Part shown: piece by piece, positions 1 through 37,204 of the stretch | How the letters are laid out: the number at the start of each line of letters is the position of its first letter | How positions within the stretch are numbered: the first letter of the stretch is position 1 | Virus genome (UHGV): UHGV-0014568 | Origin: a virus | DNA length: 37,204 bases | Direction: 5' to 3' (one strand) | Notes under the pieces: generated by a model | Database searches by the model: none | Told to the model about the DNA's origin: nothing | Seen by the model: the letters and a program-made list of their open reading frames with translations, nothing else | Translations under genes and position numbers: made by a program

Positions 1-2435
1 ATCTCGTATGCCATTGATGCCCCCTGAGCGTCACCAGCAAATGCATCCTTCACCATGTCAGAAAACTCAAGGCGAAGATCAGCATCTTTAGGCATCGGAA
101 TACCTTTCGCATCATCAGTACCTTTACGAGCCGCCGCGCCAGCAAGAATTGTCTGCGCAGCGGTTTCAGGAGACACGGAAACATCCGGATTAAACCAGTT
201 TTTTTCTGCCAAAATACCACCAGGCTTGTCCATCAGTATCCCGGCAACGGCAGCAGATGGAGCGTTGGCACTGATCTGCTGTAGTGCTGACATATACACC
301 TGCCCACCACCAGTGCTCTGCCTGATGGTATCGAGATATGCTGCCTGTTGGGAAACTGGAGCATCACGAAAGAAAACACCGATCTGATTGGCCTCGTCTT
401 TGGAAAAGAACGTCAGTGGAGTGCCATATGACTTAGCAAGGTCACTGACCTGAGCGGCACGCAAGGCAACGCTCTGTCCAAAGTTATCCTTATTGCTCAT
501 GTCGATAGGCTTTGCCTGTCCGGAGGCAAGAGAGAACTGCACAGGATCCGACTGCCGCTGCTTTATCACCTGATTTGCAGCCGAAACAACGTTGTCATAA
601 AGAGCTGCGCGAGACGCATAACCCTCTCCTGTCTCACCAGTATCCGGGCGTAATTGCTCAACATATGCGGTAATGCTGCTTGTCGGCATGTTGCGGAAAG
701 AGCCTATATACTGTCCGGCGATCTGCGTATTTCTGAACTCGGTATATCGCAGGTTTCCTTCTCTGACGCCATAAGCTGCAATAAAATCAGCCTCACCAGG
801 TGGGTTAGGAAATTCAACGCCACGCATATACGCAGCCGTCGCATCGCGAACCTGGCTGTCAATCATCGTTTTATATTCAGCCTGCTGCTGCCGACGAAGT
901 TGATCCGCCTGTCGCATAAAACTTGCCTGCGCCTCAGGAGATGCCGCATCGAATGCTGCATTACCGGTATAGCGTTTGGTGTTGGTTGGAATTGTTGATA
1001 AACCAAGTGCTGCACTGACACCAGCAGTTAACTGCTGATCACTGTATGGCTGACTACCGTTCTCATGATGGATAATGGCTGCACAAAGCGCCTTCAGGGT
1101 ATCAGGATTTGATGCATCGAGAGGCTCATCAGCAGAAACGCCAAGTTGTTCGCACACTGCTTTGATATACGACATAGTGTCATTTTTATCAGTAGGAGGT
1201 GCCCAGCGATTAATTATCTCACTGACGGTATCAATACCCTGCCGCTGATACGACATCAGGTTACGCCCTAATGCACGAATCCCGTGCTCAGGTGTTTCGA
1301 ATTTAGCAAATCGACCATCATCACCGGTCTGGCCTACCCACGGATTAGTTTTGCTGTATTCGAGATTTCCTGGGTTGTTATTACGGATACCGCGAGCACC
1401 ACCTTTTACGTAATACTGATCCTGCTGTTCGTGAAGTTTCTCAGCATAGGCGGTCGCATTCTCAGGGTTATCGAATATTCCAAGGTGTTTTCCAGTTTTT
1501 TCATACAGAGCAATAGCTTCGTCATCGGTAAGCAATTTTCCATCATCACTGACGGTGGGAATGAGAACTTCTCCAGCTTCCGTGCCTATAGAAATTGTTC
1601 GAACGGTACTGATAGTCCCATCTTCATTTTTGACAGATGGGCGGTTGAAGAGATTAATATTTCCTTGAACAACCATTCCCTTTGTGGACTTTGGCTCTCC
1701 ACCATAAGGATTAACAATAGCCCGCTTTGATCCAGCAGCAGTATCGCTTAACTCGCCATTACTTTGGATAAATGAGATCGCATTGTTTGCCGACCACTGG
1801 GACAATGCTGCATCAGCAACCTTCTCTTTAAACTCGATTTTCTTGGCCTGTATTTGCTCGTCGCTCCAGCCATGTGCAGCACCGTACTCCTCAATTTGCT
1901 GGAAAGTTTGCTTATTAGCCAATACGTATGCGGCATTGTCGCCATACAATGCTGCGGCATTTTTACCATTGTTCAGCAGCGTCGCCTGAAACTGACCTTC
2001 TTCGTAGGCATTAATTTGCCCTATCTCGTGCCGCCCGGCCTGCGTAGTGAACTGAATGCGCTGCTGCTGTGCCTGCTGCATGAAAGCATTACGAGCCTGT
2101 TCATCCGGCAGCGACATAGCCAGTTGCTCGACCTGGGCATCAAACTGCTGCGTATACTCCTGACCTTTTCCAATAGCATTTTTCCCTTTCAGGTTAAGCA
2201 AACCTGTTTCAGGGTTATTCAGCAGATCGCTGCTTATCTGGCTTAAGCTAAGAGAAGCATCCTGAGCCATAGCAACATTCGCACGCTGTTTTGCCTGCGC
2301 AATAATGCCTGCATATTGCTCTGCAACATCGCCAAGTACATCACCGACATTTGGTGTCTGAAACGATGAGAATCCCTGCGTCGAAATCCCTCTGCTCTGA
2401 ACCTGACGGCCCGATGTTGTTGGTACAACTGGCAT
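1..2435 (-). CDS. Large virion internal/ejection-type structural protein, 3' end runs off the window (at least 811 codons)
   Basis: ATG at 2435 with AAGGGG RBS upstream; reading frame stays open to position 1, so it is absent from the ORF track, which appears to list only ORFs closed inside the window. Sits after the gp13/gp14-like genes in a T7-like order. Function is positional inference. Confidence 0.45.
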
Positions 2436-2447
2436 CTTATTATCCCC

Positions 2448-2987
2448 TTATCGACCGGTTGGAGTGCCAACAGCAGCAGAAATCGGCGCAGCCTTCTGAG
2501 AGAACGGGCTCCACGTTCCGCCTCCCATCTGGTATGCACCGTATGCTTTTAGTGGTGCCGTTAACAAAGTGCTGGTCATCGATGATTTAGCAGCCGACTG
2601 AGCAGCTGCCCCCTGTGCCTGAGCATTCATTCCCTGAACCTGATACCCATATGCCTCACGCTGAGCATTATTCACTGTCGTTAACGCATCAAGAGTGCCG
2701 AACTGAGCATTATCCGCAAAAACGTCAAGAGCTGTTCCGCTACTTAATTCCGCACCGGTAGCCCCCATAGTAGCCGCCGCAGTGCCTGAGCGTTGACGCA
2801 TTTCACGACGACGCTGATCTGCTTCAATATTCCCACTATTGATTGAATCCTGTGCCTGAGCTTCAGCAATTTCAGCATTCCGATCAGCTATGGCTGACTG
2901 GTATTTTGCCTGCTTGCTCTGGCTGTACATTGACGCGGCTGTGGATGCCACTGTGACGGCAACCAAAGCGATGGCTGGGTTACACAT
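2448..2987 (-). CDS. Internal virion protein with N-terminal hydrophobic segment and Ala/Gln-rich coiled region (T7 gp14-like position)
   Basis: 179-aa ORF; hydrophobic N-terminus then low-complexity A/Q-rich sequence; tightly packed between neighbouring structural genes. Confidence 0.4.
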   Translation of the reverse strand: MCNPAIALVAVTVASTAASMYSQSKQAKYQSAIADRNAEIAEAQAQDSINSGNIEADQRRREMRQRSGTAAATMGATGAELSSGTALDVFADNAQFGTLDALTTVNNAQREAYGYQVQGMNAQAQGAAAQSAAKSSMTSTLLTAPLKAYGAYQMGGGTWSPFSQKAAPISAAVGTPTGR

Positions 2988-3451
2988 TATTTTCTCTCCA
3001 TGTGAAATCTGTGGAAATTAAGACCAAGAGCACCATAAGGCGCGGCTTCTTCAAGCCTGAATCCAAGCCAGTGCAGCCATGCTTTGGCAACATGGTTTCG
3101 CTCGTCGACGTAGTTTTCCAGGCGCGGATAAACTGCCAGCATCAGCTGCAATACAGGGCGGCAGTGGCGAAGAAATGTCTTCTGATATTTTTCAATACGG
3201 CTGGTTCCGACCAGCCAGGGTGTACCATTGCCACCGATCATTGACGCCGGAGATACACCAAACATGGTTACCAGTTCTCCGTTCGCGAACCCTGACCAGG
3301 CCATAGTCGCAGTGCGAAGACCAACACGCAGCGCATCTTCGGTAGTCATCAGCGATACCGCATACAGTTCGTCAATATCAGCCTGACGAACATCCGGCAA
3401 AATCATCTGAAGATGCTCTTCGGTAGCGGGAATAATTCGAACATCGATCAT
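2987..3451 (-). CDS. Virion structural protein (T7 gp13-like position)
   Basis: 154-aa ORF; its ends share a base with each neighbouring gene (start at 3451 = stop of upstream gene, stop at 2987 = start of downstream gene); position only. Confidence 0.35.
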   Translation of the reverse strand: MIDVRIIPATEEHLQMILPDVRQADIDELYAVSLMTTEDALRVGLRTATMAWSGFANGELVTMFGVSPASMIGGNGTPWLVGTSRIEKYQKTFLRHCRPVLQLMLAVYPRLENYVDERNHVAKAWLHWLGFRLEEAAPYGALGLNFHRFHMERK

Positions 3452-5922
3452 CAGAATCCCCCAACAGTAAGGCGAGGAATAACAGCAAGAACAGACAGCG
3501 GCAACGGGTCAAGCTGACGGATTCTTACACGTCCGTTTTTGCCCCAGTTACTGTCCAGTTTCACTTCTACTTTTCCGGTAGCGTCATCAATAGGATCATC
3601 GTAGAACTCGAATTCACGCTGTGGATATTCGTACCATTTACCGCCGGGCGTAGTCGCCCAGATGCCGCGGCTGGCATTCACAACCAGAGTAACGGAGGGG
3701 ATCACCTGTTTTTTGTCCAGCAGCGTTTCCTGTCCGTTAATGTTGATATCCAGTGTTTCGAATTCAGCAGTTATTGGCAGGCCGATGTGCACTACAGCCC
3801 CTGGTGATTCAAGCGTGACGGCACCTCCGGAAACTACTTTCTGTGGTTCCACGTTCGCATCAGAGAGGATGTTTACGGTCTGACCTTCAAGATGAGACAA
3901 GCCGCCAAATGCCCGGCGCGCCATCTGCCAGTTCGTGGTGGCCACATTCCTGAGGGATGGCGGGACGTTCCTGTTAGCACGAACCACTACAGCGGTGTTG
4001 CTGGTTACAGAAATAATGTCGCAACGTAATTCTTTTGACACTTCATCGCCAGTATCAGGATCAGTTCCGGTATAAGGGAACTGTAGTTGCGCACCGACAT
4101 CACTACTGGTGAAGTACGCACCACCAGAAATACTGATTGTATATTCCGCGCGGTAATCCCATTCGCCAGAACCACCAGTGATGGTCATCGTTCTGTCAGA
4201 CGTATTTCTTCCATCATAGCTAAGGCCAGAATCAACAAAGAAAGCATCTTCATCGCTGGTAAATAAACGGCTGGACAGCCGCTCGATGTATCTCACTGTT
4301 TGCCCGTTAACGGTTCGGTTAACGACGAAATACACTGCATCTTCATTGCCTTCGCTGATACTGCATGTGCTTTCATATTTTCCGGTACTGGATTGTGGTG
4401 CCCATGCAAAAACCTGCTGATCACGCAAATAGGTCATCACCAGTAATTTACCGTCATCACGAATGCAGAAGGCGCTGGAGTAAGGGACAATAGAGAAGCA
4501 CCAGTCAACAATGCTGTGCTTCTGAAAAAGATGATTGGCAAGGATGGTCAGGTCGTTCCCCTGATAGCCGTCAACATCGAATGAGTAGGCCAGATCACGG
4601 ACAACACTGCCTTTCTCCTGGACGAACAGAGCAATATTCGCCACGGCAATTGGTGGGACATTGCTCGAGCCATTTGATCCCTGAGAGCTGAATGCAAATG
4701 ATGATGGGGTAAGCACTTTGTTCTGGTCGCCGGTGATGACGTACTCACCTCCGGAAGTCAGCGCCACCAGCGAACCGACATCAATCAGGTGGCGGATCTC
4801 ATTAACCTGACGCCCGGCATAGGTGTAGATAATTCTGTCGTCATCCTGCGTAGGATTGCTTTTGCCAAAATCCTTATAATCCCCGGTACGGCTGGCCCAG
4901 ATAGTCTGAGGGAACGCAGTCGATGCGGCGAAGTAAAGACGTTGTTGATAATAAACAACAGTGCCAGGATAACCATTAACACTGTTCCAGGCATATTTAG
5001 CCCATTTATAGCTGGCATTATCCTCGCCAACTACCTGCGAAGGGATATAGGAAATCACCTCGGCAGTTGCAGTAGTTCCATTTGCAGCAGTGATACGGGC
5101 AATGCCAAAACCACTGTGCAGATATTCCCACTCAATGCCAGTATCATCATTACCGGATCCGCCCCAGCCATCCCATGATGTGCCTTCTGTATGCGAAGGG
5201 CGCAAAGTACCTGTTTTGCCTGCTGTAACGGCTCGATAGTAGTTACTGTCTGCACGGCGAATATCGCCAATAGACGTACTCTTACTGGTTTCCCATACCG
5301 GCACTGAATCCACTGCAGGCTGTTCCAGATAGAACAATTTGCCTACCTGCTCCGCGCCAAAAATAGAGGCGCTTGCCGTTAACGTAATTGTCCCGGTGCT
5401 GGCGCTGGCATAAACCGTCACTGACTCGTCAATATTGATATCTTCAAATGGCCCGTTCTTCGTTACCACATCAACCAGTTGCCAGTTGTCATGAGCATAT
5501 CGGCGCAACTCTTTCGGCGGGTATGCCGGGTGAACCAGCGTAAGCACGTCGGCGCTTTGCGTGAATTTAATTCGGAACAGATCGGCTTCAGTATATGGCG
5601 TGGCAATTTCATAAATAACATTGCTGCTGTTCAGCACCAACGCACCATCTTTGATAACGCGCATGTACTGGTGTCCGAACTCCAGAGCATAGGTCTGAAC
5701 CGTCGAGAACTGGAACGGGATCAGGCGGCATTTCCGATTTGGGTATTTGGCGGCACCGACAAAACGCGTACCAGGTCGATTCTCAACGCCGCCATACTGC
5801 CGCACGATAAAGTTATCGCACTTGCGCAATGCCACCTGGTACTTCGCCATGTCAATACGCCCGTACAACGACGGTCCAATCTCACCACCGGCAAAGCTGG
5901 GCTGGATCCAACTGATAGCCAT
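3451..5922 (-). CDS. Tail tubular protein B-like (nozzle) protein
   Basis: 823-aa ORF directly after a ~200-aa gene, as T7 gp11/gp12 are; N-terminus MAISWIQPSFAGGEIGPSLYGR resembles the start of podovirus nozzle proteins (recollection). Confidence 0.45.
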   Translation of the reverse strand: MAISWIQPSFAGGEIGPSLYGRIDMAKYQVALRKCDNFIVRQYGGVENRPGTRFVGAAKYPNRKCRLIPFQFSTVQTYALEFGHQYMRVIKDGALVLNSSNVIYEIATPYTEADLFRIKFTQSADVLTLVHPAYPPKELRRYAHDNWQLVDVVTKNGPFEDINIDESVTVYASASTGTITLTASASIFGAEQVGKLFYLEQPAVDSVPVWETSKSTSIGDIRRADSNYYRAVTAGKTGTLRPSHTEGTSWDGWGGSGNDDTGIEWEYLHSGFGIARITAANGTTATAEVISYIPSQVVGEDNASYKWAKYAWNSVNGYPGTVVYYQQRLYFAASTAFPQTIWASRTGDYKDFGKSNPTQDDDRIIYTYAGRQVNEIRHLIDVGSLVALTSGGEYVITGDQNKVLTPSSFAFSSQGSNGSSNVPPIAVANIALFVQEKGSVVRDLAYSFDVDGYQGNDLTILANHLFQKHSIVDWCFSIVPYSSAFCIRDDGKLLVMTYLRDQQVFAWAPQSSTGKYESTCSISEGNEDAVYFVVNRTVNGQTVRYIERLSSRLFTSDEDAFFVDSGLSYDGRNTSDRTMTITGGSGEWDYRAEYTISISGGAYFTSSDVGAQLQFPYTGTDPDTGDEVSKELRCDIISVTSNTAVVVRANRNVPPSLRNVATTNWQMARRAFGGLSHLEGQTVNILSDANVEPQKVVSGGAVTLESPGAVVHIGLPITAEFETLDININGQETLLDKKQVIPSVTLVVNASRGIWATTPGGKWYEYPQREFEFYDDPIDDATGKVEVKLDSNWGKNGRVRIRQLDPLPLSVLAVIPRLTVGGF

Positions 5923-6527
5923 CAGGACAACCTCGCAATGGTAAACTCATCAACCGGTGGCTGTGGTTCCTGTGATTCATTCTGGCTATGCGAGCCAGCA
6001 CTAAGAATCACGCGATTGTACATATTGAGGGCAAACGTACCGAGGTCTGCATTCCCAGTCAGCGCCATGTTAATAGCTGCCGCAAGACGCCAGGCCAACG
6101 CCTCCATAAAAATGGCATCAAACATGTTCACATCTGTAACGCGAGAGACATACTTGAGCCATGCCTGAGGCTGGTCTGTGTAGATCAACTTTCCTGTTCC
6201 GTTGGTGTCTGCACCAACTTCGTACTGAACGCGCATTGCTGCTGTTGGATTGCGTACACCAGGAAGCATAATTTCAGTAATGCGCAGACAATCGGACGGG
6301 TACTGATACGCATATTCCCAGTCAGGCGGTGGATTGCTCGTATCTGCAAGCGCCACGCGTTTGGTAGCAAAGTTCCAGTCAAAATCAGAAAGCACAGCAT
6401 CACGGCAGGCCTCAAAGTGCAGAGAACATTCCCCCGCTTCCTTGCTGGCTTCCGTCAGGCTGTTAATGCTGCGGCTATTGCCAATATTGGACAGCGCACG
6501 ATTGCAGATCTCTACTACAGAGGCCAT
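5922..6527 (-). CDS. Tail tubular protein A-like (adaptor/gatekeeper) protein
   Basis: 201-aa ORF directly upstream of the nozzle-like gene; size and position match T7 gp11-type proteins. Confidence 0.4.
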   Translation of the reverse strand: MASVVEICNRALSNIGNSRSINSLTEASKEAGECSLHFEACRDAVLSDFDWNFATKRVALADTSNPPPDWEYAYQYPSDCLRITEIMLPGVRNPTAAMRVQYEVGADTNGTGKLIYTDQPQAWLKYVSRVTDVNMFDAIFMEALAWRLAAAINMALTGNADLGTFALNMYNRVILSAGSHSQNESQEPQPPVDEFTIARLS

Positions 6528-6856
6528 TACTCACCCCCATTGCCGTACAGGGTTTCAGCCGCTGATTTTTCTACATCCCCGGAAACAGGAGCGATCGCCA
6601 TATCAGTGATCTGCAGATCGGCGCTGCGATTAACACCATCGTCAGTTTCTCTGGCAGACAGGCCTCGAATAACAGCCTTTGCAGTTATCATCACTTCTGT
6701 TCCGACGCCCTGAGGTTGCGCCTTCAGCTTATTCAATGTGTCGTTATTAAGAGTGATGCACAGCCCCCACGGGTATTCATCGCGAGTTCTGGTTTCTCCG
6801 CTCTCATCCTGGTAGCTGTCAGTGCCGGTTTTGAGGTTTACGAGTTCCATATACAC
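6527..6856 (-). CDS. Small virion-associated protein, unknown function
   Basis: 109-aa ORF inside the head/tail structural block. Confidence 0.35.
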   Translation of the reverse strand: MYMELVNLKTGTDSYQDESGETRTRDEYPWGLCITLNNDTLNKLKAQPQGVGTEVMITAKAVIRGLSARETDDGVNRSADLQITDMAIAPVSGDVEKSAAETLYGNGGE

Positions 6857-6900
6857 TCCTGCAATAAAGGGGCCGAAGCCCCTTGTCTGATTCGCGAGGC

Positions 6901-7245
6901 TTACACGCCCAGTTCTTTACGCTTATCTGCGATCTTCTCGCGGAGCGTTTCGGCTTTGGCGTTATGGTGTGGCTTCTCGTTAAAGAGCAATTCGTACTCT
7001 TCACGGAGCTTATCCAGTTCACCATCATCTGACACATCGTTGATGATTTTGGTGCTGGTTGCTGCCATAGACACCTTTCCTGCTACCTTTGCTTTTGCCT
7101 GTCTGGCTGCATCGTTAACAGGTTCCAGTGCGCTACCAGGCTCACCTTCGTATTCGATTTCTGCCCCCTCCGGCCACAGTGTGTTATGGATATGAGAGAG
7201 GCGCAGAACGCGGTATCTTGGTTTCTCACCTGACATCGATATCAC
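6901..7245 (-). CDS. Small virion-associated protein, unknown function
   Basis: 114-aa charged ORF in the structural block. Confidence 0.35.
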   Translation of the reverse strand: MISMSGEKPRYRVLRLSHIHNTLWPEGAEIEYEGEPGSALEPVNDAARQAKAKVAGKVSMAATSTKIINDVSDDGELDKLREEYELLFNEKPHHNAKAETLREKIADKRKELGV

Positions 7246-7246
7246 C

Positions 7247-7684
7247 TTAACCAGTTACTTTTGAGCGGATCGGATACGGCGTATTGGCATCAACATCAAG
7301 ACTGATACCAGCAGTGAATTCGCCAGCCGTTAGTGGGCCAGTTGCGACGGAGTAGTTAACACGCAGATATCGCTTAACACCGGCAGGCACCTTTGCAGAA
7401 ACAATTCGTTTACCTGCTGTCAGGGCGGTCTTTGCCAGTGCGCCACTATCATAAATAGTGGTCCATGAGCTGTTATTCTCACTCGTCTGCAACTGGATGT
7501 TTACAGTTGCATCACCGCTTGCCGCGGCGGCTGTGTTAACCAGCGCCCAAAACTCAAGCGGGTAACCCACGCCGATATCACGATGTTTTCCGTCAATTGG
7601 ACCGAGATCGATTACGTCAGTAGAAGCCGCGGTATTCGTAACCGCCTGAGCTTCGGAGAACATCAACAGTTTGTCGGTGATCAT
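7247..7684 (-). CDS. Putative minor capsid/decoration protein
   Basis: 145-aa ORF immediately downstream of the major capsid gene, with GGAGAAAG RBS; Ser/Thr/Ala-rich beta-type composition. Confidence 0.35.
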   Translation of the reverse strand: MITDKLLMFSEAQAVTNTAASTDVIDLGPIDGKHRDIGVGYPLEFWALVNTAAAASGDATVNIQLQTSENNSSWTTIYDSGALAKTALTAGKRIVSAKVPAGVKRYLRVNYSVATGPLTAGEFTAGISLDVDANTPYPIRSKVTG

Positions 7685-7699
7685 CTTCTTTCTCCATTA

Positions 7700-7719
7700 G
7701 TGGGTCTGTTACGACCCAC
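7700..7719 (-). other. Perfect 7-bp stem hairpin (GTGGGTC-N6-GACCCAC) just after the major capsid stop
   Basis: Inverted repeat between capsid stop (7736) and the next start (7684); no U-run follows, so attenuator or RNA-processing/stability element rather than a full terminator. Confidence 0.4.
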
Positions 7720-7735
7720 AGGTTAATAACAGGCG

Positions 7736-8728
7736 TTACACCACGCGGGCTTCTGTTTCCAGAAGCGCATCAGTTTCACGGATTGGTACACCACGGAATG
7801 AAGTCCACCACTCGCCTTCTGTCTCTTTTACGCTGATCGCCAGAGATGTTTTCTCCAGAGATTGCAGATCAAGAGCCTGGCCTACAGTGCGGTTCATGTA
7901 GAACACTGGGCGCCCCATGCCACGGTTTGGAATGCGATGCAGTGCTTTAACCATCAACTTCGCAATATTTGCGGCAGAGGAAGGTTCTGAAAGATTGCTG
8001 ACATCGATGTTTGCAATGCGAACGACATAACGCCAGTCACGCAGAGCAAGTCCGTTATCCCATTTGTAATGGGTACGGTAGCCTTCGTACTTGCCGCCAT
8101 TAGCATCTTCCAGTGTCACCTGGCCTTTATCTTCCATCTGAATGCCAGCCTTCTGCCCTTTCGGGAAGATGCCATGCACGGTGTTTTCGCCCCACACCAC
8201 TAACCAGATTGAGGTGTTATCTGTACCCGTGCCACCAGCATCAATGATGTTCTGAGCATTACCCGCAGACAGGCTGGAATAGCGGGAGGACAGCCCCATA
8301 AACTGCTGAGGGTTAACGCTGGAATCACCATAAAACAGCGTCTGCGCCATCTGCTGATTCATCGCTTCAATAAATGCTCGGTCTTCAGACAGGCGGAATT
8401 CGGCGGTATTGCCGTTCAGATCAGCCAGTGACTTATCGACTTCAGCATAGGTTTCCAGCATGCCAACGGAATCGGTGACCTGCACTGTGGTTGATTTGCT
8501 TGGCTGTACGCCATAGTTCAGCAAACGCCAGGTAGCTGAAGGTAAACCAGAACGAATGGTGGTTCGGTGTCCGGTAGGAAGGTTCCCTTCGACAAAAGGC
8601 ATATCCTGAAGGATCGGGTTAGTTTGACCGAGAAGCTCGATAATCTTATCGACTTTCCCGTTTGGATCGACGCGCTTACCCCAGTCAGCCAGCGTTAGCG
8701 CAGTTAAGCCTTTAACAGCCATTGTCAT
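7736..8728 (-). CDS. Major capsid protein
   Basis: 330-aa ORF directly after the scaffold-like gene and followed by a hairpin; size and position typical of an HK97-fold coat protein. Confidence 0.65.
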   Translation of the reverse strand: MTMAVKGLTALTLADWGKRVDPNGKVDKIIELLGQTNPILQDMPFVEGNLPTGHRTTIRSGLPSATWRLLNYGVQPSKSTTVQVTDSVGMLETYAEVDKSLADLNGNTAEFRLSEDRAFIEAMNQQMAQTLFYGDSSVNPQQFMGLSSRYSSLSAGNAQNIIDAGGTGTDNTSIWLVVWGENTVHGIFPKGQKAGIQMEDKGQVTLEDANGGKYEGYRTHYKWDNGLALRDWRYVVRIANIDVSNLSEPSSAANIAKLMVKALHRIPNRGMGRPVFYMNRTVGQALDLQSLEKTSLAISVKETEGEWWTSFRGVPIRETDALLETEARVV

Positions 8729-8736
8729 TTCCTCTC

Positions 8737-9438
8737 TTATTTGCCATAGAGCACTTCGGCCGCACTACGCTGGCCTTCATTACCACCGGTGACCATGCCA
8801 TCTTCAGACATCGCCTTTCCGATTTTCACGAACGTTTTGACCAGATCAGGGTGATTACCCAGCCCGGTGGCGTTCAGATACTCTTTGAGTTCAGGTGTCC
8901 CGAACTGGTCAAGCGCACGCTGTGCAGCGCTAAGGTTAGAAATCAACTTGTCGCCACCGATTTCTTTGTCAGCTTTTACATCCGCAGCCCACTGCTCGGT
9001 TGTTTTCTGCCAGGCTTCTGCCTGGCGCTGCTGAACACCTGCCAGAATCTTCGGATAAGCATCAACCAGCTTTTGCGCTTGCTCGTTGGTCAGGTTAAGT
9101 TCTCGCGCCACCGGCTCGAATTCCTTCAACGCTTCTGTATCCAGCTCTACGCCTTCGGCAGCCTGAAACTCGTACTTCTCAGGCGCACCCTCCGGTTTAT
9201 CGCCGTCCTTTTTTTCACCCTGCTTATCGCTTTCAGGCTTTTTGTCATCAGCAGGCTTATCGCCATCAGCAACAGGTTGTGTCTTATCACCTTCCTGTTG
9301 TGATGGATCACCAACTGGAGCAGGGTTATCACCTGCAGGCGCTGACGGTTCTGACGCAGCCGGAGCTGCTCCACCATCGACTGGTTGCTCATTGCAAAGA
9401 CGGCGATACAGCAAACGCTCAAATAAATTCATGATCAC
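8737..9438 (-). CDS. Scaffolding protein
   Basis: 233-aa highly acidic low-complexity protein (Asp/Glu/Lys/Pro-rich N-half, helical C-half) between portal and capsid genes. Confidence 0.5.
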   Translation of the reverse strand: MIMNLFERLLYRRLCNEQPVDGGAAPAASEPSAPAGDNPAPVGDPSQQEGDKTQPVADGDKPADDKKPESDKQGEKKDGDKPEGAPEKYEFQAAEGVELDTEALKEFEPVARELNLTNEQAQKLVDAYPKILAGVQQRQAEAWQKTTEQWAADVKADKEIGGDKLISNLSAAQRALDQFGTPELKEYLNATGLGNHPDLVKTFVKIGKAMSEDGMVTGGNEGQRSAAEVLYGK

Positions 9439-9731
9439 TCCTGTTCACTGGCCTCTTTGGCCATCTTCAAATACTGTTCAGGGCAATGCGCCATAACGCG
9501 CTGAAACAGTTCCAGCGCCAGATTGCGTTGCCCCTCATTAAATGCCATTGCCATAGCGTCCATCGGTGAGATAGCGGAAAACACACGGCCTTTCTCCAGC
9601 ACCGACCAGACAACGCGACGCCCCTGTTCACTGCTCATGACAAAGCGAATGTCATCAATTTCACGCTGCGCCATGTCACGTTGCTTACGGGCGTTTTCTT
9701 CTTTCAGTTGATCGTCTTCGTAATCTGTCAT
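9435..9731 (-). CDS. Small protein between portal and scaffold genes
   Basis: 98-aa ORF whose ends overlap the portal stop and scaffold start by 4 nt each, suggesting translational coupling. Confidence 0.4.
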   Translation of the reverse strand: MTDYEDDQLKEENARKQRDMAQREIDDIRFVMSSEQGRRVVWSVLEKGRVFSAISPMDAMAMAFNEGQRNLALELFQRVMAHCPEQYLKMAKEASEQE

Positions 9732-11407
9732 TGTGATTGCCCACCCTGACCACTAACTGCATTCGCCATAGCTGACAAAACACTCGGATCCGAAGTTTTA
9801 GCTTCGCTTAGCGTCTTGGCACCCTGTGCCGCCGCCATCCCCATCGCCATCATTTGTTGCTGCTGTTGCTGCTGTGCCCGTTGCTGGCGAGCCTGCTCAA
9901 CCTGTTCCTGCGGAACAATGACGGTTGGAGACACTCCGGACATATCAGCGAATGCATCGATCGCCTGATCAACGTTGAGTTTGTCGAGAGCTTCTGGTTT
10001 CGCTTGCGCAAGTTGACCAATGAAGTTAACCGTGGACGCCAGACTGGACAGGCCGATAGACTTCTGCGCCTGAGCCATGACGGAAATGTATTCGACCTTC
10101 AGGGGCATGCCTTCCATCGCGTCAGGCGGTGGCGGCAGCATGTTTTTACGCACCATCATCGAGAAAGCGCGGTAAATGAGAGGATTAAGACATTCGTCGT
10201 TCAGACGCTCAAGTACCGGCCCCAACATCAGAAGTTTTTCTTCTTTCATTTCGATCACCGCTTCAACAGGCATCGAGCGGGTATTGATGTTCTGCAACAT
10301 CATGAACAGATCGACAAAGTAGGCGCTGTTAATGATTTGACGAGTGTCCTGAATGTCTGCCACCAAATCTGCTGTACTGGGGTTAACCAGATAAGCAGGC
10401 CTGAAGCCATCCTGACCAGTAATCTGATCGATATACGTGATGTCGCCAGGAAGAAGGGAGGCGCGCTGATTCTTGAGGGAAGTCGGAGCAACCATCGGCG
10501 GATTGGTGGCTTTATCAATCAACTGCGACTTGCGCTTCTGGAGAAGCTGCAATGCCTTAACAGGTCCAAGCGCCAGCATACCCGGGCATGATGATCCATA
10601 AACATCTTCGCCGTTAACTTCCCAGCGCGGAGCCATAATTGGAAACTCATCAAATCCGGACTCACGCAACAACTTGTCGTTATCGCCACCAACCTCGTAA
10701 TAAACCGATTTGAATGGCTTGTTCTTGCTATCCAGCTTCGATGTATCGCGGTCAATGTTCGGGTAAACCGAATGCATCACTTCAATCCACTTCTCGTAGG
10801 TGCCGCTTTCCCACATGCTTTTTACGGATTCGCTGACGTTATTTAGCCCGAACTCCTGAACAAGCTGACGAACAGTCATAGAGAACTTGCGAAAACAGGT
10901 GTCCACACTGCCACGAGGTGAGTTAGCCAGGTAGTAACTGCCTATCGGGAATGGCATTGTGCGAATGATGTCCTCGTCATCCTCCAGTACTGCCATTGCA
11001 CCAGTGCTGTATGTGCCGAGGCTTCCGTATAACTGCGGCAGCGACTGATAGAGATTCGACTTATTGAACATATCGTTCATGCGGTTCTGCACCGCCTCAA
11101 GCCACAACTTAACAGGACCATAATCCATCATTTCAGGATCAGGCGTAGCCAGGCGAAACCACGGACGCGCGGGGCTTGTGATGCCAGACATCATGCCGCT
11201 GGCGAGAGTGCGCGCCGCCATAGTCCCGGTCGAATCAATAATGCGTGTATTGCGTCGATCGTTACGGTTGACCTCAGAAGTAAGAAAGCGGGAACCACGC
11301 GGGTTGATGTAATCACTCAACTCGCGCCAGTGCGGCTCGAACGACTGACGCTCGCTTTCAAGTTGTGCGAACTGTTTGTTCAATCGCTCTTTAGTTGTTT
11401 CCGCCAT
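9728..11407 (-). CDS. Portal (head-to-tail connector) protein, podovirus/T7 type
   Basis: 559-aa ORF; Gln-rich, Ala/Met-containing C-terminal tail (QQRAQQQQQQQMMAMGMAAAQGA) closely resembles the T7 gp8 C-terminus; lies just downstream of terL. Confidence 0.8.
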   Translation of the reverse strand: MAETTKERLNKQFAQLESERQSFEPHWRELSDYINPRGSRFLTSEVNRNDRRNTRIIDSTGTMAARTLASGMMSGITSPARPWFRLATPDPEMMDYGPVKLWLEAVQNRMNDMFNKSNLYQSLPQLYGSLGTYSTGAMAVLEDDEDIIRTMPFPIGSYYLANSPRGSVDTCFRKFSMTVRQLVQEFGLNNVSESVKSMWESGTYEKWIEVMHSVYPNIDRDTSKLDSKNKPFKSVYYEVGGDNDKLLRESGFDEFPIMAPRWEVNGEDVYGSSCPGMLALGPVKALQLLQKRKSQLIDKATNPPMVAPTSLKNQRASLLPGDITYIDQITGQDGFRPAYLVNPSTADLVADIQDTRQIINSAYFVDLFMMLQNINTRSMPVEAVIEMKEEKLLMLGPVLERLNDECLNPLIYRAFSMMVRKNMLPPPPDAMEGMPLKVEYISVMAQAQKSIGLSSLASTVNFIGQLAQAKPEALDKLNVDQAIDAFADMSGVSPTVIVPQEQVEQARQQRAQQQQQQQMMAMGMAAAQGAKTLSEAKTSDPSVLSAMANAVSGQGGQSQ

Positions 11408-11421
11408 TTCAATGACTCCGG

Positions 11422-11628
11422 TTACTGACCAAGCAGCGTTTTACCGCTGGTATTAGCGGTTGATGTGTCGCCCTGAGAACCGGTAAGCAGCGTAGAACTA
11501 CGACCAGCAGCAGCGCGACGGCGACGTGTTTCTTCGTCGCGGGCATCAACAACGGCAGCATCCTGCTCCTGTGGTGCTGCCTGAACTTCTGGTGTTGCAG
11601 GCACTGATGGTGAGCTACCCATGCACAT
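11422..11628 (-). CDS. Possible small acidic protein upstream of portal
   Basis: 68-aa ORF with a GGAG-type RBS; the same RBS context (CGGAGTCATTGA) precedes the portal start; overlaps another ORF frame, so uncertain. Confidence 0.2.
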   Translation of the reverse strand: MCMGSSPSVPATPEVQAAPQEQDAAVVDARDEETRRRRAAAGRSSTLLTGSQGDTSTANTSGKTLLGQ

Positions 11629-11696
11629 ATCAATGACTCCGTACGCAATTAAATTATTACCAATTTAACCACATATGATTTATTTATCGTAGATAG

Positions 11697-11733
11697 TTGA
11701 CATTTAACGCACGAATTATTACCTTTTAGGTAA
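11697..11733 (+). promoter_or_regulatory. Promoter-like region (TTGACA at 11697-11702) with TTACC-N5-GGTAA palindrome (11719-11733) upstream of the tRNA cassette
   Basis: Consensus -35 hexamer; no good -10 at canonical spacing; operator-like palindrome TTACCTTTTAGGTAA overlaps the expected -10/+1 region. Confidence 0.35.
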
Positions 11734-12055
11734 GCAAATGGTTCATTCCAGTTATTAACCTGACTGGCTTGTCGTTAAATTGAACAGGTGGAGTGAGCTT
11801 TTATTTTGAGCAGTACGGCGTATGGCACATGCGCCGATAGCGGTCTGGATACGTTTAAGGGGCACCCTCCCTTGCTCGGGCAAACGAACCAGGTAGCCGG
11901 AATGTGCAAGTCGAGCGGTTTTATTCCGCGCACGGGGATTCACCATCCCGGCGATTCGGTGTGACGCCTCGGAAGAGACGAGGATACAACGATGAGAGCA
12001 TTTCTGGAGCCGCGACAAAGTGTGGCGCCTTAACAGGCTAAGTGCTCTCAGCGTT

Positions 12056-12132
12056 GTGGCATTAGCTCAGTCGGACAGAGCAACCGCCTTCTAAGCGGTT
12101 GGTCGCAGGTTCGAATCCTGCATGCCACGCCA
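12056..12132 (+). tRNA. tRNA-Arg (anticodon UCU, reads AGA)
   Basis: Hand-folded cloverleaf: acceptor GTGGCAT/ATGCCAC, D-stem GCTC/GAGC, anticodon stem ACCGC/GCGGT with loop CTTCTAA (TCT at 12090-12092), T-arm GCAGG-TTCGAAT-CCTGC, discriminator G and encoded CCA. Confidence 0.85.
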
Positions 12133-12330
12133 GAATCACGCCTAAGGACCGTGATGCCAGAAGTTCCAGGTGCTTGGCGGTGATGGTTTCCCTTGAAGGA
12201 CTATCACCGCCCTTTTTACAGCAGGACGCCATTGCGATGACTTCATGCTGTAAACCAGTACAGCCACGGAAGGCATAACTCATTGCTTCCAGTTCGCCCG
12301 GTTCGCCGGGCATTTTTTTAAGGTGAGATT

Positions 12331-12687
12331 ATGAACGACCAGCAAATCGAAAAAGAAATCGTTGAGAAAGGCAAAACGGCACCGCGCGTTACGCCCCAAT
12401 ATATCGAAAGCATCATTCTTGAAGAGCATTTCTTTACTGCTTATGACGGTATTCGTGCCGCCAGTATGGGCGTTGGCGATACGTGGACAGCGCATAAATC
12501 TACAAACCTCCTTACTTTCTGCGTACTGGTGCTGAAGAATGGCTTCACCGTCACCGGAGAGAGCGCATGTGCAAGCCCGGAAAACTTTGATGCAGAAATT
12601 GGTCGGAAGATTGCCCGGCAGAATGCTGTAAACAAAATCTGGATGCTTGAAGGTTACTTGCTGAAGCAGAAGTTAAGCGAGCAATAA
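12331..12687 (+). CDS. Small moron protein, possibly phage Gp49/Sf6 gene-66-like family
   Basis: 118-aa ORF with AAGGTGAG RBS; opposite orientation to the flanking structural genes; family assignment is recollection of a conserved FFTAYDG...GDTW...NGFTVTGESAC pattern. Confidence 0.45.
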   Translation: MNDQQIEKEIVEKGKTAPRVTPQYIESIILEEHFFTAYDGIRAASMGVGDTWTAHKSTNLLTFCVLVLKNGFTVTGESACASPENFDAEIGRKIARQNAVNKIWMLEGYLLKQKLSEQ

Positions 12688-12691
12688 CACC

Positions 12692-12703
12692 GTGACATGT
12701 CAC
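12692..12703. repeat. 12-bp perfect palindrome GTGACATGTCAC (copy 1 of 3)
   Basis: Exact palindrome 5 nt after the stop of the plus-strand moron gene and just before its terminator. Confidence 0.8.
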
Positions 12704-12707
12704 AAAC

Positions 12708-12734
12708 AGCCAGCCTATGAGCTGGCTTTGTTTT
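12708..12734 (+). terminator. Rho-independent terminator for the tRNA/moron cassette
   Basis: 7-bp stem AGCCAGC/GCTGGCT with 6-nt loop followed by TTGTTTT. Confidence 0.6.
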
Positions 12735-12777
12735 ATCCTCACCAGAGGATATCAACGACATTATCCCCACCAGCGGA

Positions 12778-14253
12778 TTAAGCATAGGGATCGTAATCTG
12801 TAATGGCCTTGCCTTGCTGGTTCTGCTGACCTGGAATTCGCAGACGCTTCGACACAGGGAAAGCAAACGTCAGCAGTAGCGCATCGCCTTTACCCGGCGA
12901 ACGCCCAAGACGCTCTTTGATATCTTCCTTCGGTTCGATAACGATTTTACCGTCCACACGAACTTTGTACTCTGCCGCCGACAGGTCGTCTGCTGTTTCC
13001 TGGTCATCCAGTATGCCGCCCAGCCTCAGCCATGTCTTGCATGAATTGAACATCTCCCCACGCTTGTTGAGCATCTGCGGGTCAGTAGACGCGCCACCGA
13101 ACGGAACAAGTTGCCATGTACGACCCCATCCGTCACCGATTGACTTCAGACCGGTTCCGTAACCGAAGTCGATGAACACCGCGTCAGCCTGGTACTGGTC
13201 TTCAAAGTCAGCGATACGCTTCGCCATAATCAGATCGTCGGTGGTCTTGTTACCAGTCCATAGCACCTTACTGTGCAGCCCCTGCCGCAGGTATATCACC
13301 GCGTCATCAACGCCTGAGTATGCCGGGTCAACGCCGATTATCACCGGAGCATGTGCAACCTGCGCAGCGGTTACCACCCGTTTCATTGCCTCATCAGTAA
13401 GACCGGTAGGGATAAACTGCAATTCAGATGCATCAGGGAATATGCCGCGCACACGGATTTTAACGAAGTCGCTGTCTTCCCCGTAGTCATCAACCCATTT
13501 CTGCAACTGCTGTTTGTTAGTGCCTTCCACCGTCCGGCTGTCAATCTGCGCACACTTCCAGCGGTGTTTGTACTTGCGGAAACATTCACGGAAACGCCCG
13601 GTGTTACGCGTCGGGTTCCCGAACGCCACCCAGATGATTTCGGTGTCTTCGTCCGTCAGCGCACCCTCTGCTACCTCCCACACCAGATCGGCAATGTTCG
13701 ACGCTTCATCGAATACCACGATGATGCGTTTGCGCTCGTTGTGTAGTCCGGCGAATGCCTCAGTGTTGTGCTCAGACCAGGGGATTGCGTCAGCTCGCCA
13801 CCGCTTGTCGTGCCCAGGATCATTGCTGTACATCGCGGTAGCGGTACAGGTAAACCAGTCTTTCGTGATAGCAAGGTTCGACCACTTGATAATTTCCGGC
13901 CAGGTCTTCGTTCGTAGCTGGTTGTCGGTGTTGGCGGTCACCACGACCTTACAATCCTCGCAAGTGGACATGCCCCAGTTGATCAGCATTGAGATGAATG
14001 CGGATTTACCAATACCGTGACCAGAAGCGCGTGCCAGCATAAGCGGCTGATAGCGCGTCTCTGGATTCTGCAGGTGATCACGTATCTCTCGGAACGCATC
14101 AGCCTGCCACTGACGTGGGCCGGTGGCATGTGCCAGTTCAGTCCCCTCTTCCCCCCACGGGAACGCATAGAGGGCATAGCCAAGCGGATCGTGAGTGAAC
14201 CCTGCAATATCCTCGATCAACTGCTCTTCAGGAGATAACGCTGTATCTGTCAC
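12778..14253 (-). CDS. terL: Terminase large subunit
   Basis: 491-aa ORF; Walker A-like GHGIGKS near the N-terminus; overlaps terS by 4 nt; GTG start per ORF track. Confidence 0.85.
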   Translation of the reverse strand: MTDTALSPEEQLIEDIAGFTHDPLGYALYAFPWGEEGTELAHATGPRQWQADAFREIRDHLQNPETRYQPLMLARASGHGIGKSAFISMLINWGMSTCEDCKVVVTANTDNQLRTKTWPEIIKWSNLAITKDWFTCTATAMYSNDPGHDKRWRADAIPWSEHNTEAFAGLHNERKRIIVVFDEASNIADLVWEVAEGALTDEDTEIIWVAFGNPTRNTGRFRECFRKYKHRWKCAQIDSRTVEGTNKQQLQKWVDDYGEDSDFVKIRVRGIFPDASELQFIPTGLTDEAMKRVVTAAQVAHAPVIIGVDPAYSGVDDAVIYLRQGLHSKVLWTGNKTTDDLIMAKRIADFEDQYQADAVFIDFGYGTGLKSIGDGWGRTWQLVPFGGASTDPQMLNKRGEMFNSCKTWLRLGGILDDQETADDLSAAEYKVRVDGKIVIEPKEDIKERLGRSPGKGDALLLTFAFPVSKRLRIPGQQNQQGKAITDYDPYA

Positions 14254-14846
14254 TGATTACCATCCTGACGTTCTTTGAGTCGCTTCCTGGCTGCTGCTAT
14301 GCGATCAGCAATTGTCACATTCACATTAACATCCAGACGTTCTTTGAACGCGTTGACATCAACATGCTTACCAATCAGCTCAAGGTTCTTCACCTTGTCA
14401 GGCCATTTAATTTTTTTGAGGATTGTCTCTATCGAATCCTCGTTCATGTTCATGATGGTCGATGACAGATCAAAGCCACTAAGCGTAGTGCGCCAGATTT
14501 TCGGCCACTCACGGATTGGTTTAAGGCTCCCATCGTCGTTGAGGATGTCGATCACGTCCATCTGGTCGATCTCCACCAGGCGCATGAGAACGTAATCAGC
14601 ACTGACGCGCATTCGTTTGTTGCGCTCCTCCATCAACTCGGCAATCCGTTTTTGAATGCGTTCATCGCGCATCATGACACTGGCTTTAACTGCCGCTGTA
14701 TTTGGGGAGAATCCTGCGTTAATCGCTGCCTGAGTCTGGTTTTCAGGCGTTTTGATGTATGACTGGCAATAAGCCTCCTGCATTGCCGTTAGTGGCTTAA
14801 ATTGCGTTGATTTGCGTTTATAGGTTTTAGGTTCAGCAGGCATCAT
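14250..14846 (-). CDS. terS: Terminase small subunit
   Basis: Immediately upstream of and overlapping terL; ORF track starts at TTG 14924, but the in-frame ATG-ATG at 14846/14843 with a GGTGG RBS is the more likely start (about 198 aa). Confidence 0.65.
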   Translation of the reverse strand: MMPAEPKTYKRKSTQFKPLTAMQEAYCQSYIKTPENQTQAAINAGFSPNTAAVKASVMMRDERIQKRIAELMEERNKRMRVSADYVLMRLVEIDQMDVIDILNDDGSLKPIREWPKIWRTTLSGFDLSSTIMNMNEDSIETILKKIKWPDKVKNLELIGKHVDVNAFKERLDVNVNVTIADRIAAARKRLKERQDGNQ

Positions 14847-14863
14847 AACCACCGTGGTAATAG

Positions 14864-14878
14864 TTACCGTTGTGGTAA
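14864..14878. promoter_or_regulatory. TTACC-N5-GGTAA palindrome (TTACCGTTGTGGTAA) in the terS leader
   Basis: Exact operator-type palindrome 18 nt upstream of the preferred terS ATG, flanked by GTGGTAATAG direct repeats. Confidence 0.5.
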
Positions 14879-14956
14879 TAGTACCATGCAAAATAAAGCC
14901 GCCATAGTTGGCGGCAGTATTCAAAACACGTCAAATTCATCATGCATAATCTACTC

Positions 14957-14968
14957 GTGACATGTCAC
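14957..14968. repeat. 12-bp perfect palindrome GTGACATGTCAC (copy 2 of 3)
   Basis: Exact palindrome overlapping the stop of the upstream 115-aa ORF, about 110 nt upstream of the terS ATG. Confidence 0.8.
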
Positions 14969-15312
14969 ACTATTAATTTCGTTTCATGCCAGCCTTTAGT
15001 CACCCAGCATTGCGAGTCACCATTACACGGGCATGAATTAACTGGAACTCTCTCGCCGCACTTACCGCAACGTTTTCTGCTGATCGATTTTATACGCCCG
15101 CGCACACGTGCATCATCCTGGCGGATCAGCAGCGCGATGTACTCGGCCATTTCATAGGGATCGCGACCAGGGCGCCGGGCGGCGCAGTTCCGCGCCAGCA
15201 TTTCCTGCTCCTGCTTATCCAGCACCAGTTCAATTTTGCGCTCACCGGCGGCGGACTGCCGAGCGCGCTGCGCGGCTTTGCGTTCTGCGGGGGATTTAGC
15301 CACGAACCGCAC
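14965..15312 (-). CDS. Arg-rich protein with C-terminal Cys cluster, unknown function
   Basis: 115-aa ORF (GTG start); C-terminal CGKCG...CPCNG zinc-binding-like motif; start uncertain; overlaps the small ORF 15296..15418. Confidence 0.3.
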   Translation of the reverse strand: MRFVAKSPAERKAAQRARQSAAGERKIELVLDKQEQEMLARNCAARRPGRDPYEMAEYIALLIRQDDARVRGRIKSISRKRCGKCGERVPVNSCPCNGDSQCWVTKGWHETKLIV

Positions 15313-15418
15313 TCCACGCCAGATTGATTAATGACTCCCAGGTAATATAAACCCGGATACCAGCAGCCAGGCCGAAACCAATCACCATGGCATAAAGCAG
15401 AGCGTTGCACTTGTTCAT
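15296..15418 (-). CDS. Possible 40-aa single-pass membrane peptide
   Basis: ATG shares one base with the upstream stop (TGATG); hydrophobic core ALLYAMVIGFGLAAGI; below the ORF-track size cutoff; conflicts with the 115-aa ORF start. Confidence 0.25.
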   Translation of the reverse strand: MNKCNALLYAMVIGFGLAAGIRVYITWESLINLAWSAVRG

Positions 15419-15999
15419 CAGTTCACCTCCTGCGGTGGTTCCGGTAGCGGCATCCAGTGAGTTGAGCTCTCTACTTCGACGCCGTCTTTGTCCACAAAAG
15501 CCATCTTATTCCCGCCACGAGTGGGGCAAAAAACCTTATCCCAAGAACCGGGGAATACATTACCGAGATCATCGAGAAGAATCACATCGCAATATTCAGC
15601 AGGAACTGCATCACTACAGCTTATCCAGCCAGCCGGAGTTACCGGAGGGGTACCCGATAGCGCATTCTGCTCCAGTGATGCTTTTACAAACCACGCTGCC
15701 TGAACTATTACGCCATGAATCCAGCGCAAATCAGCATCGCGATCGTTCTTTTTCATCTTTTCACCACTTAAAGCCTGGCTTATGTGGCTGCATACTAGGT
15801 TTTCATGTAATTCCTTCGCATCCTCAATGGTGAAACCACCAGGTAAACGCCCCGGAGTTACCGGAGAGTTGCCAGCCTTGCGCATGGCAATTTCCACGAT
15901 TTCAACCATATCTTCTGGTGGAATTTTACAATGCTGGCCAATATGCCTCTGCTGTCTGGCATACTCGAGGATGTGCTCCAGCTTGGTTCGATTAATCAT
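15418..15999 (-). CDS. DUF551-like phage protein
   Basis: 193-aa ORF; C-terminal GWISCSDAVPAEYCDVILLDDLGN...THWMPLPEPP matches my recollection of the DUF551 pattern. Confidence 0.45.
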   Translation of the reverse strand: MINRTKLEHILEYARQQRHIGQHCKIPPEDMVEIVEIAMRKAGNSPVTPGRLPGGFTIEDAKELHENLVCSHISQALSGEKMKKNDRDADLRWIHGVIVQAAWFVKASLEQNALSGTPPVTPAGWISCSDAVPAEYCDVILLDDLGNVFPGSWDKVFCPTRGGNKMAFVDKDGVEVESSTHWMPLPEPPQEVN

Positions 16000-16442
16000 G
16001 ATTTATCTCCCTTAAGCATGGCGGCGCGGCAGGCTTCATCAACCATAGCTTCTACGTTTTCGAGAAGTACGTAACTGTACTGCTGCCCGCTAACCCATTC
16101 TTTTCTGCGAGGTAATGCGCGTGGGTCCGCTACAATGGCTCGCAAACGTTCCAGAACAGCTGGTACTGCTGGCGCTGGCGTGGCAGTGTATAGCGCCGTT
16201 GTACCCATCGGCTTATGATTGCATTTCGGGCAAACGTCGTTCTCTCGCCAGTCCTCAATTGTTTCCCACCCGCAGCGACAACATTCGTAACTGATGTAGT
16301 CAGGTTCTGCCTCCAGCGATGCCAGAGCAATCCGTGCCAGCTCTTCCGCTTCTTCTGCTGGCAGTACAACGTTGCTACCAGGTCCGTATGTTTCGCGCCA
16401 CTGCTTGATTGTCAGCAGTCGCTCTTTGGTAATAGTGTTCAT
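15996..16442 (-). CDS. Zinc-ribbon protein, unknown function
   Basis: 148-aa ORF with CCRCG...CPKCNH motif; 4-nt overlaps with both neighbours. Confidence 0.4.
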   Translation of the reverse strand: MNTITKERLLTIKQWRETYGPGSNVVLPAEEAEELARIALASLEAEPDYISYECCRCGWETIEDWRENDVCPKCNHKPMGTTALYTATPAPAVPAVLERLRAIVADPRALPRRKEWVSGQQYSYVLLENVEAMVDEACRAAMLKGDKS

Positions 16443-16804
16443 GCCGTAGCCCCTTCTTGATATTTTTCAAACCAGAACACAACCGGGTCAGATTTCATTT
16501 CAACCAATCCCATACGAACCAGCGCCTTGCCTTTCCCGGACGCAAGGAATTCACGACGACCATCACTGATAATTCGCCGATAATCTTCCAGGCTACTGCA
16601 ATGCTTGTGCAGATTGCATGGGTGGCATGCCGGAACCATGTTGGATATATCGTCACGATCCTGGTGAAGCATATTTCCATCAAAACGAATGACCGGTTTT
16701 ACATGGTCTGCATGCCACTTTTCGCCAAGTTCGCAGCCGCAATAAGCGCAGCGACCACCAAACTTCATGCGCAGCTCTGCACGTTGTTTTTTCGTCAGTG
16801 CCAT
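16439..16804 (-). CDS. HNH endonuclease
   Basis: CAYCGCEL...HADHVKP...CHPCNLHKH motif set; ATG at 16804 with AAGGAAAG RBS preferred over the longer track ORF (start 16894). Confidence 0.7.
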   Translation of the reverse strand: MALTKKQRAELRMKFGGRCAYCGCELGEKWHADHVKPVIRFDGNMLHQDRDDISNMVPACHPCNLHKHCSSLEDYRRIISDGRREFLASGKGKALVRMGLVEMKSDPVVFWFEKYQEGATA

Positions 16805-16805
16805 A

Positions 16806-17024
16806 TCAGCTTTCCTTATATGGATTAATTTTATTGTGCAGTGTGTTGAACGGGGCCCATACCACGTCGTTATACAATTCAATAACTGGCTCAATTATTT
16901 TCCCGATTGCCCAGACAAAAATTAGCAGGGATATCGGTATCATCAACACGACAAACAGAATGAGAAACAGAAATTCTACAGCCCTGTTTTTTCGCGGATA
17001 TTTTTTTCTGAATAATGTGACCAT
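16806..17024 (-). CDS. Small single-pass membrane protein
   Basis: 72-aa ORF; basic N-terminus followed by hydrophobic stretch LFLILFVVLMIPISLLIFVWAIG. Confidence 0.35.
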   Translation of the reverse strand: MVTLFRKKYPRKNRAVEFLFLILFVVLMIPISLLIFVWAIGKIIEPVIELYNDVVWAPFNTLHNKINPYKES

Positions 17025-17157
17025 TCATTACCGCCCTTCCGGGCGGCCTCCTGATGTTCTGAGGGTACAGAAATCCCTCCGGTTAAGGATTTAATAAAAA
17101 TCACTTCTGATTTAAATTTTCAGTGTTTTGTTGTCATGTGGTTTATCGCCTTTATGC

Positions 17158-17463
17158 TTAAGCCTTATTTCTCAGCCATACACAAACAGGACCATCTTCA
17201 GTGTCATGAATGGAACCAATGAACCAGCCTTCACCTTCCGGGCGCTCCGGTTTCCAGGAGGCAATATCGGGACCATCCGCGTCCAGATTAAAATCATCTT
17301 CATCCATAGTTCTGATGGTCCATTGAAGATTATTTTCCTCCATCCATGCGTTAAACTCTTCCGTTGAAATAAGTTCTCTAGCATCACAGAATTTTTCATA
17401 TTCAGGATGCGTCCAGCAGCCATATTCATCACGTACTACTGGTATTTCTCTAATTTCATTCAT
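17158..17463 (-). CDS. Hypothetical acidic protein
   Basis: 101-aa ORF in the nin-like block; overlaps the upstream gene. Confidence 0.4.
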   Translation of the reverse strand: MNEIREIPVVRDEYGCWTHPEYEKFCDARELISTEEFNAWMEENNLQWTIRTMDEDDFNLDADGPDIASWKPERPEGEGWFIGSIHDTEDGPVCVWLRNKA

Positions 17464-17713
17464 TTCTGTTCCTCCACGTTTTCAGACTTTCACCACAGAA
17501 CGGGCAAAAACACATTGCAACACCACGACCGATATATTGGCCGGAGTGAATTTGAGCAATGTCTAAGCCTGGCTCGCCGGTGTTTATATTCACGCGTTCC
17601 GGGATAAATATGCCTTTACTCTTAAAGGTTGGATTTCCATATTCGAGAGATTTTGCCAAAGCCGCGCACGGTTCTATCTTGTTGCCATTAATTTGGCATT
17701 TTGACTCACTCAC
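17456..17713 (-). CDS. Hypothetical Cys-containing small protein
   Basis: 85-aa ORF with CFCPFCGE motif. Confidence 0.4.
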   Translation of the reverse strand: MSESKCQINGNKIEPCAALAKSLEYGNPTFKSKGIFIPERVNINTGEPGLDIAQIHSGQYIGRGVAMCFCPFCGESLKTWRNRNE

Positions 17714-18288
17714 TGGTTGCCTCCTTTGCGAAGCTGGGCGGCGAATTTCTGTGCCTCTTTCTGGATGAATAGCTTTTTGCTGAAGTTATGGTACTGACCG
17801 AACATCTCCACGCCCTGCGCCCGCAGTTCCGACAGGAAAGCGTCGGTGGCTGGGTGCTCTGTCTGGCTATGCATTGCCCATTCAGATAAGTACTCGAAGC
17901 AACGGCGAAACTCCTGCCAATCACTGCACATGTTTAGGTTTCCGCCTTCACACTCGAACTGGTAATTCTCTAAACGGTCTGCAAACGCTCTGCCATTCTC
18001 GATGGCACCAAGTGGAGTTTCAGACTTCAGCCAAGCATTCTCCGCAGCCAGCGCCGAAAACTTCTCGTGTGCCAACTTAACAGCCGCATCAGCCTGCTTA
18101 ATTGACTCAATCGCTTTCTGGTGGTCTTCGGCCAGCGCATTAGCACGCACCAGTTGCACTTCCAGTTGCGTTGCCAAATCGCTGATCAGCTTTGCCACAC
18201 TGCGCATATCAACGGCACCACATTCTGCTTTCAGTTCCGAAGCCATCTCATGCCCGGCGGAAACTAACCCTTTGATATTACTTTCCAT
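17710..18288 (-). CDS. Hypothetical helical protein
   Basis: 192-aa ORF with a helical, coiled-coil-like N-half; no recognised motif. Confidence 0.4.
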   Translation of the reverse strand: MESNIKGLVSAGHEMASELKAECGAVDMRSVAKLISDLATQLEVQLVRANALAEDHQKAIESIKQADAAVKLAHEKFSALAAENAWLKSETPLGAIENGRAFADRLENYQFECEGGNLNMCSDWQEFRRCFEYLSEWAMHSQTEHPATDAFLSELRAQGVEMFGQYHNFSKKLFIQKEAQKFAAQLRKGGNQ

Positions 18289-18349
18289 CTTTACCCTCGC
18301 TTATCCACATAACTTATTGATTACATTGATAACTAAAAAGATCGTCGAT

Positions 18350-18694
18350 TCAGAACTCTTCGATGTTCCAGCCGCCACCTGCTTTCTTTGGTTTAACCGT
18401 TACCCCGATGATTCGGAACGGATACTGATCTGCGGCGACTTTGGTTTTCACCCTGGCGTCGTCGGTCCAGAAACCTTTCACTTCGTGCAGTTCCATCTCG
18501 CCGGTGGCGAGCATCACAGCAAAATCGGGCGTATAGAACGTGTTGTCAGCTAACCGCAGCTTGATACCCTCAAATCGATACCAGACGATTTCTCCTGCAC
18601 GTTTACGCAGCTCAAGGTGCTGGCAATACGCAGATTCTGTTTTGTTCATCTGTCCTGTTTTGAGTCGACCAAGAGCCTGTATCTGTTTTCTCAT
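18350..18694 (-). CDS. Small PD-(D/E)XK-like (DUF1064/VRR-NUC-like) nuclease-fold protein
   Basis: 114-aa ORF with TPDF...ELHEVK...K arrangement typical of a minimal PD-(D/E)XK core; AGGGG RBS. Confidence 0.4.
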   Translation of the reverse strand: MRKQIQALGRLKTGQMNKTESAYCQHLELRKRAGEIVWYRFEGIKLRLADNTFYTPDFAVMLATGEMELHEVKGFWTDDARVKTKVAADQYPFRIIGVTVKPKKAGGGWNIEEF

Positions 18695-18697
18695 GAT

Positions 18698-18774
18698 TTA
18701 CCCCTAAGGTAATTAAAAACCACATAAGACACGAAATCAATAGATTTTAGAATATTTTATTACCTAACAGGTAA
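18698..18774. promoter_or_regulatory. Intergenic control region with two TTACC-N5-GGTAA palindromes
   Basis: TTACCCCTAAGGTAA (18698-18712) and TTACCTAACAGGTAA (18760-18774) flank an IHF-like AATCAATAGATTT and an AACCACATA motif, between the P-like gene and the nin-like genes. Confidence 0.5.
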
Positions 18775-18794
18775 TTATCGAAACGTAAAAAAAT

Positions 18795-18810
18795 GCGCTA
18801 TCGCGCTGGT
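18795..18810 (-). terminator. Weak terminator-like hairpin plus 7-U run after the P-like gene
   Basis: On the minus strand GCGC-GATA-GCGC followed by TTTTTTT; stem is only 4 bp. Confidence 0.3.
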
Positions 18811-18811
18811 A

Positions 18812-19612
18812 TTACTTGATAAATCCTGACGCCTTTCCCCGCCTGTATTCCTCCATCAGCCACTGCGCCGGTGTTATTCCCCCCAGGGTGGCGGCGTTAG
18901 GCATACACCCGAAACTTCGCCCTGGTGGATGGTAAACGTCTCTCCCTGTGTCCGGAGGCGTACTCATGGGTTCTGGCTTTGCCTGTATGCTGATCACCGG
19001 ATCGGGTATCTGCTGTCCGGAAGCCACCTTTTTCGCCCAATCATCGAGCAGCCTGCGCGCGTGTTTCTCAACCTCAATCTCGCTAAGCTGGCGCTGATAC
19101 ATTGCACGGCGGGTATCACATACGACCCAGTACATAACCGGATGCCGCCACGGGAATCTTTCGGGACCACCAGGATATAAACTTTTTTCCTTGCTGTACC
19201 GGTGAAACTCCGTCATCACATCGTCAATGGTGACGCCAAGAACCATCTTGCTGTCTTTGCACCACTTGATGAATTGCCCTGGCGACGGCCAGAACGGAGA
19301 ATCACTGGCGCGGGCGTGGCGCATACCAGCAGAAACCTGTTCACGGGTTCGGATCCCCCCTTCGGCAAACGCAGCAATCCACTGCTGTTTTGCAGCAACT
19401 TCCTGCTCTGGCGTCTTCAGGTTGGTTACCACTGCCGCCGGAAACAGTTGTTTCAACTGTTTGAAAAGGGCATCAACAAGCCTCTCTGCTGACATGTTCA
19501 CTACGTTGTCATTGTTGGTGTACTGATGCTCATAACCTGACATGCGAGAAAGGGCCTCTCCGTCACGGTTTTGTATTGCGGTAAAAACGTTGTTCACAAG
19601 AAATCCTCCCAT
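18812..19612 (-). CDS. Replication protein P-like helicase loader
   Basis: 266-aa ORF; segment QWIAAFAEGGIRTREQVSAGMRHARASDSPFWPSPGQFIKWCKD parallels lambda P (QWVLAFRENGITTMEQVNAGMRVARRQNRPFLPSPGQFVAWCRE) from memory. Confidence 0.7.
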   Translation of the reverse strand: MGGFLVNNVFTAIQNRDGEALSRMSGYEHQYTNNDNVVNMSAERLVDALFKQLKQLFPAAVVTNLKTPEQEVAAKQQWIAAFAEGGIRTREQVSAGMRHARASDSPFWPSPGQFIKWCKDSKMVLGVTIDDVMTEFHRYSKEKSLYPGGPERFPWRHPVMYWVVCDTRRAMYQRQLSEIEVEKHARRLLDDWAKKVASGQQIPDPVISIQAKPEPMSTPPDTGRDVYHPPGRSFGCMPNAATLGGITPAQWLMEEYRRGKASGFIK

Positions 19613-20457
19613 GCTTCAGGGCTGTTCCAGTGCGGAACGTTGTTATCAGGTAATGTTGATTGCTTCTGTCTGCTAATCTGCAGCCGCCTTGCCAGCTTCT
19701 GCTCCCACTGTGCCTGATGGTATGCCTTACCCTCAGCCATCCAGTAAATTCTGAACTCTGCAAGTTCCTGTGCCGTTGGCAGACTGTCCAGGTAGATCCC
19801 CTGCAATGAGCTTTTCCGAAGAAAGTCATCTGATGGCTGCCATTGTTCATGCATGACAAATTTGCCTAATTGCCCTGGCCCACCAGGAGGAACAAAGTTA
19901 TTCATCACGGCGTTGTTTGCGCCGGGGTCATGAGGCACAGAATTCCCGTTTTTTGTCCTGCTCTCCCTCTCTTGGTTAAATGACTGGTTATATGACTGGT
20001 TCTGGATCCCGTTTTTGGGATCATTCAACATCCCGTTTTTGGGATCATTCAACATCCCGTTTTTGGGATCATTCAACATCCCGTTTTTGGGATCATTCAA
20101 CATCCCGTTTTTGGGTATATTCCCGTTTTCGGTAACATTACCGTTTTCGGGTTCATTACCCCCTTCCCGGTTGCCTTTAATGTTCCCGTTTTTGGTTATA
20201 TTAAGAGAGAAAACCCGCACTCTTTTCGTCGCTCCCTTTCTCTCTCCGGTATCTGAAATAAGCCCCATTTTCATGAGCGATATAAGCCCGGCCTGCACGG
20301 TTTTTTTATTCAGGCAAGTGTCTTTAACGAGGCGTTCTATGCTGGGGTAGCAGAGGTTATATTCATCGGCTCTGTCAGCCATCGAGAGCAGTATGAGCTT
20401 TAATGATGAGCTGCCTGGATCTGTCTCCCAAGCCCAATCTGTTGCATGTCTGCTCAT
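19594..20457 (-). CDS. Replication initiator (O-like position) with DnaT-like C-terminal domain and internal iteron-encoded repeats
   Basis: 287-aa ORF; C-terminal GKFVMHEQWQPSDDF...YWMAEGKAYHQAQWEQKLARRLQ resembles E. coli DnaT; contains GMLNDPKN x4 encoded by the 24-bp iterons; GGAG RBS. Confidence 0.65.
   Translation of the reverse strand: MSRHATDWAWETDPGSSSLKLILLSMADRADEYNLCYPSIERLVKDTCLNKKTVQAGLISLMKMGLISDTGERKGATKRVRVFSLNITKNGNIKGNREGGNEPENGNVTENGNIPKNGMLNDPKNGMLNDPKNGMLNDPKNGMLNDPKNGIQNQSYNQSFNQERESRTKNGNSVPHDPGANNAVMNNFVPPGGPGQLGKFVMHEQWQPSDDFLRKSSLQGIYLDSLPTAQELAEFRIYWMAEGKAYHQAQWEQKLARRLQISRQKQSTLPDNNVPHWNSPEAWEDFL
20006..20101. repeat. Four perfect tandem 24-bp direct repeats (ATCCCGTTTTTGGGATCATTCAAC), probable replication-origin iterons
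   Basis: Exact head-to-tail copies at 20006, 20030, 20054 and 20078, followed by degenerate CCCGTTTT(C/T)GG copies to about 20215 and preceded by a TGACTGGTT x2 repeat; all inside the replication initiator gene. Confidence 0.7.
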
Positions 20458-20472
20458 GATTAATCTCCGCTA

Positions 20473-20673
20473 TCAGCTTGAATGTTGTGGGGAGGAATTA
20501 ATCATGATCTGCTTAATCTCTGCCCTGATGCGACGGTTTGATTCCATGGTGCACTCAACACAGTGTCCGTTGTAAACCCAGCGCTCACTGTCATGTCCGT
20601 GCTTACATGGTTTTCCGGTGTAGTAGCGTTTAAGTCCGCGCTTTGCGGCATCAATACGTGTAATGATTTCCAT
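20473..20673 (-). CDS. Small Cys/His-containing protein at the cII-equivalent position
   Basis: 66 aa from ATG 20673 (track gives TTG 20736); YTGKPCKHGH...NGHCVEC motif; no clear RBS, low confidence. Confidence 0.3.
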   Translation of the reverse strand: MEIITRIDAAKRGLKRYYTGKPCKHGHDSERWVYNGHCVECTMESNRRIRAEIKQIMINSSPQHSS

Positions 20674-20753
20674 GGTAAGCCATGTTATTAGTATTGGGAT
20701 TACGGTTATTTTGTGCTGACACAAAAAAAAGATCAACCAGATTTGGTTTTTTA

Positions 20754-20800
20754 TTACCTTTAAGGTGCGAATAGATATGAAAAGACCGCCGGATGGCGGC
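20754..20800 (-). promoter_or_regulatory. Region after the cro-like gene: operator-variant TTACCTTTAAGGTG plus GC hairpin (possible tR1-like terminator)
   Basis: 5-bp GC stem CCGCC/GGCGG followed on the minus strand by CTTTTC; also a copy of GAATAGATATGA. Confidence 0.3.
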
Positions 20801-20823
20801 CTACAGAGGGTTGTGGCTGGATA

Positions 20824-21054
20824 TCATGAGTAGAAGAAGTATGCCAGTTCTGCTTTTGAGCGCAGCCATTGTCTTGTTTTACAGGCTTTAAAAAGCCCAT
20901 TCATCAATACCTTACCTGGCATTTTGCGCTTACCTGTTAAGTGAGTCTGGATATAGTGACTCGTCGTTCCGGCTTCCTGTGCGAAGGCTTCACGCTCATC
21001 CGGAGTAAGTGCAAGCCAGTGCTTTTTGAAATCGAAATGTCCGTTATCGCTCAT
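20824..21054 (-). CDS. Cro-like small HTH regulator
   Basis: 76-aa ORF divergent from the repressor gene across an operator-rich gap; HTH-like segment LTPDEREAFAQEAGTTSHYIQTHLTGKR; first gene of the long minus-strand series. Confidence 0.5.
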   Translation of the reverse strand: MSDNGHFDFKKHWLALTPDEREAFAQEAGTTSHYIQTHLTGKRKMPGKVLMNGLFKACKTRQWLRSKAELAYFFYS

Positions 21055-21091
21055 AGCTATTGCCTGATATTTATTTCAGATAATAAATATT

Positions 21092-21185
21092 CACCCATAA
21101 GGTAACAAAAATCAAGGATAGTTACCTATGGGGTGCATTTACCTGTTGGGTAATATTGCTTTAAATTGAATCATCTACTGATTCA
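21092..21185. promoter_or_regulatory. OR-like divergent operator/promoter region
   Basis: Inverted pair CACCCATAAGGTAAC (21092-21106) and GTTACCTATGGGGTG (21121-21135), exact TTACCTGTTGGGTAA (21139-21153), and a separate perfect palindrome TGAATCA-N5-TGATTCA (21167-21185). Confidence 0.6.
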
Positions 21186-21208
21186 TATATGAGGCGATTT
21201 TCCAGAAA

Positions 21209-21793
21209 ATGAAAAGTATCCAGGACGTCCGCAGGCAAAATCTCAACGACTTGATCGACCGTGAATTCAATGGTGTTCAGACGCGGATGGCAGAAAAACT
21301 TGGAACTCAGGCAAATCTGGTAAACCGCTGGGCTCTTGGCAAGAAGGTTATCGGCGACCAGGTTGCGCGAAAAATTGAAGCTGCCGCCAATAAACCCCGT
21401 AACTGGCTTGATATCGATCGCTCGCTTTCTCAAGAAGGTTTTCAGCCTGTCGGACCAAGCGACATTGGTCAGCTGGCGGCTCACAACCTGGAACGCTGGA
21501 TGAGCGAAAGCCGAGACCTTTCAACGCAGGGAAAACTTCACCGCGCATCCGGCGTCGCCCAGGTGACAATCAGCCGCCTGTTAAACAATGAGGTCAGCGT
21601 TTCCATTTCCACCCTGGAGAATGTTGCATCCGCATTCGGGCGTCACGGCTATGAATTACTGATTCACCCGCACGACCCTGCGACTATCAACTATGATCGC
21701 TCGCGCTACGCATTGTTACCTGAAACAGAGAAGGCAAAGATCGAAAGTTACATTGAATTTGTCATCAACCAGAACGAAAAAAGCAAACAATAA
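21209..21793 (+). CDS. Prophage repressor candidate (CI position) with two XRE-type HTH domains and no peptidase domain
   Basis: 194-aa ORF between the OR-like and OL-like regions, with its own terminator; two HTH-like segments (QTRMAEKLGTQANLVNRW and GVAQVTISRLLNNE); no Ser/Lys S24 autopeptidase motifs seen. Confidence 0.5.
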   Translation: MKSIQDVRRQNLNDLIDREFNGVQTRMAEKLGTQANLVNRWALGKKVIGDQVARKIEAAANKPRNWLDIDRSLSQEGFQPVGPSDIGQLAAHNLERWMSESRDLSTQGKLHRASGVAQVTISRLLNNEVSVSISTLENVASAFGRHGYELLIHPHDPATINYDRSRYALLPETEKAKIESYIEFVINQNEKSKQ

Positions 21794-21815
21794 AACTATA
21801 GTTTTCAGAAAGTAA

Positions 21816-21837
21816 GCCGCCTCATGGCGGCTTTTTT
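21816..21837 (+). terminator. Rho-independent terminator after the repressor gene
   Basis: GCCGCC-TCAT-GGCGGC followed by TTTTTT. Confidence 0.7.
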
Positions 21838-21850
21838 ATTGCCCATGAAA

Positions 21851-21927
21851 TTACCTTACGGGTAATTTTTTTAACTCATATCTATTGACAACAAACCAAA
21901 TACGCATAATTATTACCTAAACGGTAA
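21851..21927 (+). promoter_or_regulatory. OL/PL-like promoter with two TTACC-N5-GGTAA operators
   Basis: TTACCTTACGGGTAA (21851-21865), -35 TTGACA (21885-21890), CATAAT-like -10 region and TTACCTAAACGGTAA (21913-21927) just before the first gene of the plus-strand operon. Confidence 0.55.
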
Positions 21928-21946
21928 CAAGCCGAGGTAACAAGTT

Positions 21947-22099
21947 ATGCAGTGGAAAATCATCAACGGTTGGTACTGCGTTACTGCATGCGGATTCATG
22001 AGCTGGAAGTTCCGCACATTACAGGAAGGCATTAAGTGGGCTTTCGTCAGCAAAGAAGCTCGCGATGTGGCCAACGATAACGAGATATGGGAGGGCTGA
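21947..22099 (+). CDS. Small protein, first gene of the PL-like operon
   Basis: 50-aa ORF with GAGG RBS 8 nt upstream; below track cutoff; Trp/Cys-containing. Confidence 0.3.
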   Translation: MQWKIINGWYCVTACGFMSWKFRTLQEGIKWAFVSKEARDVANDNEIWEG

Positions 22100-22101
22100 T
22101 A

Positions 22102-22401
22102 ATGAACGTTAATCAGCAGAAAAATCTTCAAAAAATCATGCTGGCATTCGACAAGGACTACCGCCTGTCAGAACAGCTATATGACCGACAAGTTGAACTG
22201 ATTGAGAGCATCCGACTTCATCAACTGTCCTCAACTTTCGACGTTGTAACAGGCAAAGGCGTTCGTCAGGAAGTGCTGGAGGCAGCTAAAGACAGCCCTG
22301 AGTTCGAAGAACTTATGGATGCCTACCGGCGCGAGGCAATGGCAATTATCGCCCGCTGGGATCTGGCTGATCAGCTTGATGGGCAGAGGGACGCGGCATG
22401 A
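22102..22401 (+). CDS. Hypothetical protein upstream of the exonuclease
   Basis: 99 aa from ATG 22102 (track ORF starts at 22087); stop overlaps the exonuclease start. Confidence 0.4.
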   Translation: MNVNQQKNLQKIMLAFDKDYRLSEQLYDRQVELIESIRLHQLSSTFDVVTGKGVRQEVLEAAKDSPEFEELMDAYRREAMAIIARWDLADQLDGQRDAA

Positions 22402-23219
22402 AGCCGGGAATTTATTTCGACATCAGCAACGAAGACTACCACGCCGGTGACGGCGTGAGTAAGTCGCAACTGGACATGGTTGCCAAGAATCCGGCGCTTC
22501 TCAAATGGGTTCAGGCAGCACCAGAAGACGAAGAGAAAAAGTCTGCACTGGATATGGGAACCGCATTGCACTGTCTGCTTCTGGAACCTGGAGAATTCGA
22601 CAAACGCTTCATCGTTTCACCGAAATTCGATCGTCGGACAAAACAAGGTAAAGCTGACGAAGAAGCATTTCTTCGTGATGTGGCGGATATGGGTATTACG
22701 GTACTTGATGTCGAGCAGTGGCGAAAACTGGAGCTGATGCGTGATAGCGCAATGGCTCATCCGGCGGCACGCTGGATGCTGGAAGCACCTGGTTACTGCG
22801 AAGCATCAATGTACTGGAACGATGAAGATACGGGTGAGTTGTGCCGAATTCGTCCAGACAAATGGCTGAACGAGCACAACGTGATCGTCGACGTGAAAAA
22901 GGTTGCAGATATGGACCGTTTTGCACGCCACATCGAGGAATTCCGCTACCACGTGCAGGACGCAATGTACCGCGAAGGCGCAATGAGGGTTACTGGTCAG
23001 CCGCATGGTTTTTTCTTTCTTGCCGTGAGCGAAAGCATTGATTGTGGTCGGTATCCGGTACGCGTGTTCGAGCTGGATGCGCAGGATGTCGATGCCGGGC
23101 ACGCTCTGTTCCGCCGGGATCTGAATACCTATCACGAATGCCGCATCAATGATGAATGGGGTGGTGTGGAAATCATTAAACGCCCTGAGTGGGCACGCAA
23201 ACAGGATATGTACATATGA
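22398..23219 (+). CDS. PD-(D/E)XK exonuclease (RecE C-terminal-domain-like)
   Basis: 273-aa ORF; N-terminal YFDISNEDYHAGDGVSKSQLD and downstream D...IVDVKKV and YHVQDAMY motifs typical of phage RecE/YqaJ-type exonucleases; paired with RecT. Confidence 0.6.
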   Translation: MKPGIYFDISNEDYHAGDGVSKSQLDMVAKNPALLKWVQAAPEDEEKKSALDMGTALHCLLLEPGEFDKRFIVSPKFDRRTKQGKADEEAFLRDVADMGITVLDVEQWRKLELMRDSAMAHPAARWMLEAPGYCEASMYWNDEDTGELCRIRPDKWLNEHNVIVDVKKVADMDRFARHIEEFRYHVQDAMYREGAMRVTGQPHGFFFLAVSESIDCGRYPVRVFELDAQDVDAGHALFRRDLNTYHECRINDEWGGVEIIKRPEWARKQDMYI

Positions 23220-24157
23220 GCAACGACATCGCAAACATCAACGCACCAGTAGACACAGCAATCGCTGGAACTGCTGCAACTATTTTCAGCCCAGACGGCT
23301 TGAACCAACTGATGAAATTCGCCGAGGTAATGGCGCAAAGCCGCGTAACGGTACCGGCGCACCTCGCTGGGAAACCAGCTGATTGCATGGCCGTGGCAAT
23401 GCAGGCTGCGCAGTGGGGAATGAACCCGTTTGCCGTGGCTCAGAAAACCCATGTTGTGAACGGCACGCTAGGTTATGAAGCCCAATTAGTAAACGCAGTT
23501 ATCTCAACAATGTCGCCAACAAAAGATCGCATCAACTACGAGTGGTTCGGGCCGTGGGAACGCGTGATCGGTAAGTTTGTTGAGAAAACATCCAAAAACG
23601 GCAATCCGTATATCGCACCAGGCTGGACTCTAAAAGACGAAGAAGGTTGCGGTGTTCGCGTATGGGCAACCATGAAGGGCGAGGATCAACCTCGAGTGCT
23701 TGAGTTAATGCTGTCTCAAGCACAGGTAAGAAACTCCACACTTTGGGCCAGTGATCCGAAACAACAACTCGCATACCTTGCAACAAAACGCTGGTCTCGC
23801 TTGCACTGTCCTGACGTAATCATGGGCGTCTACACACCAGACGAATTACAGGAAACGGCACCGCGCGTTGAGCGAGACATTACTCCGCAAACGACCACTG
23901 CTGCGGGAATGAACAGTCTGATTAACGCTAAACAAGTGAAAAATCCTGATGAGCAAACGCGTAAAGCGGATAGCCGTGATCCAGAAGAAATGCTAATGGC
24001 CTTTACCAGCGCAGCGATGAATTACAGCACTGTCTCCGAACTGGATAAAGCTTACAAATACATTGCACAAAAACTTTCAGATGATGACGAACTGCTGGCA
24101 AAAGCCACCGACGTTTACAGCGTTCGTCGGGAAGAATTAAACGAAACATCTATGTAA
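23216..24157 (+). CDS. recT: RecT-family single-strand annealing protein
   Basis: ATG at 23216 overlaps the exonuclease stop (ATATGA) with an AGGA RBS; about 313 aa; the longer track ORF (23189) is an in-frame extension. Confidence 0.55.
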   Translation: MSNDIANINAPVDTAIAGTAATIFSPDGLNQLMKFAEVMAQSRVTVPAHLAGKPADCMAVAMQAAQWGMNPFAVAQKTHVVNGTLGYEAQLVNAVISTMSPTKDRINYEWFGPWERVIGKFVEKTSKNGNPYIAPGWTLKDEEGCGVRVWATMKGEDQPRVLELMLSQAQVRNSTLWASDPKQQLAYLATKRWSRLHCPDVIMGVYTPDELQETAPRVERDITPQTTTAAGMNSLINAKQVKNPDEQTRKADSRDPEEMLMAFTSAAMNYSTVSELDKAYKYIAQKLSDDDELLAKATDVYSVRREELNETSM

Positions 24158-24206
24158 CCACCACCGCGGCGCCACACGCGCCGCACTGCAACCAAGAGAG
24201 GTATTT

Positions 24207-24455
24207 ATGAAAGGTGCATTAGGTAAGAAGGAACTCCTGGCGGTGGTGCCACTGTCATGGAGCACTATCGACCGTATGGAGCGCGCAGGGGAATTTCCTA
24301 AACGCTGGTATATCACCGATAAACGCTGCGCATGGAACCGCGATGAAGTTGAGCGTTGGCTTGATGAACGTCAGGCAGCAAGCCCGGCAGAGTTCCAGGG
24401 TAAAAAACCTCCTGTTCAGCAACGTGTATATCGTCCTGTGAGCAACGCGGCATGA
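24207..24455 (+). CDS. AlpA-family small DNA-binding protein (regulator or excisionase candidate)
   Basis: 82-aa ORF with strong RBS; LLAVVPLSWSTIDRMERAGEFPKRWYI...W...EVERWL matches the AlpA/Xis pattern from memory. Confidence 0.5.
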   Translation: MKGALGKKELLAVVPLSWSTIDRMERAGEFPKRWYITDKRCAWNRDEVERWLDERQAASPAEFQGKKPPVQQRVYRPVSNAA

Positions 24456-24564
24456 GTGTGCTGCTAAGGCACTGGAGCAAATGGTCAGGATGGTACTTAT
24501 TCCTGGCCTCTGTTTCAGCATGGCTTTATCTGCTGGCATTAATTTTCAGAGAGGGTTGGATTAA

Positions 24565-24864
24565 GTGAGAAAGTTAAGCCGACTTGAAAAATATCACATG
24601 AACAAGGTTTCAATGCGCAGCCATTCAAAGGTTGTTGCCGTTACTCCTGCGGCGATAGAGATCGAAAAACGCGCGATTGAAAGAGAGAAAAAAGGGCAGT
24701 TCCGCATTGCCGCTCACCTTTGGCTTCAGTGTATGGATGTTGCTTCTGGTGATGTTGAGCGTGCAAGGATCGCGGTTCGCAGGGACCAATGTATCACAAA
24801 AGGTAACGGCCTTCGCCGTGGCGACTATAGCGGCATAGGATGTTGTGGGGTGGTTTATGACTAA
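24565..24864 (+). CDS. Small regulator-like protein, possibly PerC-family
   Basis: 99-aa ORF (GTG start with GAGGG RBS); family call from recollection of a G.FRIAAHLWL...RR.QC pattern; weak. Confidence 0.3.
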   Translation: MRKLSRLEKYHMNKVSMRSHSKVVAVTPAAIEIEKRAIEREKKGQFRIAAHLWLQCMDVASGDVERARIAVRRDQCITKGNGLRRGDYSGIGCCGVVYD

Positions 24865-25507
24865 GAAATACACACTAATCTATGCAGATCCACCCTGGGT
24901 ATACCGGGACAAAGCCGCAGATGGTAATCGCGGTGCCGGTTTTAAATATCCGGTTATGAGTGTGCTGGATATCTGCCGCCTTCCTGTGTGGTGTTTGGCC
25001 GATGAAAACTGTCTGTTGGCCATGTGGTGGGTGCCAACACAACCACTCGAAGCACTAAAAGTTGTTGAAGCCTGGGGATTCCGTCTGATGACCATGAAGG
25101 GATTCACGTGGATAAAATGTGGTAGTCGACAACCAGATAAACTGGTTATGGGTATGGGTCACATGACTCGCGCCAATAGTGAAGATTGCCTGTTTGCAGT
25201 AAAGGGAAAACTACCTCCGCGCATTAATGCAGGGATCGTTCAGTCATTTACCGCACCGCGGCTTGAGCATTCAAGAAAACCAGATGTCGTTCGTGAAAAA
25301 CTTGTGCAATTGTTAGGCGATGTTTCTCGCATTGAACTGTTCGCCCGCCAGTCGTCTCATGGCTTCGATGTTTGGGGTAATCAGTGCGAAGACCCGGCAG
25401 TGCAACTACACCCTGGATACGCGTTGGATATTGCCAGATTAACAAATGCATTCAGCAATGCTCCGCTGTCACCAACAGACAACCAGGGGCGGGAGCGTGC
25501 AGCATGA
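24857..25507 (+). CDS. MT-A70-family DNA N6-adenine methyltransferase
   Basis: About 216 aa from ATG 24857 with GGGGTGG RBS; catalytic DPPW motif in YADPPWVY near the N-terminus. Confidence 0.7.
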   Translation: MTKKYTLIYADPPWVYRDKAADGNRGAGFKYPVMSVLDICRLPVWCLADENCLLAMWWVPTQPLEALKVVEAWGFRLMTMKGFTWIKCGSRQPDKLVMGMGHMTRANSEDCLFAVKGKLPPRINAGIVQSFTAPRLEHSRKPDVVREKLVQLLGDVSRIELFARQSSHGFDVWGNQCEDPAVQLHPGYALDIARLTNAFSNAPLSPTDNQGRERAA

Positions 25508-25698
25508 ACCGGGCATCACCAGCAGATTTAAGGAAATGCCTTGAAACTGCAAACATGCTTGCACACAGCGGGATCAGGTTTGTTCCAATTCCCGCTGTCA
25601 CTGATGCTGAATTTGCAACACTGTCAGCAATATTCGCAGATAAAATTGAATCACTGGCAGCAGAAGCCGAGATGGAAGAAAATCAGCAGAATAATTAA
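25504..25698 (+). CDS. Small protein, possibly DUF1382-like
   Basis: 64 aa from ATG 25504 overlapping the methyltransferase stop (ATGA); the track's 104-aa version starts inside the upstream gene. Confidence 0.3.
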   Translation: MNRASPADLRKCLETANMLAHSGIRFVPIPAVTDAEFATLSAIFADKIESLAAEAEMEENQQNN

Positions 25699-25701
25699 AC
25701 G

Positions 25702-26952
25702 TTATTCCCCCGCCATCCACTTCTCAAACTTCGACGGGGAGAACGGAATCAGATCCGTATGCTCCCCGTTAATCCAGGAATCAATCATATCGGCCCACTG
25801 CTGCAACATGTAGGCGCGCTGTCTGGCATATTCCGCTTTGTTATATACGGCGCGCACACCTTTCTGCTCATGTGCCAGAGCCTTTTCAATCCAGTCTGAA
25901 GGATAACCAGCCTCATGCAACAACGTACTGGCTGTACGGCGCATATCATGTACAGTGAAGTCCTGAATATGCTCACCATCTTCATTTATTATTTTCACCG
26001 TTCTGTCGATCAGAGAGTTCAGCGCGGCATTAGATAATGGCTTCCGGAAGTTGTAACGACCAGGAACCAGATATTCACTTCCACCAGCGCACATCTGCAA
26101 CCCGACCAATATATCCTGTGCCTGTTTAGGCAGGTAAATAACGTGCGCCCGGCTTCCCTTCATGCGGTCTGAAGGAATTGTCCATGTCCATTTTTTAAAA
26201 TCTATTTCGTCCCACGTTGCATTGGTGAATTCGCCTTTACGAACCATAGTGATAAGCACCAGTTTTAAAGCCATTTTCATAGTGCCCATAGCACCAATGG
26301 CATCCAACGTGCGGAAGAACAGGCCAATTTCTTCTGGTGTCAGTGTTCGCTCTCGTGGTTTAAATATGGCGATAGACGAAGGCTTAATGTCAGCCGCAGG
26401 ATTAAACAAACCATGACCACGGTCATTGGCGTGACGGTATACGCTGCTGATGATCTCCCTGGCCTGCACTGCTGTTGCCCGGCCACCGCGTTCGACAATC
26501 CGGTCACACAAATCACGAACCATCGATGTGGTAATTTCAGCCATCATTTTGTTGCCAAGAACCGGAAGTATGTCACGGTCGATCACTGCCTGCTTCATTG
26601 CGCGGGTACTTTCAGCCATGATGACGTGTTTCATATAACTGTCGGTATGTACCGCAAACGTCTCGGCACCACGAATCTTTTTGATACCGTCACGTTTAGC
26701 CGCAGCCGGCGACTGGCCTGCTTTAAGCAGCTTCTTTGCAGCAATCAGTTCTTCCCGCGCTTCTGCCAGGCTTATACCGTCACGCCCATACTGCCCGATT
26801 ACCAGTGTTTCGCGGCGACCGTTGATACGGTAGTCATAGCGAAACGAGACCGTACCTGACGTAAGCACAGCTACATACAGCCCGTCACGATCGGAGACTT
26901 TGTACAGTTTGTCCTGCGGCTTGAGGTTTTTCAATTTTGTATCGGTAAGCAC
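25702..26952 (-). CDS. int: Tyrosine integrase, P4-like family
   Basis: 416-aa ORF; N-terminus LTDTKLKNLKPQDKLYKVSDRDGLYV typical of P4-type integrases; C-terminal catalytic region with HDMRRT and Y-containing tail; GTG start. Confidence 0.85.
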   Translation of the reverse strand: MLTDTKLKNLKPQDKLYKVSDRDGLYVAVLTSGTVSFRYDYRINGRRETLVIGQYGRDGISLAEAREELIAAKKLLKAGQSPAAAKRDGIKKIRGAETFAVHTDSYMKHVIMAESTRAMKQAVIDRDILPVLGNKMMAEITTSMVRDLCDRIVERGGRATAVQAREIISSVYRHANDRGHGLFNPAADIKPSSIAIFKPRERTLTPEEIGLFFRTLDAIGAMGTMKMALKLVLITMVRKGEFTNATWDEIDFKKWTWTIPSDRMKGSRAHVIYLPKQAQDILVGLQMCAGGSEYLVPGRYNFRKPLSNAALNSLIDRTVKIINEDGEHIQDFTVHDMRRTASTLLHEAGYPSDWIEKALAHEQKGVRAVYNKAEYARQRAYMLQQWADMIDSWINGEHTDLIPFSPSKFEKWMAGE

Positions 26953-27269
26953 AATTCACCCGTATAGAAACCATTTTCATGACGGTATGAGAGTATACCT
27001 TTCGGGTAATACCGTCACCTATACCGTCGAAAAATGTGGTGTAGAGTGAATAGATATGAGTAGATATAAACAAAAACCCTCTGCAATTACAGAGGGTTAG
27101 GGAAGACATTGAATAGATATGATGTGCTATGAACTAGCTATACATCATTCCCACTCAATTATTTACGAAAGCCATAACCAATTGAGTGATAACATTTTTC
27201 CAAAACCTCATTTTTTTAGTACCGTTTTATATACCGTCACCGGAAATCAGTACCATGAAAAATGCCATG
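26953..27269. other. Candidate attP region with arm-type repeats
   Basis: TACCGTC core four times (26981-26987 inverted, 27010-27016, 27022-28, 27232-27238), (T)GAATAGATATGA twice (27048-27059, 27111-27122), in the gap between int and Rz. Confidence 0.35.
27064..27098 (-). terminator. Rho-independent terminator ending the lysis/late transcript
   Basis: 9-bp perfect stem AACCCTCTG/CAGAGGGTT with 6-nt loop, followed on the minus strand by TTTTTGTTTAT. Confidence 0.65.
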
Positions 27270-27752
27270 CTATCTTGTCAGGGTGTCATACTGTTTTTCG
27301 CAGACTCTTCCGGCTTCGGCTGCCCGGTCAGCATACTCTGCCAGTTGTCTGTTTCTCTCGAGAGATTTGCTGAGCACGTCGGCAAGCAAAACTCCGGTGT
27401 CTGCGGCTGACGTCCCAGCGCCGACAATGGCGTTATACTGCCTGAGCTGCTCACGGATGGCAAAGAGTTGTTGCTGCAACCTGCCAGCGCGAACGGCAGC
27501 ATCAAGAGCATCATTGCGCGCCTGGTCGATCCTCTGCTGAGCTTCACGTTCATTGGTCGCTTTCTCCCGTTCGTACTGCTTACGAATTCTCTCATCTTCA
27601 GCTTTGCGGTCTTCCTTAGCCTGCGCATACCCGGCGTCGTACTGACGACTGCCGTGTGCATTCCAGGCTACAACTCCTGATATTACCAGAACAGCAAGCA
27701 TCACCATGATAACCAACTGTTTCCAGTATGCTTTTGCGAATGCCCAGATCAT
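27270..27752 (-). CDS. Rz-like inner-membrane spanin
   Basis: 160-aa ORF overlapping the endolysin stop; N-terminal TM ([18 protein letters not shown]) then charged coiled-coil region. Confidence 0.6.
27278..27514 (-). CDS. Rz1-like outer-membrane lipoprotein spanin embedded in the +1 frame of Rz
   Basis: Signal peptide with lipobox ([13 protein letters not shown]), Pro-rich mature part; wholly inside the Rz gene. Confidence 0.5.
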   Translation of the reverse strand: MMLLMLPFALAGCSNNSLPSVSSSGSITPLSALGRQPQTPEFCLPTCSANLSRETDNWQSMLTGQPKPEESAKNSMTP

Positions 27753-28378
27753 ACCGCCAGCACCTTACTGGCAGTGATGTACCGCGCGCGCCGGTCGTCG
27801 ATGCCGTTCCGGCCACCATTGATAATCAGAGTTACACGTGCAATATCGCCGGTATACTTCATGCAACCTTTGCTGGAGAAGAACCACGCCGCGCTACGAG
27901 CCGCGTATTCGTCCTGCGCCAGCAGTTCAGGATTCTCCAGCAAGTCCACTTTCAAGCCGTTTCCGCAGTCACGATAGTTATTCAAACCGGTAATCTGGAT
28001 AAGTCCGCGACCTCGGTAATTCCAGCCATCACCAGGGGCATTGTTCCCCATGCGTTTGCTGTACACCAGATTGGCGATCGCTCTCTGGCGCTCAAGTGGC
28101 AACAGCGGTTCGCCTACGCGTCGCCCCAATGCGTTAGCCTGTCCCTGGGTGAGACGCCCAGCCCGAACGAAGTTAGCCAGTCCGGTGACGCTGTAGTTGA
28201 AATTTTCCTGCAACCGGGTGAAGCCCACAGACTCATGCCCGACCTGAGCAATAAACATTGCCTGATCTTCGGGTTTGCTTATTCCAAACTCTTTCATCGC
28301 TGAAGTTATATGCGAGAACCAGCGTGCAGCCAGTGCCTCGCTAATACCAGCAGCTCGCTGGAATTGTTTAATCTCCAT
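27749..28378 (-). CDS. Endolysin, glycoside hydrolase family 19-like
   Basis: 209-aa ORF with GAGG RBS; [16 protein letters not shown] motif typical of GH19-type lysins; no N-terminal signal-anchor. Confidence 0.7.
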
Positions 28379-28676
28379 ATTTAGACCTCGTTATTTTGAA
28401 AATCTGAACGACGTTACCGCGCGTTTTAATAACCGCAGCAAGCATGACAGCGTTGATAATGACCTCAGATAAATCCACAACCATTGGCGTGCGTAACCAG
28501 ATTGCATAAACAACACGAACAGGGATACTGGCCGCTGCAACAATCAGGAAATAAGCAAGCCACCCACCCCATCTCCTGTGTTGAGAACCGTTTCTCCGAA
28601 ATGTGGCAACTCGAACTGCTATACCGGCGCAAATAGCCGCATTGGTGATAAGCAAAAAAAGCTCATGAGTTACCAT
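28368..28676 (-). CDS. Holin (three predicted TM segments)
   Basis: 102-aa ORF immediately upstream of and overlapping the endolysin; three hydrophobic stretches; GGAG RBS. Confidence 0.5.
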
Positions 28677-29067
28677 CGTCTTTTCTCCCCGGAATTAACT
28701 CGCGTGGATTATCGGAACGGTGATAGAGCCAGATTCCAATTCGCACTGCGACGATTGCTGACACAAATGCACCGGCAGAGAAAACAATCCCTTTCTCGAA
28801 AGAATCCTGTGTGATTGTAGGGATCAGGCTGGCTATGCCGATAAGAATTGATGCTGCTGGTTTGTAGAATAGAAGTCCGCATAGAAAGCTAAGCATCGAC
28901 AAAAGCACGCGACGACGAATTGGATACTCTACCGCAGAGGTAACAAAAATTACCGCCCCAGACAAAGACCCCAAAGCAACCTCAGGAGGAACACCGGCCA
29001 CAACCGCAATAAAAGAACTAACACTAAGCCACTGATTTAAAGACTCACTTGTTAGTTGAACTGACAT
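28663..29067 (-). CDS. Multi-pass membrane protein of the lysis cassette (second holin or antiholin candidate)
   Basis: 133 aa from ATG 29067 with GGTGG RBS (track's longer ORF starts at 29157); several hydrophobic segments; overlaps the holin start. Confidence 0.4.
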   Translation of the reverse strand: MSVQLTSESLNQWLSVSSFIAVVAGVPPEVALGSLSGAVIFVTSAVEYPIRRRVLLSMLSFLCGLLFYKPAASILIGIASLIPTITQDSFEKGIVFSAGAFVSAIVAVRIGIWLYHRSDNPRELIPGRKDDGNS

Positions 29068-29168
29068 AAAAACCACCGTTTCATGTGCATGAAGAACCCA
29101 CTTATTTGTGAGTTCATCATACACAATAAACCATATGTGGTTAAACCATAAAGACAACTATCTTGTCT

Positions 29169-31907
29169 TTATTGGATAATATGGAACGAATTTTTAACAT
29201 GAATAGTAGCAGAATTATTACTATTATTAATTAAAGCGATCTTCCCGCCAGAATATCCGGGAACAGCCTGTTGAACAGTTCCGCCAGTAGTGGGTTTAAC
29301 TGTTATTGTAGGTACTGACCCTGCCAGGCCAGCTGTAAGCTTGACCTCACCTGTCACATCGCAAGTCAATGTGCCGACAACAGTAAGAGCGCCGAAAAGC
29401 ATTGTTGAAATCTCAATTCCAGTTGAAGTTCTCTTTGCAACAACTCCGCTTTGTGAAGTAGGTTTATAGTAAAAAATCACTCCACAGCCAACAGGAATTG
29501 ATGATAAAGCAACGTTTTGAACATTTGGTGATTTAGTTGCACCATACATATCAGGAGATTCATCATTAGCAGTTTCTGCCGCATACGACAATAACAAATC
29601 AGCTCTATCCCTTACCTGCCCATATACTCCTTTTATTGCATTTTCAGCAAGATACACTGAAGCGCTTTGCGAGCATGACTCTTTCAAATCTCCTCTAAAC
29701 AACAGCCCTGGTGGATATACTTTTGATGGCGTACCATCGTAAATAATCTCAATCTGATTAAGTCCTTTTTTAAGGGTTCCAAGGTGAGTGGTTAGTTTGT
29801 TTGTAAACGATGAGACGCCATTACTAGCGATATTACCAGAACTAAATGCTGTATTACGGATATCTTGTTGTCGGATAGAGATGGAGTTAGCGCGACCGTT
29901 TGCAACATATGTTGGGTTATACGGCTCAAAAACAACCAATGATATATCAGAAGTTTCACACCAGACAAAATATCGTATGGTTAAATTTTCAGTAGCTGGG
30001 TAAACCACGCCCCAGCCAGTTAGACCATTTAGATACGTGTCTCCACTCAACCGCTCCATACCAACGCTGTACGTGCTACCAGACGGGAAGCCAAATGGCT
30101 GGATATCATTATCAACTGTTGGTACGAAGTTATTCCCTTTTTTCGCAGTGTGGACTCTATACGGCATAACAGCCTTTGCTGCATATGCGCCGATATATTG
30201 ATGGCCCAGAGGAGCAAAATGCGTGCTATCAAAAGTGCCATCTGTCGGGCGCCGAGCAATATCTTCAAGCGTATAGCTTCCGAGGTCTCTGTACATCTCG
30301 GTTACTGGCTGAGAGAGATCGAGGAACTCTACCGCAGGGAACAGGCGTTCAATATGCTTCTTAATTGATGCTTCGAGAGCCGCCCATTGTGAGCCATTCT
30401 GGTTCATTGAAACAACGCAGACGGCACATCCGTAACCCCATGCTTTACGGATAAACTGCTCAAAACGGAATAAATACTGATCGAACCCTAACGTATCAAG
30501 TTGTCCGTTATCGTTAACGCCCATGGATATGAAGCAAACGTCTGGCGGCACGTTTCCGTATGCAGTGTTTTTGAAGAAGCCATGGTCAAAGTTACGATTC
30601 GCCCACCCGTCAATGAGTCGCTTTCCAGAAGATGCGCAGTTTTCAGCCTTAAATATGTAAGCACTATTTTTAGTAAATCGGTTAAGCCAGTCGGTAAATG
30701 TGCGAAACCAAGAACCTGAACCACCATTACTATTGTGATCGTAGTTAGTTGAAGATAGGTCACCATTAGAATCGGTTGGATTAGCTGACCATCCAGCACC
30801 GTATGCGCCGTCAGTGATTGAATCACCAACGATACCAACACGACATAGCGTATTGCGGCGAGCGAACTGGTTTATTACGTTGAATGCAGTGTATTTACTG
30901 CCATGAGTTGCCAATCCAACATCAAATATGTGCTCATTCCCCCATGGATCTCTGGTGAGAATTTTTCCTTCACCGATAAATTTTGTCACATCATCATCTG
31001 GCAGGAAATTGCAGCGTAGCTGAACATCCTTCGGAACATAAATTTGTCCAGTATAAGCGTATACTGCAGCGCGGTTATCTGTCTCGCTATCAATGACTAC
31101 CCCAGGAACATATTTCACGGCTAATGCATCATTGCGATATTTACCGTTGCTTAGCTCTGTCCTTAATACAGCATCACCTACACCTATCCATGCCCCTGGA
31201 CCAACACCACCAGTAGTGGTAGGAGTTGATCCAGGCGGAACTACTTTGGGCAGTGGCCCATCCCATCTGTAGTATTCGCCGTTGCTTTCCCAGAGAAGAA
31301 CATCGTTAAGATAGATGATGGTATTACCCAACTCAAAAGATTTCTTCGTGTTATAGCCATACAATCCATTTTCTAAGGTTTCAATAATGGTGCTAAGTAT
31401 GGTACTAAATTTTGCATAAAGATCATCAGTATATTTTTTTGTAGCAGCATCTTGGGGAAGAGATGGATCACGAAGATTTCTAATATAATTTGAAAGCGCG
31501 TCATAAAAAATTGCTACGTCATTTGGCTTTCTTAAAGCCAACTTATCATTTCTTAATGATTGTTGAATGAGCATAGTAAGTTTATCAAACGCATCCTCAT
31601 GTACCTCAGCGAAGAACTTACCCTGATTACGTAAATCCGTTTCCTGAGTAGCTGGTAGTTCTCGTGATATAGATATCTGATGACCGTTAGCCAACGCCTT
31701 CGAGAGAATTACATTACCGCCGTTGTACCCTCCCGCTCCGGTGACGATGTAATCTGTATCAAGAACCAGTACGTTTATATTCTCGCTAATGTCAACAACC
31801 TGTACTACCAGATCTGATTTTTTGAAGATCCTAAATTTGTAAGGGAATGTCGTCGTAACACCATTGCCAGTGTATTCGTTGTGGTTAACTTCGGTTGAGA
31901 CCGTCAT
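29169..31907 (-). CDS. Tailspike/tail fibre with T7-type N-terminal attachment domain and SGNH (GDSL) esterase domain
   Basis: About 912 aa from ATG 31907 with GGAGA RBS (track ORF starts at 31949); N-terminus VNHNEYTGNGVTTTFPYKF resembles podovirus fibre N-terminal domains; SGNH blocks GDSITDG (Ser codon at 30819-30821), GVNDNG and DSTHF. Confidence 0.7.
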   Translation of the reverse strand: MTVSTEVNHNEYTGNGVTTTFPYKFRIFKKSDLVVQVVDISENINVLVLDTDYIVTGAGGYNGGNVILSKALANGHQISISRELPATQETDLRNQGKFFAEVHEDAFDKLTMLIQQSLRNDKLALRKPNDVAIFYDALSNYIRNLRDPSLPQDAATKKYTDDLYAKFSTILSTIIETLENGLYGYNTKKSFELGNTIIYLNDVLLWESNGEYYRWDGPLPKVVPPGSTPTTTGGVGPGAWIGVGDAVLRTELSNGKYRNDALAVKYVPGVVIDSETDNRAAVYAYTGQIYVPKDVQLRCNFLPDDDVTKFIGEGKILTRDPWGNEHIFDVGLATHGSKYTAFNVINQFARRNTLCRVGIVGDSITDGAYGAGWSANPTDSNGDLSSTNYDHNSNGGSGSWFRTFTDWLNRFTKNSAYIFKAENCASSGKRLIDGWANRNFDHGFFKNTAYGNVPPDVCFISMGVNDNGQLDTLGFDQYLFRFEQFIRKAWGYGCAVCVVSMNQNGSQWAALEASIKKHIERLFPAVEFLDLSQPVTEMYRDLGSYTLEDIARRPTDGTFDSTHFAPLGHQYIGAYAAKAVMPYRVHTAKKGNNFVPTVDNDIQPFGFPSGSTYSVGMERLSGDTYLNGLTGWGVVYPATENLTIRYFVWCETSDISLVVFEPYNPTYVANGRANSISIRQQDIRNTAFSSGNIASNGVSSFTNKLTTHLGTLKKGLNQIEIIYDGTPSKVYPPGLLFRGDLKESCSQSASVYLAENAIKGVYGQVRDRADLLLSYAAETANDESPDMYGATKSPNVQNVALSSIPVGCGVIFYYKPTSQSGVVAKRTSTGIEISTMLFGALTVVGTLTCDVTGEVKLTAGLAGSVPTITVKPTTGGTVQQAVPGYSGGKIALINNSNNSATIHVKNSFHIIQ

Positions 31908-31961
31908 GTTAAATCTCCAGATAGTCGCAGCACCCGTTGCGCCGCACATCCGGTCATTCTA

Positions 31962-32026
31962 TTACCTGAAAAACCACATATGGATAGATAACCCATAAAT
32001 ACGAACAGATATCACCTTTCAGGTAA
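31962..32026. promoter_or_regulatory. Long-range inverted repeat TTACCTGAAA ... TTTCAGGTAA with AACCACATATG motif between tailspike and the LexA-box gene
   Basis: Half-sites at 31962-31971 and 32017-32026 are exact reverse complements, 45 bp apart; AACCACATATG at 31972-31982. Confidence 0.4.
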
Positions 32027-32063
32027 TTCGCAAAACGTGCTGGATAGCAAACAAATTATTTGA

Positions 32064-32083
32064 TACTGTATAAATATACAGTT
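32064..32083 (+). promoter_or_regulatory. LexA (SOS) box overlapping a promoter
   Basis: TACTGTATAAATATACAGTT is a near-match to the LexA consensus TACTGTATATATATACAGTA; TTGATA -35-like hexamer at 32060-32065; 20 nt upstream of the ATG at 32103. Confidence 0.7.
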
Positions 32084-32102
32084 ATTGCATGGAGAAGATA
32101 AG

Positions 32103-32360
32103 ATGCAGCAGTATCACTATCCACTGGAAGACGGATTTACCGAAAGGATTCACACGCCGGGAGGCGTCAGGTCACTGGTGGAGGGATCGCACTTGATGAA
32201 ATTACTCCGGGATCTCGATAAGGATGGATTTAATGTCGATGGCCCACTTGCCGAACTGACTGCACTGATTAACTACGTCACCAGCTCACAGATGTCTATG
32301 CAGGATCTGCAAACACATCTCGACTATTGTGCCGAACAATTGCGAAAACAAACCACATAA
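32103..32360 (+). CDS. Small SOS-regulated protein, candidate antirepressor
   Basis: 85 aa from ATG 32103 with GGAGAAG RBS (track's TTG start at 32085 is less likely); opposite orientation to the flanking virion genes; no family recognised. Confidence 0.5.
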   Translation: MQQYHYPLEDGFTERIHTPGGVRSLVEGSHLMKLLRDLDKDGFNVDGPLAELTALINYVTSSQMSMQDLQTHLDYCAEQLRKQTT

Positions 32361-32382
32361 AGAAAAGGCCGCGAAAGCGGCC
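32351..32382 (-). terminator. Terminator-like hairpin GGCCGC-GAAA-GCGGCC with minus-strand U-rich tail
   Basis: Perfect 6-bp GC stem at 32367-32382; TTTTCTTTATG follows on the minus strand (end of internal-virion-protein transcript); no T-run on the plus side. Confidence 0.45.
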
Positions 32383-32383
32383 T

Positions 32384-32395
32384 GTGACATGTCAC
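32384..32395. repeat. 12-bp perfect palindrome GTGACATGTCAC (copy 3 of 3)
   Basis: Exact palindrome abutting the GC hairpin between two convergent genes. Confidence 0.8.
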
Positions 32396-32402
32396 GCTCA
32401 CG

Positions 32403-32543
32403 TTATGACAAACCTATGTACCCTGCCACACCAGATAATATCAAAACAACTGCAACAGCAAATTCACCATCACCAATGATACATTTACGGTTCATAACGC
32501 CAAGTGCAACAAGCGCAAACACAACAAGAATAAAAGCAATCAT
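32403..32543 (-). CDS. Possible 46-aa two-helix membrane peptide
   Basis: ATG at 32543 ten nt after the 824-aa gene stop, AGGA-type RBS; MIAFILVVFALVALGV...FAVAVVLILSGVAGYIGLS; below the track cutoff. Confidence 0.3.
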   Translation of the reverse strand: MIAFILVVFALVALGVMNRKCIIGDGEFAVAVVLILSGVAGYIGLS

Positions 32544-32552
32544 TTCTCATCC

Positions 32553-35027
32553 TTATTGCGGAGTGACATCCTGCGGTCGCCACCAGTATGTCTGATTAAA
32601 CTCTTTCTTCGAACGTTGCTCCATTTTACGCAAATAGCCTGGTGAAAAATACTCCTGCATCTGGTTAAAGATCATATGATCGAGAGCCGCCTTCAAGTAC
32701 CAGAGATTAGCACCTGGCATCAGCCCCTTCCCAAGCTTAACCAGATCACCACCAGTCTGCTCATTCTTCCCTTCCACAGCATTTAACGGTATGCCCTGAG
32801 CAATCTTCACTACGTCATCAACCAGACCAGCTACCGGGCCAAGCATCGACGCCAGCGCGCCGCTTCCGTACCTAGTGTGATCTGACAATAAAAAGTCACC
32901 GTAAAGGCCAAGACCACCACCTTTCAGTAGAGCACCAAGCCAAAATTTAGCAGCATCTTCCCCCGTCATCTCGCGAGGATTACGACCAGACGCAAGGTCG
33001 TTAAGTTGCTGCGACAAAGCGCCAAGAATGGTCGTACTGGCAATAAACGTCGCAATATATGCCGCACGCCCACCAGCAGACGGCATCCCCATAGCGCGTG
33101 ACCAGTGACGCATAACCACCGAGATAGGGAACGATTTAAACAGGAAAACACTTCTCGTTAATTCACCTTTCCATGTTCCACGCTGAATACCAGAACCTGT
33201 TATCAGTTGCTCACGTGCGCCAGGAGTGATGACCGCCATATCCACTTCTTCGGTCACCGCCCCGAGCAGTTTACGCATTGCCTCAAATTTCACGCGTTCA
33301 GGCTCACCAAGATGTTTAACTGCTGAATCAGGGATACGCATAATGCTTTCCGGTGTCAGCATCGTATTATTACCGTTACCCCAGTCCTCCTGTTGCGCCA
33401 GCTTCCATACGCTCCAGTCTGTGTCAGTAATCCCTTTGCTTTTCAGGATACGAAAATCAGAGTAATCGAGGCTACGAAGGTCTGGTGTCCGTGACACTAC
33501 TTCTCCCAGGCTTCCCATCATAGTTACGCCATAGGCGCGCTTGTGCGCATCTGACCATGCTGTAAGCCCACTGGCACGCATTACCGCCGTTGCCGCCCAA
33601 CGAGACACTGACGGCCCCATATTATCCATCGCCCAGCGGTTAACGCTGCCAAGTAGAGATTCCATCGCCAGACCAGCGCGGCGCGCCCGCGCAAGTTCTG
33701 TACGGTTCGTTGGGTCCATAGCTTCAAGCTGGTTGCGGAATAACTGGTTCATTGGAAGGTTGGTAACCTTCGCAGACAGATACATGGTTCCAAGATCAGA
33801 GAACGATGACAGCAACGCGGATCCGAGTCTGCTGGCAACCAGCCAGTTGCGGATATTGTCAGACCATCGCGCGATATGCGGATTCGCTACAGGCTGTGTC
33901 TTTCCGGAAATAAAGTTGTACAGATTCTCTGTGTTGTTCGCCAGCCGCTCGACTTTACCGGTTTTACTCGGGTTAGCTGTTGCCGTTTCTGCCTTCACCT
34001 GATCAAGAAGAGAGCGGAAAACATGATCGGGGTTTGGGCCATATGTTTCCACCAGTGCAATATCTTTACTGATACCTTCCAGGTGACCGACCATGATTTC
34101 CCATAGAGAGCGATCGCCATAAAGTTGCTGATATTGCAGATAGGAATCTGCATCTTTGAAATGTATCTGTCGTGATGCATTACCACGGTTAGCACGTGCG
34201 CCGGAAATTCGCATTCCGGTATCAGTAAGCTTATTCAGCCCACCAGTAGCGATCGTGTTATAAGCCTCTCCAAGAAATGCAGACAACTCGGCATCGTTCA
34301 TCAGTTGTCCATCGGCTCGGGTATAATATTTGCGATCCAGCTTACCTATAACATCGCTAACCCACTTATCCTTTGATACCGCCCCAACCTTTTCCATAGA
34401 ATGATGTTGAGGGATCCCCCAGTTTTCGAGATAGCCAATGTCCCCACCAGCATCATTAAACCGGCGGCGCAGCAGCTCTGTAACTTCTCTCCACGCCTTA
34501 GCACCTTTTCTTGCTTTAGCATTGCCAGTATTTTGCCCTCGCATTTCATATACCAGGTCACGCACGCCAGCTTCATCTTCAAACAGGCCAAAAAAGCGAG
34601 GATCAACTGCTTCAAATGCCTCTTGCAATTGACTCAATGCATAATCACGAGTGGCTTTTGTTCTGGACTCAACAGAGAGGAAATTCGATTTACCGTCTGC
34701 ATTAAAAGCAATAGTACGGTTAAGAGCGCCAAGCTTCCCATCAGCCCCTTGATAGCTATTGATAAATTTATCCAATCTCTGACGTGCGGCTATAGTGAGG
34801 GCCACACGACGTTTCTTTAATGCCGCTTCTCGCTGTAATTCTTCAGATGCCAATTGTGCTGCACGATATAGCCGCTCTGATTCGGGAAGTTGTCTCCACG
34901 ACATCGGGTCATCACGAGCAATGGAGCGCATATTTCGATAAATGCGGTCTTCAATGTTCTGTATTTCTCGCGCCGTTAACGTGCGCTGCGCCGCCTGCTG
35001 GACCGCTTGTATACATTCCTGTCTCAT
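32553..35027 (-). CDS. Large internal virion (core/ejection) protein
   Basis: 824-aa ORF upstream of the tailspike; large mixed helical protein; role inferred from position. Confidence 0.45.
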   Translation of the reverse strand: MRQECIQAVQQAAQRTLTAREIQNIEDRIYRNMRSIARDDPMSWRQLPESERLYRAAQLASEELQREAALKKRRVALTIAARQRLDKFINSYQGADGKLGALNRTIAFNADGKSNFLSVESRTKATRDYALSQLQEAFEAVDPRFFGLFEDEAGVRDLVYEMRGQNTGNAKARKGAKAWREVTELLRRRFNDAGGDIGYLENWGIPQHHSMEKVGAVSKDKWVSDVIGKLDRKYYTRADGQLMNDAELSAFLGEAYNTIATGGLNKLTDTGMRISGARANRGNASRQIHFKDADSYLQYQQLYGDRSLWEIMVGHLEGISKDIALVETYGPNPDHVFRSLLDQVKAETATANPSKTGKVERLANNTENLYNFISGKTQPVANPHIARWSDNIRNWLVASRLGSALLSSFSDLGTMYLSAKVTNLPMNQLFRNQLEAMDPTNRTELARARRAGLAMESLLGSVNRWAMDNMGPSVSRWAATAVMRASGLTAWSDAHKRAYGVTMMGSLGEVVSRTPDLRSLDYSDFRILKSKGITDTDWSVWKLAQQEDWGNGNNTMLTPESIMRIPDSAVKHLGEPERVKFEAMRKLLGAVTEEVDMAVITPGAREQLITGSGIQRGTWKGELTRSVFLFKSFPISVVMRHWSRAMGMPSAGGRAAYIATFIASTTILGALSQQLNDLASGRNPREMTGEDAAKFWLGALLKGGGLGLYGDFLLSDHTRYGSGALASMLGPVAGLVDDVVKIAQGIPLNAVEGKNEQTGGDLVKLGKGLMPGANLWYLKAALDHMIFNQMQEYFSPGYLRKMEQRSKKEFNQTYWWRPQDVTPQ

Positions 35028-35032
35028 TTAAT

Positions 35033-36835
35033 TTAACCTCTCAAGAAACACGCCACAGCGACATCAAACAGGCTGGAATCCTGTATTGCCTGCTCACTTT
35101 CCCTGTTCGCTTCATCCAGTACTTCACGCGCGCTGCGCGATTGTGGATTACCATCATCATCCAGCACGGTTATTATCATGTCCGGTGATTCAAGCAGCGA
35201 GTCTTCAGCTATGCGCAGATCAATATCTCCTGCCGGATCTGCCATCATCTTTTGTTCTGCCTGTTGCAATATCTTACCTGGCTCAAAAGGAGCTACTTCG
35301 TCTGGCGTCCTGACCTCTGCTGTTTTATAGAATGAAACAGCCTGAGCATTAAGTTCACTCTCAGCCTGCTGTCGCCGTGCCAGTTCTGCTCGAGCTTCAA
35401 AAAACTGACCGCCAGGCTCGTGCGGTGCCAACGCGTTACGGGAAAATTCCAGGCGTTCTTGTGCCTGCCGGATTCGTTGATCAATATCGCGAAGTCTGGC
35501 CTGTTTATCTGATCGAGCACGAGACAAAGCTTTACCGCTACCGGTTGGATCTTCTGCAAGAATTTGTGCACGCTGTTCAGTGAGATTTTCAATAATTCGT
35601 TGGCTATTAGCGATTTCAGACTGGTAAACCTGTCTATCTCCACGCGGCAAAAGCTGCGCGGCCTGTTCTTCAAGCAACCGATTTTCTATAGCGCGCGCCG
35701 TTACTCCATCATCTACAGATGACAGAGCCTCATTAACTGCCTGAGACAGCAGACTCTTGCGCCCAGGAATTTCACTGAAAGATGCAGACTCAACAATGCT
35801 GGCAACGTCTACAGGTCTCCCTTGGCTAACATCAGACATAGCTTTTCGCAGAGCCTGAATGTGAGAATTGCGCGAAAGCACGTTGATCGGCACGCCGGGC
35901 GCAATATCAATTTCAGCATGATGAGCGGCATTCGCCGCCAGTGCAGCATCGATATCAACTGGTGAAAAATTTGGTGCGTTTGTAGACTCGCCGCGAGAGT
36001 TAATAAATCTGCCGACACCACCAAACGCCACCCCAAGAACAGCATCAATAGCAATTGCCTGTCGATCCAACACATCATACTGGTTAGCCATTTCGCTATA
36101 GCCACCATCACGAAGCGTTTTTGCAGTAAGCCCACGCTGTGCCATACCGAACGCAATATTTGTACCTGCGGCATAGGCAATATCTGGCGTTGCACGTACT
36201 GCTGTTGCTGCGGCGCGTCGCACTGAACTCTCACCCGTCCGCGCAAGCTGAGCCGCCACACCTTCCGCCAGCGCACCACCAGCACGTAACCCGAGGCTCA
36301 TAGGGATCAGTGTTCCGGCACCAGCAGCAATGCCCTGCACTAATCCCGCTTCCTGCGCCGTCCTGAAATCAACACCCTGTGCTGTCAGCCGTTCAAACTC
36401 AGAAAAACCCTGTAGCGAAGTTACCGCCGCTGCACCTCCGACAGGACCACCGAGCGTTGTACCGACAACAGCCTGCCCGCCCATATCGAACAACCCATAA
36501 AGAACCTGCCCGGCGGTTCCGGTTGTCGCGGCATCAGGCGTCAGCCGCTTAACCTGCTGCTCTGCTAGTTTTCTCTGCTCAGCAATGTATGAAACTGAAG
36601 TGTCATTGAGCGAGGTGTTTTCGTTAACAAACTGAGCAATCGGGGATACGATTTTATCCATCCCTGCCCATAGCAACTGATCTGGCTTTGCCACCAGCCC
36701 GGAGTACAAACCAGACAATGCCGCTCCTACAGCGTTGTCGAAAAAACCAACATCGCTGTTAAAGCCAGCTGGATTTGATGCTGCTTCGTCAAGCTGCTGA
36801 TTCTGGTTTACTGGATTAAGGCCAAAGTAACTCAT
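35033..36835 (-). CDS. Gly/Ala-rich internal virion (ejection) protein
   Basis: 600-aa ORF with a Gly/Ala-rich hydrophobic N-half and a charged coiled-coil C-half. Confidence 0.45.
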   Translation of the reverse strand: MSYFGLNPVNQNQQLDEAASNPAGFNSDVGFFDNAVGAALSGLYSGLVAKPDQLLWAGMDKIVSPIAQFVNENTSLNDTSVSYIAEQRKLAEQQVKRLTPDAATTGTAGQVLYGLFDMGGQAVVGTTLGGPVGGAAAVTSLQGFSEFERLTAQGVDFRTAQEAGLVQGIAAGAGTLIPMSLGLRAGGALAEGVAAQLARTGESSVRRAAATAVRATPDIAYAAGTNIAFGMAQRGLTAKTLRDGGYSEMANQYDVLDRQAIAIDAVLGVAFGGVGRFINSRGESTNAPNFSPVDIDAALAANAAHHAEIDIAPGVPINVLSRNSHIQALRKAMSDVSQGRPVDVASIVESASFSEIPGRKSLLSQAVNEALSSVDDGVTARAIENRLLEEQAAQLLPRGDRQVYQSEIANSQRIIENLTEQRAQILAEDPTGSGKALSRARSDKQARLRDIDQRIRQAQERLEFSRNALAPHEPGGQFFEARAELARRQQAESELNAQAVSFYKTAEVRTPDEVAPFEPGKILQQAEQKMMADPAGDIDLRIAEDSLLESPDMIITVLDDDGNPQSRSAREVLDEANRESEQAIQDSSLFDVAVACFLRG

Positions 36836-37179
36836 TGCGGAATATCTCCGGAGAATCTCTGACGCTTCTGTGTCAGATTAAGAACAACGGGAGAACCATC
36901 ATCTTTCAGCAGATAACCAGTACCAAGTTTCACCAGGTACTGACTATCGCCGTAACTTTGCAAACCATACTGACCAGGCGGTGTTTTTATCCCGGAGCCG
37001 ACAACTTGTTCATTCCAAGCCTGATTAACCTGCTTATCGAATTGCTCTGCAGACATTCCCCACGGCAAAAGGACATTCCCCATTCCGTTATAGTCATGCA
37101 CGCCACCTGTAGCTACGTTAACAGCCTGTTTCCAGACATCATTGTCAATTTCGCCTGATACCACGCCTTTTTTCGCCAT
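36832..37179 (-). CDS. Small virion-associated protein
   Basis: About 115 aa from ATG 37179 (GTG at 37182 also possible) with AAGGA RBS; stop overlaps the next gene start. Confidence 0.35.
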   Translation of the reverse strand: MAKKGVVSGEIDNDVWKQAVNVATGGVHDYNGMGNVLLPWGMSAEQFDKQVNQAWNEQVVGSGIKTPPGQYGLQSYGDSQYLVKLGTGYLLKDDGSPVVLNLTQKRQRFSGDIPQ

Positions 37180-37204
37180 CACACCAGCGTAATAATCCTT
37201 TGCG

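Follow-up and report, generated by a model that had tools for sequence, protein, structure and literature searches.

A 37,204-bp viral sequence very probably represents a complete phiV10-like temperate phage genome opened arbitrarily within a virion protein gene

The virus genome record UHGV-0014568, analyzed here over its whole length of 37,204 nucleotides (referred to as the window), raises the question of whether its two ends are neighbors on a circular map or are separated by sequence that the record lacks. A preliminary description of the sequence had favored contiguous ends, arguing that the minus-strand gene order from the small terminase subunit to lysis required them to be joined, and had allowed that a few kilobases might be missing. 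Our sequence comparisons indicate, with a high degree of confidence, that the window is the complete, nonredundant genome (37,204 bp) of an epsilon15/phiV10-group temperate podovirus (Uetakevirus), derived from a circular assembly with an arbitrary opening point and lacking no base or gene.

On the minus strand, the frame that reaches position 1 is open for 815 codons and leaves two bases over, and the frame that runs inward from position 37204 comprises 123 open codons after a one-base offset, so that both end frames fit as one frame. The window ends split one codon (GAG AT/C, where the slash marks the ends), with position 37204 continuing directly into position 1, and joining the ends yields a 939-codon open frame that contains a 935-aa protein. 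Such agreement of frames alone would arise by chance in one of three cases. The gene concerned consists of the following parts.

1 to 2435, minus strand: 5' part of the junction gene (811 codons plus 2 bases; start codon at 2435 to 2433; open to position 1)
36832 to 37204, minus strand: 3' part of the junction gene (1 base, 123 codons, and a stop; in frame from position 1)
1400 to 1730, minus strand: 331-nt segment within the junction gene (about aa 243 to 340), lying in a blastn gap between the high-scoring segment pairs (HSPs) 1 to 1399 and 1731 to 14964

The predicted product of the joined gene is a 935-aa large virion/ejection protein homologous to p18 of phage phiV10. In tblastn searches, p18 residues 1 to 242 matched positions 2435 to 1710 and residues 249 to 713 matched positions 1397 to 3; when the window was circularized, residues 249 to 837 were recovered in one 589-aa piece (98.6% identity) across 37204/37205, the alignment being as long as the query span, with no net gap. 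The joined protein (residues 1 to 930) also aligned in one stretch with positions 1 to 764 of the 764-position PHROG 992 profile (1,153 bits). The 331-nt segment stands in place of 37 nt in phiV10 (935 aa versus 837 aa for the whole protein), and a 40-mer taken from it was present in four IMG/VR contigs. Thus, the left end does lie inside a large internal virion protein gene, as had been described; the right end, which had been read as the beginning of more internal virion proteins, carries first the last 124 codons of that same gene and then the next two large virion proteins. A check for an additional internal-protein gene between the ends, which had been suspected, found none, the ends being two halves of one gene.

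Positions 1 and 37204 of the window correspond to neighboring bases in five independent phage records (megablast), as follows.

phiV10: window 1/37204 at 14683/14684
PAS61: window 1/37204 at 27864/27865
phiv142-3: window 1/37204 at 12239/12238
O157 typing phage 9: window 1/37204 at 19294/19293
HEMP4: window 1/37204 at 27651/27652

An artificial join of 600 nt, made of the last 300 nt and the first 300 nt of the window, aligned with phiV10 at 588 of 600 positions without gaps. Exact copies of the 41-nt sequence spanning the join were present in 42 IMG/VR contigs, and a single HSP crosses the join in 46 fetched loci, in 25 of which all 2,000 nt tested were covered at 98 to 99% identity. This agreement of the ends in relatives is far beyond chance. 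The window therefore closes into a circle without unique ends, the join of 37204 to 1 being exact against relatives, which is stricter than the contiguity originally supposed; the idea of a circular map with an arbitrary opening point is likewise borne out by the adjacency of the ends in the five relatives. This homology suggests that the physical molecule, too, is circular. A repeat search found no direct repeat shared between the two window ends. We also considered an untrimmed circular contig with overlapping ends and rejected it, as neither the repeat search nor the alignment with phiV10 revealed any end overlap.

The closest known genome is that of phiV10 (NC_007804.2/DQ126339.2), with vB_EcoP_PAS61, phiv142-3, vB_EcoP_ZX5, and HEMP4 as further relatives. 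Six collinear blastn HSPs go around the entire phiV10 circle, totaling about 31.8 of 37.2 kb; most of the genome is 95 to 98% identical at the DNA level, with HSP identities ranging from 84 to 98%, or roughly 82% when expressed as length times identity. The ICTV guideline for a genus is about 70% genome-wide nucleotide similarity, and the window lies above this value with respect to phiV10. The ends of the phiV10 record fall at window positions 14964/14965, just upstream of terS (window 1731 to 14964 matches phiV10 13247 to 1, and 14965 to 15302 matches 39104 to 38767). Of the 55 phiV10 proteins, 43 had matches in the window, arranged identically around the circle and nearly all over their full lengths, and the 12 proteins without a match are confined to three cassettes. 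The Uetakevirus gene order is present (terS, terL, portal, protease, capsid, tail, three large virion proteins, tailspike, lysis, integrase, and early regions), as is the trait of a P4-type integrase with a guaA-targeting attP core about 190 nt upstream. On the basis of this gene content and collinearity, we assign the window phage to the phiV10/epsilon15-like temperate Escherichia coli podoviruses of the genus Uetakevirus.

The window (37,204 bp) is 1.9 kb shorter than the phiV10 genome (39,104 bp), and both of its ends lie within large virion-protein coding sequence, as might be expected if the ends were near each other but not adjacent and the record were incomplete by a few kilobases, possibly including another internal-protein gene. 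The 1.9-kb deficit is fully accounted for by cassette swaps elsewhere on the circle, away from the join (Bro-N, oac, tailspike, early genes, and the 331-nt insert); an assembly gap was rejected as its cause, each difference being a clean cassette replacement. Furthermore, the adjacency of the ends in five relatives, the alignment of the join with no gaps, the HSPs across it in 46 loci, the exact 41-mer in 42 contigs, and the match of the joined protein to a whole PHROG profile leave zero bases missing at the join. The suggestion that a few kilobases are missing is accordingly not upheld, and we regard incompleteness of this kind as extremely improbable. The arrangement without Bro-N was found in one piece in E. 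coli prophages, and the early region combines, as a mosaic, cassettes common among such prophages.

With the ends joined, the minus strand presents a coherent order of terS, terL, portal, capsid, tail tube, internal proteins, tailspike, and lysis genes, and only in that way, as the preliminary description had recognized. The virion and late genes other than the junction gene are as follows.

14250 to 14924, minus strand: terminase small subunit (100% identity to p01; PF03592)
12778 to 14253, minus strand: terminase large subunit, TerL (99.2% identity to p02)
9728 to 11407, minus strand: portal protein of the T7 gp8-type family (PF12236, E = 2.8e-187; 98.9% identity to p07)
7736 to 8728, minus strand: major capsid protein, epsilon15 gp7 type (PF20911, E = 2.1e-149; 99.7% identity to p10)
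3451 to 6527, minus strand: two tail (tube/nozzle) proteins, one of 201 aa (100% identity to p14) and one of 823 aa (98.8% identity to p15)
2448 to 3451, minus strand: two small internal virion proteins (98% identity to p16 and 63% to p17)
2448 to 2987, minus strand: the second small internal protein, T7 gp14 family (PF24072, 32.3 bits versus a cut-off of 27)
35033 to 36835, minus strand: 600-aa virion protein, phiV10 p19 homolog (97.5% identity over full p19; PHROG 1145 end to end)
32553 to 35027, minus strand: 824-aa virion structural protein, phiV10 p20 homolog (99.2% identity, full length; PHROG 684)
29169 to 31949, minus strand: tailspike of 926 aa (phiV10-like N-terminal adaptor; the rest has G7C gp63.1-type domains)
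27270 to 29157, minus strand: lysis cassette of membrane protein, holin, GH19 endolysin, and Rz/Rz1 spanins (80 to 96% identity to phiV10 p27 to p30a)

The capsid family PF20911 (Major capsid protein GP7) is taken here to be the epsilon15 gp7 type. The 201-aa and 823-aa tail proteins belong to PHROG 394 and PHROG 376, both of the category "tail," and the start of the p19 homolog overlaps the stop of the junction gene (ATGA). The match of the tailspike with phiV10 p25 is limited to residues 1 to 233 (62%). Three Pfam families scored above their cut-offs in this protein (PF18668, PF21562, and PF21988), and a match to an SGNH/GDSL esterase family (PF13472; 26.8 bits) fell under the Pfam cut-off of 32.9. 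The GC content drops to 0.43 to 0.45 over the tailspike gene.

The genes and sites for integration, control, and replication are as follows.

25702 to 26952, minus strand: tyrosine integrase of the P4 type (99.3% identity to phiV10 p31; PF13356, PF22022, and PF00589)
27143 to 27159, minus strand: attP core ATTGAGTGGGAATGATG, located 191 nt upstream of the integrase gene and embedded in phage DNA
21209 to 21793, plus strand: prophage repressor with helix-turn-helix motifs (99.5% identity to phiV10 p40), in a divergent early control region
19594 to 20457, minus strand: replication initiator with helix-turn-helix and DnaT domains (Pfam; 92.7% identity to p43)

The attP core differs by one mismatch, at the last base, from the published guaA-targeting core ATTGAGTGGGAATGATT quoted in PMC9782041; it is the single match in the window, where none would be expected by chance, and phiV10 carries the exact published core at the equivalent place. 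Inside the replication initiator gene, 4.6 perfect copies of a 24-nt iteron occupy positions 20006 to 20115, flanked by degenerate repeats (19973 to 20160), and this array is presumed to be the origin. The window phage carries lambdoid replication genes.

A temperate phage with integrase, attP, and repressor, whose related prophages occur in about 580 of 5,426 complete E. coli genomes, might have been cut from a chromosome as an integrated prophage or as one unit of a tandem prophage. In integrated copies, which are opened at attP, the integrase forms one end and guaA-side host DNA is the flank (PMC9782041). In the window, by contrast, the corresponding site (27143 to 27159) lies in the interior, bordered left and right by phage sequence, and is spanned by one uninterrupted HSP against phiV10 (18131 to 29145), whereas the window ends lie in the middle of a gene. 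No attL or attR ends with the flanking 3' end of host guaA were found at the window ends, which are adjacent bases of a phage gene. Excision of exactly one unit with zero overlap from a tandem array would be a coincidence. An origin from integrated DNA is thus very unlikely. Bacterial genes directly beside either end, the finding that would have spoken against a circular map, are excluded as well, since the two terminal bases are neighbors within one codon and the interior of the window contains an intact attP.

The most likely explanation for the circular map, in our analysis, is headful packaging combined with a circular assembly that was opened arbitrarily. Headful packaging would produce terminally redundant, circularly permuted virion DNA, the reads of which would assemble as an endless circle; the assembler or depositor would then have trimmed the overlap and left the start wherever the assembly had put it, so that the opening of the linear string came to split a codon in the gene for the 935-aa virion/ejection protein. 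The tentative assignment to headful packaging derives from the 81% identity of the window TerL to that of Enterobacter phage Tyrion (KX231829.1), together with a weak, partial-length similarity (about 24% identity) to PacB-type terminases of P1/D6; searches of Pfam and of solved structures yielded no family and no structure match for TerL. Tyrion shares the same architecture, its structural module being 82% identical at the DNA level, and differs from the window in size (41.8 kb), in host, and in the presence of an acyltransferase gene. The Tyrion contig was terminally redundant, and circular permutation was confirmed by PCR (PMC5754475). Tyrion serves as our model for the closure of the window map into a circle. 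The alternative that the virion genome is linear and has its true, fixed termini at the window ends (either cos ends or, as in T7, short direct terminal repeats) finds an analogy in the portal and gp14-like core proteins of T7-type families. Against this stand the splitting of a codon by the ends in a conserved gene unbroken in every relative, the lack of a direct repeat common to both ends, and the circular permutation of Tyrion; fixed termini at these positions are therefore hardly credible.

A different source for the same join is conceivable, namely a circular extrachromosomal contig of a bacterial assembly (an excised or replicating circle, or a pseudolysogenic episome labeled "plasmid"). 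E. coli strains HL15 and SF10 each have a 41,027-bp record of the phiV10-like type, the "plasmid pHL15EC-2" of HL15 (NZ_CP079771.1) is circular and starts within the portal gene, and attP is unrecombined in the window. The sequence itself is the same as would be expected for a virion-derived circular assembly. Exact searches of IMG/VR, GTDB species genomes, and JGI metagenomes with a 40-mer from the tailspike gave no match, and the tailspike region is covered to at most about 65% by any phage record and at most 62% by any complete E. coli genome. We consider an extrachromosomal source unlikely on balance, and recovery of the sequence specifically as a free circular episome from a bacterial culture, like pHL15EC-2, rather than from virions, somewhat more doubtful still. 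If the sequence did come from such an episome, it would represent a phiV10-like phage kept extrachromosomally without Bro-N and oac and with a swapped tailspike, in which both the receptor enzyme and the lysogenic-conversion strategy are changed; the end join would be unaffected. pHL15EC-2 provides a precedent for an arbitrary start in the middle of a gene. As in the window, its RecT and nuclease genes are separate, and a tRNA-Arg is annotated at the same position, but it is opened at another gene and carries Bro-N, YafO toxin, and acyltransferase genes, unlike the window.

Under the preferred reading of a complete genome opened arbitrarily, the window can be used as it stands, with no sequence to recover. 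The two truncated open reading frames (ORFs) at the ends would be treated as one 935-aa gene annotated across the origin; alternatively, the record could be reopened upstream of terS at 14964/14965, as in phiV10. Classification as a temperate epsilon15/phiV10-like phage rather than a T7-like one alters the expected lifestyle to lysogeny (presumably with guaA as the site, which has been shown for relatives), and the headful packaging expected for this phage implies that it may be able to transduce. The end join reflects how the record was cut open and is not new biology, the phage being of an ordinary, already known type; its value is mostly practical, and the circular join opens no new biological question.

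The late block had initially been called T7-like. Like T7-like podoviruses (Autographiviridae), the window phage is predicted to have a short-tailed virion, and it shares with them a portal of PF12236 (T7 gp8 family), a core protein of PF24072 (T7_gp14), and large internal/ejection proteins encoded downstream of the tail tube genes. In T7, the terminase genes close the late block, after the tail fiber gene. In the window, unlike T7, the minus strand runs through terS and terL (14924 down to 12778) before it reaches the portal gene (11407), and the ends split a codon and share no direct terminal repeats. The window phage further differs from T7-like phages in being temperate, with integrase, attP, and repressor, and in its PF20911 capsid protein. 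A search by ORF size for an RNA polymerase candidate found none, the only ORFs of at least 800 aa being those for a tail protein, the tailspike, and two virion proteins. The portal and one core protein of T7-type families notwithstanding, the gene content and order indicate that the phage is not T7-like, and the late block is better described as part of a phiV10-collinear temperate genome with the terminase genes at its head.

Salmonella phage epsilon15 (AY150271.2), the prototype of the group, shares its virion module and genome plan with the window (megablast, 76% identity over 57% of positions 1 to 12000) and differs from it in host and tailspike and by a much lower DNA identity. phiV10 has in common with the window terS, terL, the portal, capsid, and tail genes, and the three large virion proteins. 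Unlike phiV10, the window lacks the Bro-N antirepressor (p22/p23) and the O-acetyltransferase gene (oac), has a G7C gp63.1-like module as the receptor-binding part of its tailspike, contains different early genes at 15303 to 18130 (including those for DUF551 and HNH proteins), and has the 331-nt insert in its p18 homolog; RecE-like and RecT-like proteins are encoded by separate ORFs in the window and are annotated as a fusion in phiV10. The start points of deposited relatives vary, lying at terS in phiV10, in the portal gene in pHL15EC-2, and at or beside the attP region in phiv142-3 and HEMP4, the matches of which reach a record end. The phiV10 record was opened upstream of terS and that of the window inside the p18 homolog.

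On the minus strand, an open frame runs for 815 codons to window position 1, where two bases are left unread, and a second frame, offset by one base, enters at 37204 and continues for 123 codons without a stop. The remainder and the offset thus fit the two frames together, and joining 37204 to 1 yields a single 939-codon open frame with a Met-initiated product of 935 amino acids (aa), a homolog of the large virion protein p18 of phage phiV10 (p-numbers denote phiV10 proteins). The break falls inside a codon (i.e., ...ASMAYE/IAKDYY..., GAG AT/C).

Gene order with the window ends joined
14924-14250, minus, terS
14253-12778, minus, terL
11407-9728, minus, portal
between portal and capsid, minus, protease
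8728-7736, minus, capsid
6527-3451, minus, two tail proteins
3451-2448, minus, two small internal proteins
2435 down to 1, then 37204 down to 36832, minus, junction gene (joined open frame)
36835-35033, minus, p19 homolog, after the junction gene
35027-32553, minus, p20 homolog
31949-29169, minus, tailspike
29157-27270, minus, lysis cassette
27159-27143, minus, attP
26952-25702, minus, integrase
21209-21793, plus, repressor
same strand as repressor, plus, RecE/RecT-like genes and methylase
after the plus-strand block, minus, replication genes and accessory early genes

Because a frame match by itself has a one-in-three chance, the join was tested by homology. Megablast searches of 50,697 phage records with window 1-12000 and 27000-37204 as queries placed positions 1 and 37204 on neighboring bases in five records.

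Record positions matching window 1/37204 (megablast)
phiV10, 14683/14684
vB_EcoP_PAS61, 27864/27865
phiv142-3, 12239/12238
O157 typing phage 9, 19294/19293
HEMP4, 27651/27652

An artificial join (last 300 plus first 300 nt) matched phiV10 with 588/600 identities and zero gaps, and a 41-mer over the join occurred exactly in 42 IMG/VR contigs. A single HSP crossed the join in 46 fetched loci (1000 nt tested on each side), 25 of which were covered over the full 2000 nt at 98-99% identity, gap-free in nearly all. In a protein comparison, residues 249-837 of phiV10 p18 aligned across the join at 98.6% identity, the 589-aa alignment equaling the query span, and residues 1-930 of the joined protein matched the full PHROG 992 profile (1-764/764) in one stretch (1153 bits). 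On this sequence evidence, zero bases are lost at the join and zero genes lie between the ends. The preliminary description's view that the ends meet on a circular map, with an arbitrary start point, is therefore borne out, the opening falling within a virion gene; its suggestions of a few missing kilobases and of an additional internal-protein gene are not, both ends belonging to one gene. No direct repeat linking the ends was found in the window, so neither an untrimmed assembly overlap nor a T7-style terminal repeat is present; physical virion ends carrying such a repeat were rejected on the same ground.

A blastn comparison with the complete phiV10 genome gave six collinear HSPs covering the full circle.

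Collinear HSPs (window; phiV10)
1-1399; 14683-13285
1731-14964; 13247-1
14965-15302; 39104-38767
18131-29145; 35713-24733
31424-32360; 21479-20543
32358-37204; 19530-14684

The phiV10 record opens at window 14964/14965, just upstream of terS, where the window is uninterrupted; phiV10 is likewise uninterrupted at the window opening. Matches to 43 of the 55 phiV10 proteins, most at 90-100% identity, were found in conserved order. By these comparisons, the window holds the whole genome of a temperate podovirus of the epsilon15/phiV10 type (genus Uetakevirus, as assigned in the phiV10 record). It is 1.9 kb shorter than phiV10 (39,104 bp), a deficit that the alignments explain by differences remote from the join. 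Compared with phiV10, the window lacks the Bro-N antirepressor cassette (p22/p23; about 1 kb) and oac (the O-acetyltransferase gene normally next after the tailspike), has a different and shorter distal tailspike, and differs in its early genes (15303-18130), which form another mosaic and encode, among others, an HNH endonuclease (16439-16894) and a DUF551 protein (15418-15999). The Bro-N cassette is absent around 32360-32405, and other E. coli prophages contain this arrangement unbroken; in 18 E. coli genomes, 80% or more of window 31300-33000 was found, in several as one aligned piece. The junction gene also contains a 331-nt insert (1400-1730, minus; about 98 aa, residues about 243-340) missing from phiV10 p18. 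The insert, present in four IMG/VR contigs and without a Pfam family match, sits just upstream of a central region matching PHROGs labeled endolysin or tail injection transglycosylase.

The attP core of phiV10, epsilon15, and ZX5 is ATTGAGTGGGAATGATT, about 190 nt upstream of int (PMC9782041). A single copy is present in the window (27143-27159), located 191 nt upstream of int and with one mismatch, at the last base; in phiV10, the equivalent position carries the core without mismatch. The window core lies within one continuous phage-to-phage HSP and thus represents an unrecombined attP rather than attL or attR. A cut-out of an integrated prophage was rejected, since it would open at attP beside guaA, not in the middle of a virion gene.

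The tailspike (29169-31949, minus) keeps a phiV10-like N-terminal adaptor, the match being limited to aa 1-233 (62%), followed by a G7C gp63.1-type module (PF18668, PF21562, and PF21988) in which a GDSL/SGNH esterase match stays below threshold. GC content dips to 0.43-0.45 here, and about 65% of the region matches the tailspikes of phages Shashou, Snoke, Sciku, and Schulenburg and of a few E. coli prophages at 82-85% identity. The exact mosaic (G7C gp63.1-like tailspike without oac or Bro-N) was found in none of the collections searched (a tailspike 40-mer in IMG/VR, GTDB species genomes, and JGI metagenomes, plus E. coli genomes and phage records). The phage is a new mosaic member of a well-described genus, which has no bearing on circular closure.

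Several other features were noted. A tRNA-Arg (anticodon TCT; 12056-12132, plus), found by ARAGORN and scoring 73.3 bits with RF00005 over 12056-12129, is encoded between terL and portal on the strand opposite the late genes and overlaps an ORF (12062-12313, minus) homologous to the phiV10 "hypothetical protein" p04, which may be spurious. The phiV10 record has zero annotated tRNAs, and pHL15EC-2 has a PGAP tRNA-Arg at the same place. Within the replication initiator gene (19594-20457), whose product exceeds phiV10 p43 by 12 aa, an iteron region (19973-20160, minus) consists of 4.6 perfect 24-nt copies (ATCCCGTTTTTGGGATCATTCAAC) with degenerate repeats of 12 nt and 18 nt on their flanks; it is probably a lambda-style origin inside the O-like gene. 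The RecE-like nuclease (22398-23219, plus) and RecT-like annealing protein (23189-24157, plus) are encoded by two distinct ORFs that overlap in different frames, whereas the phiV10 record annotates one 586-aa RecE-RecT fusion (p37); given that pHL15EC-2 also has two genes, this fusion may be a frameshift or sequencing artifact of the phiV10 record.

Arbitrary record starts are seen among deposited relatives. The phiV10 record is opened upstream of terS. For phiv142-3 and HEMP4, the match extends from window 27144 to a record end, and these records appear to open at or beside attP. A phage of the window's type, pHL15EC-2 (NZ_CP079771.1), a circular 41,027-bp "plasmid" of E. coli HL15 with a YafO toxin gene, starts inside the portal gene, which is frameshifted across the origin. 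Such a phiV10-like 41,027-bp record occurs separately in two complete assemblies, HL15 and SF10 (NZ_CP079768.1); both are probably circular phage genomes wrongly filed as plasmids. It is routine for a phage genome to close into a circle and for its linear record to begin at an arbitrary point; in practice, the 935-aa gene should be annotated over the origin or the record reopened upstream of terS.

Enterobacter phage Tyrion shares the window's architecture, with 82% DNA identity in the structural module and 81% identity in TerL. [quoted passage not shown] By analogy, headful packaging from concatemers would be the likely mechanism; reads from DNA so packaged would assemble into a circle lacking a natural end, and the linear record would start wherever the assembler happened to leave it. 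TerL is distantly similar to P1/D6 PacB-type terminases and had zero matches in Pfam and solved-structure searches. The epsilon15 genome length was reportedly called "nonredundant," which would fit terminal redundancy. The late block had also been described as T7-like, but this likeness extends no further than the family of the portal (PF12236) and one core protein of the gp14 family (PF24072). Compared with T7, the window ORFs include no unexplained ORF of RNA polymerase size, the phage is temperate, and its terminase genes open the late block. Its capsid protein belongs to PF20911, the epsilon15 gp7 type.

Follow-up and report, generated by a model that had tools for sequence, protein, structure and literature searches.

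The window, by which we mean the whole stretch of 37,204 nt analyzed here, is 98–99% identical to phiV10 and TL-2011b, and also to phiv142-3 and others, temperate podoviruses of the genus Uetakevirus in the epsilon15-like group. Of 5426 complete E. coli genomes, 519 (about 1 in 10) carry the prophage segment, and the window has an integrase gene. Thirty of its proteins, all large ORFs among them, were scanned. They comprise structural proteins (portal, protease, tail, internal virion and tailspike), terminase, integrase and proteins of replication and recombination, and none is an RNA polymerase. It follows that transcription of the late genes must rely on the host RNA polymerase.

The feature considered here lies between the gene for the major capsid protein and that for a capsid cement, or decoration, protein of the Bbp16 family (Table 1). 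In addition to the family matches listed in the table, the capsid ORF matched the structures of the BPP-1 capsid protein (3J4U_A, 1e-128) and epsilon15 gp7 (3J40_A, 2e-85), while the cement ORF matched the “cementing protein” 3J4U_H (1e-25) and the “capsid decoration protein” 8CJZ_B, an identity that agrees with the RefSeq annotation in E. coli genomes. The BPP-1 capsid model (3J4U) contains seven chains each of capsid and cement protein, i.e., the two proteins are equimolar in this solved relative. The genes neighboring the hairpin are all on the minus strand. From the portal to the internal virion protein genes, adjacent genes overlap or are separated by at most 8 nt, except for two gaps, each of which contains a hairpin: one of 51 nt between the capsid and cement genes, and one of 44 nt (measured to the listed GTG start) after the gp9-like gene. 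From this tight packing, we infer that the head–tail module is read as one polycistronic late transcript.

A tRNA-Arg gene (anticodon TCT; 12056–12132) is encoded on the + strand, unlike the late genes, within a 1370-nt gap between the large terminase and portal genes. Two strong terminator-like hairpins are located downstream of it, at 12176–12211 and 12296–12311.

The hairpin after the capsid gene

On the + strand, positions 7700–7719 read GTGGGTCTGTTACGACCCAC. In the mRNA, which corresponds to the minus strand, this sequence (7719–7700) forms a perfect 7-bp stem, including five G-C pairs, that closes a 6-nt loop. Starting from the capsid stop codon (TAA at 7738–7736), the order in the mRNA is UAA-CGCCUGUUAUUAACCU-GUGGGUC-GUAACA-GACCCAC-UAAU-GGAG-AAAGAAG-AUG, where the final AUG (7684–7682) is the start codon of the cement gene. 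The earlier note had described a perfect 7-bp stem placed after the capsid stop and ahead of the next ribosome-binding site, with no U-run, and was correct in every particular: 16 nt separate the stop from the stem, another 4 nt separate the stem from the GGAG Shine–Dalgarno sequence of the cement gene, and the 8 nt on its 3' side, UAAUGGAG, include only two U residues.

Table 1. Features at and around the boundary between the capsid and cement genes, with their coordinates in the window.
Feature	Coordinates	Strand	Details
Major capsid protein gene, 330 aa	7736..8728	minus	PHROG 212 at 4e-113; Pfam PF20911 GP7 at 2e-149
Single-stranded spacer, stop to stem, 16 nt	7720..7735	minus	CGCCUGUUAUUAACCU
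RNA hairpin	7700..7719	minus	5' arm 7719-7713 GUGGGUC; loop 7712-7707 GUAACA; 3' arm 7706-7700 GACCCAC
Shine–Dalgarno sequence GGAG, cement gene	7692..7695	minus	4 nt past the stem, 7 nt ahead of the ATG
Bbp16-family capsid cement/decoration protein gene, 145 aa	7247..7684	minus	Pfam PF21190 Bbp16 at 3e-47
Second intercistronic hairpin	6861..6884	minus	AAGGGGC-UUCG-GCCCCUU, then U-rich UAUUGC; terminator-like

The energy of the hairpin is about −12.4 kcal/mol when folded alone and −13.6 kcal/mol for the centroid in context. A folding test on 81 nt gave z = −1.45, with 15 of 200 shuffled sequences folding equally well, which is a weak result from a single sequence. Perfect 7-bp hairpins are about three times more common in the window (44) than in dinucleotide shuffles (14.6 ± 3.9), and those with at least five G-C pairs number 13, compared to 3.1 ± 1.9 in shuffles. 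Only about 0.004 such GC-rich hairpins would be expected by chance in one 51-nt gap. The exact palindrome at 7700–7719 is unique in the window, giving a single match even when two mismatches were permitted. (Other GC-rich 7-bp hairpins occur in gaps at 32366–32383, on the + strand with a GAAA loop, at 21814–21833 and at 24166–24184.) The decisive evidence for the hairpin is comparative.

The sequence UAAC or UAAU occurs four times within the 57 nt of 7682–7738 on the minus strand: once each at the stop codon, in the loop and immediately past the stem, and once 2 nt ahead of the stem. Three of the four copies are in frame with the capsid stop, and may be back-up stops.

Conservation of the spacer and its stem

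Spacers were collected from annotated phages, from 25 bacterial genomes (including Kluyvera, Pantoea, Rahnella, Buttiauxella, Thiobacillus and Dechloromonas) and from IMG/VR contigs queried with four different capsid proteins. The capsid protein of the window itself retrieved only 100%-identical proteins from IMG/VR, which were useless for covariation, and diverged capsid queries were used instead. The 307 related loci yielded 87 distinct capsid-to-cement spacer sequences, the lengths of which are bimodal: 9–29 nt in 11 variants and 44–66 nt in the other 76. The short spacers, which include those of epsilon15, Ab31 and Kp4865-1, have no comparable hairpin; that of Shamal forms no more than a weak stem of 6 bp (−6.3 kcal/mol). 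In contrast, 73 of the 76 long spacers form a perfect stem with 6 bp or more and an energy no higher than −10.9 kcal/mol. Judging from this distribution, the spacer exists to hold the hairpin. The three exceptions, all from IMG/VR contigs, have a single C·A or G·A mismatch in the stem (L098, seen once, and L110, seen at two loci) or a deletion of one base (L222, seen once), and may stem from sequencing errors, represent evolutionary intermediates or belong to decaying prophages.

The relatives that carry a hairpin span the Enterobacterales and beta-proteobacteria, and their stems are diverse, with 44 distinct arm pairs and 38 distinct loops. In BPP-1, BcepC6B, RapA and the beta-proteobacterial prophages, unrelated GC-rich stems are found at the equivalent site. 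The distance from the stop codon to the stem is 12–17 nt (median 16) in 62 enterobacterial variants and 5–17 nt across all clades, while that from the hairpin to the ATG is 14–33 nt. The Shine–Dalgarno sequence is outside the stem in every variant. In the enterobacterial relatives, the stem ends 3–6 nt before GGAG, which is invariant in a MAFFT alignment of 65 sequences. The lineages without a hairpin have the Shine–Dalgarno sequence directly after the stop, with gaps of 9–12 nt, a layout typical of translational coupling.

For the analysis of covariation, a covariance model was built from 18 ungapped close relatives and then used to align 66 distinct sequences. (Plain MAFFT alignments of all variants were set aside, because they placed the 3' arm of the Klebsiella-type clade off by one column and would have given wrong pair counts.) In the 66-sequence alignment, 99.1% of the cells were paired, compared to 75% in shuffles, double changes were present at all seven pairs, and 105 cells had a double change, compared to 24 ± 9 in shuffles. 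Sliding the partner by 1–3 columns reduced the pairing to 25–57%. Since an alignment made with a covariance model leans toward the structure, an ungapped MAFFT alignment of the 18 close relatives was added as a check; in this subset, which was chosen by us and leaves out the mismatch singletons L098 and L110, pairing was 100%, compared to 15–47% when slid, and two pairs covaried. When the 27 distinct 7-pair stems were joined in a minimum spanning network, 14 double changes from one Watson–Crick pair to another and 15 steps between Watson–Crick and G·U pairs were needed, versus five steps that created a mismatch. These patterns indicate that the hairpin is under selection for pairing.

An A·C juxtaposition on the mRNA strand is a G·U pair on the opposite strand, so that the two strands can be distinguished by the non-Watson–Crick pairs that they tolerate. 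A first count of this asymmetry was biased by extending the helix through flanking A·C juxtapositions, and was replaced by one restricted to internal, transition-type juxtapositions flanked by at least two Watson–Crick pairs on each side. Counted in this way, the mRNA strand has 21 internal G·U pairs and one A·C, which arose at several independent positions, although not all of them are independent in phylogeny. At pair 6 of the stem, the E. coli prophages have U-A at 128 loci, U·G at three, C-G at 14 and C·A at one, which is the classic compensatory route via a wobble intermediate. In the Klebsiella/Kluyvera-type clade, the loops are tetraloops and all are of the GNRA type (GGAA, GGGA, GUAA, GAAA, GUGA and GCGA), a restriction that fits the stability of RNA, but not of DNA. 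Since pairing is kept by covariation, G·U greatly outnumbers A·C and the tetraloops are of the GNRA type, the comparison points to selection acting on the folded, sense-strand RNA.

The hexaloop GUAACA of the window also occurs on unrelated GC-rich stems in three beta-proteobacterial prophages (L025, L030 and L032), the capsid proteins of which are only 62–63% identical, and a fourth (L033) has GUAAUA. The shared loop could be either a coincidence or a conserved motif.

Termination, message protection and translation

For intrinsic termination of the host polymerase, a hairpin that lacks a U-tract is poorly suited. The hairpin at 7700–7719 has the GC-rich stem-loop of an intrinsic terminator, but not the 7–8 nt U-rich tract directly after the stem: the 8-nt tail has a mean of 1.4 U across 74 variants, and three or fewer in 72 of them. 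The site was not listed in a consensus terminator scan. From its sequence, then, the hairpin is not a canonical intrinsic terminator. The second hairpin of the operon differs in this respect. It sits between the gp9-like and gp10-like (PF21628) genes, directly upstream of AGGAG, at a site where the equivalent in epsilon15 is annotated as a rho-independent terminator. Its stem is nearly invariant (GGGGC-UUCG-GCCCC), and its U-rich tail (CCCCUUU[A/C/U]UU) is retained by 22 of the 24 unique upstream sequences obtained from relatives. Because the same operon keeps the U-tract on its second hairpin in most relatives, the missing U-tract at 7700–7719 appears to be selected, or deliberate.

The gene that follows the second hairpin is homologous to epsilon15 gp10, which is annotated there as a major coat protein, an odd place for a terminator. 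In the ORF list this gene starts with the GTG at 6856; the 324-nt gene annotated in phiV10 and an AGGAG at 6860–6856 instead favor the ATG at 6850. Elsewhere in the window, adjoining the small terminase gene on its upstream side, a 115-aa protein (14965–15312, minus strand) matched PHROG 536, “transcriptional regulator”, without a Pfam match, and is a candidate activator or antiterminator of the late genes. Should it render RNA polymerase resistant to termination, both operon hairpins would act only at the level of RNA.

The best explanation available to us is that the hairpin acts as a barrier to 3'-to-5' exonucleases (an mRNA decay terminator) and shields the capsid portion of the late transcript, and we give this about an even chance of being correct. 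We infer the mechanism from the anatomy of the site and by analogy. In E. coli, stable stem-loops without U-tracts define mRNA 3' ends and protect them against PNPase and RNase II (PMC6061677), and intercistronic or internal hairpins cause the segments of one operon to decay at different rates, examples being malEFG and the consecutive hairpins of menBCE (PMC5927463). The hairpin at 7700–7719 resembles such elements in being a stem-loop that lies at the 3' edge of a cistron and, leaving 14–18 nt before the ATG, keeps clear of the ribosome-binding site that follows, and in that its structure, not its sequence, is conserved, and on the RNA strand. In the proposed scheme, the host RNA polymerase would read through the hairpin, which lacks a U-tract, and decay of the long transcript would start at endonucleolytic cuts or at 3' ends farther downstream. 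PNPase and RNase II would next be halted at the hairpin base, so that the portal–protease–capsid segment would outlive the distal segments, giving more capsid protein per transcript. At 5 nt or more from the stop (16 nt here), the stem is presumably far enough away not to be melted by the terminating ribosome, and with at least 14 nt between the hairpin and the next start codon the following ribosome-binding site would stay free. The U-tract hairpin at 6861–6884 would add a second step, causing the mRNA level to fall stepwise along the operon. The spacing would also fit a function connected with the 3' end of the capsid gene, since the distance from the stop stays within 5–17 nt while that to the ATG varies from 14 to 33 nt.

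Several points argue against protection. The stem is modest (7 bp with five G-C pairs, about −12 to −14 kcal/mol) and, as its z-score shows, no energetic outlier. A 3' hairpin shields everything upstream, including the low-copy portal and protease messages, unless there are further cuts. A strong step-down after the capsid gene has no obvious stoichiometric rationale if the cement protein is equimolar with the capsid protein, as it is in BPP-1. Finally, epsilon15, Ab31 and Kp4865-1 manage without the hairpin.

The hairpin could serve translation of the cement gene, either by insulating its ribosome-binding site or by looping out about 20 nt for the hand-over of ribosomes from the capsid stop; this is possible, though we do not consider it probable. 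It might hold the synthesis of capsid and cement protein near 1:1, and might keep a strong GGAG single-stranded and apart from the capsid coding sequence. The exclusion of the Shine–Dalgarno sequence from every stem, with its margin ahead of the ATG, the close approach of the enterobacterial stem to GGAG, the placement of the Shine–Dalgarno sequence directly after the stop in lineages without a hairpin and the equimolar cement and capsid proteins of the solved relative are all consistent with such a role. However, in distant clades the hairpin is 5–14 nt from the stop and 15–33 nt from the ATG, so that it lacks a conserved position with respect to the ribosome-binding site, and the extra-stable tetraloops and GC-rich stems suggest selection for stability over geometry. 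A more elaborate version would be a dedicated stoichiometry device instead of a generic stabilizer. A factor of the ribosome or the phage would recognize the clade-specific loops (YAAY or GNRA) of a structured spacer, which would hand ribosomes over from the stop of capsid to the start of cement, or would gate translation of cement on the output of capsid. This would replace the direct coupling from stop to Shine–Dalgarno sequence in the epsilon15-type relatives, and would account for a spacer that is either missing or about 50 nt in length, and for its location between two proteins that are equimolar in the solved capsid, but we regard it as improbable. Weak or partial termination, or pausing, by the host RNA polymerase, possibly aided by NusA or NusG, would lower transcription past the capsid gene, and is rather unlikely. 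The location directly after the capsid gene mirrors that of inefficient phage terminators that balance expression (T7, cited in PMC9163698), the stem energies are within the range of terminator hairpins (PMC6061677), and a few distant variants have semi-U-rich tails, e.g., L313 with UCCUUUCUUA. These points have to be set against the U-poor tails in general, the absence of the site from the terminator scan, the proper U-tract that most relatives keep on the second hairpin, and the protein encoded just downstream, which is equimolar with the capsid protein in the solved relative.

The loops are constrained within clades, being N-UAAC-N or YAAY in the clade of the window and GNRA in the Klebsiella-type clade, and the recurrence of the GUAACA hexaloop in distant prophages might likewise suggest an operator for a specific RNA-binding protein, of the phage or host, that regulates expression of capsid or cement. 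With 44 distinct stems and 38 distinct loops, no motif is common to all clades, the GNRA loops are more simply explained by stability, and a candidate RNA-binding protein was not identified in the window; we consider an operator very improbable. The sequence is a perfect inverted repeat, identical on both strands, and its folding score is unremarkable, as might be expected of a chance palindrome or of a signal in the DNA, such as a site for a dimeric protein or a cruciform. However, the stem sequences change freely while pairing is kept, G·U is tolerated on the mRNA strand only, and hardly any such hairpins are expected in the gap by chance. A DNA palindrome or chance match is thereby effectively excluded.

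Two other candidates, an RNase III site and a stimulator of recoding at the stop, were rejected. RNase III requires about two helical turns, and the stem is far shorter than needed for a cleavage site. A stimulator of stop read-through or frameshifting would have to act at a UAA stop with the next in-frame stop inside the loop, nine codons on, and a conserved extension is absent. Within the 37-kb window, to which the search was confined, the hairpin is not a REP-type repeat, as it occurs as a single copy, and its stems differ between relatives. A reading of the flanking spacers by eye gave no clean match to the RNase E motif (RN|WUU). Searches against Rfam returned only the tRNA for the whole window at the gathering thresholds, and nothing for 7600–7820 at E ≤ 1.

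Comparison with known elements

The Rhodobacter puf operon provides an example of an intercistronic, protective stem-loop. The hairpin at 7700–7719 resembles this element and those of malE–malF and menBCE (PMC5927463) as a stable hairpin without a U-tract at the 3' boundary of the more abundant cistron, with a conserved structure, polymerase read-through (presumed here) and a second hairpin farther down the operon. Function has been demonstrated for those elements and is a prediction here; furthermore, the malE–malF element is a multi-copy REP repeat, while the hairpin is unique in the window. The protective structures of Dar and Sorek are mostly inside coding sequence, unlike this hairpin, which has its own dedicated spacer. 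The stem-loops without U-tracts at E. coli 3' ends share its anatomy and its host, in which it would face the same exonucleases, but are found at the ends of transcription units (PMC6061677), whereas 7700–7719 lies between two genes that both need to be expressed, and involvement of Rho is not indicated. In the phage family itself, the annotated epsilon15 gp9–gp10 terminator, to which 6861–6884 corresponds, is in the same operon and is likewise intercistronic and directly before a Shine–Dalgarno sequence. It combines a U-rich tail with a near-invariant stem, whereas the hairpin after the capsid gene combines the absence of a U-tract with a fast-evolving, covarying stem.

The T7 terminator Tphi, located after gene 10, acts on the single-subunit RNA polymerase of the phage and has a U-run. 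It shares with our hairpin the position directly after the major capsid gene, and is thought to raise the capsid message relative to distal genes while allowing read-through. The other properties of Tphi are not found here: the 30 scanned proteins include no such polymerase, and the hairpin has no U-run. The earlier note had seen in the locus an arrangement of T7-like phages, characterized by a missing U-run and serving to boost capsid mRNA relative to downstream genes. The T7 framing has to be given up, as the phage is a temperate Uetakevirus with an integrase, no RNA polymerase was found among the 30 scanned proteins, and Tphi itself has a U-run. A step-down in expression exactly here is also less obvious than the note implied, and a lesser need for downstream genes does not hold for the cement gene, the product of which is equimolar with the capsid protein in 3J4U. 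What stands of that interpretation is a selected structure in the mRNA strand, as the covariation and the 21-to-1 ratio of G·U to A·C attest. Between the two mechanisms that it had offered, 3' end protection appears, on the anatomy and the analogies described above, to be the best supported, and partial termination the weaker half.

Searches of the literature for phiV10, epsilon15 and BPP-1 gave no description of a hairpin between the capsid and cement genes, and the hairpin is unannotated in the phage records and RefSeq E. coli records examined. In kind, it is an ordinary intercistronic, operon-internal stem-loop, most likely a message stabilizer and not a T7-style terminator. Its value lies in the unusually clean covariation, the contrast with the neighboring terminator-like hairpin and the natural loss variants, which make the mechanism easy to test. 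The operon amounts to a natural experiment with two hairpins, the first U-tract-less and covarying, the second mostly U-tracted and near-invariant. It also provides a caution for annotation, in that a hairpin after a capsid gene is not always a “terminator”. More generally, it makes testable the question of how temperate phages that depend on the host polymerase set the ratios of their structural proteins, whether by decay barriers, termination or translational coupling.

Follow-up and report, generated by a model that had tools for sequence, protein, structure and literature searches.

The question raised by this locus is what reads a short motif that recurs beside the repressor operators of a temperate phage. 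The window, that is, the whole 37,204-nucleotide stretch of viral genome UHGV-0014568 that was analysed, represents an epsilon15/phiV10-like temperate podophage in the reverse complement of the usual map orientation. Its placement in Uetakevirus is given by nucleotide similarity (phiV10 and relatives are 96–98% identical; for epsilon15, the value across the terminase/portal region is about 81%) and by gene order in common with phiV10, epsilon15 and SPC32H. Its operons are set apart by many intrinsic terminators, and the repressor is encoded as follows:

21209..21793, plus strand: Rep repressor gene (E = 3.5e-42 to SPC32H Rep, PDB 5D50)

The TTACC-N5-GGTAA palindromes of the window are the annotated operators of Rep. 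A preliminary description had reported a second motif next to them, suggesting a composite promoter or regulator module. The recurrence of this motif is real, as AACCACAT occurs six times against 1.55 expected, and none of 100 shuffles reached six. The longer form AACCACATATG is found exactly at 11667-11677 (plus), 31972-31982 (plus) and 29132-29142 (minus), and AACCACATAAG at 18718-18728 (plus); with at most one mismatch, AACCACATATG gives four matches against 0.81 expected, a count reached by 2 of 100 shuffles. The two plus-strand copies lie where they had been placed, but the minus-strand copy belongs at 29132-29142 and not 29124-29134, the minus-strand 8-mer given as 17131-17138 occupies 17136-17143, and the last plus-strand copy starts at 32351 instead of 32348. 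The matches at 17136 and 32351 are probably incidental; the former has neither a second arm nor a Rep site nearby, and the latter falls within the final codons and stop codon of an antirepressor-like gene. The gap of 5–10 nt to a TTACC half-site, proposed for three regions, is exactly 5 nt in all three (TTACC at 11657-11661 and 31962-31966; GGTAA at 18708-18712, the right arm of a full palindrome). Furthermore, TGGWT-N5-GGTAA was matched three times against 0.11 expected and TGGWT-N5-TTACC twice against 0.12 (in total, 5 versus 0.23).

The motif first described, AACCACATATG, is the better-conserved of the two arms of a conserved 14-bp pseudo-palindrome, AWYCRTATRTGGWT (AACCA-N4-TGGTT; arms AWCCA-N4-TGGWT), whose ideal form AACCATATATGGTT occurs as perfect palindromes in Tyrion. 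Using a matrix built from relatives only, excluding the window, and a threshold of 12 bits, seven loci of at least 12 bits were found in the window, with 12 matches over both strands against 1.8 expected (0/200 shuffles). The 14-mer is present at six regulatory sites, here designated modules A, B, C, H, T and PL, with module B at just 10.1 bits; none was found at attP. The suggestion of a composite module is supported by comparative evidence, in amended form: a 14-bp pseudo-palindrome in place of an 11-mer, together with a TTACC/GGTAA half-site at a fixed 5-bp spacing, makes up a conserved unit of intergenic promoter regions, in six modules and not three, the holin, post-cro and early PL promoters being added. 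The features concerned are:

11667..11680, minus strand: module A 14-mer AATCATATGTGGTT, upstream of the gp3/portal head operon, 20.3 bits
11657..11661, minus strand: isolated Rep half-site of module A, GGTAA on this strand, 5 bp from the TGGTT arm
11719..11733, unstranded: full Rep operator TTACCTTTTAGGTAA of module A
11697..11725, plus strand: conserved strong sigma-70-like promoter TTGACA-17-TACCTT of module A, mean 11.2 bits in 18 orthologues
11651..11679, minus strand: weak predicted head-operon promoter ATCATA-17-TAATTT, about 3 bits, layout as in module C
18718..18731, minus strand: module B 14-mer TGTCTTATGTGGTT, upstream of the DUF1064 gene 18350-18694
18698..18712, unstranded: Rep operator of module B, 5-bp gap to the 14-mer
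18760-18774: second Rep operator of module B, 62 bp from the first
20735..20748, unstranded: module T 14-mer AACCAGATTTGGTT, directly past the cro-like gene terminator
21894..21907, plus strand: 14-mer-like spacer AACCAAATACGCAT of PL, 15.8 bits on the minus strand
29129..29142, unstranded: module H 14-mer, near-perfect palindrome AACCACATATGGTT / AACCATATGTGGTT, holin/lysis cassette
31972..31985, minus strand: module C 14-mer ATCCATATGTGGTT, upstream of the tailspike gene 29169-31949, 21.2 bits, conserved in 7 genomes
31956..31984, minus strand: predicted tailspike promoter TCCATA-17-TAGAAT, mean 9.2 bits in 7 orthologues
32066-32081: genuine LexA box beside module C

In module A, the strong promoter points toward tRNA-Arg (12056-12132) and an N4 gp49-like gene, with the head genes behind it, and has its -10 inside the Rep operator, while the 14-mer overlaps the -35 and spacer of the weak predicted head-operon promoter. 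The epsilon15 orthologue of this operator carries the annotation 'protein_bind repressor'. The module B 14-mer, which scores 14.5–18.9 bits in relatives, lies within the spacer of a predicted promoter, TTGATT(18735-18740)-17-TTTAAT(18712-18717). In module C, the Rep half-site GGTAA (31962-31966) occupies the spacer of the tailspike promoter, with a full operator at 32012-32026. The module H 14-mer lies 7 nt upstream of a conserved -10, TATGAT (29116-29121, minus strand), with no Rep operator nearby in the window. A gap of 5 bp separates the module T 14-mer from the operator-like TTACCTTTAAGGTG (20754-20767), and the 14-mer also overlaps the -35 of a predicted promoter, TTGATC-17-CAAAAT (20708-20736, minus strand). 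Finally, the early promoter PL, TTGACA(21885)-17-AATTAT(21913), has Rep operators on both sides (21851-21865 and 21913-21927); Tyrion and BUCT554 show its motif clearly and BUCT711 less strongly, and epsilon15, SPC32H and Kp4865-1 lack it.

Two regularities emerge from this arrangement. Five of the six 14-mer promoters carry Rep operators in the window, and in these the TGGTT/AACCA arm stands 5 bp from a Rep half-site. In all six modules, the 14-mer overlaps the -35 or spacer of a conserved sigma-70-like promoter, these assignments being consensus predictions and the head-operon one weak. Relative to the predicted promoters, the 14-mer is centred at about -19.5 (PL, B), -26.5 (H), -29.5 (A, C) and -40.5 (T), and its end is 0 (B, PL), 7 (H), 10 (A, C) or more than 20 nt (T) from the conserved -10. 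Since this distance varies, the 14-mer is not a fixed RNA-polymerase recognition element, and a fixed -35, extended -10 or -10 element of sigma-70 promoters is ruled out. It is improbable that the copies have no binder of their own and are paralogues of one promoter-operator cassette, with promoter-core sequence under polymerase selection. Each copy does overlap a predicted -35 or spacer, and layouts are shared, CATATGTGGTT-N5-GGTAATA by modules A and C and TGGTTTTTWATTACC by modules B and T; however, the distance to the -10 shifts by more than 20 bp among the copies and it is the spacing to Rep sites that is fixed, the 14-mer is two-fold symmetric, and spacer positions are conserved across genera. 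As all centres lie within the polymerase footprint but in no single register, neither a polymerase element nor a stereospecific activator fits as well as occlusion.

The comparison across related phages, proposed in the preliminary description, recovered these modules again in six further phage genomes; module A also recurs in 11 prophages of other genera. The composite unit is conserved across the genus and in prophages of 11 other genera. All seven genomes have 5–7 loci of at least 12 bits each, mostly the orthologous intergenic modules, and the gap to the Rep half-site across them is 5 bp, rarely 4, 6 or 7. In module A, a 27-bp block, TAT.TGGTTAAATTGGTAATAATTTAA, does not vary among 17 distinct sequences from 11+ genera, although its flanks do, and shows hardly any SNPs across 75 close relatives; the IMG/VR portal relatives are 99–100% identical and inform on microdiversity only. 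In the promoter spacer of module B, C...T.TGG.T is conserved at positions that sigma-70 does not read. Shuffles and cross-genus conservation together rule out a chance origin. The rep-cro (PRM/PR) intergenic region had no 14-mer in any of the seven genomes. The 14-mer is unannotated in the epsilon15 GenBank record, whose annotated sites are those for the repressor, IHF, integrase and RNase III. In the ZX5 paper, four promoters are predicted, and the terms 'binding site' and 'palindrome' are absent. An earlier description in Kropinski 2007, Kim & Ryu 2013 or Kim et al. 2016 is possible.

Among the closest known counterparts of the 14-mer is the Rep operator itself (epsilon15/SPC32H type, ATTACC-N5-GGTAAT). 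Both are short repeated palindromes of intergenic promoter regions, they adjoin one another, and both have an ACC/GGT core. They differ in half-site (TTACC versus AWCCA) and spacing (N5 versus N4), and in module H the 14-mer has no operator beside it; TTACC-N5-GGTAA is matched by the neighbouring half-site alone. A reading in which Rep, a tetramer whose chains each have two HTH-containing domains, itself contacts the 14-mer, TGGTT-N5-GGTAA being a weak second operator in a bridged pair, is quite unlikely. The fixed 5-bp spacing would suit it, as would the 62 bp between the full-operator centre and the centre of TGGTT-N5-GGTAA in module A, which equals the distance in the operator pairs at B and PL. 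In addition, no regulator other than Rep is known to be made in lysogens, and a canonical operator is missing from module H in the window. According to a secondary source, Rep on DNA is a tetramer that binds through N-terminal domains drawn from different dimers (PMC9638917). The half-site and spacing nevertheless differ (ACC-N6-GGT versus ACC-N5-GGT, with an A/T swap), module H has the 14-mer by itself, the distance in module C is 50 bp rather than 62, and the HTH region of the Rep C-terminal domain is variable among phages that have the 14-mer in common.

Taken as a whole, the 14-mer is probably a functional cis-regulatory, protein-binding site at promoters, and appears to give epsilon15/phiV10-like phages a second class of operator-like site. 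From the observed enrichment, palindromic form, conservation, fixed Rep spacing and overlap with conserved promoter-like elements, we infer protein binding, and the reading preferred here is that a second regulator gates RNA polymerase at Rep-controlled promoters (probability about 0.4 for the full proposal, including a dimeric, phage-encoded binder). This DNA-binding protein would be other than the canonical domain of Rep, and its presumed effect on the six promoters (early-left, post-cro, DUF1064, head, tailspike and lysis) would come mainly from occlusion of RNA polymerase. Given the 5-bp spacing in five of them, the protein bound there would share roughly the DNA face of Rep, and its distance from the operator centre would be about two helical turns. 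The outcome would be a second control or timing layer over Rep. Three genes of the window are candidates for the binder:

20824..21054, minus strand: Cro-like HTH protein, 76 aa (phrog_35)
24565-24864: PerC-family 'activator' gene, in the PL operon
14965-15312: RHH-like/Cys-rich regulator, 115 aa, at the 'Q position'

The Cro-like protein is, tentatively, the leading candidate. Its helix AGTTSHYIQxHLT is invariant in seven phages whose proteins are otherwise down to 59% identical, and the Rep N-terminal recognition helix NLVNRW is invariant across the phage group; two invariant recognition helices (NLVNRW and TSHYIQxHL) thus stand beside two conserved palindromes, which counts in favour of the proposal. 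Operators of 14 bp are known from phage 434, and classical Cro uses the operators of the repressor and acts at PRM/PR. The 14-mer resembles Cro/CI-type operators in being a 14-bp two-fold symmetric site inside core promoters, and, as in those systems, the gene for a small HTH protein diverges from the repressor gene. Unlike the sites of classical Cro, it is present at structural and lysis promoters, and its absence from the PRM/PR region, where Cro would be expected to act, counts against this binder. The design of an early protein that represses the head, tailspike and lysis promoters is also not obvious. A Psychrobacter phage with homologous operators and a distant Cro-like homologue had no 14-mer within the 5 kb examined, which counts against the main proposal. 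Phyletic profiling of the Cro-like and PerC-like proteins was not discriminating; PerC-like proteins are found only in this phage group, and the Cro-like protein also has the Psychrobacter homologue.

The other two candidates bear on an unlikely alternative, in which a dual-function late or middle activator, produced once derepression has occurred, takes the place of a good -35 at the promoters of the head, tailspike and lysis genes and shuts PL and B through the spacer. Lambda CII and T4 MotA, whose box lies at about -30, are activators that bind in place of a good -35, and phi29 p4 and lambda CII illustrate the geometry of dual-function regulators combining late activation with early repression. 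As in such systems, the 14-mer lies over or in place of weak late -35 elements and also within early promoters; its spacing, however, is not stereospecific, and the 3-bp difference in site-to-(-10) distance between H and A/C does not favour an activator of that kind. Modules A and H have poor -35 elements, the -10 elements are conserved, the centre in module T (about -40.5) is a class II-like position, and module H has no Rep operator in the window, yet must stay silent in the lysogen, all of which would suit an activator for which candidate genes exist. The PerC-family protein occurs in 36 phage records, nearly the same set as the module A holders, but it also resembles protein-binding ANR regulators, and no defined DNA motif was found for the family, the words motif, consensus and footprint being absent from a paper on its member Pch; on these grounds it was downgraded as binder. 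Were it the binder, this would be the first defined DNA site for the PerC family, as far as found. The 115-aa regulator is widespread (N15 gp46, P2-like and Vibrio phages). Its N-terminal RHH-like part is not conserved in SPC32H, where the alignment begins only at residue 38, though SPC32H retains all modules, and in P2-like phages its family is an accessory gene beside an Ogr-like regulator. A single AACCATATAT half-match beside its gene in a Yersinia phage was not significant.

Epsilon15/phiV10/SPC32H-like phages serve as O157 and Salmonella reporter and typing phages and as a model of the Rep-Ant antirepression switch, and the circuit known so far comprises the Rep operators and a LexA-controlled antirepressor. 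No description of the timing of the head, tailspike and lysis genes was found in the accessible literature on these phages. A second, strongly conserved site phased with Rep half-sites in six promoters would offer a mutable handle on this missing control layer, and it yields a short list of candidate regulators. Because the 14-mer is an ordinary phage operator-like site, its value is specific to the phage group and not conceptual. It is doubtful that the 14-mer and Rep half-site together are the target of a regulator so far lacking one, timing all lytic units of a phage whose operons are each also under direct Rep control, in a genome-wide architecture of two-key promoters, with the Cro-like protein (acting off PR/PRM), the PerC/ANR-like protein and the RHH-like/Cys-rich 'Q position' protein as candidates.

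Host factors were compared by eye. The DnaA box (TTATNCACA) is fitted at 8 of 9 positions by module A, but not by B, C or the relatives (TATGGTT). The IHF consensus (WATCAANNNNTTR) is not fitted, and the annotated IHF sites of epsilon15 lie elsewhere (2918-2940, 19910-19932). The 14-mer has no CTGT/ACAG arms of a LexA box (CTGT-N8-ACAG), and no convincing match to IHF, DnaA, CRP, LexA, PdhR/UxuR or ArcA/OmpR-like repeats was seen. A host transcription factor site is improbable, as is, jointly with it, a loading site for a Q/AlpA-type antiterminator, although many intrinsic terminators between operons and conservation in phages of many enterobacterial genera would suit either. The element of PL and B is placed between -35 and -10, as are lambda QBE and the P. 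aeruginosa ABE, whose bipartite GGGACG-N5-GGTA (X6-N5-GGTA) is comparable to TGGTT-N5-GGTAA here (PMC7969949). However, the position of the element is variable, being outside the spacer in A, C and T, and no Q- or P. aeruginosa AlpA-type protein is encoded, the search for Q-like genes covering Pfam and PHROGs. The name AlpA is misleading in this context: the 'AlpA-family' protein of the window is an 82-aa PF05930 excisionase-type protein, unlike P. aeruginosa AlpA, which has eight helices with the HTH at about residues 128-142 (PMC9371919).

The window is 96–98% identical to phiV10-type E. coli phages and shares ~81% identity with Salmonella phage epsilon15 in the terminase/portal region. On the strength of these identities it is assigned as a Uetakevirus genome, in reverse complement of the usual map. 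When it was compared with six complete relatives (epsilon15, Tyrion, SPC32H, Kp4865-1, BUCT711 and BUCT554), the 11-mer singled out in the preliminary description emerged as the better-conserved arm of a 14-bp pseudo-palindrome, AACCA-N4-TGGTT (the 14-mer; phage orientation AWYCRTATRTGGWT), of which Tyrion carries perfect AACCATATATGGTT copies. The recurrence proposed for the motif is real: the 8-mer AACCACAT occurs six times against 1.55 expected, a count reached in 0/100 shuffles. Exact AACCACATATG copies lie at 11667-11677 (+), 31972-31982 (+) and 29132-29142 (-), and AACCACATAAG, one mismatch away, at 18718-18728, giving four matches with at most one mismatch in the window (0.81 expected). 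Most of the positions originally reported hold, three being displaced by 3–8 nt, and the minus-strand copy at 29132 is present as the second arm of a palindrome, not as an independent copy. A weight matrix trained solely on the relatives yielded 12 matches of ≥12 bits in the window (1.8 expected; 0/200 shuffles), which correspond to seven distinct loci.

Loci of the 14-mer scoring ≥12 bits in the window
11667: module A, head operon
20735: module T, after the cro-like gene
21894: module PL, early promoter
29129: module H, near-perfect palindrome before the holin cassette
31972: module C, tailspike
16812 and 32479: two further loci, in apparent coding sequence

The copy in module B, at the DUF1064 gene, scores 10.1 bits and falls below the 12-bit threshold.

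The fixed partner of the 14-mer is a half-site of the phage repressor, Rep. Palindromes of the form TTACC-N5-GGTAA with ≤1 mismatch number 13 in the window (0.5 expected), and the window repressor matches SPC32H Rep (PDB 5D50) with E = 3.5e-42. The epsilon15 GenBank record annotates seven such palindromes as 'repressor' binding sites, together with IHF, integrase and RNase III sites; it has no annotation at the place of the 14-mer. At 11.66 kb (region A), 18.7 kb (B) and 31.97 kb (C), a TTACC/GGTAA pentamer is followed after exactly 5 nt by the motif. The adjacency first noted in these three regions was thus borne out, with a gap sharper than the suggested 5–10 nt; modules T and PL had been overlooked. 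In modules A, B, C, T and PL, almost all of the seven genomes place 5 bp between the TGGWT/AWCCA arm and a Rep half-site, and isolated exceptions have gaps of 4, 6 or 7 bp. Five composite arm and half-site patterns occur in the window against 0.23 expected. The 8-mers at 17136 and 32351, previously counted as members, have neither a second arm nor a Rep site and are treated as incidental; the latter falls in the final codons and stop codon of ant, the antirepressor-like gene.

The neighbouring half-site belongs to a full operator in B, T and PL; modules A and C have a lone GGTAA in opposite orientation, so that TGGTT-N5-GGTAA there resembles an operator in which one arm has been exchanged. The centre of this element in module A lies 62 bp from the full operator, a distance also found between the paired operators at B and at PL; the corresponding distance in module C is 50 bp, and module H has no Rep operator nearby in this window. 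The phasing with Rep half-sites and the 62-bp spacing make Rep itself a candidate binder of the 14-mer, although the half-site and spacing of the 14-mer differ from those of the Rep operator and the HTH of the Rep C-terminal domain varies.

Two Rep operators in overlapping phase, 18 bp apart, were also observed just upstream of the terminase genes (14846-14878); the second is a hybrid, TTACCACGGTGGTTA, which has a GGTTA/TGGTT-like right arm and directly abuts the terS start codon. An inverted repeat, TGAATCA-N5-TGATTCA (21167-21185), lies between the rep start codon and the operator nearest to rep; it is not kept as such in relatives, which have TTACC- or TGGTT-like pentamers in this position.

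Conservation of the 14-mer is tight. Each of the seven genomes carries 5–7 loci of ≥12 bits, mostly in the same orthologous intergenic modules, with B, C, H and T conserved as well as A. The PL motif is clear in the window, Tyrion and BUCT554, weaker in BUCT711, and absent from the PL regions of epsilon15, SPC32H and Kp4865-1. Among 16 enterobacterial prophages retrieved via the portal protein, 11 carry module A (Scandinavium, Superficieibacter, Kluyvera, Pseudocitrobacter, two Citrobacter, Buttiauxella, Pseudescherichia, Pantoea, Erwinia and Klebsiella); neither operator nor 14-mer was found in module A of Proteus, Providencia and Morganella relatives. Across 17 distinct module A sequences the block TAT.TGGTTAAA-TTGGTAATAATTTAA is invariant, while the operator spacer, the neighbouring promoter's spacer and the leader vary. 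Furthermore, SNPs in 75 near-identical IMG/VR relatives are concentrated outside this block, and in three Klebsiella phages DNA-level similarity to a 421-bp query is detectable only in this ~100-bp regulatory stretch. Many prophages (L089-L095, L100, L103 and L104 among the retrieved relatives) also share a stretch, …tgtcacaccgtatcgccacgatggtga…ggcttgcacattccggctacc…, between the terminase genes and module A, ~100-250 nt upstream of the latter; in epsilon15 the corresponding area carries the annotation of an RNase III site, and the stretch may be a structured RNA or tRNA remnant.

Sigma-70-like promoters were scored in all orthologues, and alignment-conserved positions alone were kept.

Predicted promoters of the modules
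PL: TTGACA-17-AATTAT, mean 10.8 bits
A, directed away from the head genes, 11697-11725 (+): TTGACA-17-TACCTT, 11.2 bits
B: TTGAWW-17/18-TWAAAT, 9.2 bits; predicted -10 in the window TTTAAT, 18712-18717
C: TTCATA-17-TAGAAT, 9.2 bits; predicted -10 at 31956-31961
T: TTGATC-16/17-CAAAAT, 8.5 bits; predicted -10 at 20708-20713
H: x-17-TATGAT, 7.1 bits; predicted -10 at 29116-29121
Head operon: ATCATA-17-TAATTT, weak, about 3 bits; predicted -10 at 11651-11656

Relative to these predictions, the 14-mer is centred at about -19.5 (PL, B), -26.5 (H), -29.5 (A, C) and -40.5 (T). At PL and B it fills the spacer in the order -35, 3 nt, 14-mer, -10, and in every module it lies within the polymerase footprint, in differing register. 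On these predicted positions, the lack of one register means that the 14-mer is not a polymerase recognition element but a separate site. It is most simply read as a two-fold symmetric putative protein-binding site, whose occupant would control polymerase access at six promoters, five of them also with Rep operators in the window. Because the register varies, occlusion (repression or timing) is favoured over stereospecific activation; an activator or dual-function model stays in play, given that modules A and H have poor -35 elements and that module H has no Rep operator in this phage. The 14-mer would work like a phage operator. Its identity as a Rep operator, LexA box, DnaA or IHF site was rejected on the features that define these elements, for the last two by inspection, and that as a Q- or AlpA-type antiterminator loading element (QBE/ABE) was not demonstrable. 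Judged from sequence, it is rated a conserved putative regulator-binding site in a temperate-phage circuit, possibly mentioned earlier in the primary literature: specific, testable and tightly conserved, yet conceptually ordinary.

The promoter TTGACA-17-TACCTT is the strongest conserved one of module A. Downstream of it lies tRNA-Arg(TCT) (12056-12132, +), antisense to the structural genes; since the promoter's -10 sits inside a Rep operator, this tRNA and an N4 gp49-like gene (12331-12687) appear to be Rep-controlled. A conserved GC-rich hairpin, seen at 31925-31948 and in orthologues (L003, L084, L085) and reading TGCATGCGCGCCGGGCGCA in relatives, falls within the predicted 5' leader of tailspike mRNA, after the -10 and before the ribosome-binding site.

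Besides Rep, four phage proteins are candidate binders.

Candidate binders encoded in the window
20824-21054: Cro-like HTH protein
24207-24455: AlpA-family protein, 82-aa
24565-24864: PerC-family protein
14965-15312 (-): RHH-like/Cys-rich 115-aa regulator, 'Q position'

The Cro-like helix AGTTSHYIQxHLT is invariant among phages otherwise down to 59% identical, as is the Rep helix NLVNRW, and the Cro-like protein shows weak similarity to the N-terminal domain of Rep. Against it count the lack of a 14-mer in the rep-cro region of any genome compared and in 5 kb of a Psychrobacter phage that has homologous operators and encodes a Cro-like homologue. In that distant phage, pOW20-A (L109), operators ATACC-N5-GGTAT occupy TTGACA/TTGACT promoter spacers (1500-1640 and 2390-2470), and these homologies show that the Rep/Cro-like module reaches well beyond enterobacterial podophages. 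The AlpA-family protein is probably an excisionase, and attP has no 14-mer; in size and architecture it is unrelated to the P. aeruginosa AlpA antiterminator (PMC9371919), whose ABE sits between -35 and -10 (PMC7969949). The PerC-family protein, found in this phage group only, resembles protein-binding ANR regulators, and no defined DNA motif for the family was found in a paper on its member Pch. The 115-aa protein (phrog_536, 'transcriptional regulator') combines an RHH-like N-terminal half with a Cys-rich C-terminus (CGKCG...CPCNGDSQC) and its gene is the last one ahead of the terminase genes. Among its homologues are N15 gp46, phiKO2 gp44 and proteins from many Vibrio phages and from P2-like Yersinia phages; in SPC32H the N-terminal part is not conserved.

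A perfect LexA box, TACTGTATAAATATACAGTT (32064-32083), lies directly upstream of the antirepressor-like gene (32085/32104-32360), divergent from the tailspike promoter. This arrangement fits the Rep/Ant/LexA switch of SPC32H, with a LexA-controlled antirepressor, Ant. In a P2-like Yersinia phage, a similar LexA box (L110 7457-7472) precedes a small gene. In addition, an origin-like array was observed at 19973-20160, inside the replication-initiator gene (19594-20457, minus strand). TGGTTAAAT is found both in this region and in module A. The array consists of 4.6 perfect copies of a 24-bp unit, ATCCCGTTTTTGGGATCATTCAAC, each with ATCCC-N6-GGGAT. Ahead of the array stand three TGGTT repeats of period 12 (TGGTTAAATGAC...), and three less exact 18-bp repeats come after it.

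Follow-up and report, generated by a model that had tools for sequence, protein, structure and literature searches.

The palindrome TTACC-N5-GGTAA, dispersed over the window (the whole stretch of 37,204 nucleotides analyzed here), almost certainly represents the site to which the phage repressor binds, as judged from its position, its conservation and database annotation. The window is from a temperate podophage of the phiV10/epsilon15 type (Uetakevirus). We propose, with a probability of about 80%, that a single tetrameric repressor, Rep, directly occludes many separate promoters of this phage and is inactivated by the antirepressor Ant. A preliminary description of this DNA had called the motif operator-like, and the placement of the sites, their conservation and the annotation of phage epsilon15 all support such a repressor-operator reading.

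In the whole window, seven exact copies of the motif were found (starting at 11719, 14864, 18698, 18760, 21139, 21851 and 21913) against 0.01 expected, and 13 against 0.51 when up to one mismatch was allowed. The rarity of such a fixed palindrome, which had so far only been estimated, is thus borne out, and the frequency of the motif was not matched in shuffled controls, where none of 100 dinucleotide shuffles gave seven copies. TTACC-N5-GGTAA is also the commonest gapped palindrome with arms of five in the window, Markov-1 random sequences yielding at most 2-3 copies of any such palindrome. All seven exact sites, four of the six one-mismatch sites and two further sites with two mismatches lie in non-coding DNA, which makes up 7.6% of the window by an approximate gene map made in this analysis. 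The two one-mismatch matches in coding DNA (15639 and 28929) are what would be expected by chance, and about 12 sites are credible as operators. The matrix obtained from 64 sites in six genomes is a symmetric 17-mer, A-TTACC-N5-GGTAA-T, with differences of 0.00-0.19 between mirror columns of the arms; over the same sites, which are not independent of each other, the spacer displays only a weak A-bias. Since the arms are palindromic, they carry no orientation. Another conserved palindrome, GTGACATGTCAC, is present beside three terminators.

The seven exact sites had been correctly positioned in the preliminary description. Its variant sites are real as well, although their coordinates had to be revised: the one-mismatch site is at 21091-21105 and not 21092-21106, and the two-mismatch sites are at 21122-21136 (given as 21121-21135) and 20754-20768 (given as 20754-20767). 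What had been described as a split pair (31962-31971/32017-32026) is in fact a full one-mismatch site at 32012-32026 accompanied by a half-site at 31962-31966. Two one-mismatch sites were missing from that list, one at 14846-14860, 18 bp from 14864, and one at 26995-27009.

The repressor gene (21209..21793, + strand) encodes a protein of 194 aa that is a full-length homolog of SPC32H Rep (5d50_A, E = 3.5e-42, residues 1-190). By homology, Rep would consist of an N-terminal HTH, a middle dimerisation domain and a C-terminal domain for tetramerisation and Ant binding. Its Pfam matches are restricted to Cro/C1-type HTH families (HTH_3, HTH_26); no Peptidase_S24 domain was found in Rep by this search and the P1 C1 family is not among the matches. 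When Rep is aligned with five family members, the recognition region NLVNRW and the C-terminal residues are invariant, with an overall identity that goes down to 42%. The antirepressor Ant (85 aa, 32103..32360, + strand) is a homolog of 5d50_E (E = 1.7e-47), and its gene is preceded by a LexA box (32064-32083, with CTGTAT-N4-ATACAG at 32066-32081) whose arms are conserved in six genomes. The Rep/Ant lytic switch of SPC32H was reportedly described by Kim & Ryu in 2013 and by Kim et al. in 2016, with PDB entries 5d4z and 5d50. SPC32H Rep is described as tetrameric, as recognizing palindromic sites and as being taken apart by Ant (PMC9638917; PMC9986798). Divergent from rep, a gene on the minus strand (20824..21054) encodes a Cro-like regulator of 76 aa (phrog_35), which may bind the same operators.

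The rep-cro intergenic region is filled by three sites around an invariant -35. The exact site O3 (21139..21153), the closest to rep, overlaps TTACCT, which resembles a -35 and may belong to a rep promoter; O2 (21122..21136, TTACCTATGGGGTGC, two mismatches) lies 17 bp from O3; and O1 (21091..21105, one mismatch) sits within the spacer of the cro-ward promoter, whose -35 block TTGATTTTT is invariant in six genomes. On the other side of rep, directly 3' of its terminator (21814-21833), the leftward early region PL contains two exact operators, the distal one at 21851..21865 and the proximal one at 21913..21927, 62 bp apart. The proximal operator adjoins the -10 AATTAT of a predicted promoter TTGACA-17-AATTAT (21885-21913, + strand). 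This spacing is 62 bp in five of the six genomes and 63 bp in BUCT711, and a third PL operator is present in epsilon15 and BUCT711, downstream of the predicted start.

The same arrangement is observed after the replication genes. There, an exact distal operator (18760..18774) lies 3' of the replication-gene terminator, and an exact proximal operator (18698..18712), again 62 bp away, adjoins a -10 TTTAAT (18717-18712, minus strand) with a predicted -35 TTGATT (18740-18735). The right half of the proximal operator is at the same time the Shine-Dalgarno sequence of the DUF1064 gene, and the 62-bp spacing is found in all six genomes. PL and the post-replication cassette thus have a conserved layout in common: terminator, distal operator, CTATTGA containing the -35, 17 nt, and a -10 adjoining the proximal operator. 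The two-mismatch variant at 20754..20768 lies 3' of the cro terminator (20802-20783) and 17 nt upstream of TTGATC, the -35 of the predicted promoter of the replication operon; only its GGTAAT half is invariant.

As the preliminary description had noticed, the motif also occurs beyond OR and OL. We find it after the replication genes, before terS, before gp3 and the tRNA, and beside the tailspike gene. Downstream of a terminator (14915-14898), the exact terS operator O1 (14864..14878) adjoins an extended -10, TGGTACTAT (14886-14878, minus strand). This TGnTAnTAT adjoins O1 in 6/6 genomes, the terS promoter being predicted from it without a -35. The second terS operator, O2 (14846..14860, one mismatch), lies 18 bp from O1 over the Shine-Dalgarno sequence GGTGG, adjoins the terS ATG (14846/14843) and would be at about +19, downstream of the predicted start. 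Between the late head/tail operon starting with gp3 (minus strand) and the divergent tRNA-Arg/gp66-like unit (plus strand), an exact operator (11719..11733) covers TACCTT, 17 nt after an invariant TTGACA (11697-11702, + strand). Exactly 62 bp from it, a hybrid half-site on the minus strand, TGGTT-N5-GGTAA (11657..11671), is embedded in a near-invariant block of 28 nt upstream of gp3, which could be the gp3 promoter. A hybrid half-site of identical form (31962..31976, minus strand) adjoins a -10-like TAGAAT (31961-31956, minus strand) upstream of the tailspike gene, whose likely start is the ATG at 31907, and the one-mismatch ant-tailspike operator (32012..32026) is 14 nt upstream of a putative ant -35 (TGGATA). 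The promoters proposed for terS, gp3 and the tailspike gene are predictions, with poor -35 elements for the latter two. Finally, the one-mismatch site at 26995..27009, 43 nt upstream of int and with the same mismatch in all relatives, is ambiguous because it overlaps ATACCGTC repeats resembling integrase arm sites, and may itself be such an arm site.

We compared the window with six relatives from four hosts (phiV10, epsilon15, SPC32H, Tyrion, BUCT554 and BUCT711). All six possess the motif at the same junctions, with 13-18 matches each against about 0.5 expected, and in junction alignments the sites of the window fall in the same columns as those of the relatives. Pairwise identity is 0.93-1.00 for the operator arms, 0.36-0.72 for the spacers and 0.62-0.69 for the other aligned columns. 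Since the operator core is invariant in all repressor classes, covariation of repressor and operator cannot be used as an independent proof. Rep and Ant of the window are both full-length homologs of the SPC32H pair, with the LexA box before ant, and the SPC32H genome carries the motif at corresponding junctions. Epsilon15, from the same genus, has the same core and junctions as well, with a Rep only 43% identical to that of the window. Its RefSeq record (NC_004775.2 / AY150271.2) contains seven predicted "protein_bind: repressor" features of 16-17 nt, which match our motif hits one-to-one: before terS (12-27), before gp3 (2931-2947), between gp19 (ant) and the tailspike gene (19895-19911), three in the PL region, and one after the replication genes (35906-35922). 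In this record, no feature marks the OR sites, the second members of the pairs or the promoter context, and the records of phiV10-type phages carry no repressor-site annotation. The preliminary description had considered that dispersed sites were new for this kind of phage; this claim does not hold because the epsilon15 record already marks such sites as repressor-binding, including those at the terS, gp3 and tailspike junctions.

Altogether, a simple scheme can be proposed. Rep would be a non-cleavable tetrameric HTH protein, inactivated by Ant under LexA control. Intrinsic terminators would divide the genome into about eleven short transcription units, and at the start of essentially every unit one Rep operator, or two, would overlap the promoter or lie next to it. 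The units concerned would be cro, replication, nin-like, recombination/early-left, terS-terL, tRNA/moron, gp3 head-tail and tailspike-lysis, possibly ant and int, as well as rep itself through autoregulation. All credible sites indeed follow terminators at the 5' ends of units, and all adjoin predicted promoter elements. With operators at essentially every unit start, Rep in a lysogen would thus shut each unit individually by blocking initiation; its binding to each individual site is deduced here from sequence. At PL and in the post-replication cassette, the two clearest early cassettes, the proximal operator adjoins the predicted -10, and the distal one, exactly 62 bp upstream, lies beyond the -35. 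As the pair flanks the promoter, one tetramer with two DNA-reading units may bridge both operators and wrap the promoter, and the spacing suggests such a looping. A bolder extension, which we regard as rather unlikely, is that Rep is the sole switch of the whole lytic program. As every unit has its own operator, including terS-terL, gp3-p21 and tailspike-lysis, the family might need neither an antitermination cascade of the lambda kind nor an activator cascade, and timing would be set by operator affinity, micro-loops of the Rep tetramer over 62 bp and promoter strength. In this extension, the terS operator over the Shine-Dalgarno sequence and the extra PL operator of epsilon15 and BUCT711 could, in addition, be genuine roadblocks to elongation, here in a podophage of Gram-negative hosts.

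Other explanations must be weighed against direct occlusion. It is hardly conceivable that the repeats are an artefact of composition or chance: apart from the AT-richness of intergenic DNA nothing speaks for it, and the shuffled and Markov-1 controls, as well as the retention of the motif positions in six other genomes, speak against it. One could also wonder whether only the OR and PL sites are genuine, those at the late junctions being either inert relics of cassette duplication or targets of another protein, for instance the Cro-like protein, terminase or a late activator. The paralogy of the cassettes is plain to see, with ATCTATTGA and TATGTGGTT blocks in common; in those of gp3 and the tailspike gene, the proximal position has just a half-site left, and the place of the terS sites would also suit a packaging or terminase signal. 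However, the late-junction arms are 93-100% identical in six genomes with diverged spacers and flanks, which indicates a dimer-binding footprint under selection rather than a relic. OR (O3-O2) and terS, moreover, share the 15-mer and its pairing at a distance of 17-18 bp, and the annotators of epsilon15 made the same repressor assignment. This possibility thus seems very improbable to us.

A mechanism of the L5 type, in which Rep bound to dispersed sites would halt elongating RNA polymerase and silence operons from within, deserves somewhat more attention but is still quite improbable. The preliminary description had drawn this parallel, and as in cluster A phages the repressor sites extend far outside the immunity region, including before virion genes. 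A terminator precedes the terS pair, which overlies the Shine-Dalgarno sequence of terS, and both terS O2 and the third PL operator of epsilon15 and BUCT711 are downstream of predicted starts. In BUCT554 and BUCT711, the gene ahead of the terS pair is humD-like and under LexA control, and no terminator separates the two, so that Rep could there prevent transcription from reading through into the terminase genes. On the other hand, the stoperators bound by L5 gp71 are asymmetric, orientation-dependent 13-mers, recognized by a monomer, more than 20 in number and located in short gaps within operons (PMC9283540). The sites described here are symmetric, number about 12, stand at unit starts and each adjoin a predicted promoter element, and no site with up to one mismatch was found in the short gaps of the gp3-p21 operon of about 16 kb or of other multi-gene operons. 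Furthermore, the cluster A repressor is a monomer made of an HTH and a "stoperator" domain, whereas Rep is of the HTH_3 type and homologous to a tetramer. The analogy with L5 stoperators is therefore not supported.

Among Gram-negative phages, the closest functional counterpart to direct occlusion by Rep would be P1 C1, where one repressor likewise acts on many dispersed operators and is countered by a non-covalent antirepressor. As far as is known, each P1 operator is at a promoter, and the P1 late genes are controlled via the activator Lpa and not via operators directly before structural operons. P1 has 22 dispersed operators of the asymmetric 17-bp form ATTGCTCTAATAAATTT, and C1 is inactivated non-covalently by the small antirepressor Coi (PMC8546580). 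The resemblance is functional only, since the motif of the window is different and symmetric and the Pfam matches of Rep include no P1 C1 family. A parallel can also be drawn with lambda CI/Cro, where a tripartite operator likewise separates the repressor gene from a divergent cro-type gene and the leftward early promoter has an operator set of its own. However, CI cleaves itself (RecA-stimulated, S24), whereas Rep, devoid of S24, is homologous to the non-cleaved SPC32H Rep and would be induced by an antirepressor. Unlike lambda, the window also has operators before the replication, nin-like, terminase, head-tail and tailspike units, and its late units carry predicted operators where the lambda late genes depend only on an antitermination cascade. 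In this temperate podophage family, every unit appears to be gated directly by one tetrameric repressor under the control of an antirepressor, an organization closer to P1 than to lambda.

The dispersed operators and their regulator being already known in sister phages, this is a known kind of immunity regulon and no new category is opened. Our analysis provides a complete map of predicted operators and promoters for phages of the phiV10 type, which have none in their public records. PhiV10 is in use as a reporter phage for E. coli O157:H7, and the map is therefore useful to choose which sites should be removed for obligately lytic or constitutive derivatives. With the structure of the Rep tetramer solved, the recurrent 62-bp operator pair would lend itself well to studying small-loop repression in a natural setting. 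In addition, the starts of terS, the tailspike gene and ant have been corrected.

The palindrome TTACCNNNNNGGTAA, which the preliminary description had taken for an operator dispersed over at least seven loci, occurs exactly at 11719-11733, 14864-14878, 18698-18712, 18760-18774, 21139-21153, 21851-21865 and 21913-21927, as had been stated. Only 0.01 copies are expected in the window, and none of 100 shuffles of it reached seven; with up to one mismatch allowed, 13 sites are found against 0.51 expected. An unbiased survey of all palindromes with 5-nt arms and spacers of 0-12 nt also ranked this motif, with its 7 copies, as the commonest of the window, while in Markov-1 random sequences used as controls no palindrome exceeded 2-3 copies. 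The non-coding 7.6% of the window holds all seven exact sites, four of the six one-mismatch sites and two variant sites with two mismatches; the two one-mismatch matches within genes (15639 and 28929) are at chance level. No operator site was found in the short gaps within the ~16-kb gp3-p21 operon. The variants initially listed are indeed present, but their coordinates had to be corrected, 21092-21106 and 21121-21135 being one base off at both ends and 20754-20767 at its end. The supposed split pair beside the tailspike gene consists of a full one-mismatch site (32012-32026) and a half-site. A second site upstream of terS (14846-14860) had been overlooked.

Over a 5-kb stretch around the immunity region, the window is ~97% identical to Escherichia phage phiV10 as well as to PAS61, phiv142-3, ZX5 and TL-2011b. 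phiV10 and its kin belong to the genus Uetakevirus and are temperate podophages akin to epsilon15. The window runs in the reverse orientation of the phiV10 record, and its late genes accordingly lie on the minus strand. Both window ends (1-2448 and 36832-37204) fall in one large minus-strand gene for a virion protein, the homolog of phiV10p18, which suggests that the window is a complete genome of ~37 kb, circularly permuted and opened within this gene.

Three sites, at 21139, 21122 and 21091, occupy the 155-bp gap between the divergent genes of a 194-aa and a 76-aa protein (the OR region). They flank a TTGATTTTT block, invariant in six genomes, that serves as the -35 of a predicted cro-ward promoter. 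The 194-aa repressor, Rep, is a full-length homolog of the Rep protein of Salmonella phage SPC32H (PDB 5d50_A, E = 3.5e-42) with an HTH_3-type domain; a domain search for an S24 peptidase in Rep found none. The 76-aa Cro-like protein is a member of the phage 'transcriptional repressor' family phrog_35. Cro proteins usually share the sites of their phage's repressor; by analogy, the 76-aa protein may share those of Rep. The ORF at 32103-32360 is a homolog of SPC32H Ant (85 aa, PDB 5d50_E, E = 1.7e-47) and is thus predicted to encode the antirepressor, translation probably starting at ATG 32103 instead of TTG 32085, the start given by ORF calling. A canonical LexA box, TACTGTATAAATATACAGTT (32064-32083), with arms conserved across the family, lies upstream of it, and together the box and ant constitute the known LexA-Ant-Rep induction pathway. 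According to papers citing the work on SPC32H, its Rep is a dimer or a tetramer depending on concentration, binds palindromic DNA as a tetramer with DNA-reading pairs formed across dimers, and is dismantled as a tetramer by Ant (PMC9638917; PMC9986798).

The window was compared with six relatives, phiV10, epsilon15, SPC32H, Tyrion, BUCT554 and BUCT711, from E. coli, Salmonella, Enterobacter and Klebsiella hosts and with Rep proteins 42-99% identical to that of the window. Each relative contains 13-18 sites with at most one mismatch, against ~0.5 expected, and the junctions that carry them agree: a pair 18-20 bp apart upstream of terS, a site upstream of gp3, a site in the ant/tailspike intergenic region, a pair spaced by 62-63 bp at the leftward early promoter PL, two or three sites at OR, a site 3' of the cro terminator, a pair 62 bp apart 3' of the replication genes, and a site 40-60 bp upstream of int whose single mismatch is always identical. 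Genomes in which a conversion gene separates the tailspike from the lysis genes have a further site upstream of the lysis cassette. In alignments of these junctions, pairwise identity is 0.93-1.00 at the ten arm positions, against 0.36-0.72 in the 5-nt spacers and 0.62-0.69 in the other aligned columns; such a contrast is the footprint expected of a symmetric dimeric helix-turn-helix contact under selection. The operator core is identical even in relatives whose repressors are 42-78% identical, because the N-terminal recognition region N36-L-V-N-R-W41 of Rep is invariant, and covariation of repressor and operator therefore gives no information. Placement at OR, homology of Rep and Ant, conservation and the annotation of epsilon15 discussed below all argue that the motif is the Rep operator. 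As a side observation, when 64 sites are oriented with their downstream gene, 50 have A and 5 have T at the centre of the spacer, these sites not being independent, and proximal operators often end in ...AACGGTAAC. This mild asymmetry may stem from common descent of the cassettes or from overlap with the Shine-Dalgarno sequence.

In all six genomes, the PL cassette (21851, 21913) and the post-replication cassette preceding the nin-like genes (18760, 18698) share one common design. The upstream unit ends in a rho-independent terminator, followed by the distal operator, ~19 nt, an invariant CTATTGA(C/T) as -35, 17 nt, a predicted -10, the proximal operator, a Shine-Dalgarno sequence and the ATG. 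The -10 and the proximal operator share a T, the last of the former and the first of the latter, and the two operators are spaced by 62 bp in both cassettes of all genomes, with the exception of PL in BUCT711 (63 bp). A third PL operator lies beside the start codon in epsilon15 and BUCT711. Downstream of cro, a terminator (20802-20783) precedes the operator variant 20754-20768, of which only the half GGTAAT is invariant; a TTGATC -35 and a CAAAAT -10, both predicted, come after it for the replication operon, followed by a degenerate proximal half-site.

At the terS junction, the end of a gp49/p55-like regulator gene is followed by a terminator (14915-14898), GCATGGTACTAT and the operators O1 and O2. 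GCATGGTACTAT contains the extended -10 match TGnTAnTAT, kept in 6/6 genomes with variable 'n' positions, in a register to O1 identical to that of the -10 at PL and in the post-replication cassette. O2 lies 18 bp beyond O1, over the Shine-Dalgarno sequence GGTGG and against the ATG; a pairing of 17-18 bp is also seen for O3-O2 at OR. In phiV10, terS is annotated from a TTG (window 14924), so that the CDS engulfs the terminator and both operators (window 14843-14924, phiV10 NC_007804.2 41-121). The conserved GGTGG and the annotations of epsilon15, Tyrion and SPC32H favour a start at ATG 14846 or 14843, so that the terS annotation of phiV10-type phages is probably 26-27 codons too long. The upstream regulator was considered as a Q-like antiterminator; searches of Pfam, NCBIfam and PDB gave no match for it, and only phrog_536, 'transcriptional regulator', was returned. 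In BUCT554 and BUCT711, an additional UmuD/HumD-like gene stands between this regulator and terS (7860-8240 of locus L005 and 34-420 of L004). Its product has an N-terminal GFPSPAxDY motif, and it has its own strong predicted promoter overlapped by a LexA box, TACTGTTTAAAT(G/A)TACAGTA. There is no terminator between this gene and the terS operator in the two phages.

Operator 11719 sits in the divergent region between gp3 and a tRNA unit. Its plus strand reads an invariant TATTGAC(A/C), 17 nt and, within the operator, TACC(T/C)T, facing tRNA-Arg(tct) (12056-12132) and an Sf6-gp66-like ORF (12331-12687); these two seem to make up a small leftward unit under this operator-controlled predicted promoter (11697-11733). 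The tRNA is encoded opposite to the late genes and overlaps the minus-strand ORF 12062-12313, a phiV10p04 homolog that is for this reason probably spurious. On the minus strand, a near-invariant 28-nt block upstream of gp3, ATATGTGGTTAAATTGGTAATAATTTAA, includes a hybrid site TGGTT-N5-GGTAA exactly 62 bp from operator 11719. Since the gp3-p21 operon is walled off by terminators and a convergent gene, its own promoter must presumably be located here, and the poor -35 would point to a late promoter that depends on an activator. In the ant/tailspike intergenic region, the order from the ant ATG is the LexA box, an invariant CTGGATA (putatively the -35 for ant), operator 32012-32026, ~35 nt and CATATGTGGTTTTTCAGGTAATAGAAT, a block with the same hybrid half-site as at gp3 and a TAGAAT -10; the tailspike ATG 31907 comes ~45 nt further. 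The longest tailspike ORF begins at ATG 31949, but a conserved Shine-Dalgarno GGAGA and the alignment with phiV10 and epsilon15 indicate that ATG 31907 is the true start. An element (C/T)(A/T)TATGTGGTT is common to the post-replication, gp3 and tailspike cassettes (18716-18726, 11657-11680 and 31962-31985); in the two late ones, it makes up the TGGTT-N5-GGTAA hybrid sites, immediately ahead of the -10-like hexamer. A late activator working with a Rep half-site may bind this element.

Taken together, the window consists of about eleven terminator-delimited transcription units, each begun by a predicted Rep operator. From the sites, their placement and the homologies we infer Rep binding, promoter activity and looping, and the best-supported reading is that one repressor directly blocks initiation promoter by promoter. 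With auxiliary upstream operators at 62 bp, about six helical turns, one Rep tetramer with its two DNA-reading units could clamp the promoter between an operator pair. DNA damage would remove LexA from the ant promoter, and Ant would take the Rep tetramers apart, so that all units would open together. This route is proposed because Rep and Ant are homologous to those of SPC32H, where Ant-driven induction is established according to abstracts and citing papers.

The distribution had been likened to the stoperators of mycobacteriophage L5, and this analogy is not borne out. Stoperators are more than 20 asymmetric 13-mers in short intergenic spaces, bound by a repressor monomer, oriented with transcription and dependent on orientation (PMC9283540), whereas the present motif is symmetric, Rep is the homolog of a tetramer, and about a dozen sites mark the starts of units and adjoin predicted promoter elements. 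A roadblock to elongating polymerase is conceivable only for operators downstream of predicted starts, namely O2 at terS and, in epsilon15 and BUCT711, the third operator at PL. In BUCT554 and BUCT711, Rep at terS could also halt read-through from the LexA-controlled humD-like gene. A sigma-70 promoter scan found no promoter at the terS pair; a promoter-less roadblock there is nevertheless reduced to a minority view by the extended -10 conserved in the six-genome alignment. Among Gram-negative phages, the nearest functional analogue is P1 C1, with 22 dispersed operators and inactivation by the antirepressor Coi (PMC8546580); unlike the present motif, the P1 operators are asymmetric.

Such a distribution had been thought undescribed for this kind of phage, which proved incorrect. 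In the epsilon15 RefSeq record, seven intervals are labelled 'protein_bind / repressor / lysogeny' (12-27, 2931-2947, 19895-19911, 32479-32494, 32554-32570, 32616-32632 and 35906-35922) and match motif sites one-to-one, the terS, gp3 and tailspike junctions included. The dispersed distribution was therefore already recognised, at least as a prediction. No repressor-binding features are annotated in the phiV10 record, and a text search of the accessible phiV10, epsilon15 and SPC32H literature returned generic mentions of operators only. The regulon of which the window is a phiV10-type member is annotated in epsilon15, and its mechanism has been studied in SPC32H; our analysis adds the complete list of sites, the recurrent cassette design in which paired operators are a fixed 62 bp apart, the register of the promoter at terS and the operator at the start of every transcription unit.

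The one-mismatch site upstream of int (26995-27009) is ambiguous as a Rep operator, since ATACCGTC repeats extend into it and the epsilon15 record places integrase binding at this position. These repeats (26985-27035, 27144-27160 and 27225-27240), likely integrase arm-type sites, lie on both sides of CATCATTCCCACTCAAT, which is the reverse complement of the phage ZX5 attP core attgagtgggaatgatt save the last base (PMC9782041). The second-commonest palindrome of the survey belongs to an array at 20016-20107, where four tandem 24-bp repeats, TGGGATCATTCAACATCCCGTTTT, lie within the replication-initiator gene (19594-20457, minus strand); by analogy with lambda O, they would form an iteron-type origin.

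Another perfect palindrome, the 12-bp GTGACATGTCAC, is present in three copies (12692-12703, 14957-14968 and 32384-32395), where ~0.002 are expected for a given 12-mer, and lacks annotation in the epsilon15 record. It could be a termination enhancer or roadblock, a boundary for module exchange, or a site for the gp49/p55-like regulator. All six relatives have two or three copies at equivalent places. In the window and the relatives alike, the copies stand at 3' ends of transcription units, at or within ~30 nt of the last gene's stop codon and beside an intrinsic terminator, the sole exception being the third copy of BUCT711 (26462-26473), within an annotated gene. The three junctions concerned are those where gene content varies most among the compared genomes, and GTGACATGTCAC itself provides the TGA stop of gp49/p55 and, in epsilon15, that of gp18.

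Follow-up and report, generated by a model that had tools for sequence, protein, structure and literature searches.

In phage lambda, nutL and the N system are located where the leftward early operon begins, immediately downstream of the cI gene, and the loop of lambda boxB reads GAAGA. In eukaryotes, the structured MALAT1 RNA abuts a tRNA-like domain (mascRNA), and RNase P sets the 3′ end of the RNA; bacteria also have transcripts that are linked to tRNAs. GOLLD and ROOL are complex structured RNAs that are often carried by prophages, lie next to tRNA genes, and are possibly co-transcribed with tRNAs (PMC5737381). They average >500 nt. The put RNAs of phage HK022 (putL and putR) are ~70 nt long and form two stem-loops (PMC9378689). 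They reside right behind repressor-controlled early promoters, upstream of terminators and early genes of an enterobacterial temperate phage. They allow polymerase to read through terminators independently of other factors, and they bind the β′ zinc-binding domain. Here we describe a structured phage RNA that recalls each of these systems.

The DNA analyzed is a stretch of 37,204 nt (virus genome UHGV-0014568), hereafter the window, and it derives from a phiV10/epsilon15-like phage (Uetakevirus). A plus-strand cassette (11697–12734) is set among its minus-strand packaging and head genes, with terL (12778–14253, minus strand) on one flank and a 68-aa gene and the portal gene (9728–11407, minus strand) on the other. 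The original prediction, which was made from the sequence alone, recognized this wedge in the late genes as a moron with a promoter, a 320-nt non-coding leader, a tRNA-Arg(UCU), a 118-aa protein, and a terminator, and each of these features is present where it had been placed. The cassette is also present in close relatives including phiV10, O157 typing phages 9 and 10, TL-2011b, and ZX5, among others. It is already partly annotated there: The tRNA-Arg is marked in O157 typing phages 9 and 10 and in SPN9TCW, and a gene-66-like ORF is marked in phiV10. None of the GenBank records of these relatives annotates a structured RNA.

Positions 11812–11985 (plus strand) encode a member of a conserved family of pseudoknotted RNAs of ∼170 nt; the core in the window measures ∼174 nt. 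Stem P1 (11816–11823 with 11829–11836) is followed by stem P2, whose base (11844–11847 with 11890–11893) encloses a variable interior, and then by a near-invariant 19-mer, GGTAGCCGGAATGTGCAAG (11892–11910). A closing stem (11910–11912 with 11950–11952) and stem P4 (11935–11938 with 11946–11949) come next, and the CACC of the P4 loop (11941–11944) pairs with GGTG (11958–11961) to form the pseudoknot. Stem P5 (11967–11971 with 11979–11983) carries the loop GAAGAGA. In overall architecture, the core has a conserved center, near-invariant unpaired bases, variable peripheral stems, and a 3′ region that differs between copies.

Covariation in two sets of copies that were gathered with different anchors supports this fold. 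In alignment A1 (41 copies), 96.4% of cells are paired and 14 pairs have changed on both sides. The observed values are reached by none of 500 shuffles, and slid controls are 28%–45% paired. The separately gathered set A3 (68 distinct copies) is 93.0% paired, again with 14 pairs that carry double changes. The pseudoknot itself is replaced by AACC/GGTT in 5 of the 41 sequences of A1. G–U pairs are frequent in A1 on the plus strand only, which identifies this strand as the RNA strand. The interior of P2 is poorly aligned (54%–79% paired), and therefore we do not claim its detailed fold. A covariance model, R1, scores 140.8 bits on the core of the window. Of 120 copies obtained by an unrelated anchor, 105 contain the exact 19-mer and 12 more contain it with two or fewer mismatches; this refetch rules out that the invariance of the 19-mer is an artefact of how the loci were obtained.

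No family in Rfam 15 matches the core. When positions 11600–12800 were examined by cmscan against Rfam 15 with E values up to 10, only tRNA was recovered, plus chance matches far below gathering scores. Similarly, no family other than tRNA was matched by positions 2440–2960 of the lambdoid phage cdtI or, at the gathering threshold, by 12 related loci, and permissive thresholds applied to three representatives yielded nothing. Our literature search found no description of the core, which may nevertheless be an unnamed entry among 8495 candidate phage RNAs (PMC10690425).

The RNA is widespread. BLAST matches to the core are present in 1835 of 5426 complete E. coli genomes, or about one-third, and among the matches listed none overlaps an annotated feature. 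A further 591 plasmid records, mostly P1-like, carry a match. Copies with 80%–82% identity occur in unrelated phages, including lambdoid phages (cdtI, mEp460, and Stx2c), P1 and P7, and phages of Klebsiella, Enterobacter, and Salmonella. Full-length copies reside between tRNA-Ile and ban in phage P1, and many lambdoid prophages have one immediately behind their CI repressor gene, on its downstream side. All annotated contexts that we examined are phages or prophages, and all copies that could be identified to genus are from Enterobacterales. One relative has dispensed with the RNA. Epsilon15 has deleted the core except for its first bases and has lost the tRNA and the first terminator, while keeping the 118-aa cargo ORF and the second terminator. 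Because this phage is viable, the core RNA must be dispensable under laboratory conditions. The epsilon15 record annotates an “RNaseIII” site just upstream of stem P1 that reaches only the first bases of the stem.

The core is accompanied by several other RNA parts. Upstream is the 5′ leader of the transcript (11734–11811), which includes a hairpin (11748–11767) and the motif GTCGTTAAAT (11771–11780) followed by GGTGGAGTGAGC (11787–11798). Among 58 representative loci, 22 share this motif, although its position varies. After the core come, in order, a long hairpin (P6), a slot for a tRNA, a linker hairpin, and a conserved hairpin with a U-tract. P6 (11987–12056) pairs CAACGATGAGAGCA (11987–12000) with TGCTCTCAGCGTTG (12043–12056) around a variable interior. 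There are 24 distinct arm pairs with compensatory variants, among them AAGAGCA/TGCTCTT, GAGAGCGCA/TGCGCTC, and AAAAGGCG/CGCCGTTT, in a pairing register read by hand from the arm list without a control. A 13-codon “leader peptide” (ATG AGA GCA ... at 11992, with an AGA codon) was considered and dropped because its ATG lies in the P6 stem, other copies do not maintain the frame, and AGGTAAG stands at this place in many of them. The linker hairpin, ATCACG-CCTAAGGAC-CGTGAT (12135–12155), contains the conserved k-mers AGGACCGTG (23 of 58 representative loci) and ATCACGCCT (17 of 58). The core, P6, the tRNA slot, and the conserved hairpin move together between unrelated phage types.

In the window, the slot is occupied by the tRNA-Arg(UCU) with an encoded CCA (12056–12132). 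ARAGORN assigns it the anticodon TCT, and the Rfam tRNA model (RF00005) gives 73.3 bits (E = 2e−14; gathering score 29), and thus this part of the original prediction is borne out. Elsewhere the slot varies. A real tRNA fills it in 30 of 159 loci, two of the loci (L018 and L038) have another tRNA there, and 108 of the 159 have no true tRNA. A same-strand tRNA is directly adjacent to the structured RNA in 51 of the 159 loci, and in 19 P1-type loci a tRNA-Ile is found ∼25 nt upstream of the first stem of the core. In EPEC E2348/69, the slot is filled by a domain derived from a tRNA, which contains a 41-nt insert and scores 35.8 bits with the Rfam tRNA model. An acceptor-like stem, such as TTGTGGT/ACCACAA followed by C-CCA, closes the slot in ∼30–40 of 58 representatives, many of which continue with C-CCA, and some slot domains are not tRNA-like to Rfam. 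The tRNA-Arg of Uetakeviruses is one of the occupants of a general tRNA slot and not the reason for the existence of the cassette.

This slot and the prophage contexts recall GOLLD and ROOL. However, those RNAs are described in other bacterial groups, whereas the RNA reported here was recovered only from Enterobacterales and is smaller (a 174-nt core and ∼480 nt for the whole unit). The covariance models of GOLLD and ROOL also have no match in the window or in 12 related loci.

The tRNA-Arg decodes AGA, which E. coli uses at ∼2 per 1000 codons. A count of the ORFs in the window gives 7.4 AGA per 1000 codons, severalfold above the E. coli value, and these codons cluster in genes for tail/injection and replication. 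The proposed analogy to the tRNA cargo of Stx phages adds nothing to this picture. The small ORF is the only exchangeable cargo. This ORF encodes 118 aa (12331–12687; 12320–12687 with its ribosome-binding site, AAGGTGAG) and belongs to the N4 Gp49/Sf6 gene 66 family. A profile search of the protein matches Pfam PF13876 (Phage_gp49_66) with an E value of 3.5e−34 and 117.6 bits (cut-off 27), and PHROG 322 labels it as “unknown function.” Other ORFs take its place in SPN9TCW, PAT1, and Tyrion.

The original prediction gave the cassette its own terminator, and a terminator-like hairpin is indeed located at 12708–12727. In this terminator 3 (12708–12734), AGCCAGCCTATGAGCTGGCT is followed by TTGTTTT, and it closes the cassette. 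It is annotated in phiV10 as a terminator for the opposite strand, and it possibly also stops opposite-strand terL transcripts. Two more terminator-like hairpins between the tRNA and the ORF (12176–12211 and 12296–12311) had been overlooked. Terminator 1 (12176–12217), found by a hairpin scan, consists of GGCGGTGATGG...CTATCACCGCC and then CTTTTT. Its homologue, of the form GGCGGT-NNNN-loop-NNNN-ACCGCC-TTTT(T)ACA, stands behind the structured RNA in most non-P1 copies. The basal seven pairs of the hairpin are 100% paired in 21 variants, with two to six pair types at positions 5–7. The sequence directly 3′ of this hairpin is likewise conserved, which implies that read-through transcripts matter. 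A non-coding segment between terminators 1 and 2 (12218–12295), with a hairpin formed by ACAGCA...TGCTGT, is retained in Uetakevirus relatives including epsilon15. Terminator 2 (12296–12319), which is GCCCGGTTCGCCGGGC followed by ATTTTTTT, ends 12 nt before the ORF start. Its k-mers GGGCATTTT and GCATTTTTT are conserved in relatives, and epsilon15 annotates it as a rho-independent terminator.

A σ70-type promoter (11697–11725) precedes the RNA. The predicted −35 element, TTGACA (11697–11702), is separated by a 17-nt spacer from a −10 element, TACCTT (11720–11725), and transcription is predicted to start near 11732. A consensus scan does not report this promoter because its −10 element matches at only three of six positions. 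The same TTGACA-17-TACCTT layout is kept in Uetakevirus-type copies, and a TTGAC[AC]-17(±1)-TAnnnT promoter is present 6–145 nt upstream of stem P1 in 38 of 57 representative loci. In six representatives, the −10 element ends only 6–12 nt before P1, and therefore the RNA would start at the core in these phages.

The palindrome noted in the original prediction, TTACCTTTTAGGTAA (11719–11733), covers the −10 element and the start site. The window contains 17 matches to this palindrome when up to two mismatches are allowed (0.73 expected), a number reached in none of 100 shuffles. The matches cluster around an HTH repressor gene (21209–21793) of the immunity region, at 21091–21153 and 21851–21927. 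A AATTATTACCT-N4-GGTAA layout is common to the cassette promoter and the promoter just downstream of the repressor gene, and the epsilon15 record annotates a homologous palindrome site as “repressor.” Because its promoter carries the operator of the immunity region, the cassette looks like a repressor-controlled early unit rather than a moron expressed in the lysogen. The term moron does fit the presence of its own promoter (11697) and terminators (12176, 12296, and 12708) and the insertion between the portal-side genes and terL. Expression independent of the repressor, judged by sequence, does not agree with an immunity-type operator over the −10 element and start site.

Other phages present similar arrangements. 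The phage P1 copy lies within an operon that begins with the C1-controlled ban promoters and operator. In cdtI, the order is cI, a terminator, a TTGACA-16-CATAAT promoter, and the structured RNA, with this pL-type promoter ∼50 nt upstream of stem P1. Among 31 other contexts, 17 have a gene for a repressor with HTH and Peptidase_S24 domains as their upstream neighbor on the same strand. The location of the lambdoid copies is that of nutL, and the P5 loop, GAAGAGA, resembles the loop of lambda boxB. However, the lambdoid records read in detail annotate no N-like gene between cI and the first early gene, and the RNA is also found in P1 and Uetakeviruses. Moreover, the boxA-like sequence GCTCTTTAACAA right behind the core in three copies was rejected, since it is part of the terminator region of an inserted opposite-strand moron.

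Our best guess, to which we assign a probability of roughly 0.4, is that the cassette produces a discrete early RNA that is freed by tRNA processing and perhaps acts in trans. The unit would be silent in the lysogen and transcribed at once upon induction or infection, as suggested by the position of the P1 copy in the C1-controlled ban operon and of lambdoid copies just downstream of the CI gene. A primary transcript of ∼480 nt (∼11732 to ∼12217) would be processed on both sides of the tRNA, by an RNase P cut at its 5′ end (G12056) and by trimming at its 3′ end, to give a mature, AGA-decoding tRNA. The same RNase P cut would release the leader, core, and P6 (∼320 nt) as a stable early RNA. This arrangement is reminiscent of MALAT1–mascRNA in that a structured RNA abuts a tRNA, although the processing is predicted here and the tRNA is upstream of the RNA in phage P1. 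Some transcripts presumably pass both terminators and allow expression of the exchangeable 118-aa cargo gene. Most speculatively, the freed RNA might act in trans on some host component that is conserved in Enterobacterales; its pseudoknot and its many near-invariant unpaired bases are as expected for an RNA that either associates with a protein or builds a higher-order assembly.

We tentatively entertain the idea that the core represents a new class of phage RNA machine in the most intensively studied of phage–host systems (E. coli, P1, and lambdoid prophages). It could be either a protein-independent reprogrammer of host RNA polymerase at early operons, with an architecture unlike put, or an RNA that self-assembles or captures host factors and is fused to a tRNA module. 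If this is true, then a new RNA machine would be deployed in the first minutes after loss of the repressor. The function of the core RNA probably bears on how temperate phages begin the lytic cycle, be it by controlling transcription, taking over the host, or countering its defences. It would be the first product of a pL-type promoter in lambdoid prophages that have no N gene annotated there, and would be under C1 control together with the ban operon in P1. Few phages have been annotated as thoroughly as P1, the lambdoid prophages, and phiV10 of O157, and yet none of the listed matches in complete E. coli genomes has a feature annotated over the core RNA.

The main rival to a discrete RNA is a processive cis antiterminator like HK022 put or Bacillus EAR, in which the nascent core would bind RNA polymerase and make it resistant to downstream terminators. 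Genes past the terminators (the 118-aa ORF in the window, the early-left operon in lambdoid phages) would then be expressed from this promoter only. Several observations favor this possibility. In the window and cdtI, the RNA is located just downstream of a promoter that appears to be repressor controlled, and it is followed by a strong terminator and co-directional genes with no intervening promoter detected. Lambdoid prophages have a strong hairpin with a U-tract that separates the structured RNA from the early-left genes, and no promoter was detected past this hairpin in cdtI, the one case scanned. This arrangement reads more naturally as regulated termination or antitermination than as a discrete RNA. 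The lambdoid copies also stand at the head of early transcripts, just downstream of the CI gene, and the records read in detail have no N-like gene annotated there. In addition, a terminator-type hairpin with conserved sequence beyond it stands behind almost every non-P1 copy, and a distribution limited to Enterobacterales (among copies identified to genus) fits recognition of a single host polymerase.

Nevertheless, we consider a put-like function somewhat less probable than a discrete RNA. Model R1 has no match in the HK022 early region (24000–32000), and a motif comparison with put came up blank. A 174-nt pseudoknotted core with P6, a tRNA slot, and a hairpin is unlike the two stem-loops of put, and its antitermination activity is putative. 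The phage records examined have a single copy each, in contrast to HK022 with its putL and putR. The Uetakevirus core would serve only a single small, exchangeable cargo gene that is much less conserved than the core itself, and epsilon15 lost the core even though the cargo and terminator 2 were kept. Phage P1 has no terminator between the structured RNA and ban, and the tRNA slot is left unexplained. Both leading hypotheses, a discrete early RNA and a cis antiterminator, are directly testable because the RNA is short, the covariation is clear, and the hosts are genetically tractable.

It is improbable that the core is a sensor leader, such as a riboswitch or an attenuator responsive to protein or tRNA, that gates downstream termination and expression of the early operon. 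A conserved core with variable peripheral stems, near-invariant unpaired bases, and a varying 3′ region does resemble riboswitches, and a terminator-type hairpin is located downstream. However, this terminator is 100–500 nt past the core with tRNA or other domains in between, a spacing that rules out any simple alternative pairing. The minimum-free-energy fold of cdtI does contain a candidate long-range helix that joins the 5′ arm of P1 to the sequence ahead of the terminator, but this helix is present in that subtype only. Furthermore, P1 copies lack any terminator, and the RNA has no tie to any metabolic gene class.

The original prediction took the RNA for an inert 5′ leader or spacer in a cassette made of a tRNA and a moron. 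Its length was accurate (∼322 nt from the predicted start to the tRNA) and its position between promoter and tRNA is suggestive, but a functionless role has almost no likelihood, as it is already contradicted by 70%–82% identity with compensatory changes across unrelated phage families and by a distribution that includes 108 of 159 loci without any tRNA. The stretch is a separate, widespread structured RNA and not a spacer. Equally slight is the chance that the core is a protein-coding gene or a DNA-level site, since frames anchored on the 19-mer are open in at most 17 of 41 copies, no frame on either strand stays open across copies, core lengths (154–185 nt) differ by non-multiples of three, and G–U pairs occur on the plus strand only. 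Several records, those of mEp460 and BUCT709 (minus strand) and Tyrion (plus strand) among them, have hypothetical ORFs annotated over the core, and such ORFs can be corrected as spurious.

Between positions 11600 and 12800, the window is 97%–98% identical to phiV10, O157 typing phages 9 and 10, TL-2011b, and other Uetakeviruses, the epsilon15-like temperate podoviruses whose records show this cassette locus with the large terminase gene on one side and a 68-aa gene and the portal gene on the other. Because at this locus the records hold a tRNA-Arg as well as a gene resembling Sf6 gene 66, the cassette, with its tRNA and ORF, is already known and partly annotated in relatives. Several components named in the original prediction were recovered on the plus strand. 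These include a promoter read from the sequence (TTGACA at 11697–11702, 17 nt, and TACCTT at 11720–11725) with the palindrome TTACCTTTTAGGTAA (11719–11733) overlapping its −10 hexamer, tRNA-Arg(UCU) at 12056–12132 (predicted by ARAGORN; Rfam tRNA, 73.3 bits), and the ORF for a 118-aa protein (12331–12687) with its own terminator-like hairpin, terminator 3 (12708–12727). The hairpin scan added two terminator-like hairpins between the tRNA and the ORF (12176–12211 and 12296–12311, plus strand) that had not been listed. A profile search matches the protein to Pfam PF13876 (E 3.5e-34) and to PHROG 322, a group of unknown function. AGA, the codon that the tRNA was proposed to serve, occurs at 7.4 per 1000 codons in window ORFs; it is missing from head genes, though, and is frequent in tail/injection and replication genes. 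This frequency and distribution make codon supply a reasonable rationale for the tRNA. On the minus strand, a 68-aa ORF (11422–11628) separates the cassette from the portal gene. Its product, a conserved Uetakevirus protein of unknown function (PHROG 831, epsilon15 gp3), has a high content of Ala, Gln, and Arg.

The stretch preceding the tRNA had been described as a long non-coding leader. It proved to be a conserved RNA with covarying structure that is matched far beyond the Uetakeviruses. When window 11690–12055 was used as the query in a sensitive BLAST search, ∼240 nt (11815–12055) were matched at 80%–82% identity in lambdoid phages, namely cdtI, mEp460, 2H10, Ayreon, twelve Stx2c phages, and Stx2a_1447. 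About 165 nt are matched in phages P1, P7, and other P1-like phages, and shorter parts of the core (11812–11985, plus strand) in Klebsiella, Enterobacter, and Salmonella phages. The element is also matched in 591 plasmid records, P1-like for the most part, and in 1835 of 5426 complete E. coli genomes, where no annotation lies under it among the matches listed. Exact-word scans with a near-invariant 19-mer of the core, GGTAGCCGGAATGTGCAAG (11892–11910), returned 24 genome loci and at least 120 IMG/VR loci. Enterobacterales account for 22 of the 24; the other two are one chance hit and one metagenome-assembled bin.

An alignment of 41 diverse copies consists of near-invariant blocks with variable hairpins in between. 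The structure tested on it comprises stems P1 and P2, a stem closing P3 and P4, P4 itself, P5 with the loop GAAGAGA, and a pseudoknot in which CACC of the P4 loop pairs with GGTG farther downstream. Standard pairs occupy 96.4% of 1435 cells, and 14 pairs are altered on both sides (117 cells). None of 500 shuffles attains any of the five measures, and pairing is 28%–45% when the partners are slid by 1–3 columns. The pseudoknot also covaries: In five sequences, CACC/GGTG is replaced by AACC/GGTT. This alignment speaks neither for nor against a possible contact of the P1 loop with part of the 19-mer, because that contact is invariant. The plus strand is the functional one, since G–U pairs on this strand, which become A–C mismatches on the other, are common: pair 10:20 is U–G in 39 of 41 copies, 33:91 is U–G in all, and 7:23 is G–U in 19. 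With a covariance model, the window yields a single copy, at 140.8 bits; the phage P1 copy scores 131 bits.

As a check for ascertainment bias, 120 metagenome copies were gathered by way of another anchor, the P1 hairpin combined with AGCGGTC. The 19-mer is exact in 105 of these and has at most two mismatches in a further 12. The structure was confirmed on 68 distinct sequences, whose alignment was fitted to the model and is thus somewhat favorable to the structure: 93.0% of cells are paired, with double changes at 14 pairs (229 cells). On four of the five measures, no shuffle of 500 attains the observed value, and 29 do so for further pair types; slid controls are 31%–45% paired. A protein-coding element was rejected, as core lengths (154–185 nt) differ by non-multiples of three and anchored frames are open in at most 17 of the 41 copies.

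No annotation for this RNA family is present in the records examined. The family is absent from Rfam 15, and neither the window region nor a second representative matches an Rfam 15 family at E values up to 10. It is undescribed in the literature as searched by sequence, phage, and topic, and may be listed without a name among the 8495 unnamed candidate phage RNAs of a 2023 catalogue. The element resembles put/EAR, GOLLD/ROOL, and tRNA-linked RNAs in its context, whereas its sequence and fold are unlike theirs, and there is a substantial chance that the family is more distinct than these known kinds.

A long hairpin, P6 (11987–12000 with 12043–12056), comes after the core in the window and in most of the lambdoid copies. 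Its arms, in a hand-read pairing register, show compensatory variants such as GAGAGCA/TGCTCTC, AAGAGCA/TGCTCTT, GAGAGCGCA/TGCGCTC, and AAAAGGCG/CGCCGTTT. Conserved at the P6 end is CGTTGTGGT, the 5′ strand of an acceptor-like stem reminiscent of tRNA, which is closed by ACCACAA 62–293 nt downstream in about 30–40 of 58 representative loci. Many of these loci have C-CCA after ACCACAA, and the hairpin GCCGG-AGATCAGCA-CCGGC often lies 5′ of it; one copy carries the compensated stem GTTGTGA/TCACAAC. The slot so formed holds tRNA-Arg(UCU) in the window and 29 other loci, and a different predicted tRNA in two. In EPEC E2348/69 (locus L162, 2734–2846) it contains a tRNA-derived domain (Rfam tRNA model, 35.8 bits; a pseudogenic tRNA-Gly in RefSeq) whose acceptor, D, and T arms and CCA are intact but whose anticodon arm carries an insert of 41 nt. 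The Tyrion slot domain has no tRNA likeness recognizable with Rfam. P1-type copies, where P6 and the slot are absent, show the reverse order: The first stem of the core starts ∼25 nt past the CCA end of tRNA-Ile(CAU).

Downstream from the slot are a conserved linker hairpin (12135–12155, plus strand) and terminator 1 (12176–12217, plus strand), a hairpin with a short U-tract that belongs to the conserved family GGCGGT-NNNN-loop-NNNN-ACCGCC-TTTT(T)ACA. Across 21 variants, the basal seven pairs are all paired, positions 5–7 show 2 to 6 pair types, and beyond this hairpin conservation continues within each phage group. The P2 loop (11862–11870) and the terminator 1 loop (12188–12197) each carry a UCCCUUG(A/C)-like motif, as they do in relatives (e.g., TTCCCTTGATGCT in both SPN9TCW loops), which hints at a shared ligand or a loop–receptor contact. 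At locus L118 (3330–4070), an opposite-strand 152-aa membrane-protein gene with its own terminator, accompanied by duplicated leader sequence, sits between the core and the terminator hairpin; this insert is a true moron inside the element.

The palindrome over the −10 hexamer occurs 17 times in the window with at most two mismatches, versus 0.73 expected. Pairs of sites flank an HTH repressor gene (21209–21793) on both sides, the promoter just downstream has the same AATTATTACCT-N4-GGTAA layout as the cassette promoter, and the homologous site in the epsilon15 record is annotated as a repressor binding site. More TTACCT-N3-AGGTAA palindromes lie at 18698–18774, 20754–20944, 21091–21153, 21851–21927, and 32012–32026; some sites are inside the replication-gene region, and the one at 32012 is distant. 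Together with 11719–11733, they delineate a predicted regulon, governed by the phage repressor or by some other regulator.

Other phages place the element similarly. The order in cdtI is cI, terminator, a TTGACA-16-CATAAT promoter, element, strong terminator, and first early-left gene. Read by eye, the promoter palindromes resemble those between cI and cro, and no promoter was detected between the strong terminator and the first early-left gene. In 17 of 31 further contexts the same-strand gene upstream encodes an HTH + S24 repressor, and the phage P1 copy lies inside an operon beginning at the C1-controlled ban promoters and operator. A good promoter is present 6–145 nt upstream in 38 of 57 representatives, six of which have a −10 ending 6–12 nt 5′ of the P1 stem. 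The common denominator appears to be early transcription under direct control by the master repressor. As far as sequence can tell, such control contradicts the view that the cassette is a moron expressed in the lysogen. Also in cdtI (locus L008, 277–465, minus strand), matches to the Rfam C4 antisense RNA (68 bits) and isrK (60 bits) adjoin an antirepressor-type gene, suggesting that this lambdoid phage carries an immI module like that of P1.

Two explanations each fit most of these facts, and both could be partly true. The one we favor, with a probability of roughly 0.4, is that the element is a self-contained RNA gene. The core, P6, tRNA slot, and hairpin travel as a unit among unrelated phages. 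Because a tRNA or tRNA-like domain adjoins the element, RNase P and the tRNA 3′-end enzymes could release a discrete structured RNA, and the near-invariant unpaired bases suggest that this RNA may have a partner. GOLLD and ROOL, ornate prophage RNAs found beside tRNAs, offer a precedent (PMC5737381). However, it is odd that a bystander RNA gene should bring a terminator to the head of an early operon. That arrangement of promoter, element, terminator, and genes, shared by cdtI, related lambdoid phages, and the window, would be explained if the element were a processive antiterminator acting in cis. The analogy is with put of HK022, whose putL likewise directly follows PL and acts without a protein (PMC9378689), and no N gene is annotated at the element's position in cdtI and its lambdoid relatives. 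We nevertheless hold antitermination to be somewhat less likely than the first explanation: A single copy was seen in each phage record examined, the phage P1 copy is without a downstream terminator, one exchangeable cargo gene would be the only beneficiary in Uetakeviruses, and epsilon15 has lost the core but kept the cargo. That the element is a sensor leader seems very improbable.

A deletion in the type phage epsilon15 (locus L161, 1503–1578) has taken P6, the tRNA, terminator 1, and the greater part of the core. What remains of the core is the P1 stem and the beginning of P2; terminator 2 and the cargo ORF are also retained. An "RNaseIII" site in the epsilon15 record lies just upstream of the core remnant and touches only the first remnant bases. 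The ∼100 nt between terminators 1 and 2 (12218–12319) are conserved across Uetakeviruses, epsilon15 included. They contain a hairpin, ACAGCA...TGCTGT, followed by GCCCGGTTCGCCGGGC and seven T residues, and have the look of either a small RNA or a leader that regulates the cargo ORF. A RyhB-type Rfam match in this segment is weak, at chance level, and reflects the terminator only. Finally, a leader motif, GTCGTTAAAT-N6-GGTGGAGTGAGC (11771–11798), recurs at variable positions in 22 of 58 representative loci, and is found elsewhere within P6 inserts or past the terminator in mEp390-type prophages.

Follow-up and report, generated by a model that had tools for sequence, protein, structure and literature searches.

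A conserved modular, pseudoknotted RNA in the leaders of early operons of temperate enterobacterial phages

The window, i.e., the whole stretch of viral DNA that was analyzed (UHGV-0014568, 37,204 nt), represents a phiV10-like phage (Uetakevirus), and the region described here shares 98.8% identity with phiV10 and with O157 typing phages 9 and 10. A plus-strand leader borders on one side on a leftward structural operon. The rightward unit on its 3' side contains tRNA-Arg(UCU), two terminator-like hairpins, and one ORF, on which the large terminase gene converges. The features of this locus are as follows.

9728-11407, minus strand: portal gene of the leftward structural operon
11422-11628, minus strand: small ORF of the same operon
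11697-11725, plus strand: predicted sigma-70 early promoter (-35 box TTGACA at 11697-11702, 17-bp spacer, -10 box TACCTT at 11720-11725)
11719-11733: inverted repeat TTACC-TTTTA-GGTAA over the -10 box, putative repressor operator
12056-12132, plus strand: tRNA-Arg (anticodon UCU; tct), detected by ARAGORN and scored at 73.3 bits with Rfam, directly abutting the leader element
12176-12211, plus strand: T1, an intrinsic terminator-like hairpin with a 14-bp stem after the tRNA, present only in tRNA-bearing Uetakeviruses
12296-12319, plus strand: T2, a strong predicted intrinsic terminator, GCCCGG-UUCG-CCGGGC (GCCCGGUUCGCCGGGC) followed by U7, from a consensus scan
12331-12687, plus strand: ORF of the Phage_gp49_66 family (Pfam PF13876, E = 3.5e-34), the sole protein gene of the plus-strand unit
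12778-14253, minus strand: large terminase gene

Transcription is predicted to start at about position 11732, as read from the sequence. The -35 box and the combined -10/operator segment are kept across divergent Uetakeviruses, and the spacer is variable. A strict consensus promoter scan missed this promoter because its -10 box fits only TAnnnT. The inverted repeat ATTATTACCnnnnnGGTAA, which is kept in all Uetakevirus-type upstream regions, is probably the operator of a repressor. The original prediction had placed a GC-rich non-coding leader, possibly encoding a structured RNA, between a promoter-like region and the tRNA (11734-12055). This interval coincides almost exactly with one modular RNA, whose 5' end would be at the predicted start, a few bases past the predicted promoter with its overlapping operator, and which reaches as far as the tRNA. 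Its base composition is as had been stated, with 56%–57% G+C compared to 37% in the promoter region and 46%–53% nearby.

On the basis of the comparisons described below, the leader (11732-12058, plus strand) is non-coding and folds into a conserved modular pseudoknotted RNA of ~190-330 bases. ORFs of 87, 52, 52, and 45 aa overlap the element, and several phage records annotate hypothetical proteins over it. The statement that no plus-strand ORF exceeds about 23 codons was correct for ATG starts (longest 24 codons) but not for TTG or GTG starts, which open frames of 52 aa (11806-11964) and 45 aa (11904-12041). The 87-aa minus-strand ORF at 11755-12018 does exist, with a TTG start, and the view that it is non-coding was borne out, as its reading frame is not conserved among homologues. 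Stop-free frames carry no information in a G+C-rich stretch of 170-200 nt, on either strand. Tests of frame and periodicity were decisive. Among 43 homologues, the lengths of the two variable segments modulo 3 were distributed as 22/12/9 and 17/15/11, with all residues represented, and the conserved blocks had no 3-base periodicity, as judged by entropy. With neither codon phase nor periodicity, and with compensatory substitutions on the plus strand, the ORFs annotated across the element in several GenBank records are spurious.

The leader was also compared with known RNA families. A search of 11734-12055 against Rfam 15 with E values up to 10 gave no match, and at the gathering score the window and 15 related loci yielded tRNAs only. 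The Infernal/Rfam scan suggested in the original prediction thus returned nothing in the leader, and only the adjoining tRNA beside it. GOLLD, ROOL, 6S, EAR, C4, tmRNA, RNase P, riboswitches, and ribozymes were all without a match in Rfam 15. Neither ARAGORN nor Rfam RF00005 detected a tRNA-like cloverleaf in the leader; both reported only the intact tRNA-Arg at 12056-12132. Of the three identities that had been suggested, the degenerate tRNA is not supported, whereas a processed leader and a small RNA are both compatible with the results.

The RNA has three parts, namely an optional 5' module (P0), a pseudoknotted core formed by helices P1 to P6, and the long closing helix P7. All of the following elements are on the plus strand.

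11740-11799, plus strand: P0 domain, in which GGUUCAUUCC (11740-11749) pairs with GGAGUGAGCU (11790-11799) and encloses a hairpin at 11748-11767 (MFE fold)
11816-11836, plus strand: P1, a 9-bp hairpin CGGCGUAUG-GCA-CAUGCGCCG with the invariant 3' strand ACAUG
11841-11899, plus strand: P2 (CGGU+CUG with CAG...GCCG, GUA bulge) around the length-variable P3 hairpin
11899-11910, plus strand: single-stranded junction GGAAUGUGCAAG, invariant in 43 of 43 representatives
11915-11929, plus strand: P4, a small hairpin GCGG-UUUUAUU-CCGC, variable in sequence and length, paired by inspection
11935-11961, plus strand: P5 hairpin GGGA-UUCACCA-UCCC (11935-11949) with the pseudoknot, from covariation
11967-11983, plus strand: P6 hairpin CCUCG-GAAGAGA-CGAGG with the conserved loop GGAAGAG
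11985-12058, plus strand: P7, in which UACAAC-GAUGAGAGCAUU (11985-12003) pairs with AAGUGCUCUCAGC-GUUGUG (12040-12058) around a variable apical insert

The fold of the single sequence was only modestly more stable than that of shuffled sequences (z = -2.0 for the plus strand and -1.1 for the minus strand). Because these z-scores are marginal, the case for an RNA rests on the relatives and not on fold energy. Conserved secondary structure in relatives, on which the original prediction had made its claim depend, was looked for and was present. A covariance model (R1), built from a MAFFT alignment of 43 representatives, scored 155.7 bits on 11812-12003 of the window and retrieved 72 distinct homologous sequences from 96 other loci. 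In these sequences, 29 pairs in six helices, including the pseudoknot, were standard pairs in 98.2% of cases, compared to 29%–44% when the pairing partners were slid. Compensatory changes affected 12 of the pairs, with 197 doubly changed cells, and none of 500 shuffles reached the observed values. The independent MAFFT alignment of the 43 representatives gave a similar picture: 95.8% of cells contained standard pairs, compared to 28%–45% with slid partners, 12 pairs were changed on both sides, and again none of 500 shuffles reached these values. In this alignment, invariant blocks alternate with length-variable hairpins.

The individual helices vary as follows among the 72 distinct sequences. 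P1 is 98.8% paired; at its column 9/21, 44 of these sequences have G-C and 26 have A-U. In P2, column 35/94 pairs as C-G (37 sequences), U-A (28), or U-G (6); the P2/P3 segment is 33-57 nt long among homologues, and the P3 loop bears a conserved CCUUG. The P4 segment measures 23-33 nt among homologues. The small hairpin singled out in the original prediction (GGGGATTCACCATCCCGG) corresponds to helix P5 at 11935-11949, whose loop forms the pseudoknot by pairing of CACC (11941-11944) with GGUG (11958-11961). Three of the four P5 pairs underwent compensatory changes. The pseudoknot itself is 100% paired, with the first pair being C-G in 49 and A-U in 23 sequences, so that AACC/GGUU is a natural alternative to CACC/GGUG. 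In P6, 39 sequences have C-G and 32 have G-C at column 177/188, and 54 have U-A and 13 have C-G at column 176/189. Two further pairings were tried and rejected. A long-range helix AAUGUGC/GCAYU proposed by RNAalifold had 84% of cells paired but no compensatory pair, and P7 explains this region better. An extension of P6 (UGUG/YRCA) is incompatible with two features that have compensatory changes, the pseudoknot and the base of P7.

Many family members, including the one in the window, carry a P0 module. In relatives it reads AAAGCGCAYUCC...GGAGUGCGCUUYC, with compensatory exchange between GCGCGC/GCGCGC and GCGCAC/GUGCGC (by inspection). P0 is built like P7, with CACAAC followed by a helix and then GGUGUG, and the P0 region carries an RNase III site annotation in the record of epsilon15. 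The closing helix P7 opens with YRYAAC across the family, continues with the strands GAUGAGAGCAYUG and CARUGCUCUCAGC, and closes with GUUGUGG. All 48 distinct pairs of P7 stem strands give the same helix, and most positions show several pair types. The helix is fully compensated in variants L015, L163, L148, and L030, and its MFE is -26.8 kcal/mol with its own partners, compared to -20.5 kcal/mol with swapped partners. The insert is 40-130 nt long and wholly different between lineages; in some relatives, but not in the window, it contains T-loop-like hairpins. In variants L049 and L125, GUUGUGGU can alternatively pair with the downstream ACCACAAC. The 3' strand of P7 (GUGCUCUCAG or GUGCUCUUUCC) is boxA-like; after a hairpin, variant L091 carries UGCUCUUUAACAA and L084 the near-match AGCUCUUUAAUAA. 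These boxA-like sequences hint at a possible involvement of Nus factors. A start codon at ATG 11992 (GAUGAGAGC, 13 codons, GAGG upstream) with a sequestered RBS was also considered. It was rejected, as the codon lies in the 5' strand of P7 and relatives have AGGUAAGAGC or CCAAAAGAGC at this place.

In the window, the last three base pairs of P7 use nucleotides 1-3 of tRNA-Arg. Across the family, a tRNA gene was located within 600 nt of the midpoint of the element at 46 of 136 loci, and the other 90 had no nearby tRNA. The tRNA is therefore an add-on and not a defining part of the family. It directly adjoins the element in two lineages, as tRNA-Arg on the 3' side in Uetakeviruses and as trnI (tRNA-Ile2, labeled tRNA-Met(cat) by ARAGORN) on the 5' side in P1-like phages.

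The core (~11815-12002) is 72%–82% identical in otherwise unrelated phages. Homologues were present in phages P1, P7, D6, SJ46, and RCS47, in the lambdoid phages cdtI, 2H10, 1720a-02, mEp390, and 733R5, in Stx2c-converting and some Stx2a-converting phages, in Uetakeviruses of Klebsiella, Enterobacter, and Salmonella, in Klebsiella phage SopranoGao, and in phages deposited as Stenotrophomonas phages. Prophage homologues were found in ~14 enterobacterial genera. Pattern scans for further loci were anchored on the junction GGAAUGUGCAAG. The pattern built from this invariant stretch occurred in at least 120 IMG/VR contigs and, among species-representative genomes, at 24 loci in Escherichia, Citrobacter, Klebsiella, Enterobacter, Kosakonia, Phytobacter, Kluyvera, Buttiauxella, Erwinia, and others. 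About one third of the complete E. coli genomes (1841 of 5426) contain the element. Of its 2476 places in E. coli, 554 are on plasmids; among those listed, the replicons are 80-99 kb in size and the copies cover the same 66% of the query as phage P1 does. Each locus has one copy, always co-oriented with the downstream genes, except for one locus with two tandem copies. In epsilon15, a clean deletion extends from P3 to the middle of T1, with T2 and the ORF kept, which indicates that the core is dispensable in this phage.

In RefSeq, 39 of 40 listed places had no annotated feature beneath the element and one had a 'hypothetical protein'. Neither Rfam nor the annotation of RefSeq contained a prior description of it, and none turned up in the searchable literature, which covered structured phage RNAs, antiterminator RNAs, phages of the mEp group, transcription of P1, and reviews of phage sRNAs; older phage papers might still mention it. 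The PreS/LPR1 RNA of lambda was considered as the same RNA, but it is a different one, located at tL2a. The element thus belongs to a previously unannotated family of structured phage RNAs in the leaders of early operons.

The genomic context proved the most informative of the results. At every locus, the element lies downstream of a repressor-controlled early promoter, as far as these promoters can be predicted. The order in lambdoid phages is a cI-type repressor gene, an intrinsic terminator, a PL-like promoter, and the element, with operator-like inverted repeats between the terminator of the repressor gene and the promoter. Six unrelated types of upstream repressor were tested. Four of them contain HTH and Peptidase_S24 domains and two contain HTH only, and their genes are on the same strand as the element. 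The predicted promoter of cdtI is strong (TTGACA-16-CATAAT, 11/12), and a conserved promoter, TTGACA-17-TACCTT, precedes the element in Uetakeviruses. Helix P1 starts ~50 nt after the -10 box in lambdoid phages, ~125 nt after it when P0 is present, and 7-8 nt after it in the shortest versions; in the window, the operator-overlapped promoter lies 84 nt upstream of helix P1. In phage P1, the element lacks helix P7 and is located between trnI and ban, inside the C1-controlled ban operon and ~2.3 kb from the operon promoter.

The genes downstream of the element are functionally unrelated across loci. An untranslated leader of 350-900 nt often separates the element from the first conserved ORF, and no N-like Arg-rich first gene was found downstream of the element. 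T1, T2, and the other terminators are sequence predictions from consensus scans. T2 directly abuts the RBS AAGGUGAG of the ORF at 12331-12687, so that this ORF would be transcribable only by read-through. The position of T2 is conserved in Uetakeviruses, and BUCT708-type lambdoid phages have a similar terminator 124 nt after the element. T1, in turn, probably came with the tRNA cassette, because it is found only in tRNA-bearing Uetakeviruses. No canonical intrinsic terminator was detected within 1.4 kb downstream in the commonest lambdoid types. Over all loci, terminator-like hairpins were not enriched downstream in the sense direction (158 compared to 209 antisense), and it is the specific conserved terminators, not the overall hairpin count, that are informative.

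Our working proposal, which we hold with somewhat less than even confidence, is that the element may be a cis-acting RNA that licenses the read-through of terminators, as put does. This reading is drawn from the fixed position at the head of the early transcript, the occupation of the putL/nutL slot, the missing N gene, the long leaders with tRNAs, and a terminator that precedes the ORF. The leader RNA would be the first product of the repressor-controlled early promoter and would act in cis on its own RNA polymerase, either unaided or together with Nus factors of the host. Modified in this way, the elongation complex would withstand intrinsic and Rho-dependent terminators. Only transcripts that started at the proper early promoter would thus pass T2-like terminators, cross long untranslated stretches and tRNA genes, and reach the downstream genes. 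This would be the same job as that of putL in HK022 and of nutL with N in lambda. The tRNA genes beside the element in two lineages recall antiterminated rrn operons, and we count them in favor of read-through. The single copy per locus in the direction of the downstream genes and the put-like short motifs also speak for it. Several observations speak against it. The RNA is large and elaborate, no covariance model links it to put, and terminators are not enriched. The core is deleted in epsilon15, and the element of phage P1 is far from its promoter and has no helix P7. In the window, the unit that would be served is a single accessory ORF, and tandem copies at one locus fit a dosage-dependent product better than a cis-acting licence.

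The size of the RNA, the deletion in epsilon15, the arrangement in phage P1, and the tandem copies would fit another reading. The element could instead be a stand-alone stable RNA, cut from the leader by RNase III, P, or E at P0, P7, and the tRNA, and acting in trans early in infection or induction on a conserved host target, for example a defence system, the ribosome, or RNA polymerase. Such RNAs have precedents in RNAs C and D from the tRNA cluster of T4 and in the large phage-borne GOLLD and ROOL. We consider this unlikely, though it is the main rival in view of the large ornate core with its invariant single-stranded GGAAUGUGCAAG and GGAAGAG, and of the similarly built P0 and P7, which are plausible RNase III substrates, with an RNase III annotation over P0 in epsilon15. 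The tRNAs that abut the element in two lineages, the overlap of P7 with the RNase P cleavage site of tRNA-Arg, the tandem copies at one locus, and a transcription unit in the window that is mostly RNA point in the same direction, as does dispensability in epsilon15, since accessory RNAs are often dispensable. However, most loci have no terminator or obvious 3' end after the core, and transcription runs on into protein genes. Moreover, a trans-acting RNA would not need the strict post-promoter position, no Rfam match was obtained (including GOLLD, ROOL, and 6S), and no complementarity to a target was identified. A role restricted to processing or stability, in which the element would guide tRNA maturation by RNase III and P or shield the early mRNA at its 5' end and would leave transcription unaffected, appears improbable. 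It would account for the overlap of P7 with the 5' end of the tRNA, for the RNase III annotation over P0 in epsilon15, and for a first helix that can begin at the very 5' end of the transcript, like 5' stabilizers. But two thirds of the loci have no nearby tRNA, and such a role requires no pseudoknotted 190-nt core whose invariant single-stranded motifs are kept at ~72%–82% identity across unrelated phages.

The core also resembles an aptamer, being a pseudoknotted multi-helix junction with invariant junction nucleotides and a very variable periphery and 3' modules. A sensor, i.e., a riboswitch or a protein- or tRNA-binding leader, might couple a host signal to elongation in the early operon through re-pairing of CAMC and G(G/U)UGUG. 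Three CA(A/C)C / G(G/U)UGUG motif pairs could indeed swap partners, GUUGUGGU and ACCACAAC offer an alternative pairing in L049 and L125, and some P7 inserts have T-loop-like hairpins. We nevertheless give this a low probability, because no conserved terminator or RBS-sequestering platform is adjacent (terminators are 120-300 nt away, with the tRNA between), the unrelated downstream genes allow no ligand to be deduced, and covariation backs one structure. The probability is equally low that the leader, beyond a constitutive licence, is a sensor-effector whose binding of a metabolite, protein, or tRNA of the host decides whether RNA polymerase enters the early operon; if so, host physiology would feed into lytic commitment in P1-like, Stx-converting, lambdoid, and epsilon15-like phages, which one third of E. 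coli strains carry. It is highly improbable that the element is not an RNA at all but a small protein gene, a degenerate tRNA, or a DNA site (operator, origin, or attachment site, for instance). The overlapping ORFs of 87, 52, 52, and 45 aa and the hypothetical proteins annotated in several phage records could be cited for a gene, but segment lengths ignore codon phase, 3-base periodicity and tRNA-like matches are absent, helices are compensated on the plus strand, and the strand of the element is always that of the downstream genes.

If the element does license read-through, it would represent a second class of RNAs, with no structural relation to the first, by which bacterial RNA polymerase is reprogrammed from the nascent transcript, and one far more widespread than put. 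This would explain how N-less lambdoid phages express their early-left genes through long untranslated leaders, and why tRNA genes have settled beside the element. Whatever the mechanism, this is a conserved pseudoknotted RNA of ~190 nt that sits at the control point of early phage transcription and is absent from Rfam 15. Annotation pipelines now call spurious hypothetical proteins over it, and the family is worth adding. Phages P1, phiV10, mEp390, and SPN1S are tractable hosts of the element for structural and genetic work.

Among the known systems, put RNA offers the closest parallel to the proposed read-through. It drives the read-through of terminators in cis without phage proteins, and mutations in the zinc-binding domain encoded by rpoC block this activity. 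In the P22-like phages UPF_BP1 and S9-5, put closely follows the repressor gene and has the same orientation; the distance is ~140 nt in UPF_BP1 and, up to the alignment match, ~75 nt in S9-5 (record coordinates). It is annotated just after pL in HK639 and is located between cI and nun in HK022. Both put and the element are thus cis-encoded structured RNAs after the early-left promoter, downstream of a repressor gene on the same strand, with no N gene next to them and with terminators following. Short motifs are shared as well. One is CAUGCGYCG, by which a CGGCG stem is closed and which is invariant in the element; another is CGG(C)AAUG(C)UGC. In addition, CCGGAAUGUGC of the element resembles CAUGCGUCGG and CGGCAAUGCUGC of put. 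The put RNA is ~70 nt long, with two stems and a short triplex, and its critical residues U28 in CAUGCGUCGG and A64 in CGGCAAUGCUGC contact the beta-prime zinc-binding domain in the cryo-EM structure (PMC9378689). In contrast to the ~70 nt and two stems of put, the core of the element has ~190 nt, six helices, and a pseudoknot, with optional P0 and P7. It is 2-4 times larger and far more elaborate, and the function of put is demonstrated, whereas that of the element is proposed here. Model R1 did not match the put regions of HK022 and HK639, even with filters off, a put model built from five sequences (R2) reached only E = 0.9-1.2 on the window, and a second, putR-like copy in the right operon was not found. 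We therefore do not file the element under put, and only a put-like way of working is tentatively suggested, at a likelihood just below even.

The element shares with lambda nutL and N the slot in the leader of the PL operon, and the 3' strand of its helix P7 is boxA-like. Unlike in lambda, there is no N-like gene downstream, and the boxA-like strand takes part in a helix and gives way to compensated sequences in some members. No boxB-like hairpin with a GNRA-type pentaloop was identified in the element. Processive antitermination is also linked to RNA in the boxB-boxA-boxC leader of rrn operons, in EAR RNA of Bacillus, and in conAn2 of conjugative elements. In these systems, as with the element, untranslated structured transcripts with tRNA or stable-RNA genes need protection from Rho, and the leaders contain long helices that are possible RNase III substrates. 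The element differs from these systems in having no Rfam match to EAR or the others. RNAs C and D of T4, GOLLD, and ROOL are likewise ornate, conserved RNAs borne by phages or prophages, often near tRNA genes, and their function is not known. The element matches none of them in sequence or structure and is smaller than GOLLD and ROOL. Unlike these RNAs, it is tied to the predicted early promoters of temperate enterobacterial phages.

The sole protein gene of the plus-strand unit, ORF 12331-12687 (Phage_gp49_66 family), is preceded by the second of the two predicted intrinsic terminators that lie 3' of tRNA-Arg(UCU), T1 and T2:

12296-12319, plus strand: T2, a strong predicted terminator, GCCCGGTTCGCCGGGC followed by seven T residues.

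The ribosome-binding site AAGGTGAG and the ATG of the ORF come directly 3' of T2 (window 12296-12330). This T2-RBS-ORF layout is kept across the Uetakeviruses, epsilon15 among them. Because a promoter cannot fit between T2 and the ORF, expression of this gene is, judging from the sequence, dependent on read-through of the predicted terminator.

The tRNA-Arg(UCU) and T1, which has a 14-bp stem, behave as an inserted cassette (window 12056-12211). T1 is likewise absent from the Uetakeviruses that lack the tRNA, and nucleotides 1-3 of the tRNA also serve as the final 3 bp of helix P7, which closes the leader element. A single deletion in epsilon15 (AY150271.2) removed everything from P3 through the 5' half of T1, with P0, P1, and part of P2/P3 still present. 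The P0 region is annotated in that record on the opposite strand as an 'RNaseIII mRNA processing' site; the intervals concerned in the epsilon15 record are 2047-2132 and 1953-2052. Another phage record, that of HK639, carries an 'M3-like RNA' annotation at 37910-37969, directly after the cII-like gene.

Epsilon15 also retains the sequence that separates T1 from T2. In Rfam, the hairpin GGAAGGCATAACTCATTGCTTCC together with T2 (window 12243-12319) matched several Hfq-type sRNAs, RyhB (E = 1.3) among them, weakly and below threshold. This stretch may form the 3'-terminal part of a small RNA.

At the other end of the unit, an inverted repeat overlaps the predicted early promoter:

11719-11733: inverted repeat ATTATTACCnnnnnGGTAA, overlapping the -10 box.

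The repeat is kept at the homologous sites of four family loci (L009, L013, L020, and L087), even as the spacer of the promoter changes. It probably serves as the operator for the Uetakevirus repressor.

Among the family loci, only L033 (IMGVR_UViG_2791355294_000005) has more than one copy of the core. Its tandem pair, at 4786-4961 and 3979-4156, both on the minus strand, scored 177.1 and 133.8 bits against the family covariance model; the copies have ends ~630 nt and starts ~805 nt apart. The top score in the family, 178.2 bits, belongs to a 1753-bp contig of a 'Bacillota bacterium' MAG (JAIIAN010000430.1); the most likely source of this contig is an enterobacterial phage, with the sequence mis-binned. 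The element was also found in phage BUCT708, deposited with Stenotrophomonas as host; in contrast to this host, all genome matches to the element are in Enterobacterales. In Klebsiella phage SopranoGao (genus Lastavirus), the element is located directly 3' of the lysis genes and is preceded by its own terminator and promoter.

The family also varies around P7. In 1720a-02, SPN9TCW, and relatives (L012, L013, and L019), the variable P7 insert contains two T-loop-like hairpins, CUGGUUCAAUUCCAG and GUCCGUUCGAUUCGGAC, and no tRNA was called in the insert of these three loci. Many lambdoid members share the hairpin GUGGUGAAUGCGCAGGCUGAUGCGC 3' of P7. At the same place in L049 and L125, GUUGUGGU could also base-pair with ACCACAAC, ~90 nt downstream, which suggests an extra domain or an alternative pairing. 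L091 and L084 are without P7 and instead have a hairpin directly 3' of P6, followed by UGCUCUUUAACAA in L091 and AGCUCUUUAAUAA in L084. The L091 sequence is identical to the core of the rrn-type boxA.

Follow-up and report, generated by a model that had tools for sequence, protein, structure and literature searches.

The window, the whole stretch of 37,204 nt of viral DNA analysed here (UHGV-0014568), looks like a complete epsilon15/phiV10-like (Uetakevirus) genome, and it contains three exact copies of the 12-bp palindrome GTGACATGTCAC, designated copies a, b and c. These copies and the genes and signals around them are arranged as follows.

12331–12687, + strand: convergent moron ORF, Pfam Phage_gp49_66 (N4 gp49 / Sf6 gene 66 family)
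12692–12703, no strand: palindrome copy b, flanked by the terL terminator hairpin and by the stop of the gp66-like moron, which converges on the + strand
12708–12735, no strand: terminator hairpin AGCCAGCC-TATGAG-CTGGCT, 4 nt from copy b
12778–14843, − strand: terS-terL unit (terS 14250–14843, terL 12778–14253), flanked by copies a and b
14846–14878, no strand: two TTACC-N5-GGTAA sites (operator type: epsilon15 'repressor') just ahead of the terS start
14890–14915, − strand: intrinsic terminator GCCGCCAACTATGGCGGC + TTTATTTT, 41 nt past copy a, ahead of terS
14957–14968, no strand: palindrome copy a, overlapping the minus-strand TGA stop (14965–14967) of the gp49-family gene
14965–15303, − strand: gp49-family gene for a 112-aa ribbon-helix-helix + Cys4 protein, the proposed binder of the palindrome
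32064–32360, + strand: LexA-box-like TACTGTATAAATATACAGT (32064–32082), then an 85-aa ant-like ORF (32103–32360), convergent on copy c
32358–32383, − strand: intrinsic terminator AGGCCGCTTTCGCGGCCT + TTTCTTTA, directly after copy c on the minus strand
32384–32395, no strand: palindrome copy c, between the stop of the membrane-protein gene and the terminator hairpin, at the junction with the convergent ant-like ORF
32403–32543, − strand: small membrane-protein gene at the phiV10 p21 / epsilon15 gp18 position, named after the phiV10 annotation

Copy a lies upstream of terS, on the stop codon of what had been listed as a 115-aa Cys-cluster ORF. Copy b separates the terL terminator from the + strand moron/tRNA cassette, with the moron stop 4 nt ahead of it, and copy c follows the gp17/gp18 end of the virion-protein block, the membrane-protein gene that closes this gp3-gp18 block having its stop 7 nt ahead of the copy. 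Within the window, copies b and c abut terminator hairpins and copy a precedes one. The hairpin at 12708–12735 has its T-run on the + strand, the minus strand having only CTGTTT, and the terminator at 32358–32383 is without a T-run on the + strand. Comparison with epsilon15 suggests that terS likely starts at the ATG at 14843. The TTACC-N5-GGTAA pattern upstream of it, the operator type of which was assigned from the epsilon15 annotation and sequences, occurs 13 times in the window against 0.5 expected. The ant-like ORF matches PHROG 450 and, more weakly, the anti-repressor family phrog_1760, and the gene carries an anti-repressor annotation in related phages.

The earlier note had reported three identical copies in a shared extended context, had placed them at these junctions (terS at 14957, terL/moron at 12692, the virion block at 32384) and had considered their number improbable by chance, and on all of these points it was borne out. 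The copies share the 14-mer CGTGACATGTCACA, on the + strand at 12692 and 14957 and on the − strand at 32384, and the chance expectation for one specific 12-mer is 37204/4^12 = 0.002. An exhaustive scan of the whole window with 0 or 1 mismatch returned no further copy, and the relaxed pattern GTGACNNGTCAC (GTGAC-NN-GTCAC), with at most one mismatch, gave 4 matches against 0.84 in shuffles. Nine distinct 12-bp palindromes are present, and only GTGACATGTCAC occurs more than once. Three other 12-mers, none of them palindromic, also have three copies, so that repetition by itself is not unique in the window.

The identical 12-mer occupies the same three junctions in epsilon15, SPN1S, Tyrion, phiV10 and HEMP4. 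Across phages of E. coli, Salmonella, Enterobacter and Klebsiella it is 100% conserved there, compared with 40–76% for the flanks. The register G/TGA/CATGTCAC of copy a recurs in most of 83 unique homologous contexts; the palindrome is likewise 100% conserved in the 21 unique contexts of copy b (right flank 53%) and in the eight of copy c (flanks 61–69%). Loss of the element from these junctions in related phages had been set beforehand as grounds for abandoning the idea, and since the related phages keep it at all three, the idea passed this test. Epsilon15 and SPN1S additionally have a fourth, degenerate copy at the Rz stop, which is absent from the window.

The gene that ends inside copy a encodes a member of the epsilon15 gp49 / phiV10 p55 / N15 gp46 family (PHROG 536), which comprises about 220 clusters at 50% identity. 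Searches of Pfam, NCBIfam and PDB sequences with the 112-aa protein, both as a single sequence and as a profile, returned nothing significant, and a BFVD fold search retrieved nothing but a fragment of this protein. The AlphaFold model of the protein matches ribbon-helix-helix (RHH) DNA-binding domains: the predicted strand-helix-helix fold is of the type that dimerises into a two-stranded beta-ribbon, as in the Arc/MetJ/CopG superfamily, and the protein can be divided into a basic N-terminal helix, the RHH and a Cys4 region. We found the 12-mer in no paper in our literature search, which also turned up no binding experiment on any gp49/gp46 family member and, for N15 gp46, epsilon15 gp49 and SPC32H, nothing addressing the palindrome in a search that did not extend to the epsilon15 genome paper.

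We surveyed 71 GTDB prophage loci (1.29 Mb) that had been picked solely for encoding a gp49-family protein; the survey was built from a narrower alignment than one of all gp49/gp46 subfamilies and therefore under-samples the N15 and Vibrio subfamilies. GTGACNNGTCAC occurred 86 times in these loci against 1.2 expected, mostly at or just after the stop of the gene, whereas each of 59 other half-site permutations was found at most seven times (median 1). A dyad-symmetric site is thus associated with the gene, as for an RHH regulator and its operator. The site lay between −15 and +30 of the stop in about 54 of the 71 loci, and where the stop codon differed it was shifted to +5 to +26 rather than lost. 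About 17 loci had no site at the stop, seven of the 71 having none within 10 kb. Among the four candidate binders proposed before, this comparative evidence singles out the Cys-cluster protein. When IMG/VR was scanned with the 14-mer as a pattern, many matches due to chance or inheritance lay inside coding sequences, those of two kinds of Q-like antiterminator among them; we discounted these matches as effects of sampling.

The pair of protein and site extends to quite different phages. N15 and phiKO2 have three conserved sites each, one of them at the gp46 stop and one inside repA, where the 12-mer is invariant although neighbouring codons differ. P2-like Yersinia phages and Citrobacter phage Omnitron also carry the pair, and Vibrio phage K233 has three sites against 0.035 expected. 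Besides N15 repA, intragenic sites occur in a Klebsiella phage gp13-like gene and in Omnitron. The central dinucleotide differs by beta-strand subfamily, being mostly AT with K-L/I-E-L-x-L-D, GC with EIRARLE and TG with RRDWVLE; this co-variation is seen over only three subfamilies, and the AT group itself includes CT, AC, AG and GT variants in which the beta-strand is unchanged. Indirectly, it would back direct binding of the site by the protein.

Because the two travel together across phage types and the gene ends inside one copy, the palindrome is most likely the recognition site of this small phage DNA-binding protein, placed at the ends of transcription units. We think it probable that GTGACATGTCAC serves as an operator of the phage's own 112-aa RHH/Cys4 protein and that this protein controls transcription that crosses unit boundaries. 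Control of this kind is the likeliest role because RNA polymerase would run into the sites where units end, and because the sites keep no fixed distance to promoters, and their position by terminators or just before the ribosome-binding site of the next gene suggests that read-through may be what is controlled. A symmetric dimer would read two GTGAC half-sites 2 bp apart, the conserved basic N-terminal helix and Cys4 module presumably contacting the invariant half-sites and the variable RHH beta-ribbon sitting over the variable central dinucleotide. With one site on the protein's own stop codon and two against the terminators that end the terS-terL and gp3-gp18 units, where convergent morons meet late genes, the bound protein could serve as a roadblock or insulator, so that less read-through leaves the early operon or passes the convergent junctions; truncated mRNA without a stop codon may in addition curb synthesis of the protein itself. 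A roadblock looks partly redundant at copies b and c, where intrinsic terminators are already present, and an ordinary activator or repressor would also fit the N15 site that lies 24 nt ahead of a promoter-like −35.

LacI-O3 is a precedent for a regulator whose operator lies at the stop codon of its own gene. In 2000, Abo et al. reportedly found that LacI, when it occupies O3 at the 3' end of its gene, causes lacI mRNA to be truncated and sets off SsrA tagging. There too the operator overlaps the end of the regulator's coding sequence, so that the bound protein can stop polymerase before the stop codon; however, O3 is an auxiliary operator of a promoter-proximal system, whereas in the gp49 family the stop codon is the most conserved location of the site. 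Arc and Mnt of phage P22 differ in that their operators overlap the promoters that they repress, while the palindromes lie at gene 3' ends beside terminators; the 112-aa protein moreover has the additional basic N-terminal helix and Cys4 region, and family searches found no sequence similarity to Arc/Mnt. An RHH protein with its operator is thus a familiar kind of system; the placement is unusual and the protein-site pair itself is new.

A possible but doubtful alternative is that the palindrome is where the protein loads or activates, as a late activator or Q-like antiterminator, with copy a in a late promoter (GTGACA as −35) followed by a terminator and terS, in parallel to lambda Q-QBE-pR'-tR', and with copies b and c re-engaging polymerase further along the late region. 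The gp49-family gene closes the early-right series immediately ahead of terS, and no Q or Ogr homolog can be recognised in the epsilon15 group. Q, too, is encoded beside its own site, and the order of regulator gene, site, terminator and packaging or late genes resembles that of lambda. The window site overlaps a promoter-like −35: GTGACA-18-CATGAT at copy a reaches a promoter score of 9/12, GTGACA-17-TAAATT is found in epsilon15, SPN1S and Tyrion, a terminator follows 24–47 nt past the site in three diverged lineages, and one K233 site is just upstream of terS. The complete geometry of a promoter-embedded site and then a terminator is found in the window, epsilon15 and the L138 type but is absent from most other lineages. 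A −10-like hexamer at 16–18 nt is present in only 12 of 67 unique stop-site contexts and in 3 of about 30 independent context types, close to the 5% of control sites, and over the 67 contexts the promoter hypothesis came out near background. In at least four lineages the site is 9–19 nt ahead of the next start codon, too near to accommodate a promoter, a placement that fits a block to elongation. Neither copy b nor copy c is at a promoter or upstream of a co-oriented gene, copy b following the terL terminator instead of preceding it, and in many cases what lies downstream is no late gene, examples being excisionases and a umuD-like gene that has a LexA-box promoter of its own. The protein itself is not of the Q family, having a predicted RHH fold and no Pfam, NCBIfam or PDB sequence match of any kind; there are three sites and not one; and the pair coexists with resident late regulators in N15/phiKO2, where N15 has the Q-like gp40 alongside gp46, and in P2-like phages, which have Ogr. 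For the suggestion that the palindrome is a late-regulator site, the part that is supported is the site of a phage regulator, since the motif travels with the gene across podo-, sipho- and myovirus backgrounds and the model is RHH; 'late' is not established. A role in packaging, put forward at the same time, is unlikely, as the pair is found in cos phages (N15, P2-like) and beside unrelated downstream genes.

At each of the three sites, conserved DNA gives way to variable DNA precisely at the palindrome, which would suit a point of moron exchange, either a site-specific or homing target or a short shared homology, with the protein as an accessory factor; we judge this unlikely. No fewer than five unrelated convergent genes end 4–5 nt from copy b, the DNA downstream of copy a varies (terminator and terS, an HNH-like ORF, a umuD-like gene, excisionases), gene and site occur as a unit in very different phage backbones, and the relaxosome accessory RHH proteins TraM and TraY are among the fold matches of the 112-aa protein. 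Yet there is one palindrome per variable region and hence no second boundary, the conserved intragenic sites in repA of N15/phiKO2 and the Klebsiella phage gene are no cassette borders, and a selected binding site amid neutral DNA would yield the same pattern without recombination. Domain and family searches found no recombinase or nuclease domain in the protein, and the earlier note's nuclease target is accordingly without support. The order of stop codon, palindrome and terminator hairpin with T-run on one strand at each site (gp49-family gene at a, moron at b, membrane-protein gene at c) might also point to an RNA signal in the 3' UTR for processing, stability or protein binding, which we consider highly improbable. 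The 12-mer RNA alone folds at −1.2 kcal/mol, no better than shuffles, and pairs with three different partners in the three contexts, which makes the processing signal proposed earlier unlikely; nor is it an intrinsic terminator, these being separate adjacent hairpins. Its perfect, loop-less dyad symmetry is the signature of a double-stranded DNA site, the N15 sites in repA and upstream of the promoter-like element do not fit a 3'-UTR role, and an Rfam search found nothing at the palindrome.

There is, finally, a resemblance to sites of host chromosome organisers. The hosts of the pair-carrying phages are almost all Enterobacterales, Vibrio and Aeromonas, a range that roughly coincides with that of MatP. 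matS, a 13-bp site GTGAC[AG]N[TC]GTCAC (PMC3603311), has the same half-sites GTGAC/GTCAC, and the 12-mer equals the E. coli consensus GTGACATTGTCAC (PMC3603311, PMC8669397) less one central base; the SlmA consensus GTGAGTACTCAC (PMC3020112) likewise agrees with the 12-mer in the outer four bases of each half. That the palindrome is itself a matS-like or SBS-like site, through which phage DNA engages or hides from MatP or SlmA, nevertheless has a very slight chance of being right. Its spacing is 2 bp in 86 of 87 survey sites, with three central bases in the remaining one; the window has no 13-bp matS version even with one mismatch, although K233 has one true matS-consensus site; and prophages avoid true matS (PMC3603311). 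With SlmA only the outer GTGA/TCAC agree, the central CATG differing from GTAC at all four positions. The motif follows the phage gene and not the host, its central bases changing with protein subfamily within the same host order; one locus is in a Pseudomonas assembly, which is weak evidence because contamination is possible. Hardly more probable is that the gp49/gp46 family is a phage-borne relative or mimic of the MatP-matS system, in which an RHH protein may read the same half-sites with a spacing one base shorter. By bridging its few sites it may fold or insulate the phage chromosome, and the terS-terL/pac region flanked by copies a and b could be looped out; alternatively it may compete with MatP on host DNA during infection. 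The one-base offset would hide the phage sites from host MatP and would fit the avoidance of matS by prophages. MatP differs, however, in having a four-helix bundle and coiled coil and no Cys4 module; it shares no detectable sequence homology with the 112-aa protein (hhalign probability 0.1%, against a provisional MatP sequence); it reads 13 bp with three central bases, as opposed to 12 bp with two; and matS sites organise a chromosome domain, the Ter macrodomain in E. coli, while the phage sites sit at gene or operon ends. Either chance accounts for the identical half-sites, a coincidence that deserves to be excluded, or they offer a lead towards phages interfering with how the host organises its chromosome.

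We nominate the protein-site pair as a candidate for separating or timing the transcription units of the epsilon15/phiV10 group, among which are serotype-converting and O157-typing phages. Because the pair also occurs in N15-type telomere phages, P2-like phages and Vibrio phages, in about 220 clusters altogether, one EMSA or ChIP result would put a name to a motif and to a 'hypothetical protein' across hundreds of prophages. Should the sites act as protein-dependent boundaries where genes end, they would represent a compact and portable transcription insulator and would account for the tolerance of morons at just these junctions.

By BLAST, the window belongs to the epsilon15/phiV10 group (Uetakevirus), with 92-97% identity to the E. 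coli phages phiV10, HEMP4 and PAS61 and ~80% identity to Salmonella epsilon15 and SPN1S. Since a gp15-like virion gene continues past either end of the sequence (1-2447 and 36832-37204), the 37,204 bases probably represent a whole, circularly permuted genome, the late genes of which lie on the minus strand and which carries one tRNA, tRNA-Arg. We found the palindrome GTGACATGTCAC exactly three times in the window, against 0.002 copies expected by chance for a given 12-mer at this length. No further copy at one mismatch was present in the window, and this is the only 12-bp palindrome that occurs there more than once. The earlier note had assigned the copies to three gene junctions, correctly as it turned out, and we mapped each to named gene boundaries:

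Copy a, 14957: where the early-right operon ends, overlapping the stop codon (TGA) of a 115-codon ORF
Copy b, 12692: where the terS-terL unit ends, with the terL terminator hairpin on one side and the stop codon of a convergent Sf6-gene-66-like moron on the other, each at 4 nt
Copy c, 32384: 7 nt after the stop of a small membrane-protein gene, the last of the virion block, at the end of the gp3-gp18 unit

The gene ending in copy a likely encodes 112 aa (14965-15303; epsilon15 gp49/N15 gp46 family), and downstream of this copy follow, in order, a terminator (14890-14915), two TTACC-N5-GGTAA sites and terS. With the phiV10-annotated start (TTG 14924), terS has its longest ORF but overlaps the terminator hairpin; the epsilon15-like start at ATG 14843 (MPAEP) is more plausible. 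Directly next to copy c lies a terminator hairpin, followed by a convergent ant-like ORF preceded by a LexA box. Other 12-13-mers also occur three times in the window, namely TGATATTTTTCAA (3183, 16458, 24584), GAGCGATCGCCA (6589, 28072, 34108) and GAATAGATATGA (20769, 27048, 27111); two copies of the last fall between int and Rz (attP region), and it is a candidate integrase arm site.

Perfect 12-mers were found at the same three junctions in epsilon15, SPN1S, Enterobacter phage Tyrion and HEMP4. phiV10 has two perfect copies and a third that crosses the record ends and carries one mismatch, and Klebsiella phages retain copies a and c. Across all unique contexts collected, the palindrome was 99-100% conserved, compared with 40-76% for the 40-nt flanks. 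At copy b, no fewer than five unrelated convergent genes replace one another in the DNA past the palindrome, all with stops 4-5 nt from it. In epsilon15 (26618) and SPN1S (26722), a degenerate fourth copy (GTGACATGGCAT and GTGACATGTCAT, respectively) lies over the TGA stop of Rz, in a register identical to that of the copy at the gp49-family stop; in the window, where the Rz stop is TAG (GATAGCATGGCAT), this copy has been lost.

The palindrome also proved to be linked to the gene of the 112-aa protein beyond this group. Scanning IMG/VR with a 14-mer, we still found it at the gene end in homologues down to ~49% protein identity, even where the adjoining terminase genes were unrelated or missing. 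Searches of a phage collection using tblastn detected the family in N15 (gp46), phiKO2, P2-like Yersinia phages and ~85 Vibrio phages. N15 carries GTGACTGGTCAC over the gp46 stop and two more copies, and phiKO2 has all three N15 sites at matching positions, including one inside repA in which the 12-mer is invariant and the neighbouring codons differ. In a Yersinia phage, GTGACGCGTCAC lies over the stop of the homologous gene, and Vibrio phage K233 contains the relaxed form GTGAC-NN-GTCAC three times (0.035 expected), once 19 nt before the terS start. We then surveyed 71 loci (1.29 Mb; one genome per GTDB species) selected solely for encoding a protein of the 112-aa family. The relaxed site GTGACNNGTCAC occurred 86 times against 1.2 expected, and none of the 59 other half-site permutations exceeded 7 occurrences in the same sequence (median 1). 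A site was located between -15 and +30 relative to the gene stop in ~54 of the 71 loci, most commonly in the register G|TGA; in genes ending with TAA or earlier, it is shifted to 5-26 nt downstream, so coding does not account for it. That the motif travels with the family gene across phages supports the suggestion in the earlier note that a phage regulator may bind the palindrome and, among the candidate binders named there, singles out the 115-aa Cys-cluster protein, our 112-aa protein. As a predicted ribbon-helix-helix (RHH) protein with a palindromic site, the two form a protein-site pair of familiar type that had not been described before; it is unusual in its gene-end placement and in its wide spread among temperate Enterobacterales and Vibrio phages. 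The exact 12-mer was also present within two unrelated Q-like antiterminator gene families of lambdoid prophages, overlapping the start (MRDMSQ...) in one and a Cys-rich motif (SVTCHSC) in the other (loci L012, L017, L022, L115, L124; L059, L061, L067, L069, L078, L114), which probably reflects inherited chance.

The 112-aa protein matches PHROG 536, labelled 'transcriptional regulator', and had no match among Pfam, NCBIfam and PDB sequences. The family is small, comprising ~220 clusters (50% identity) in a set of 1.84 billion representatives. In its alignment, a conserved basic N-terminal stretch (AERKAAQRxRQ) precedes a variable strand-like segment, after which come two helices and then four conserved cysteines. 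At the centre of the site, the dinucleotide shifts from one strand subfamily to the next (mostly AT in one, GC in another, TG in the third), as expected if a beta-ribbon sits over the dyad centre; with three subfamilies only, this covariation is suggestive and not proof. The best overall score against the family profile belonged to a predicted 7287-aa protein (P0159) with six separate matching stretches, which may be a gene-calling artefact or a repeat protein.

The half-sites of the palindrome are those of matS, and deleting one central base from the E. coli matS consensus yields the 12-mer (PMC3603311, PMC8669397), a spacing that argues against a matS site; so does the avoidance of true matS by prophages (PMC3603311). 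MatP is likewise an RHH protein but differs from the 112-aa protein in domain architecture, and sequence homology between the two was not detectable, both of which also argue against membership. Beside its three 12-bp sites, K233 has one 13-bp site fitting the matS consensus (GTGACACCGTCAC, 19491), which overlaps the TGA stop of gene 0027. The SlmA consensus has only the outer bases in common with the palindrome (PMC3020112). An RNA role for the palindrome is unlikely.

With respect to function, the sites lie at no fixed promoter distance, and what follows the stop-proximal site differs from case to case: it may be terS, an HNH-like ORF, a umuD-like gene that has a LexA box of its own, one of three kinds of excisionase or another gene. 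The constant feature is that the site is located where polymerase leaves one unit. In N15, the Vibrio phage and two further lineages, the next start codon follows the site after 9-19 nt, and in Xenorhabdus P2/186-like prophages the site is near the end of a CII-like gene. Each late unit of epsilon15 and the window is headed by a repressor-type operator (ATTACC-N5-GGTAAT), and in the window the palindrome ends the unit preceding each operator-headed unit. An activator or Q-like role is possible in the epsilon15 group, given that a -10-like hexamer is present 16-18 nt past GTGACA in the window and epsilon15; however, the hexamer occurs at this distance in only 12 of 67 contexts, which is near background, and N15 and P2-like phages carry their own late regulators besides the protein-site pair. 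Considering the placement at unit exits without a fixed promoter distance, we favour control of read-through at unit boundaries, in which the protein would act at the palindrome as a roadblock or insulator and might limit its own synthesis via stop-less mRNA. LacI at O3 is a known precedent for such self-limitation.

Several further elements were observed. TTACC-N5-GGTAA, annotated as the epsilon15 repressor operator, has 13 matches in the window against 0.5 expected (11719, 14846, 14864, 18698, 18760, 21091-21927, 32012), some within the immunity region and others immediately ahead of terS, the gp3/portal unit and the tailspike gene, suggesting direct repressor control of each late unit. An 85-aa ORF of an anti-repressor-associated family is preceded, at ~20 nt, by a near-consensus LexA box (TACTGTATAAATATACAGT; both within 32064-32360), which suggests SOS-controlled induction via an antirepressor embedded in the late region. 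In N15 (28550) and phiKO2 (6784), a promoter-like TTGACG-18-TAGAGT follows one site at 24 nt and itself precedes a hairpin, a terminator and the anti-repressor (ant) operon, and the family protein may thus regulate the anti-immunity region of these phages. Pantoea, Erwinia and Serratia-type prophages (L141, L148, L149, L172, L186, L190, L191) have a small hairpin, CCYG-(A/T)TGCRG-CRGG, ~10-12 nt after the palindrome and before excisionase-like genes, with compensatory changes in the stem (CCTG/CAGG, CCCG/CGGG, GCCCG/CGGGC). Elsewhere in the window, 20006-20125 contains four to five head-to-tail copies of a 24-bp unit (ATCCCGTTTTTGGGATCATTCAACATCCCG...), with a sixth partial match at 20184; these repeats lie inside a minus-strand ORF (19594-20457) and are probably replication-origin iterons.
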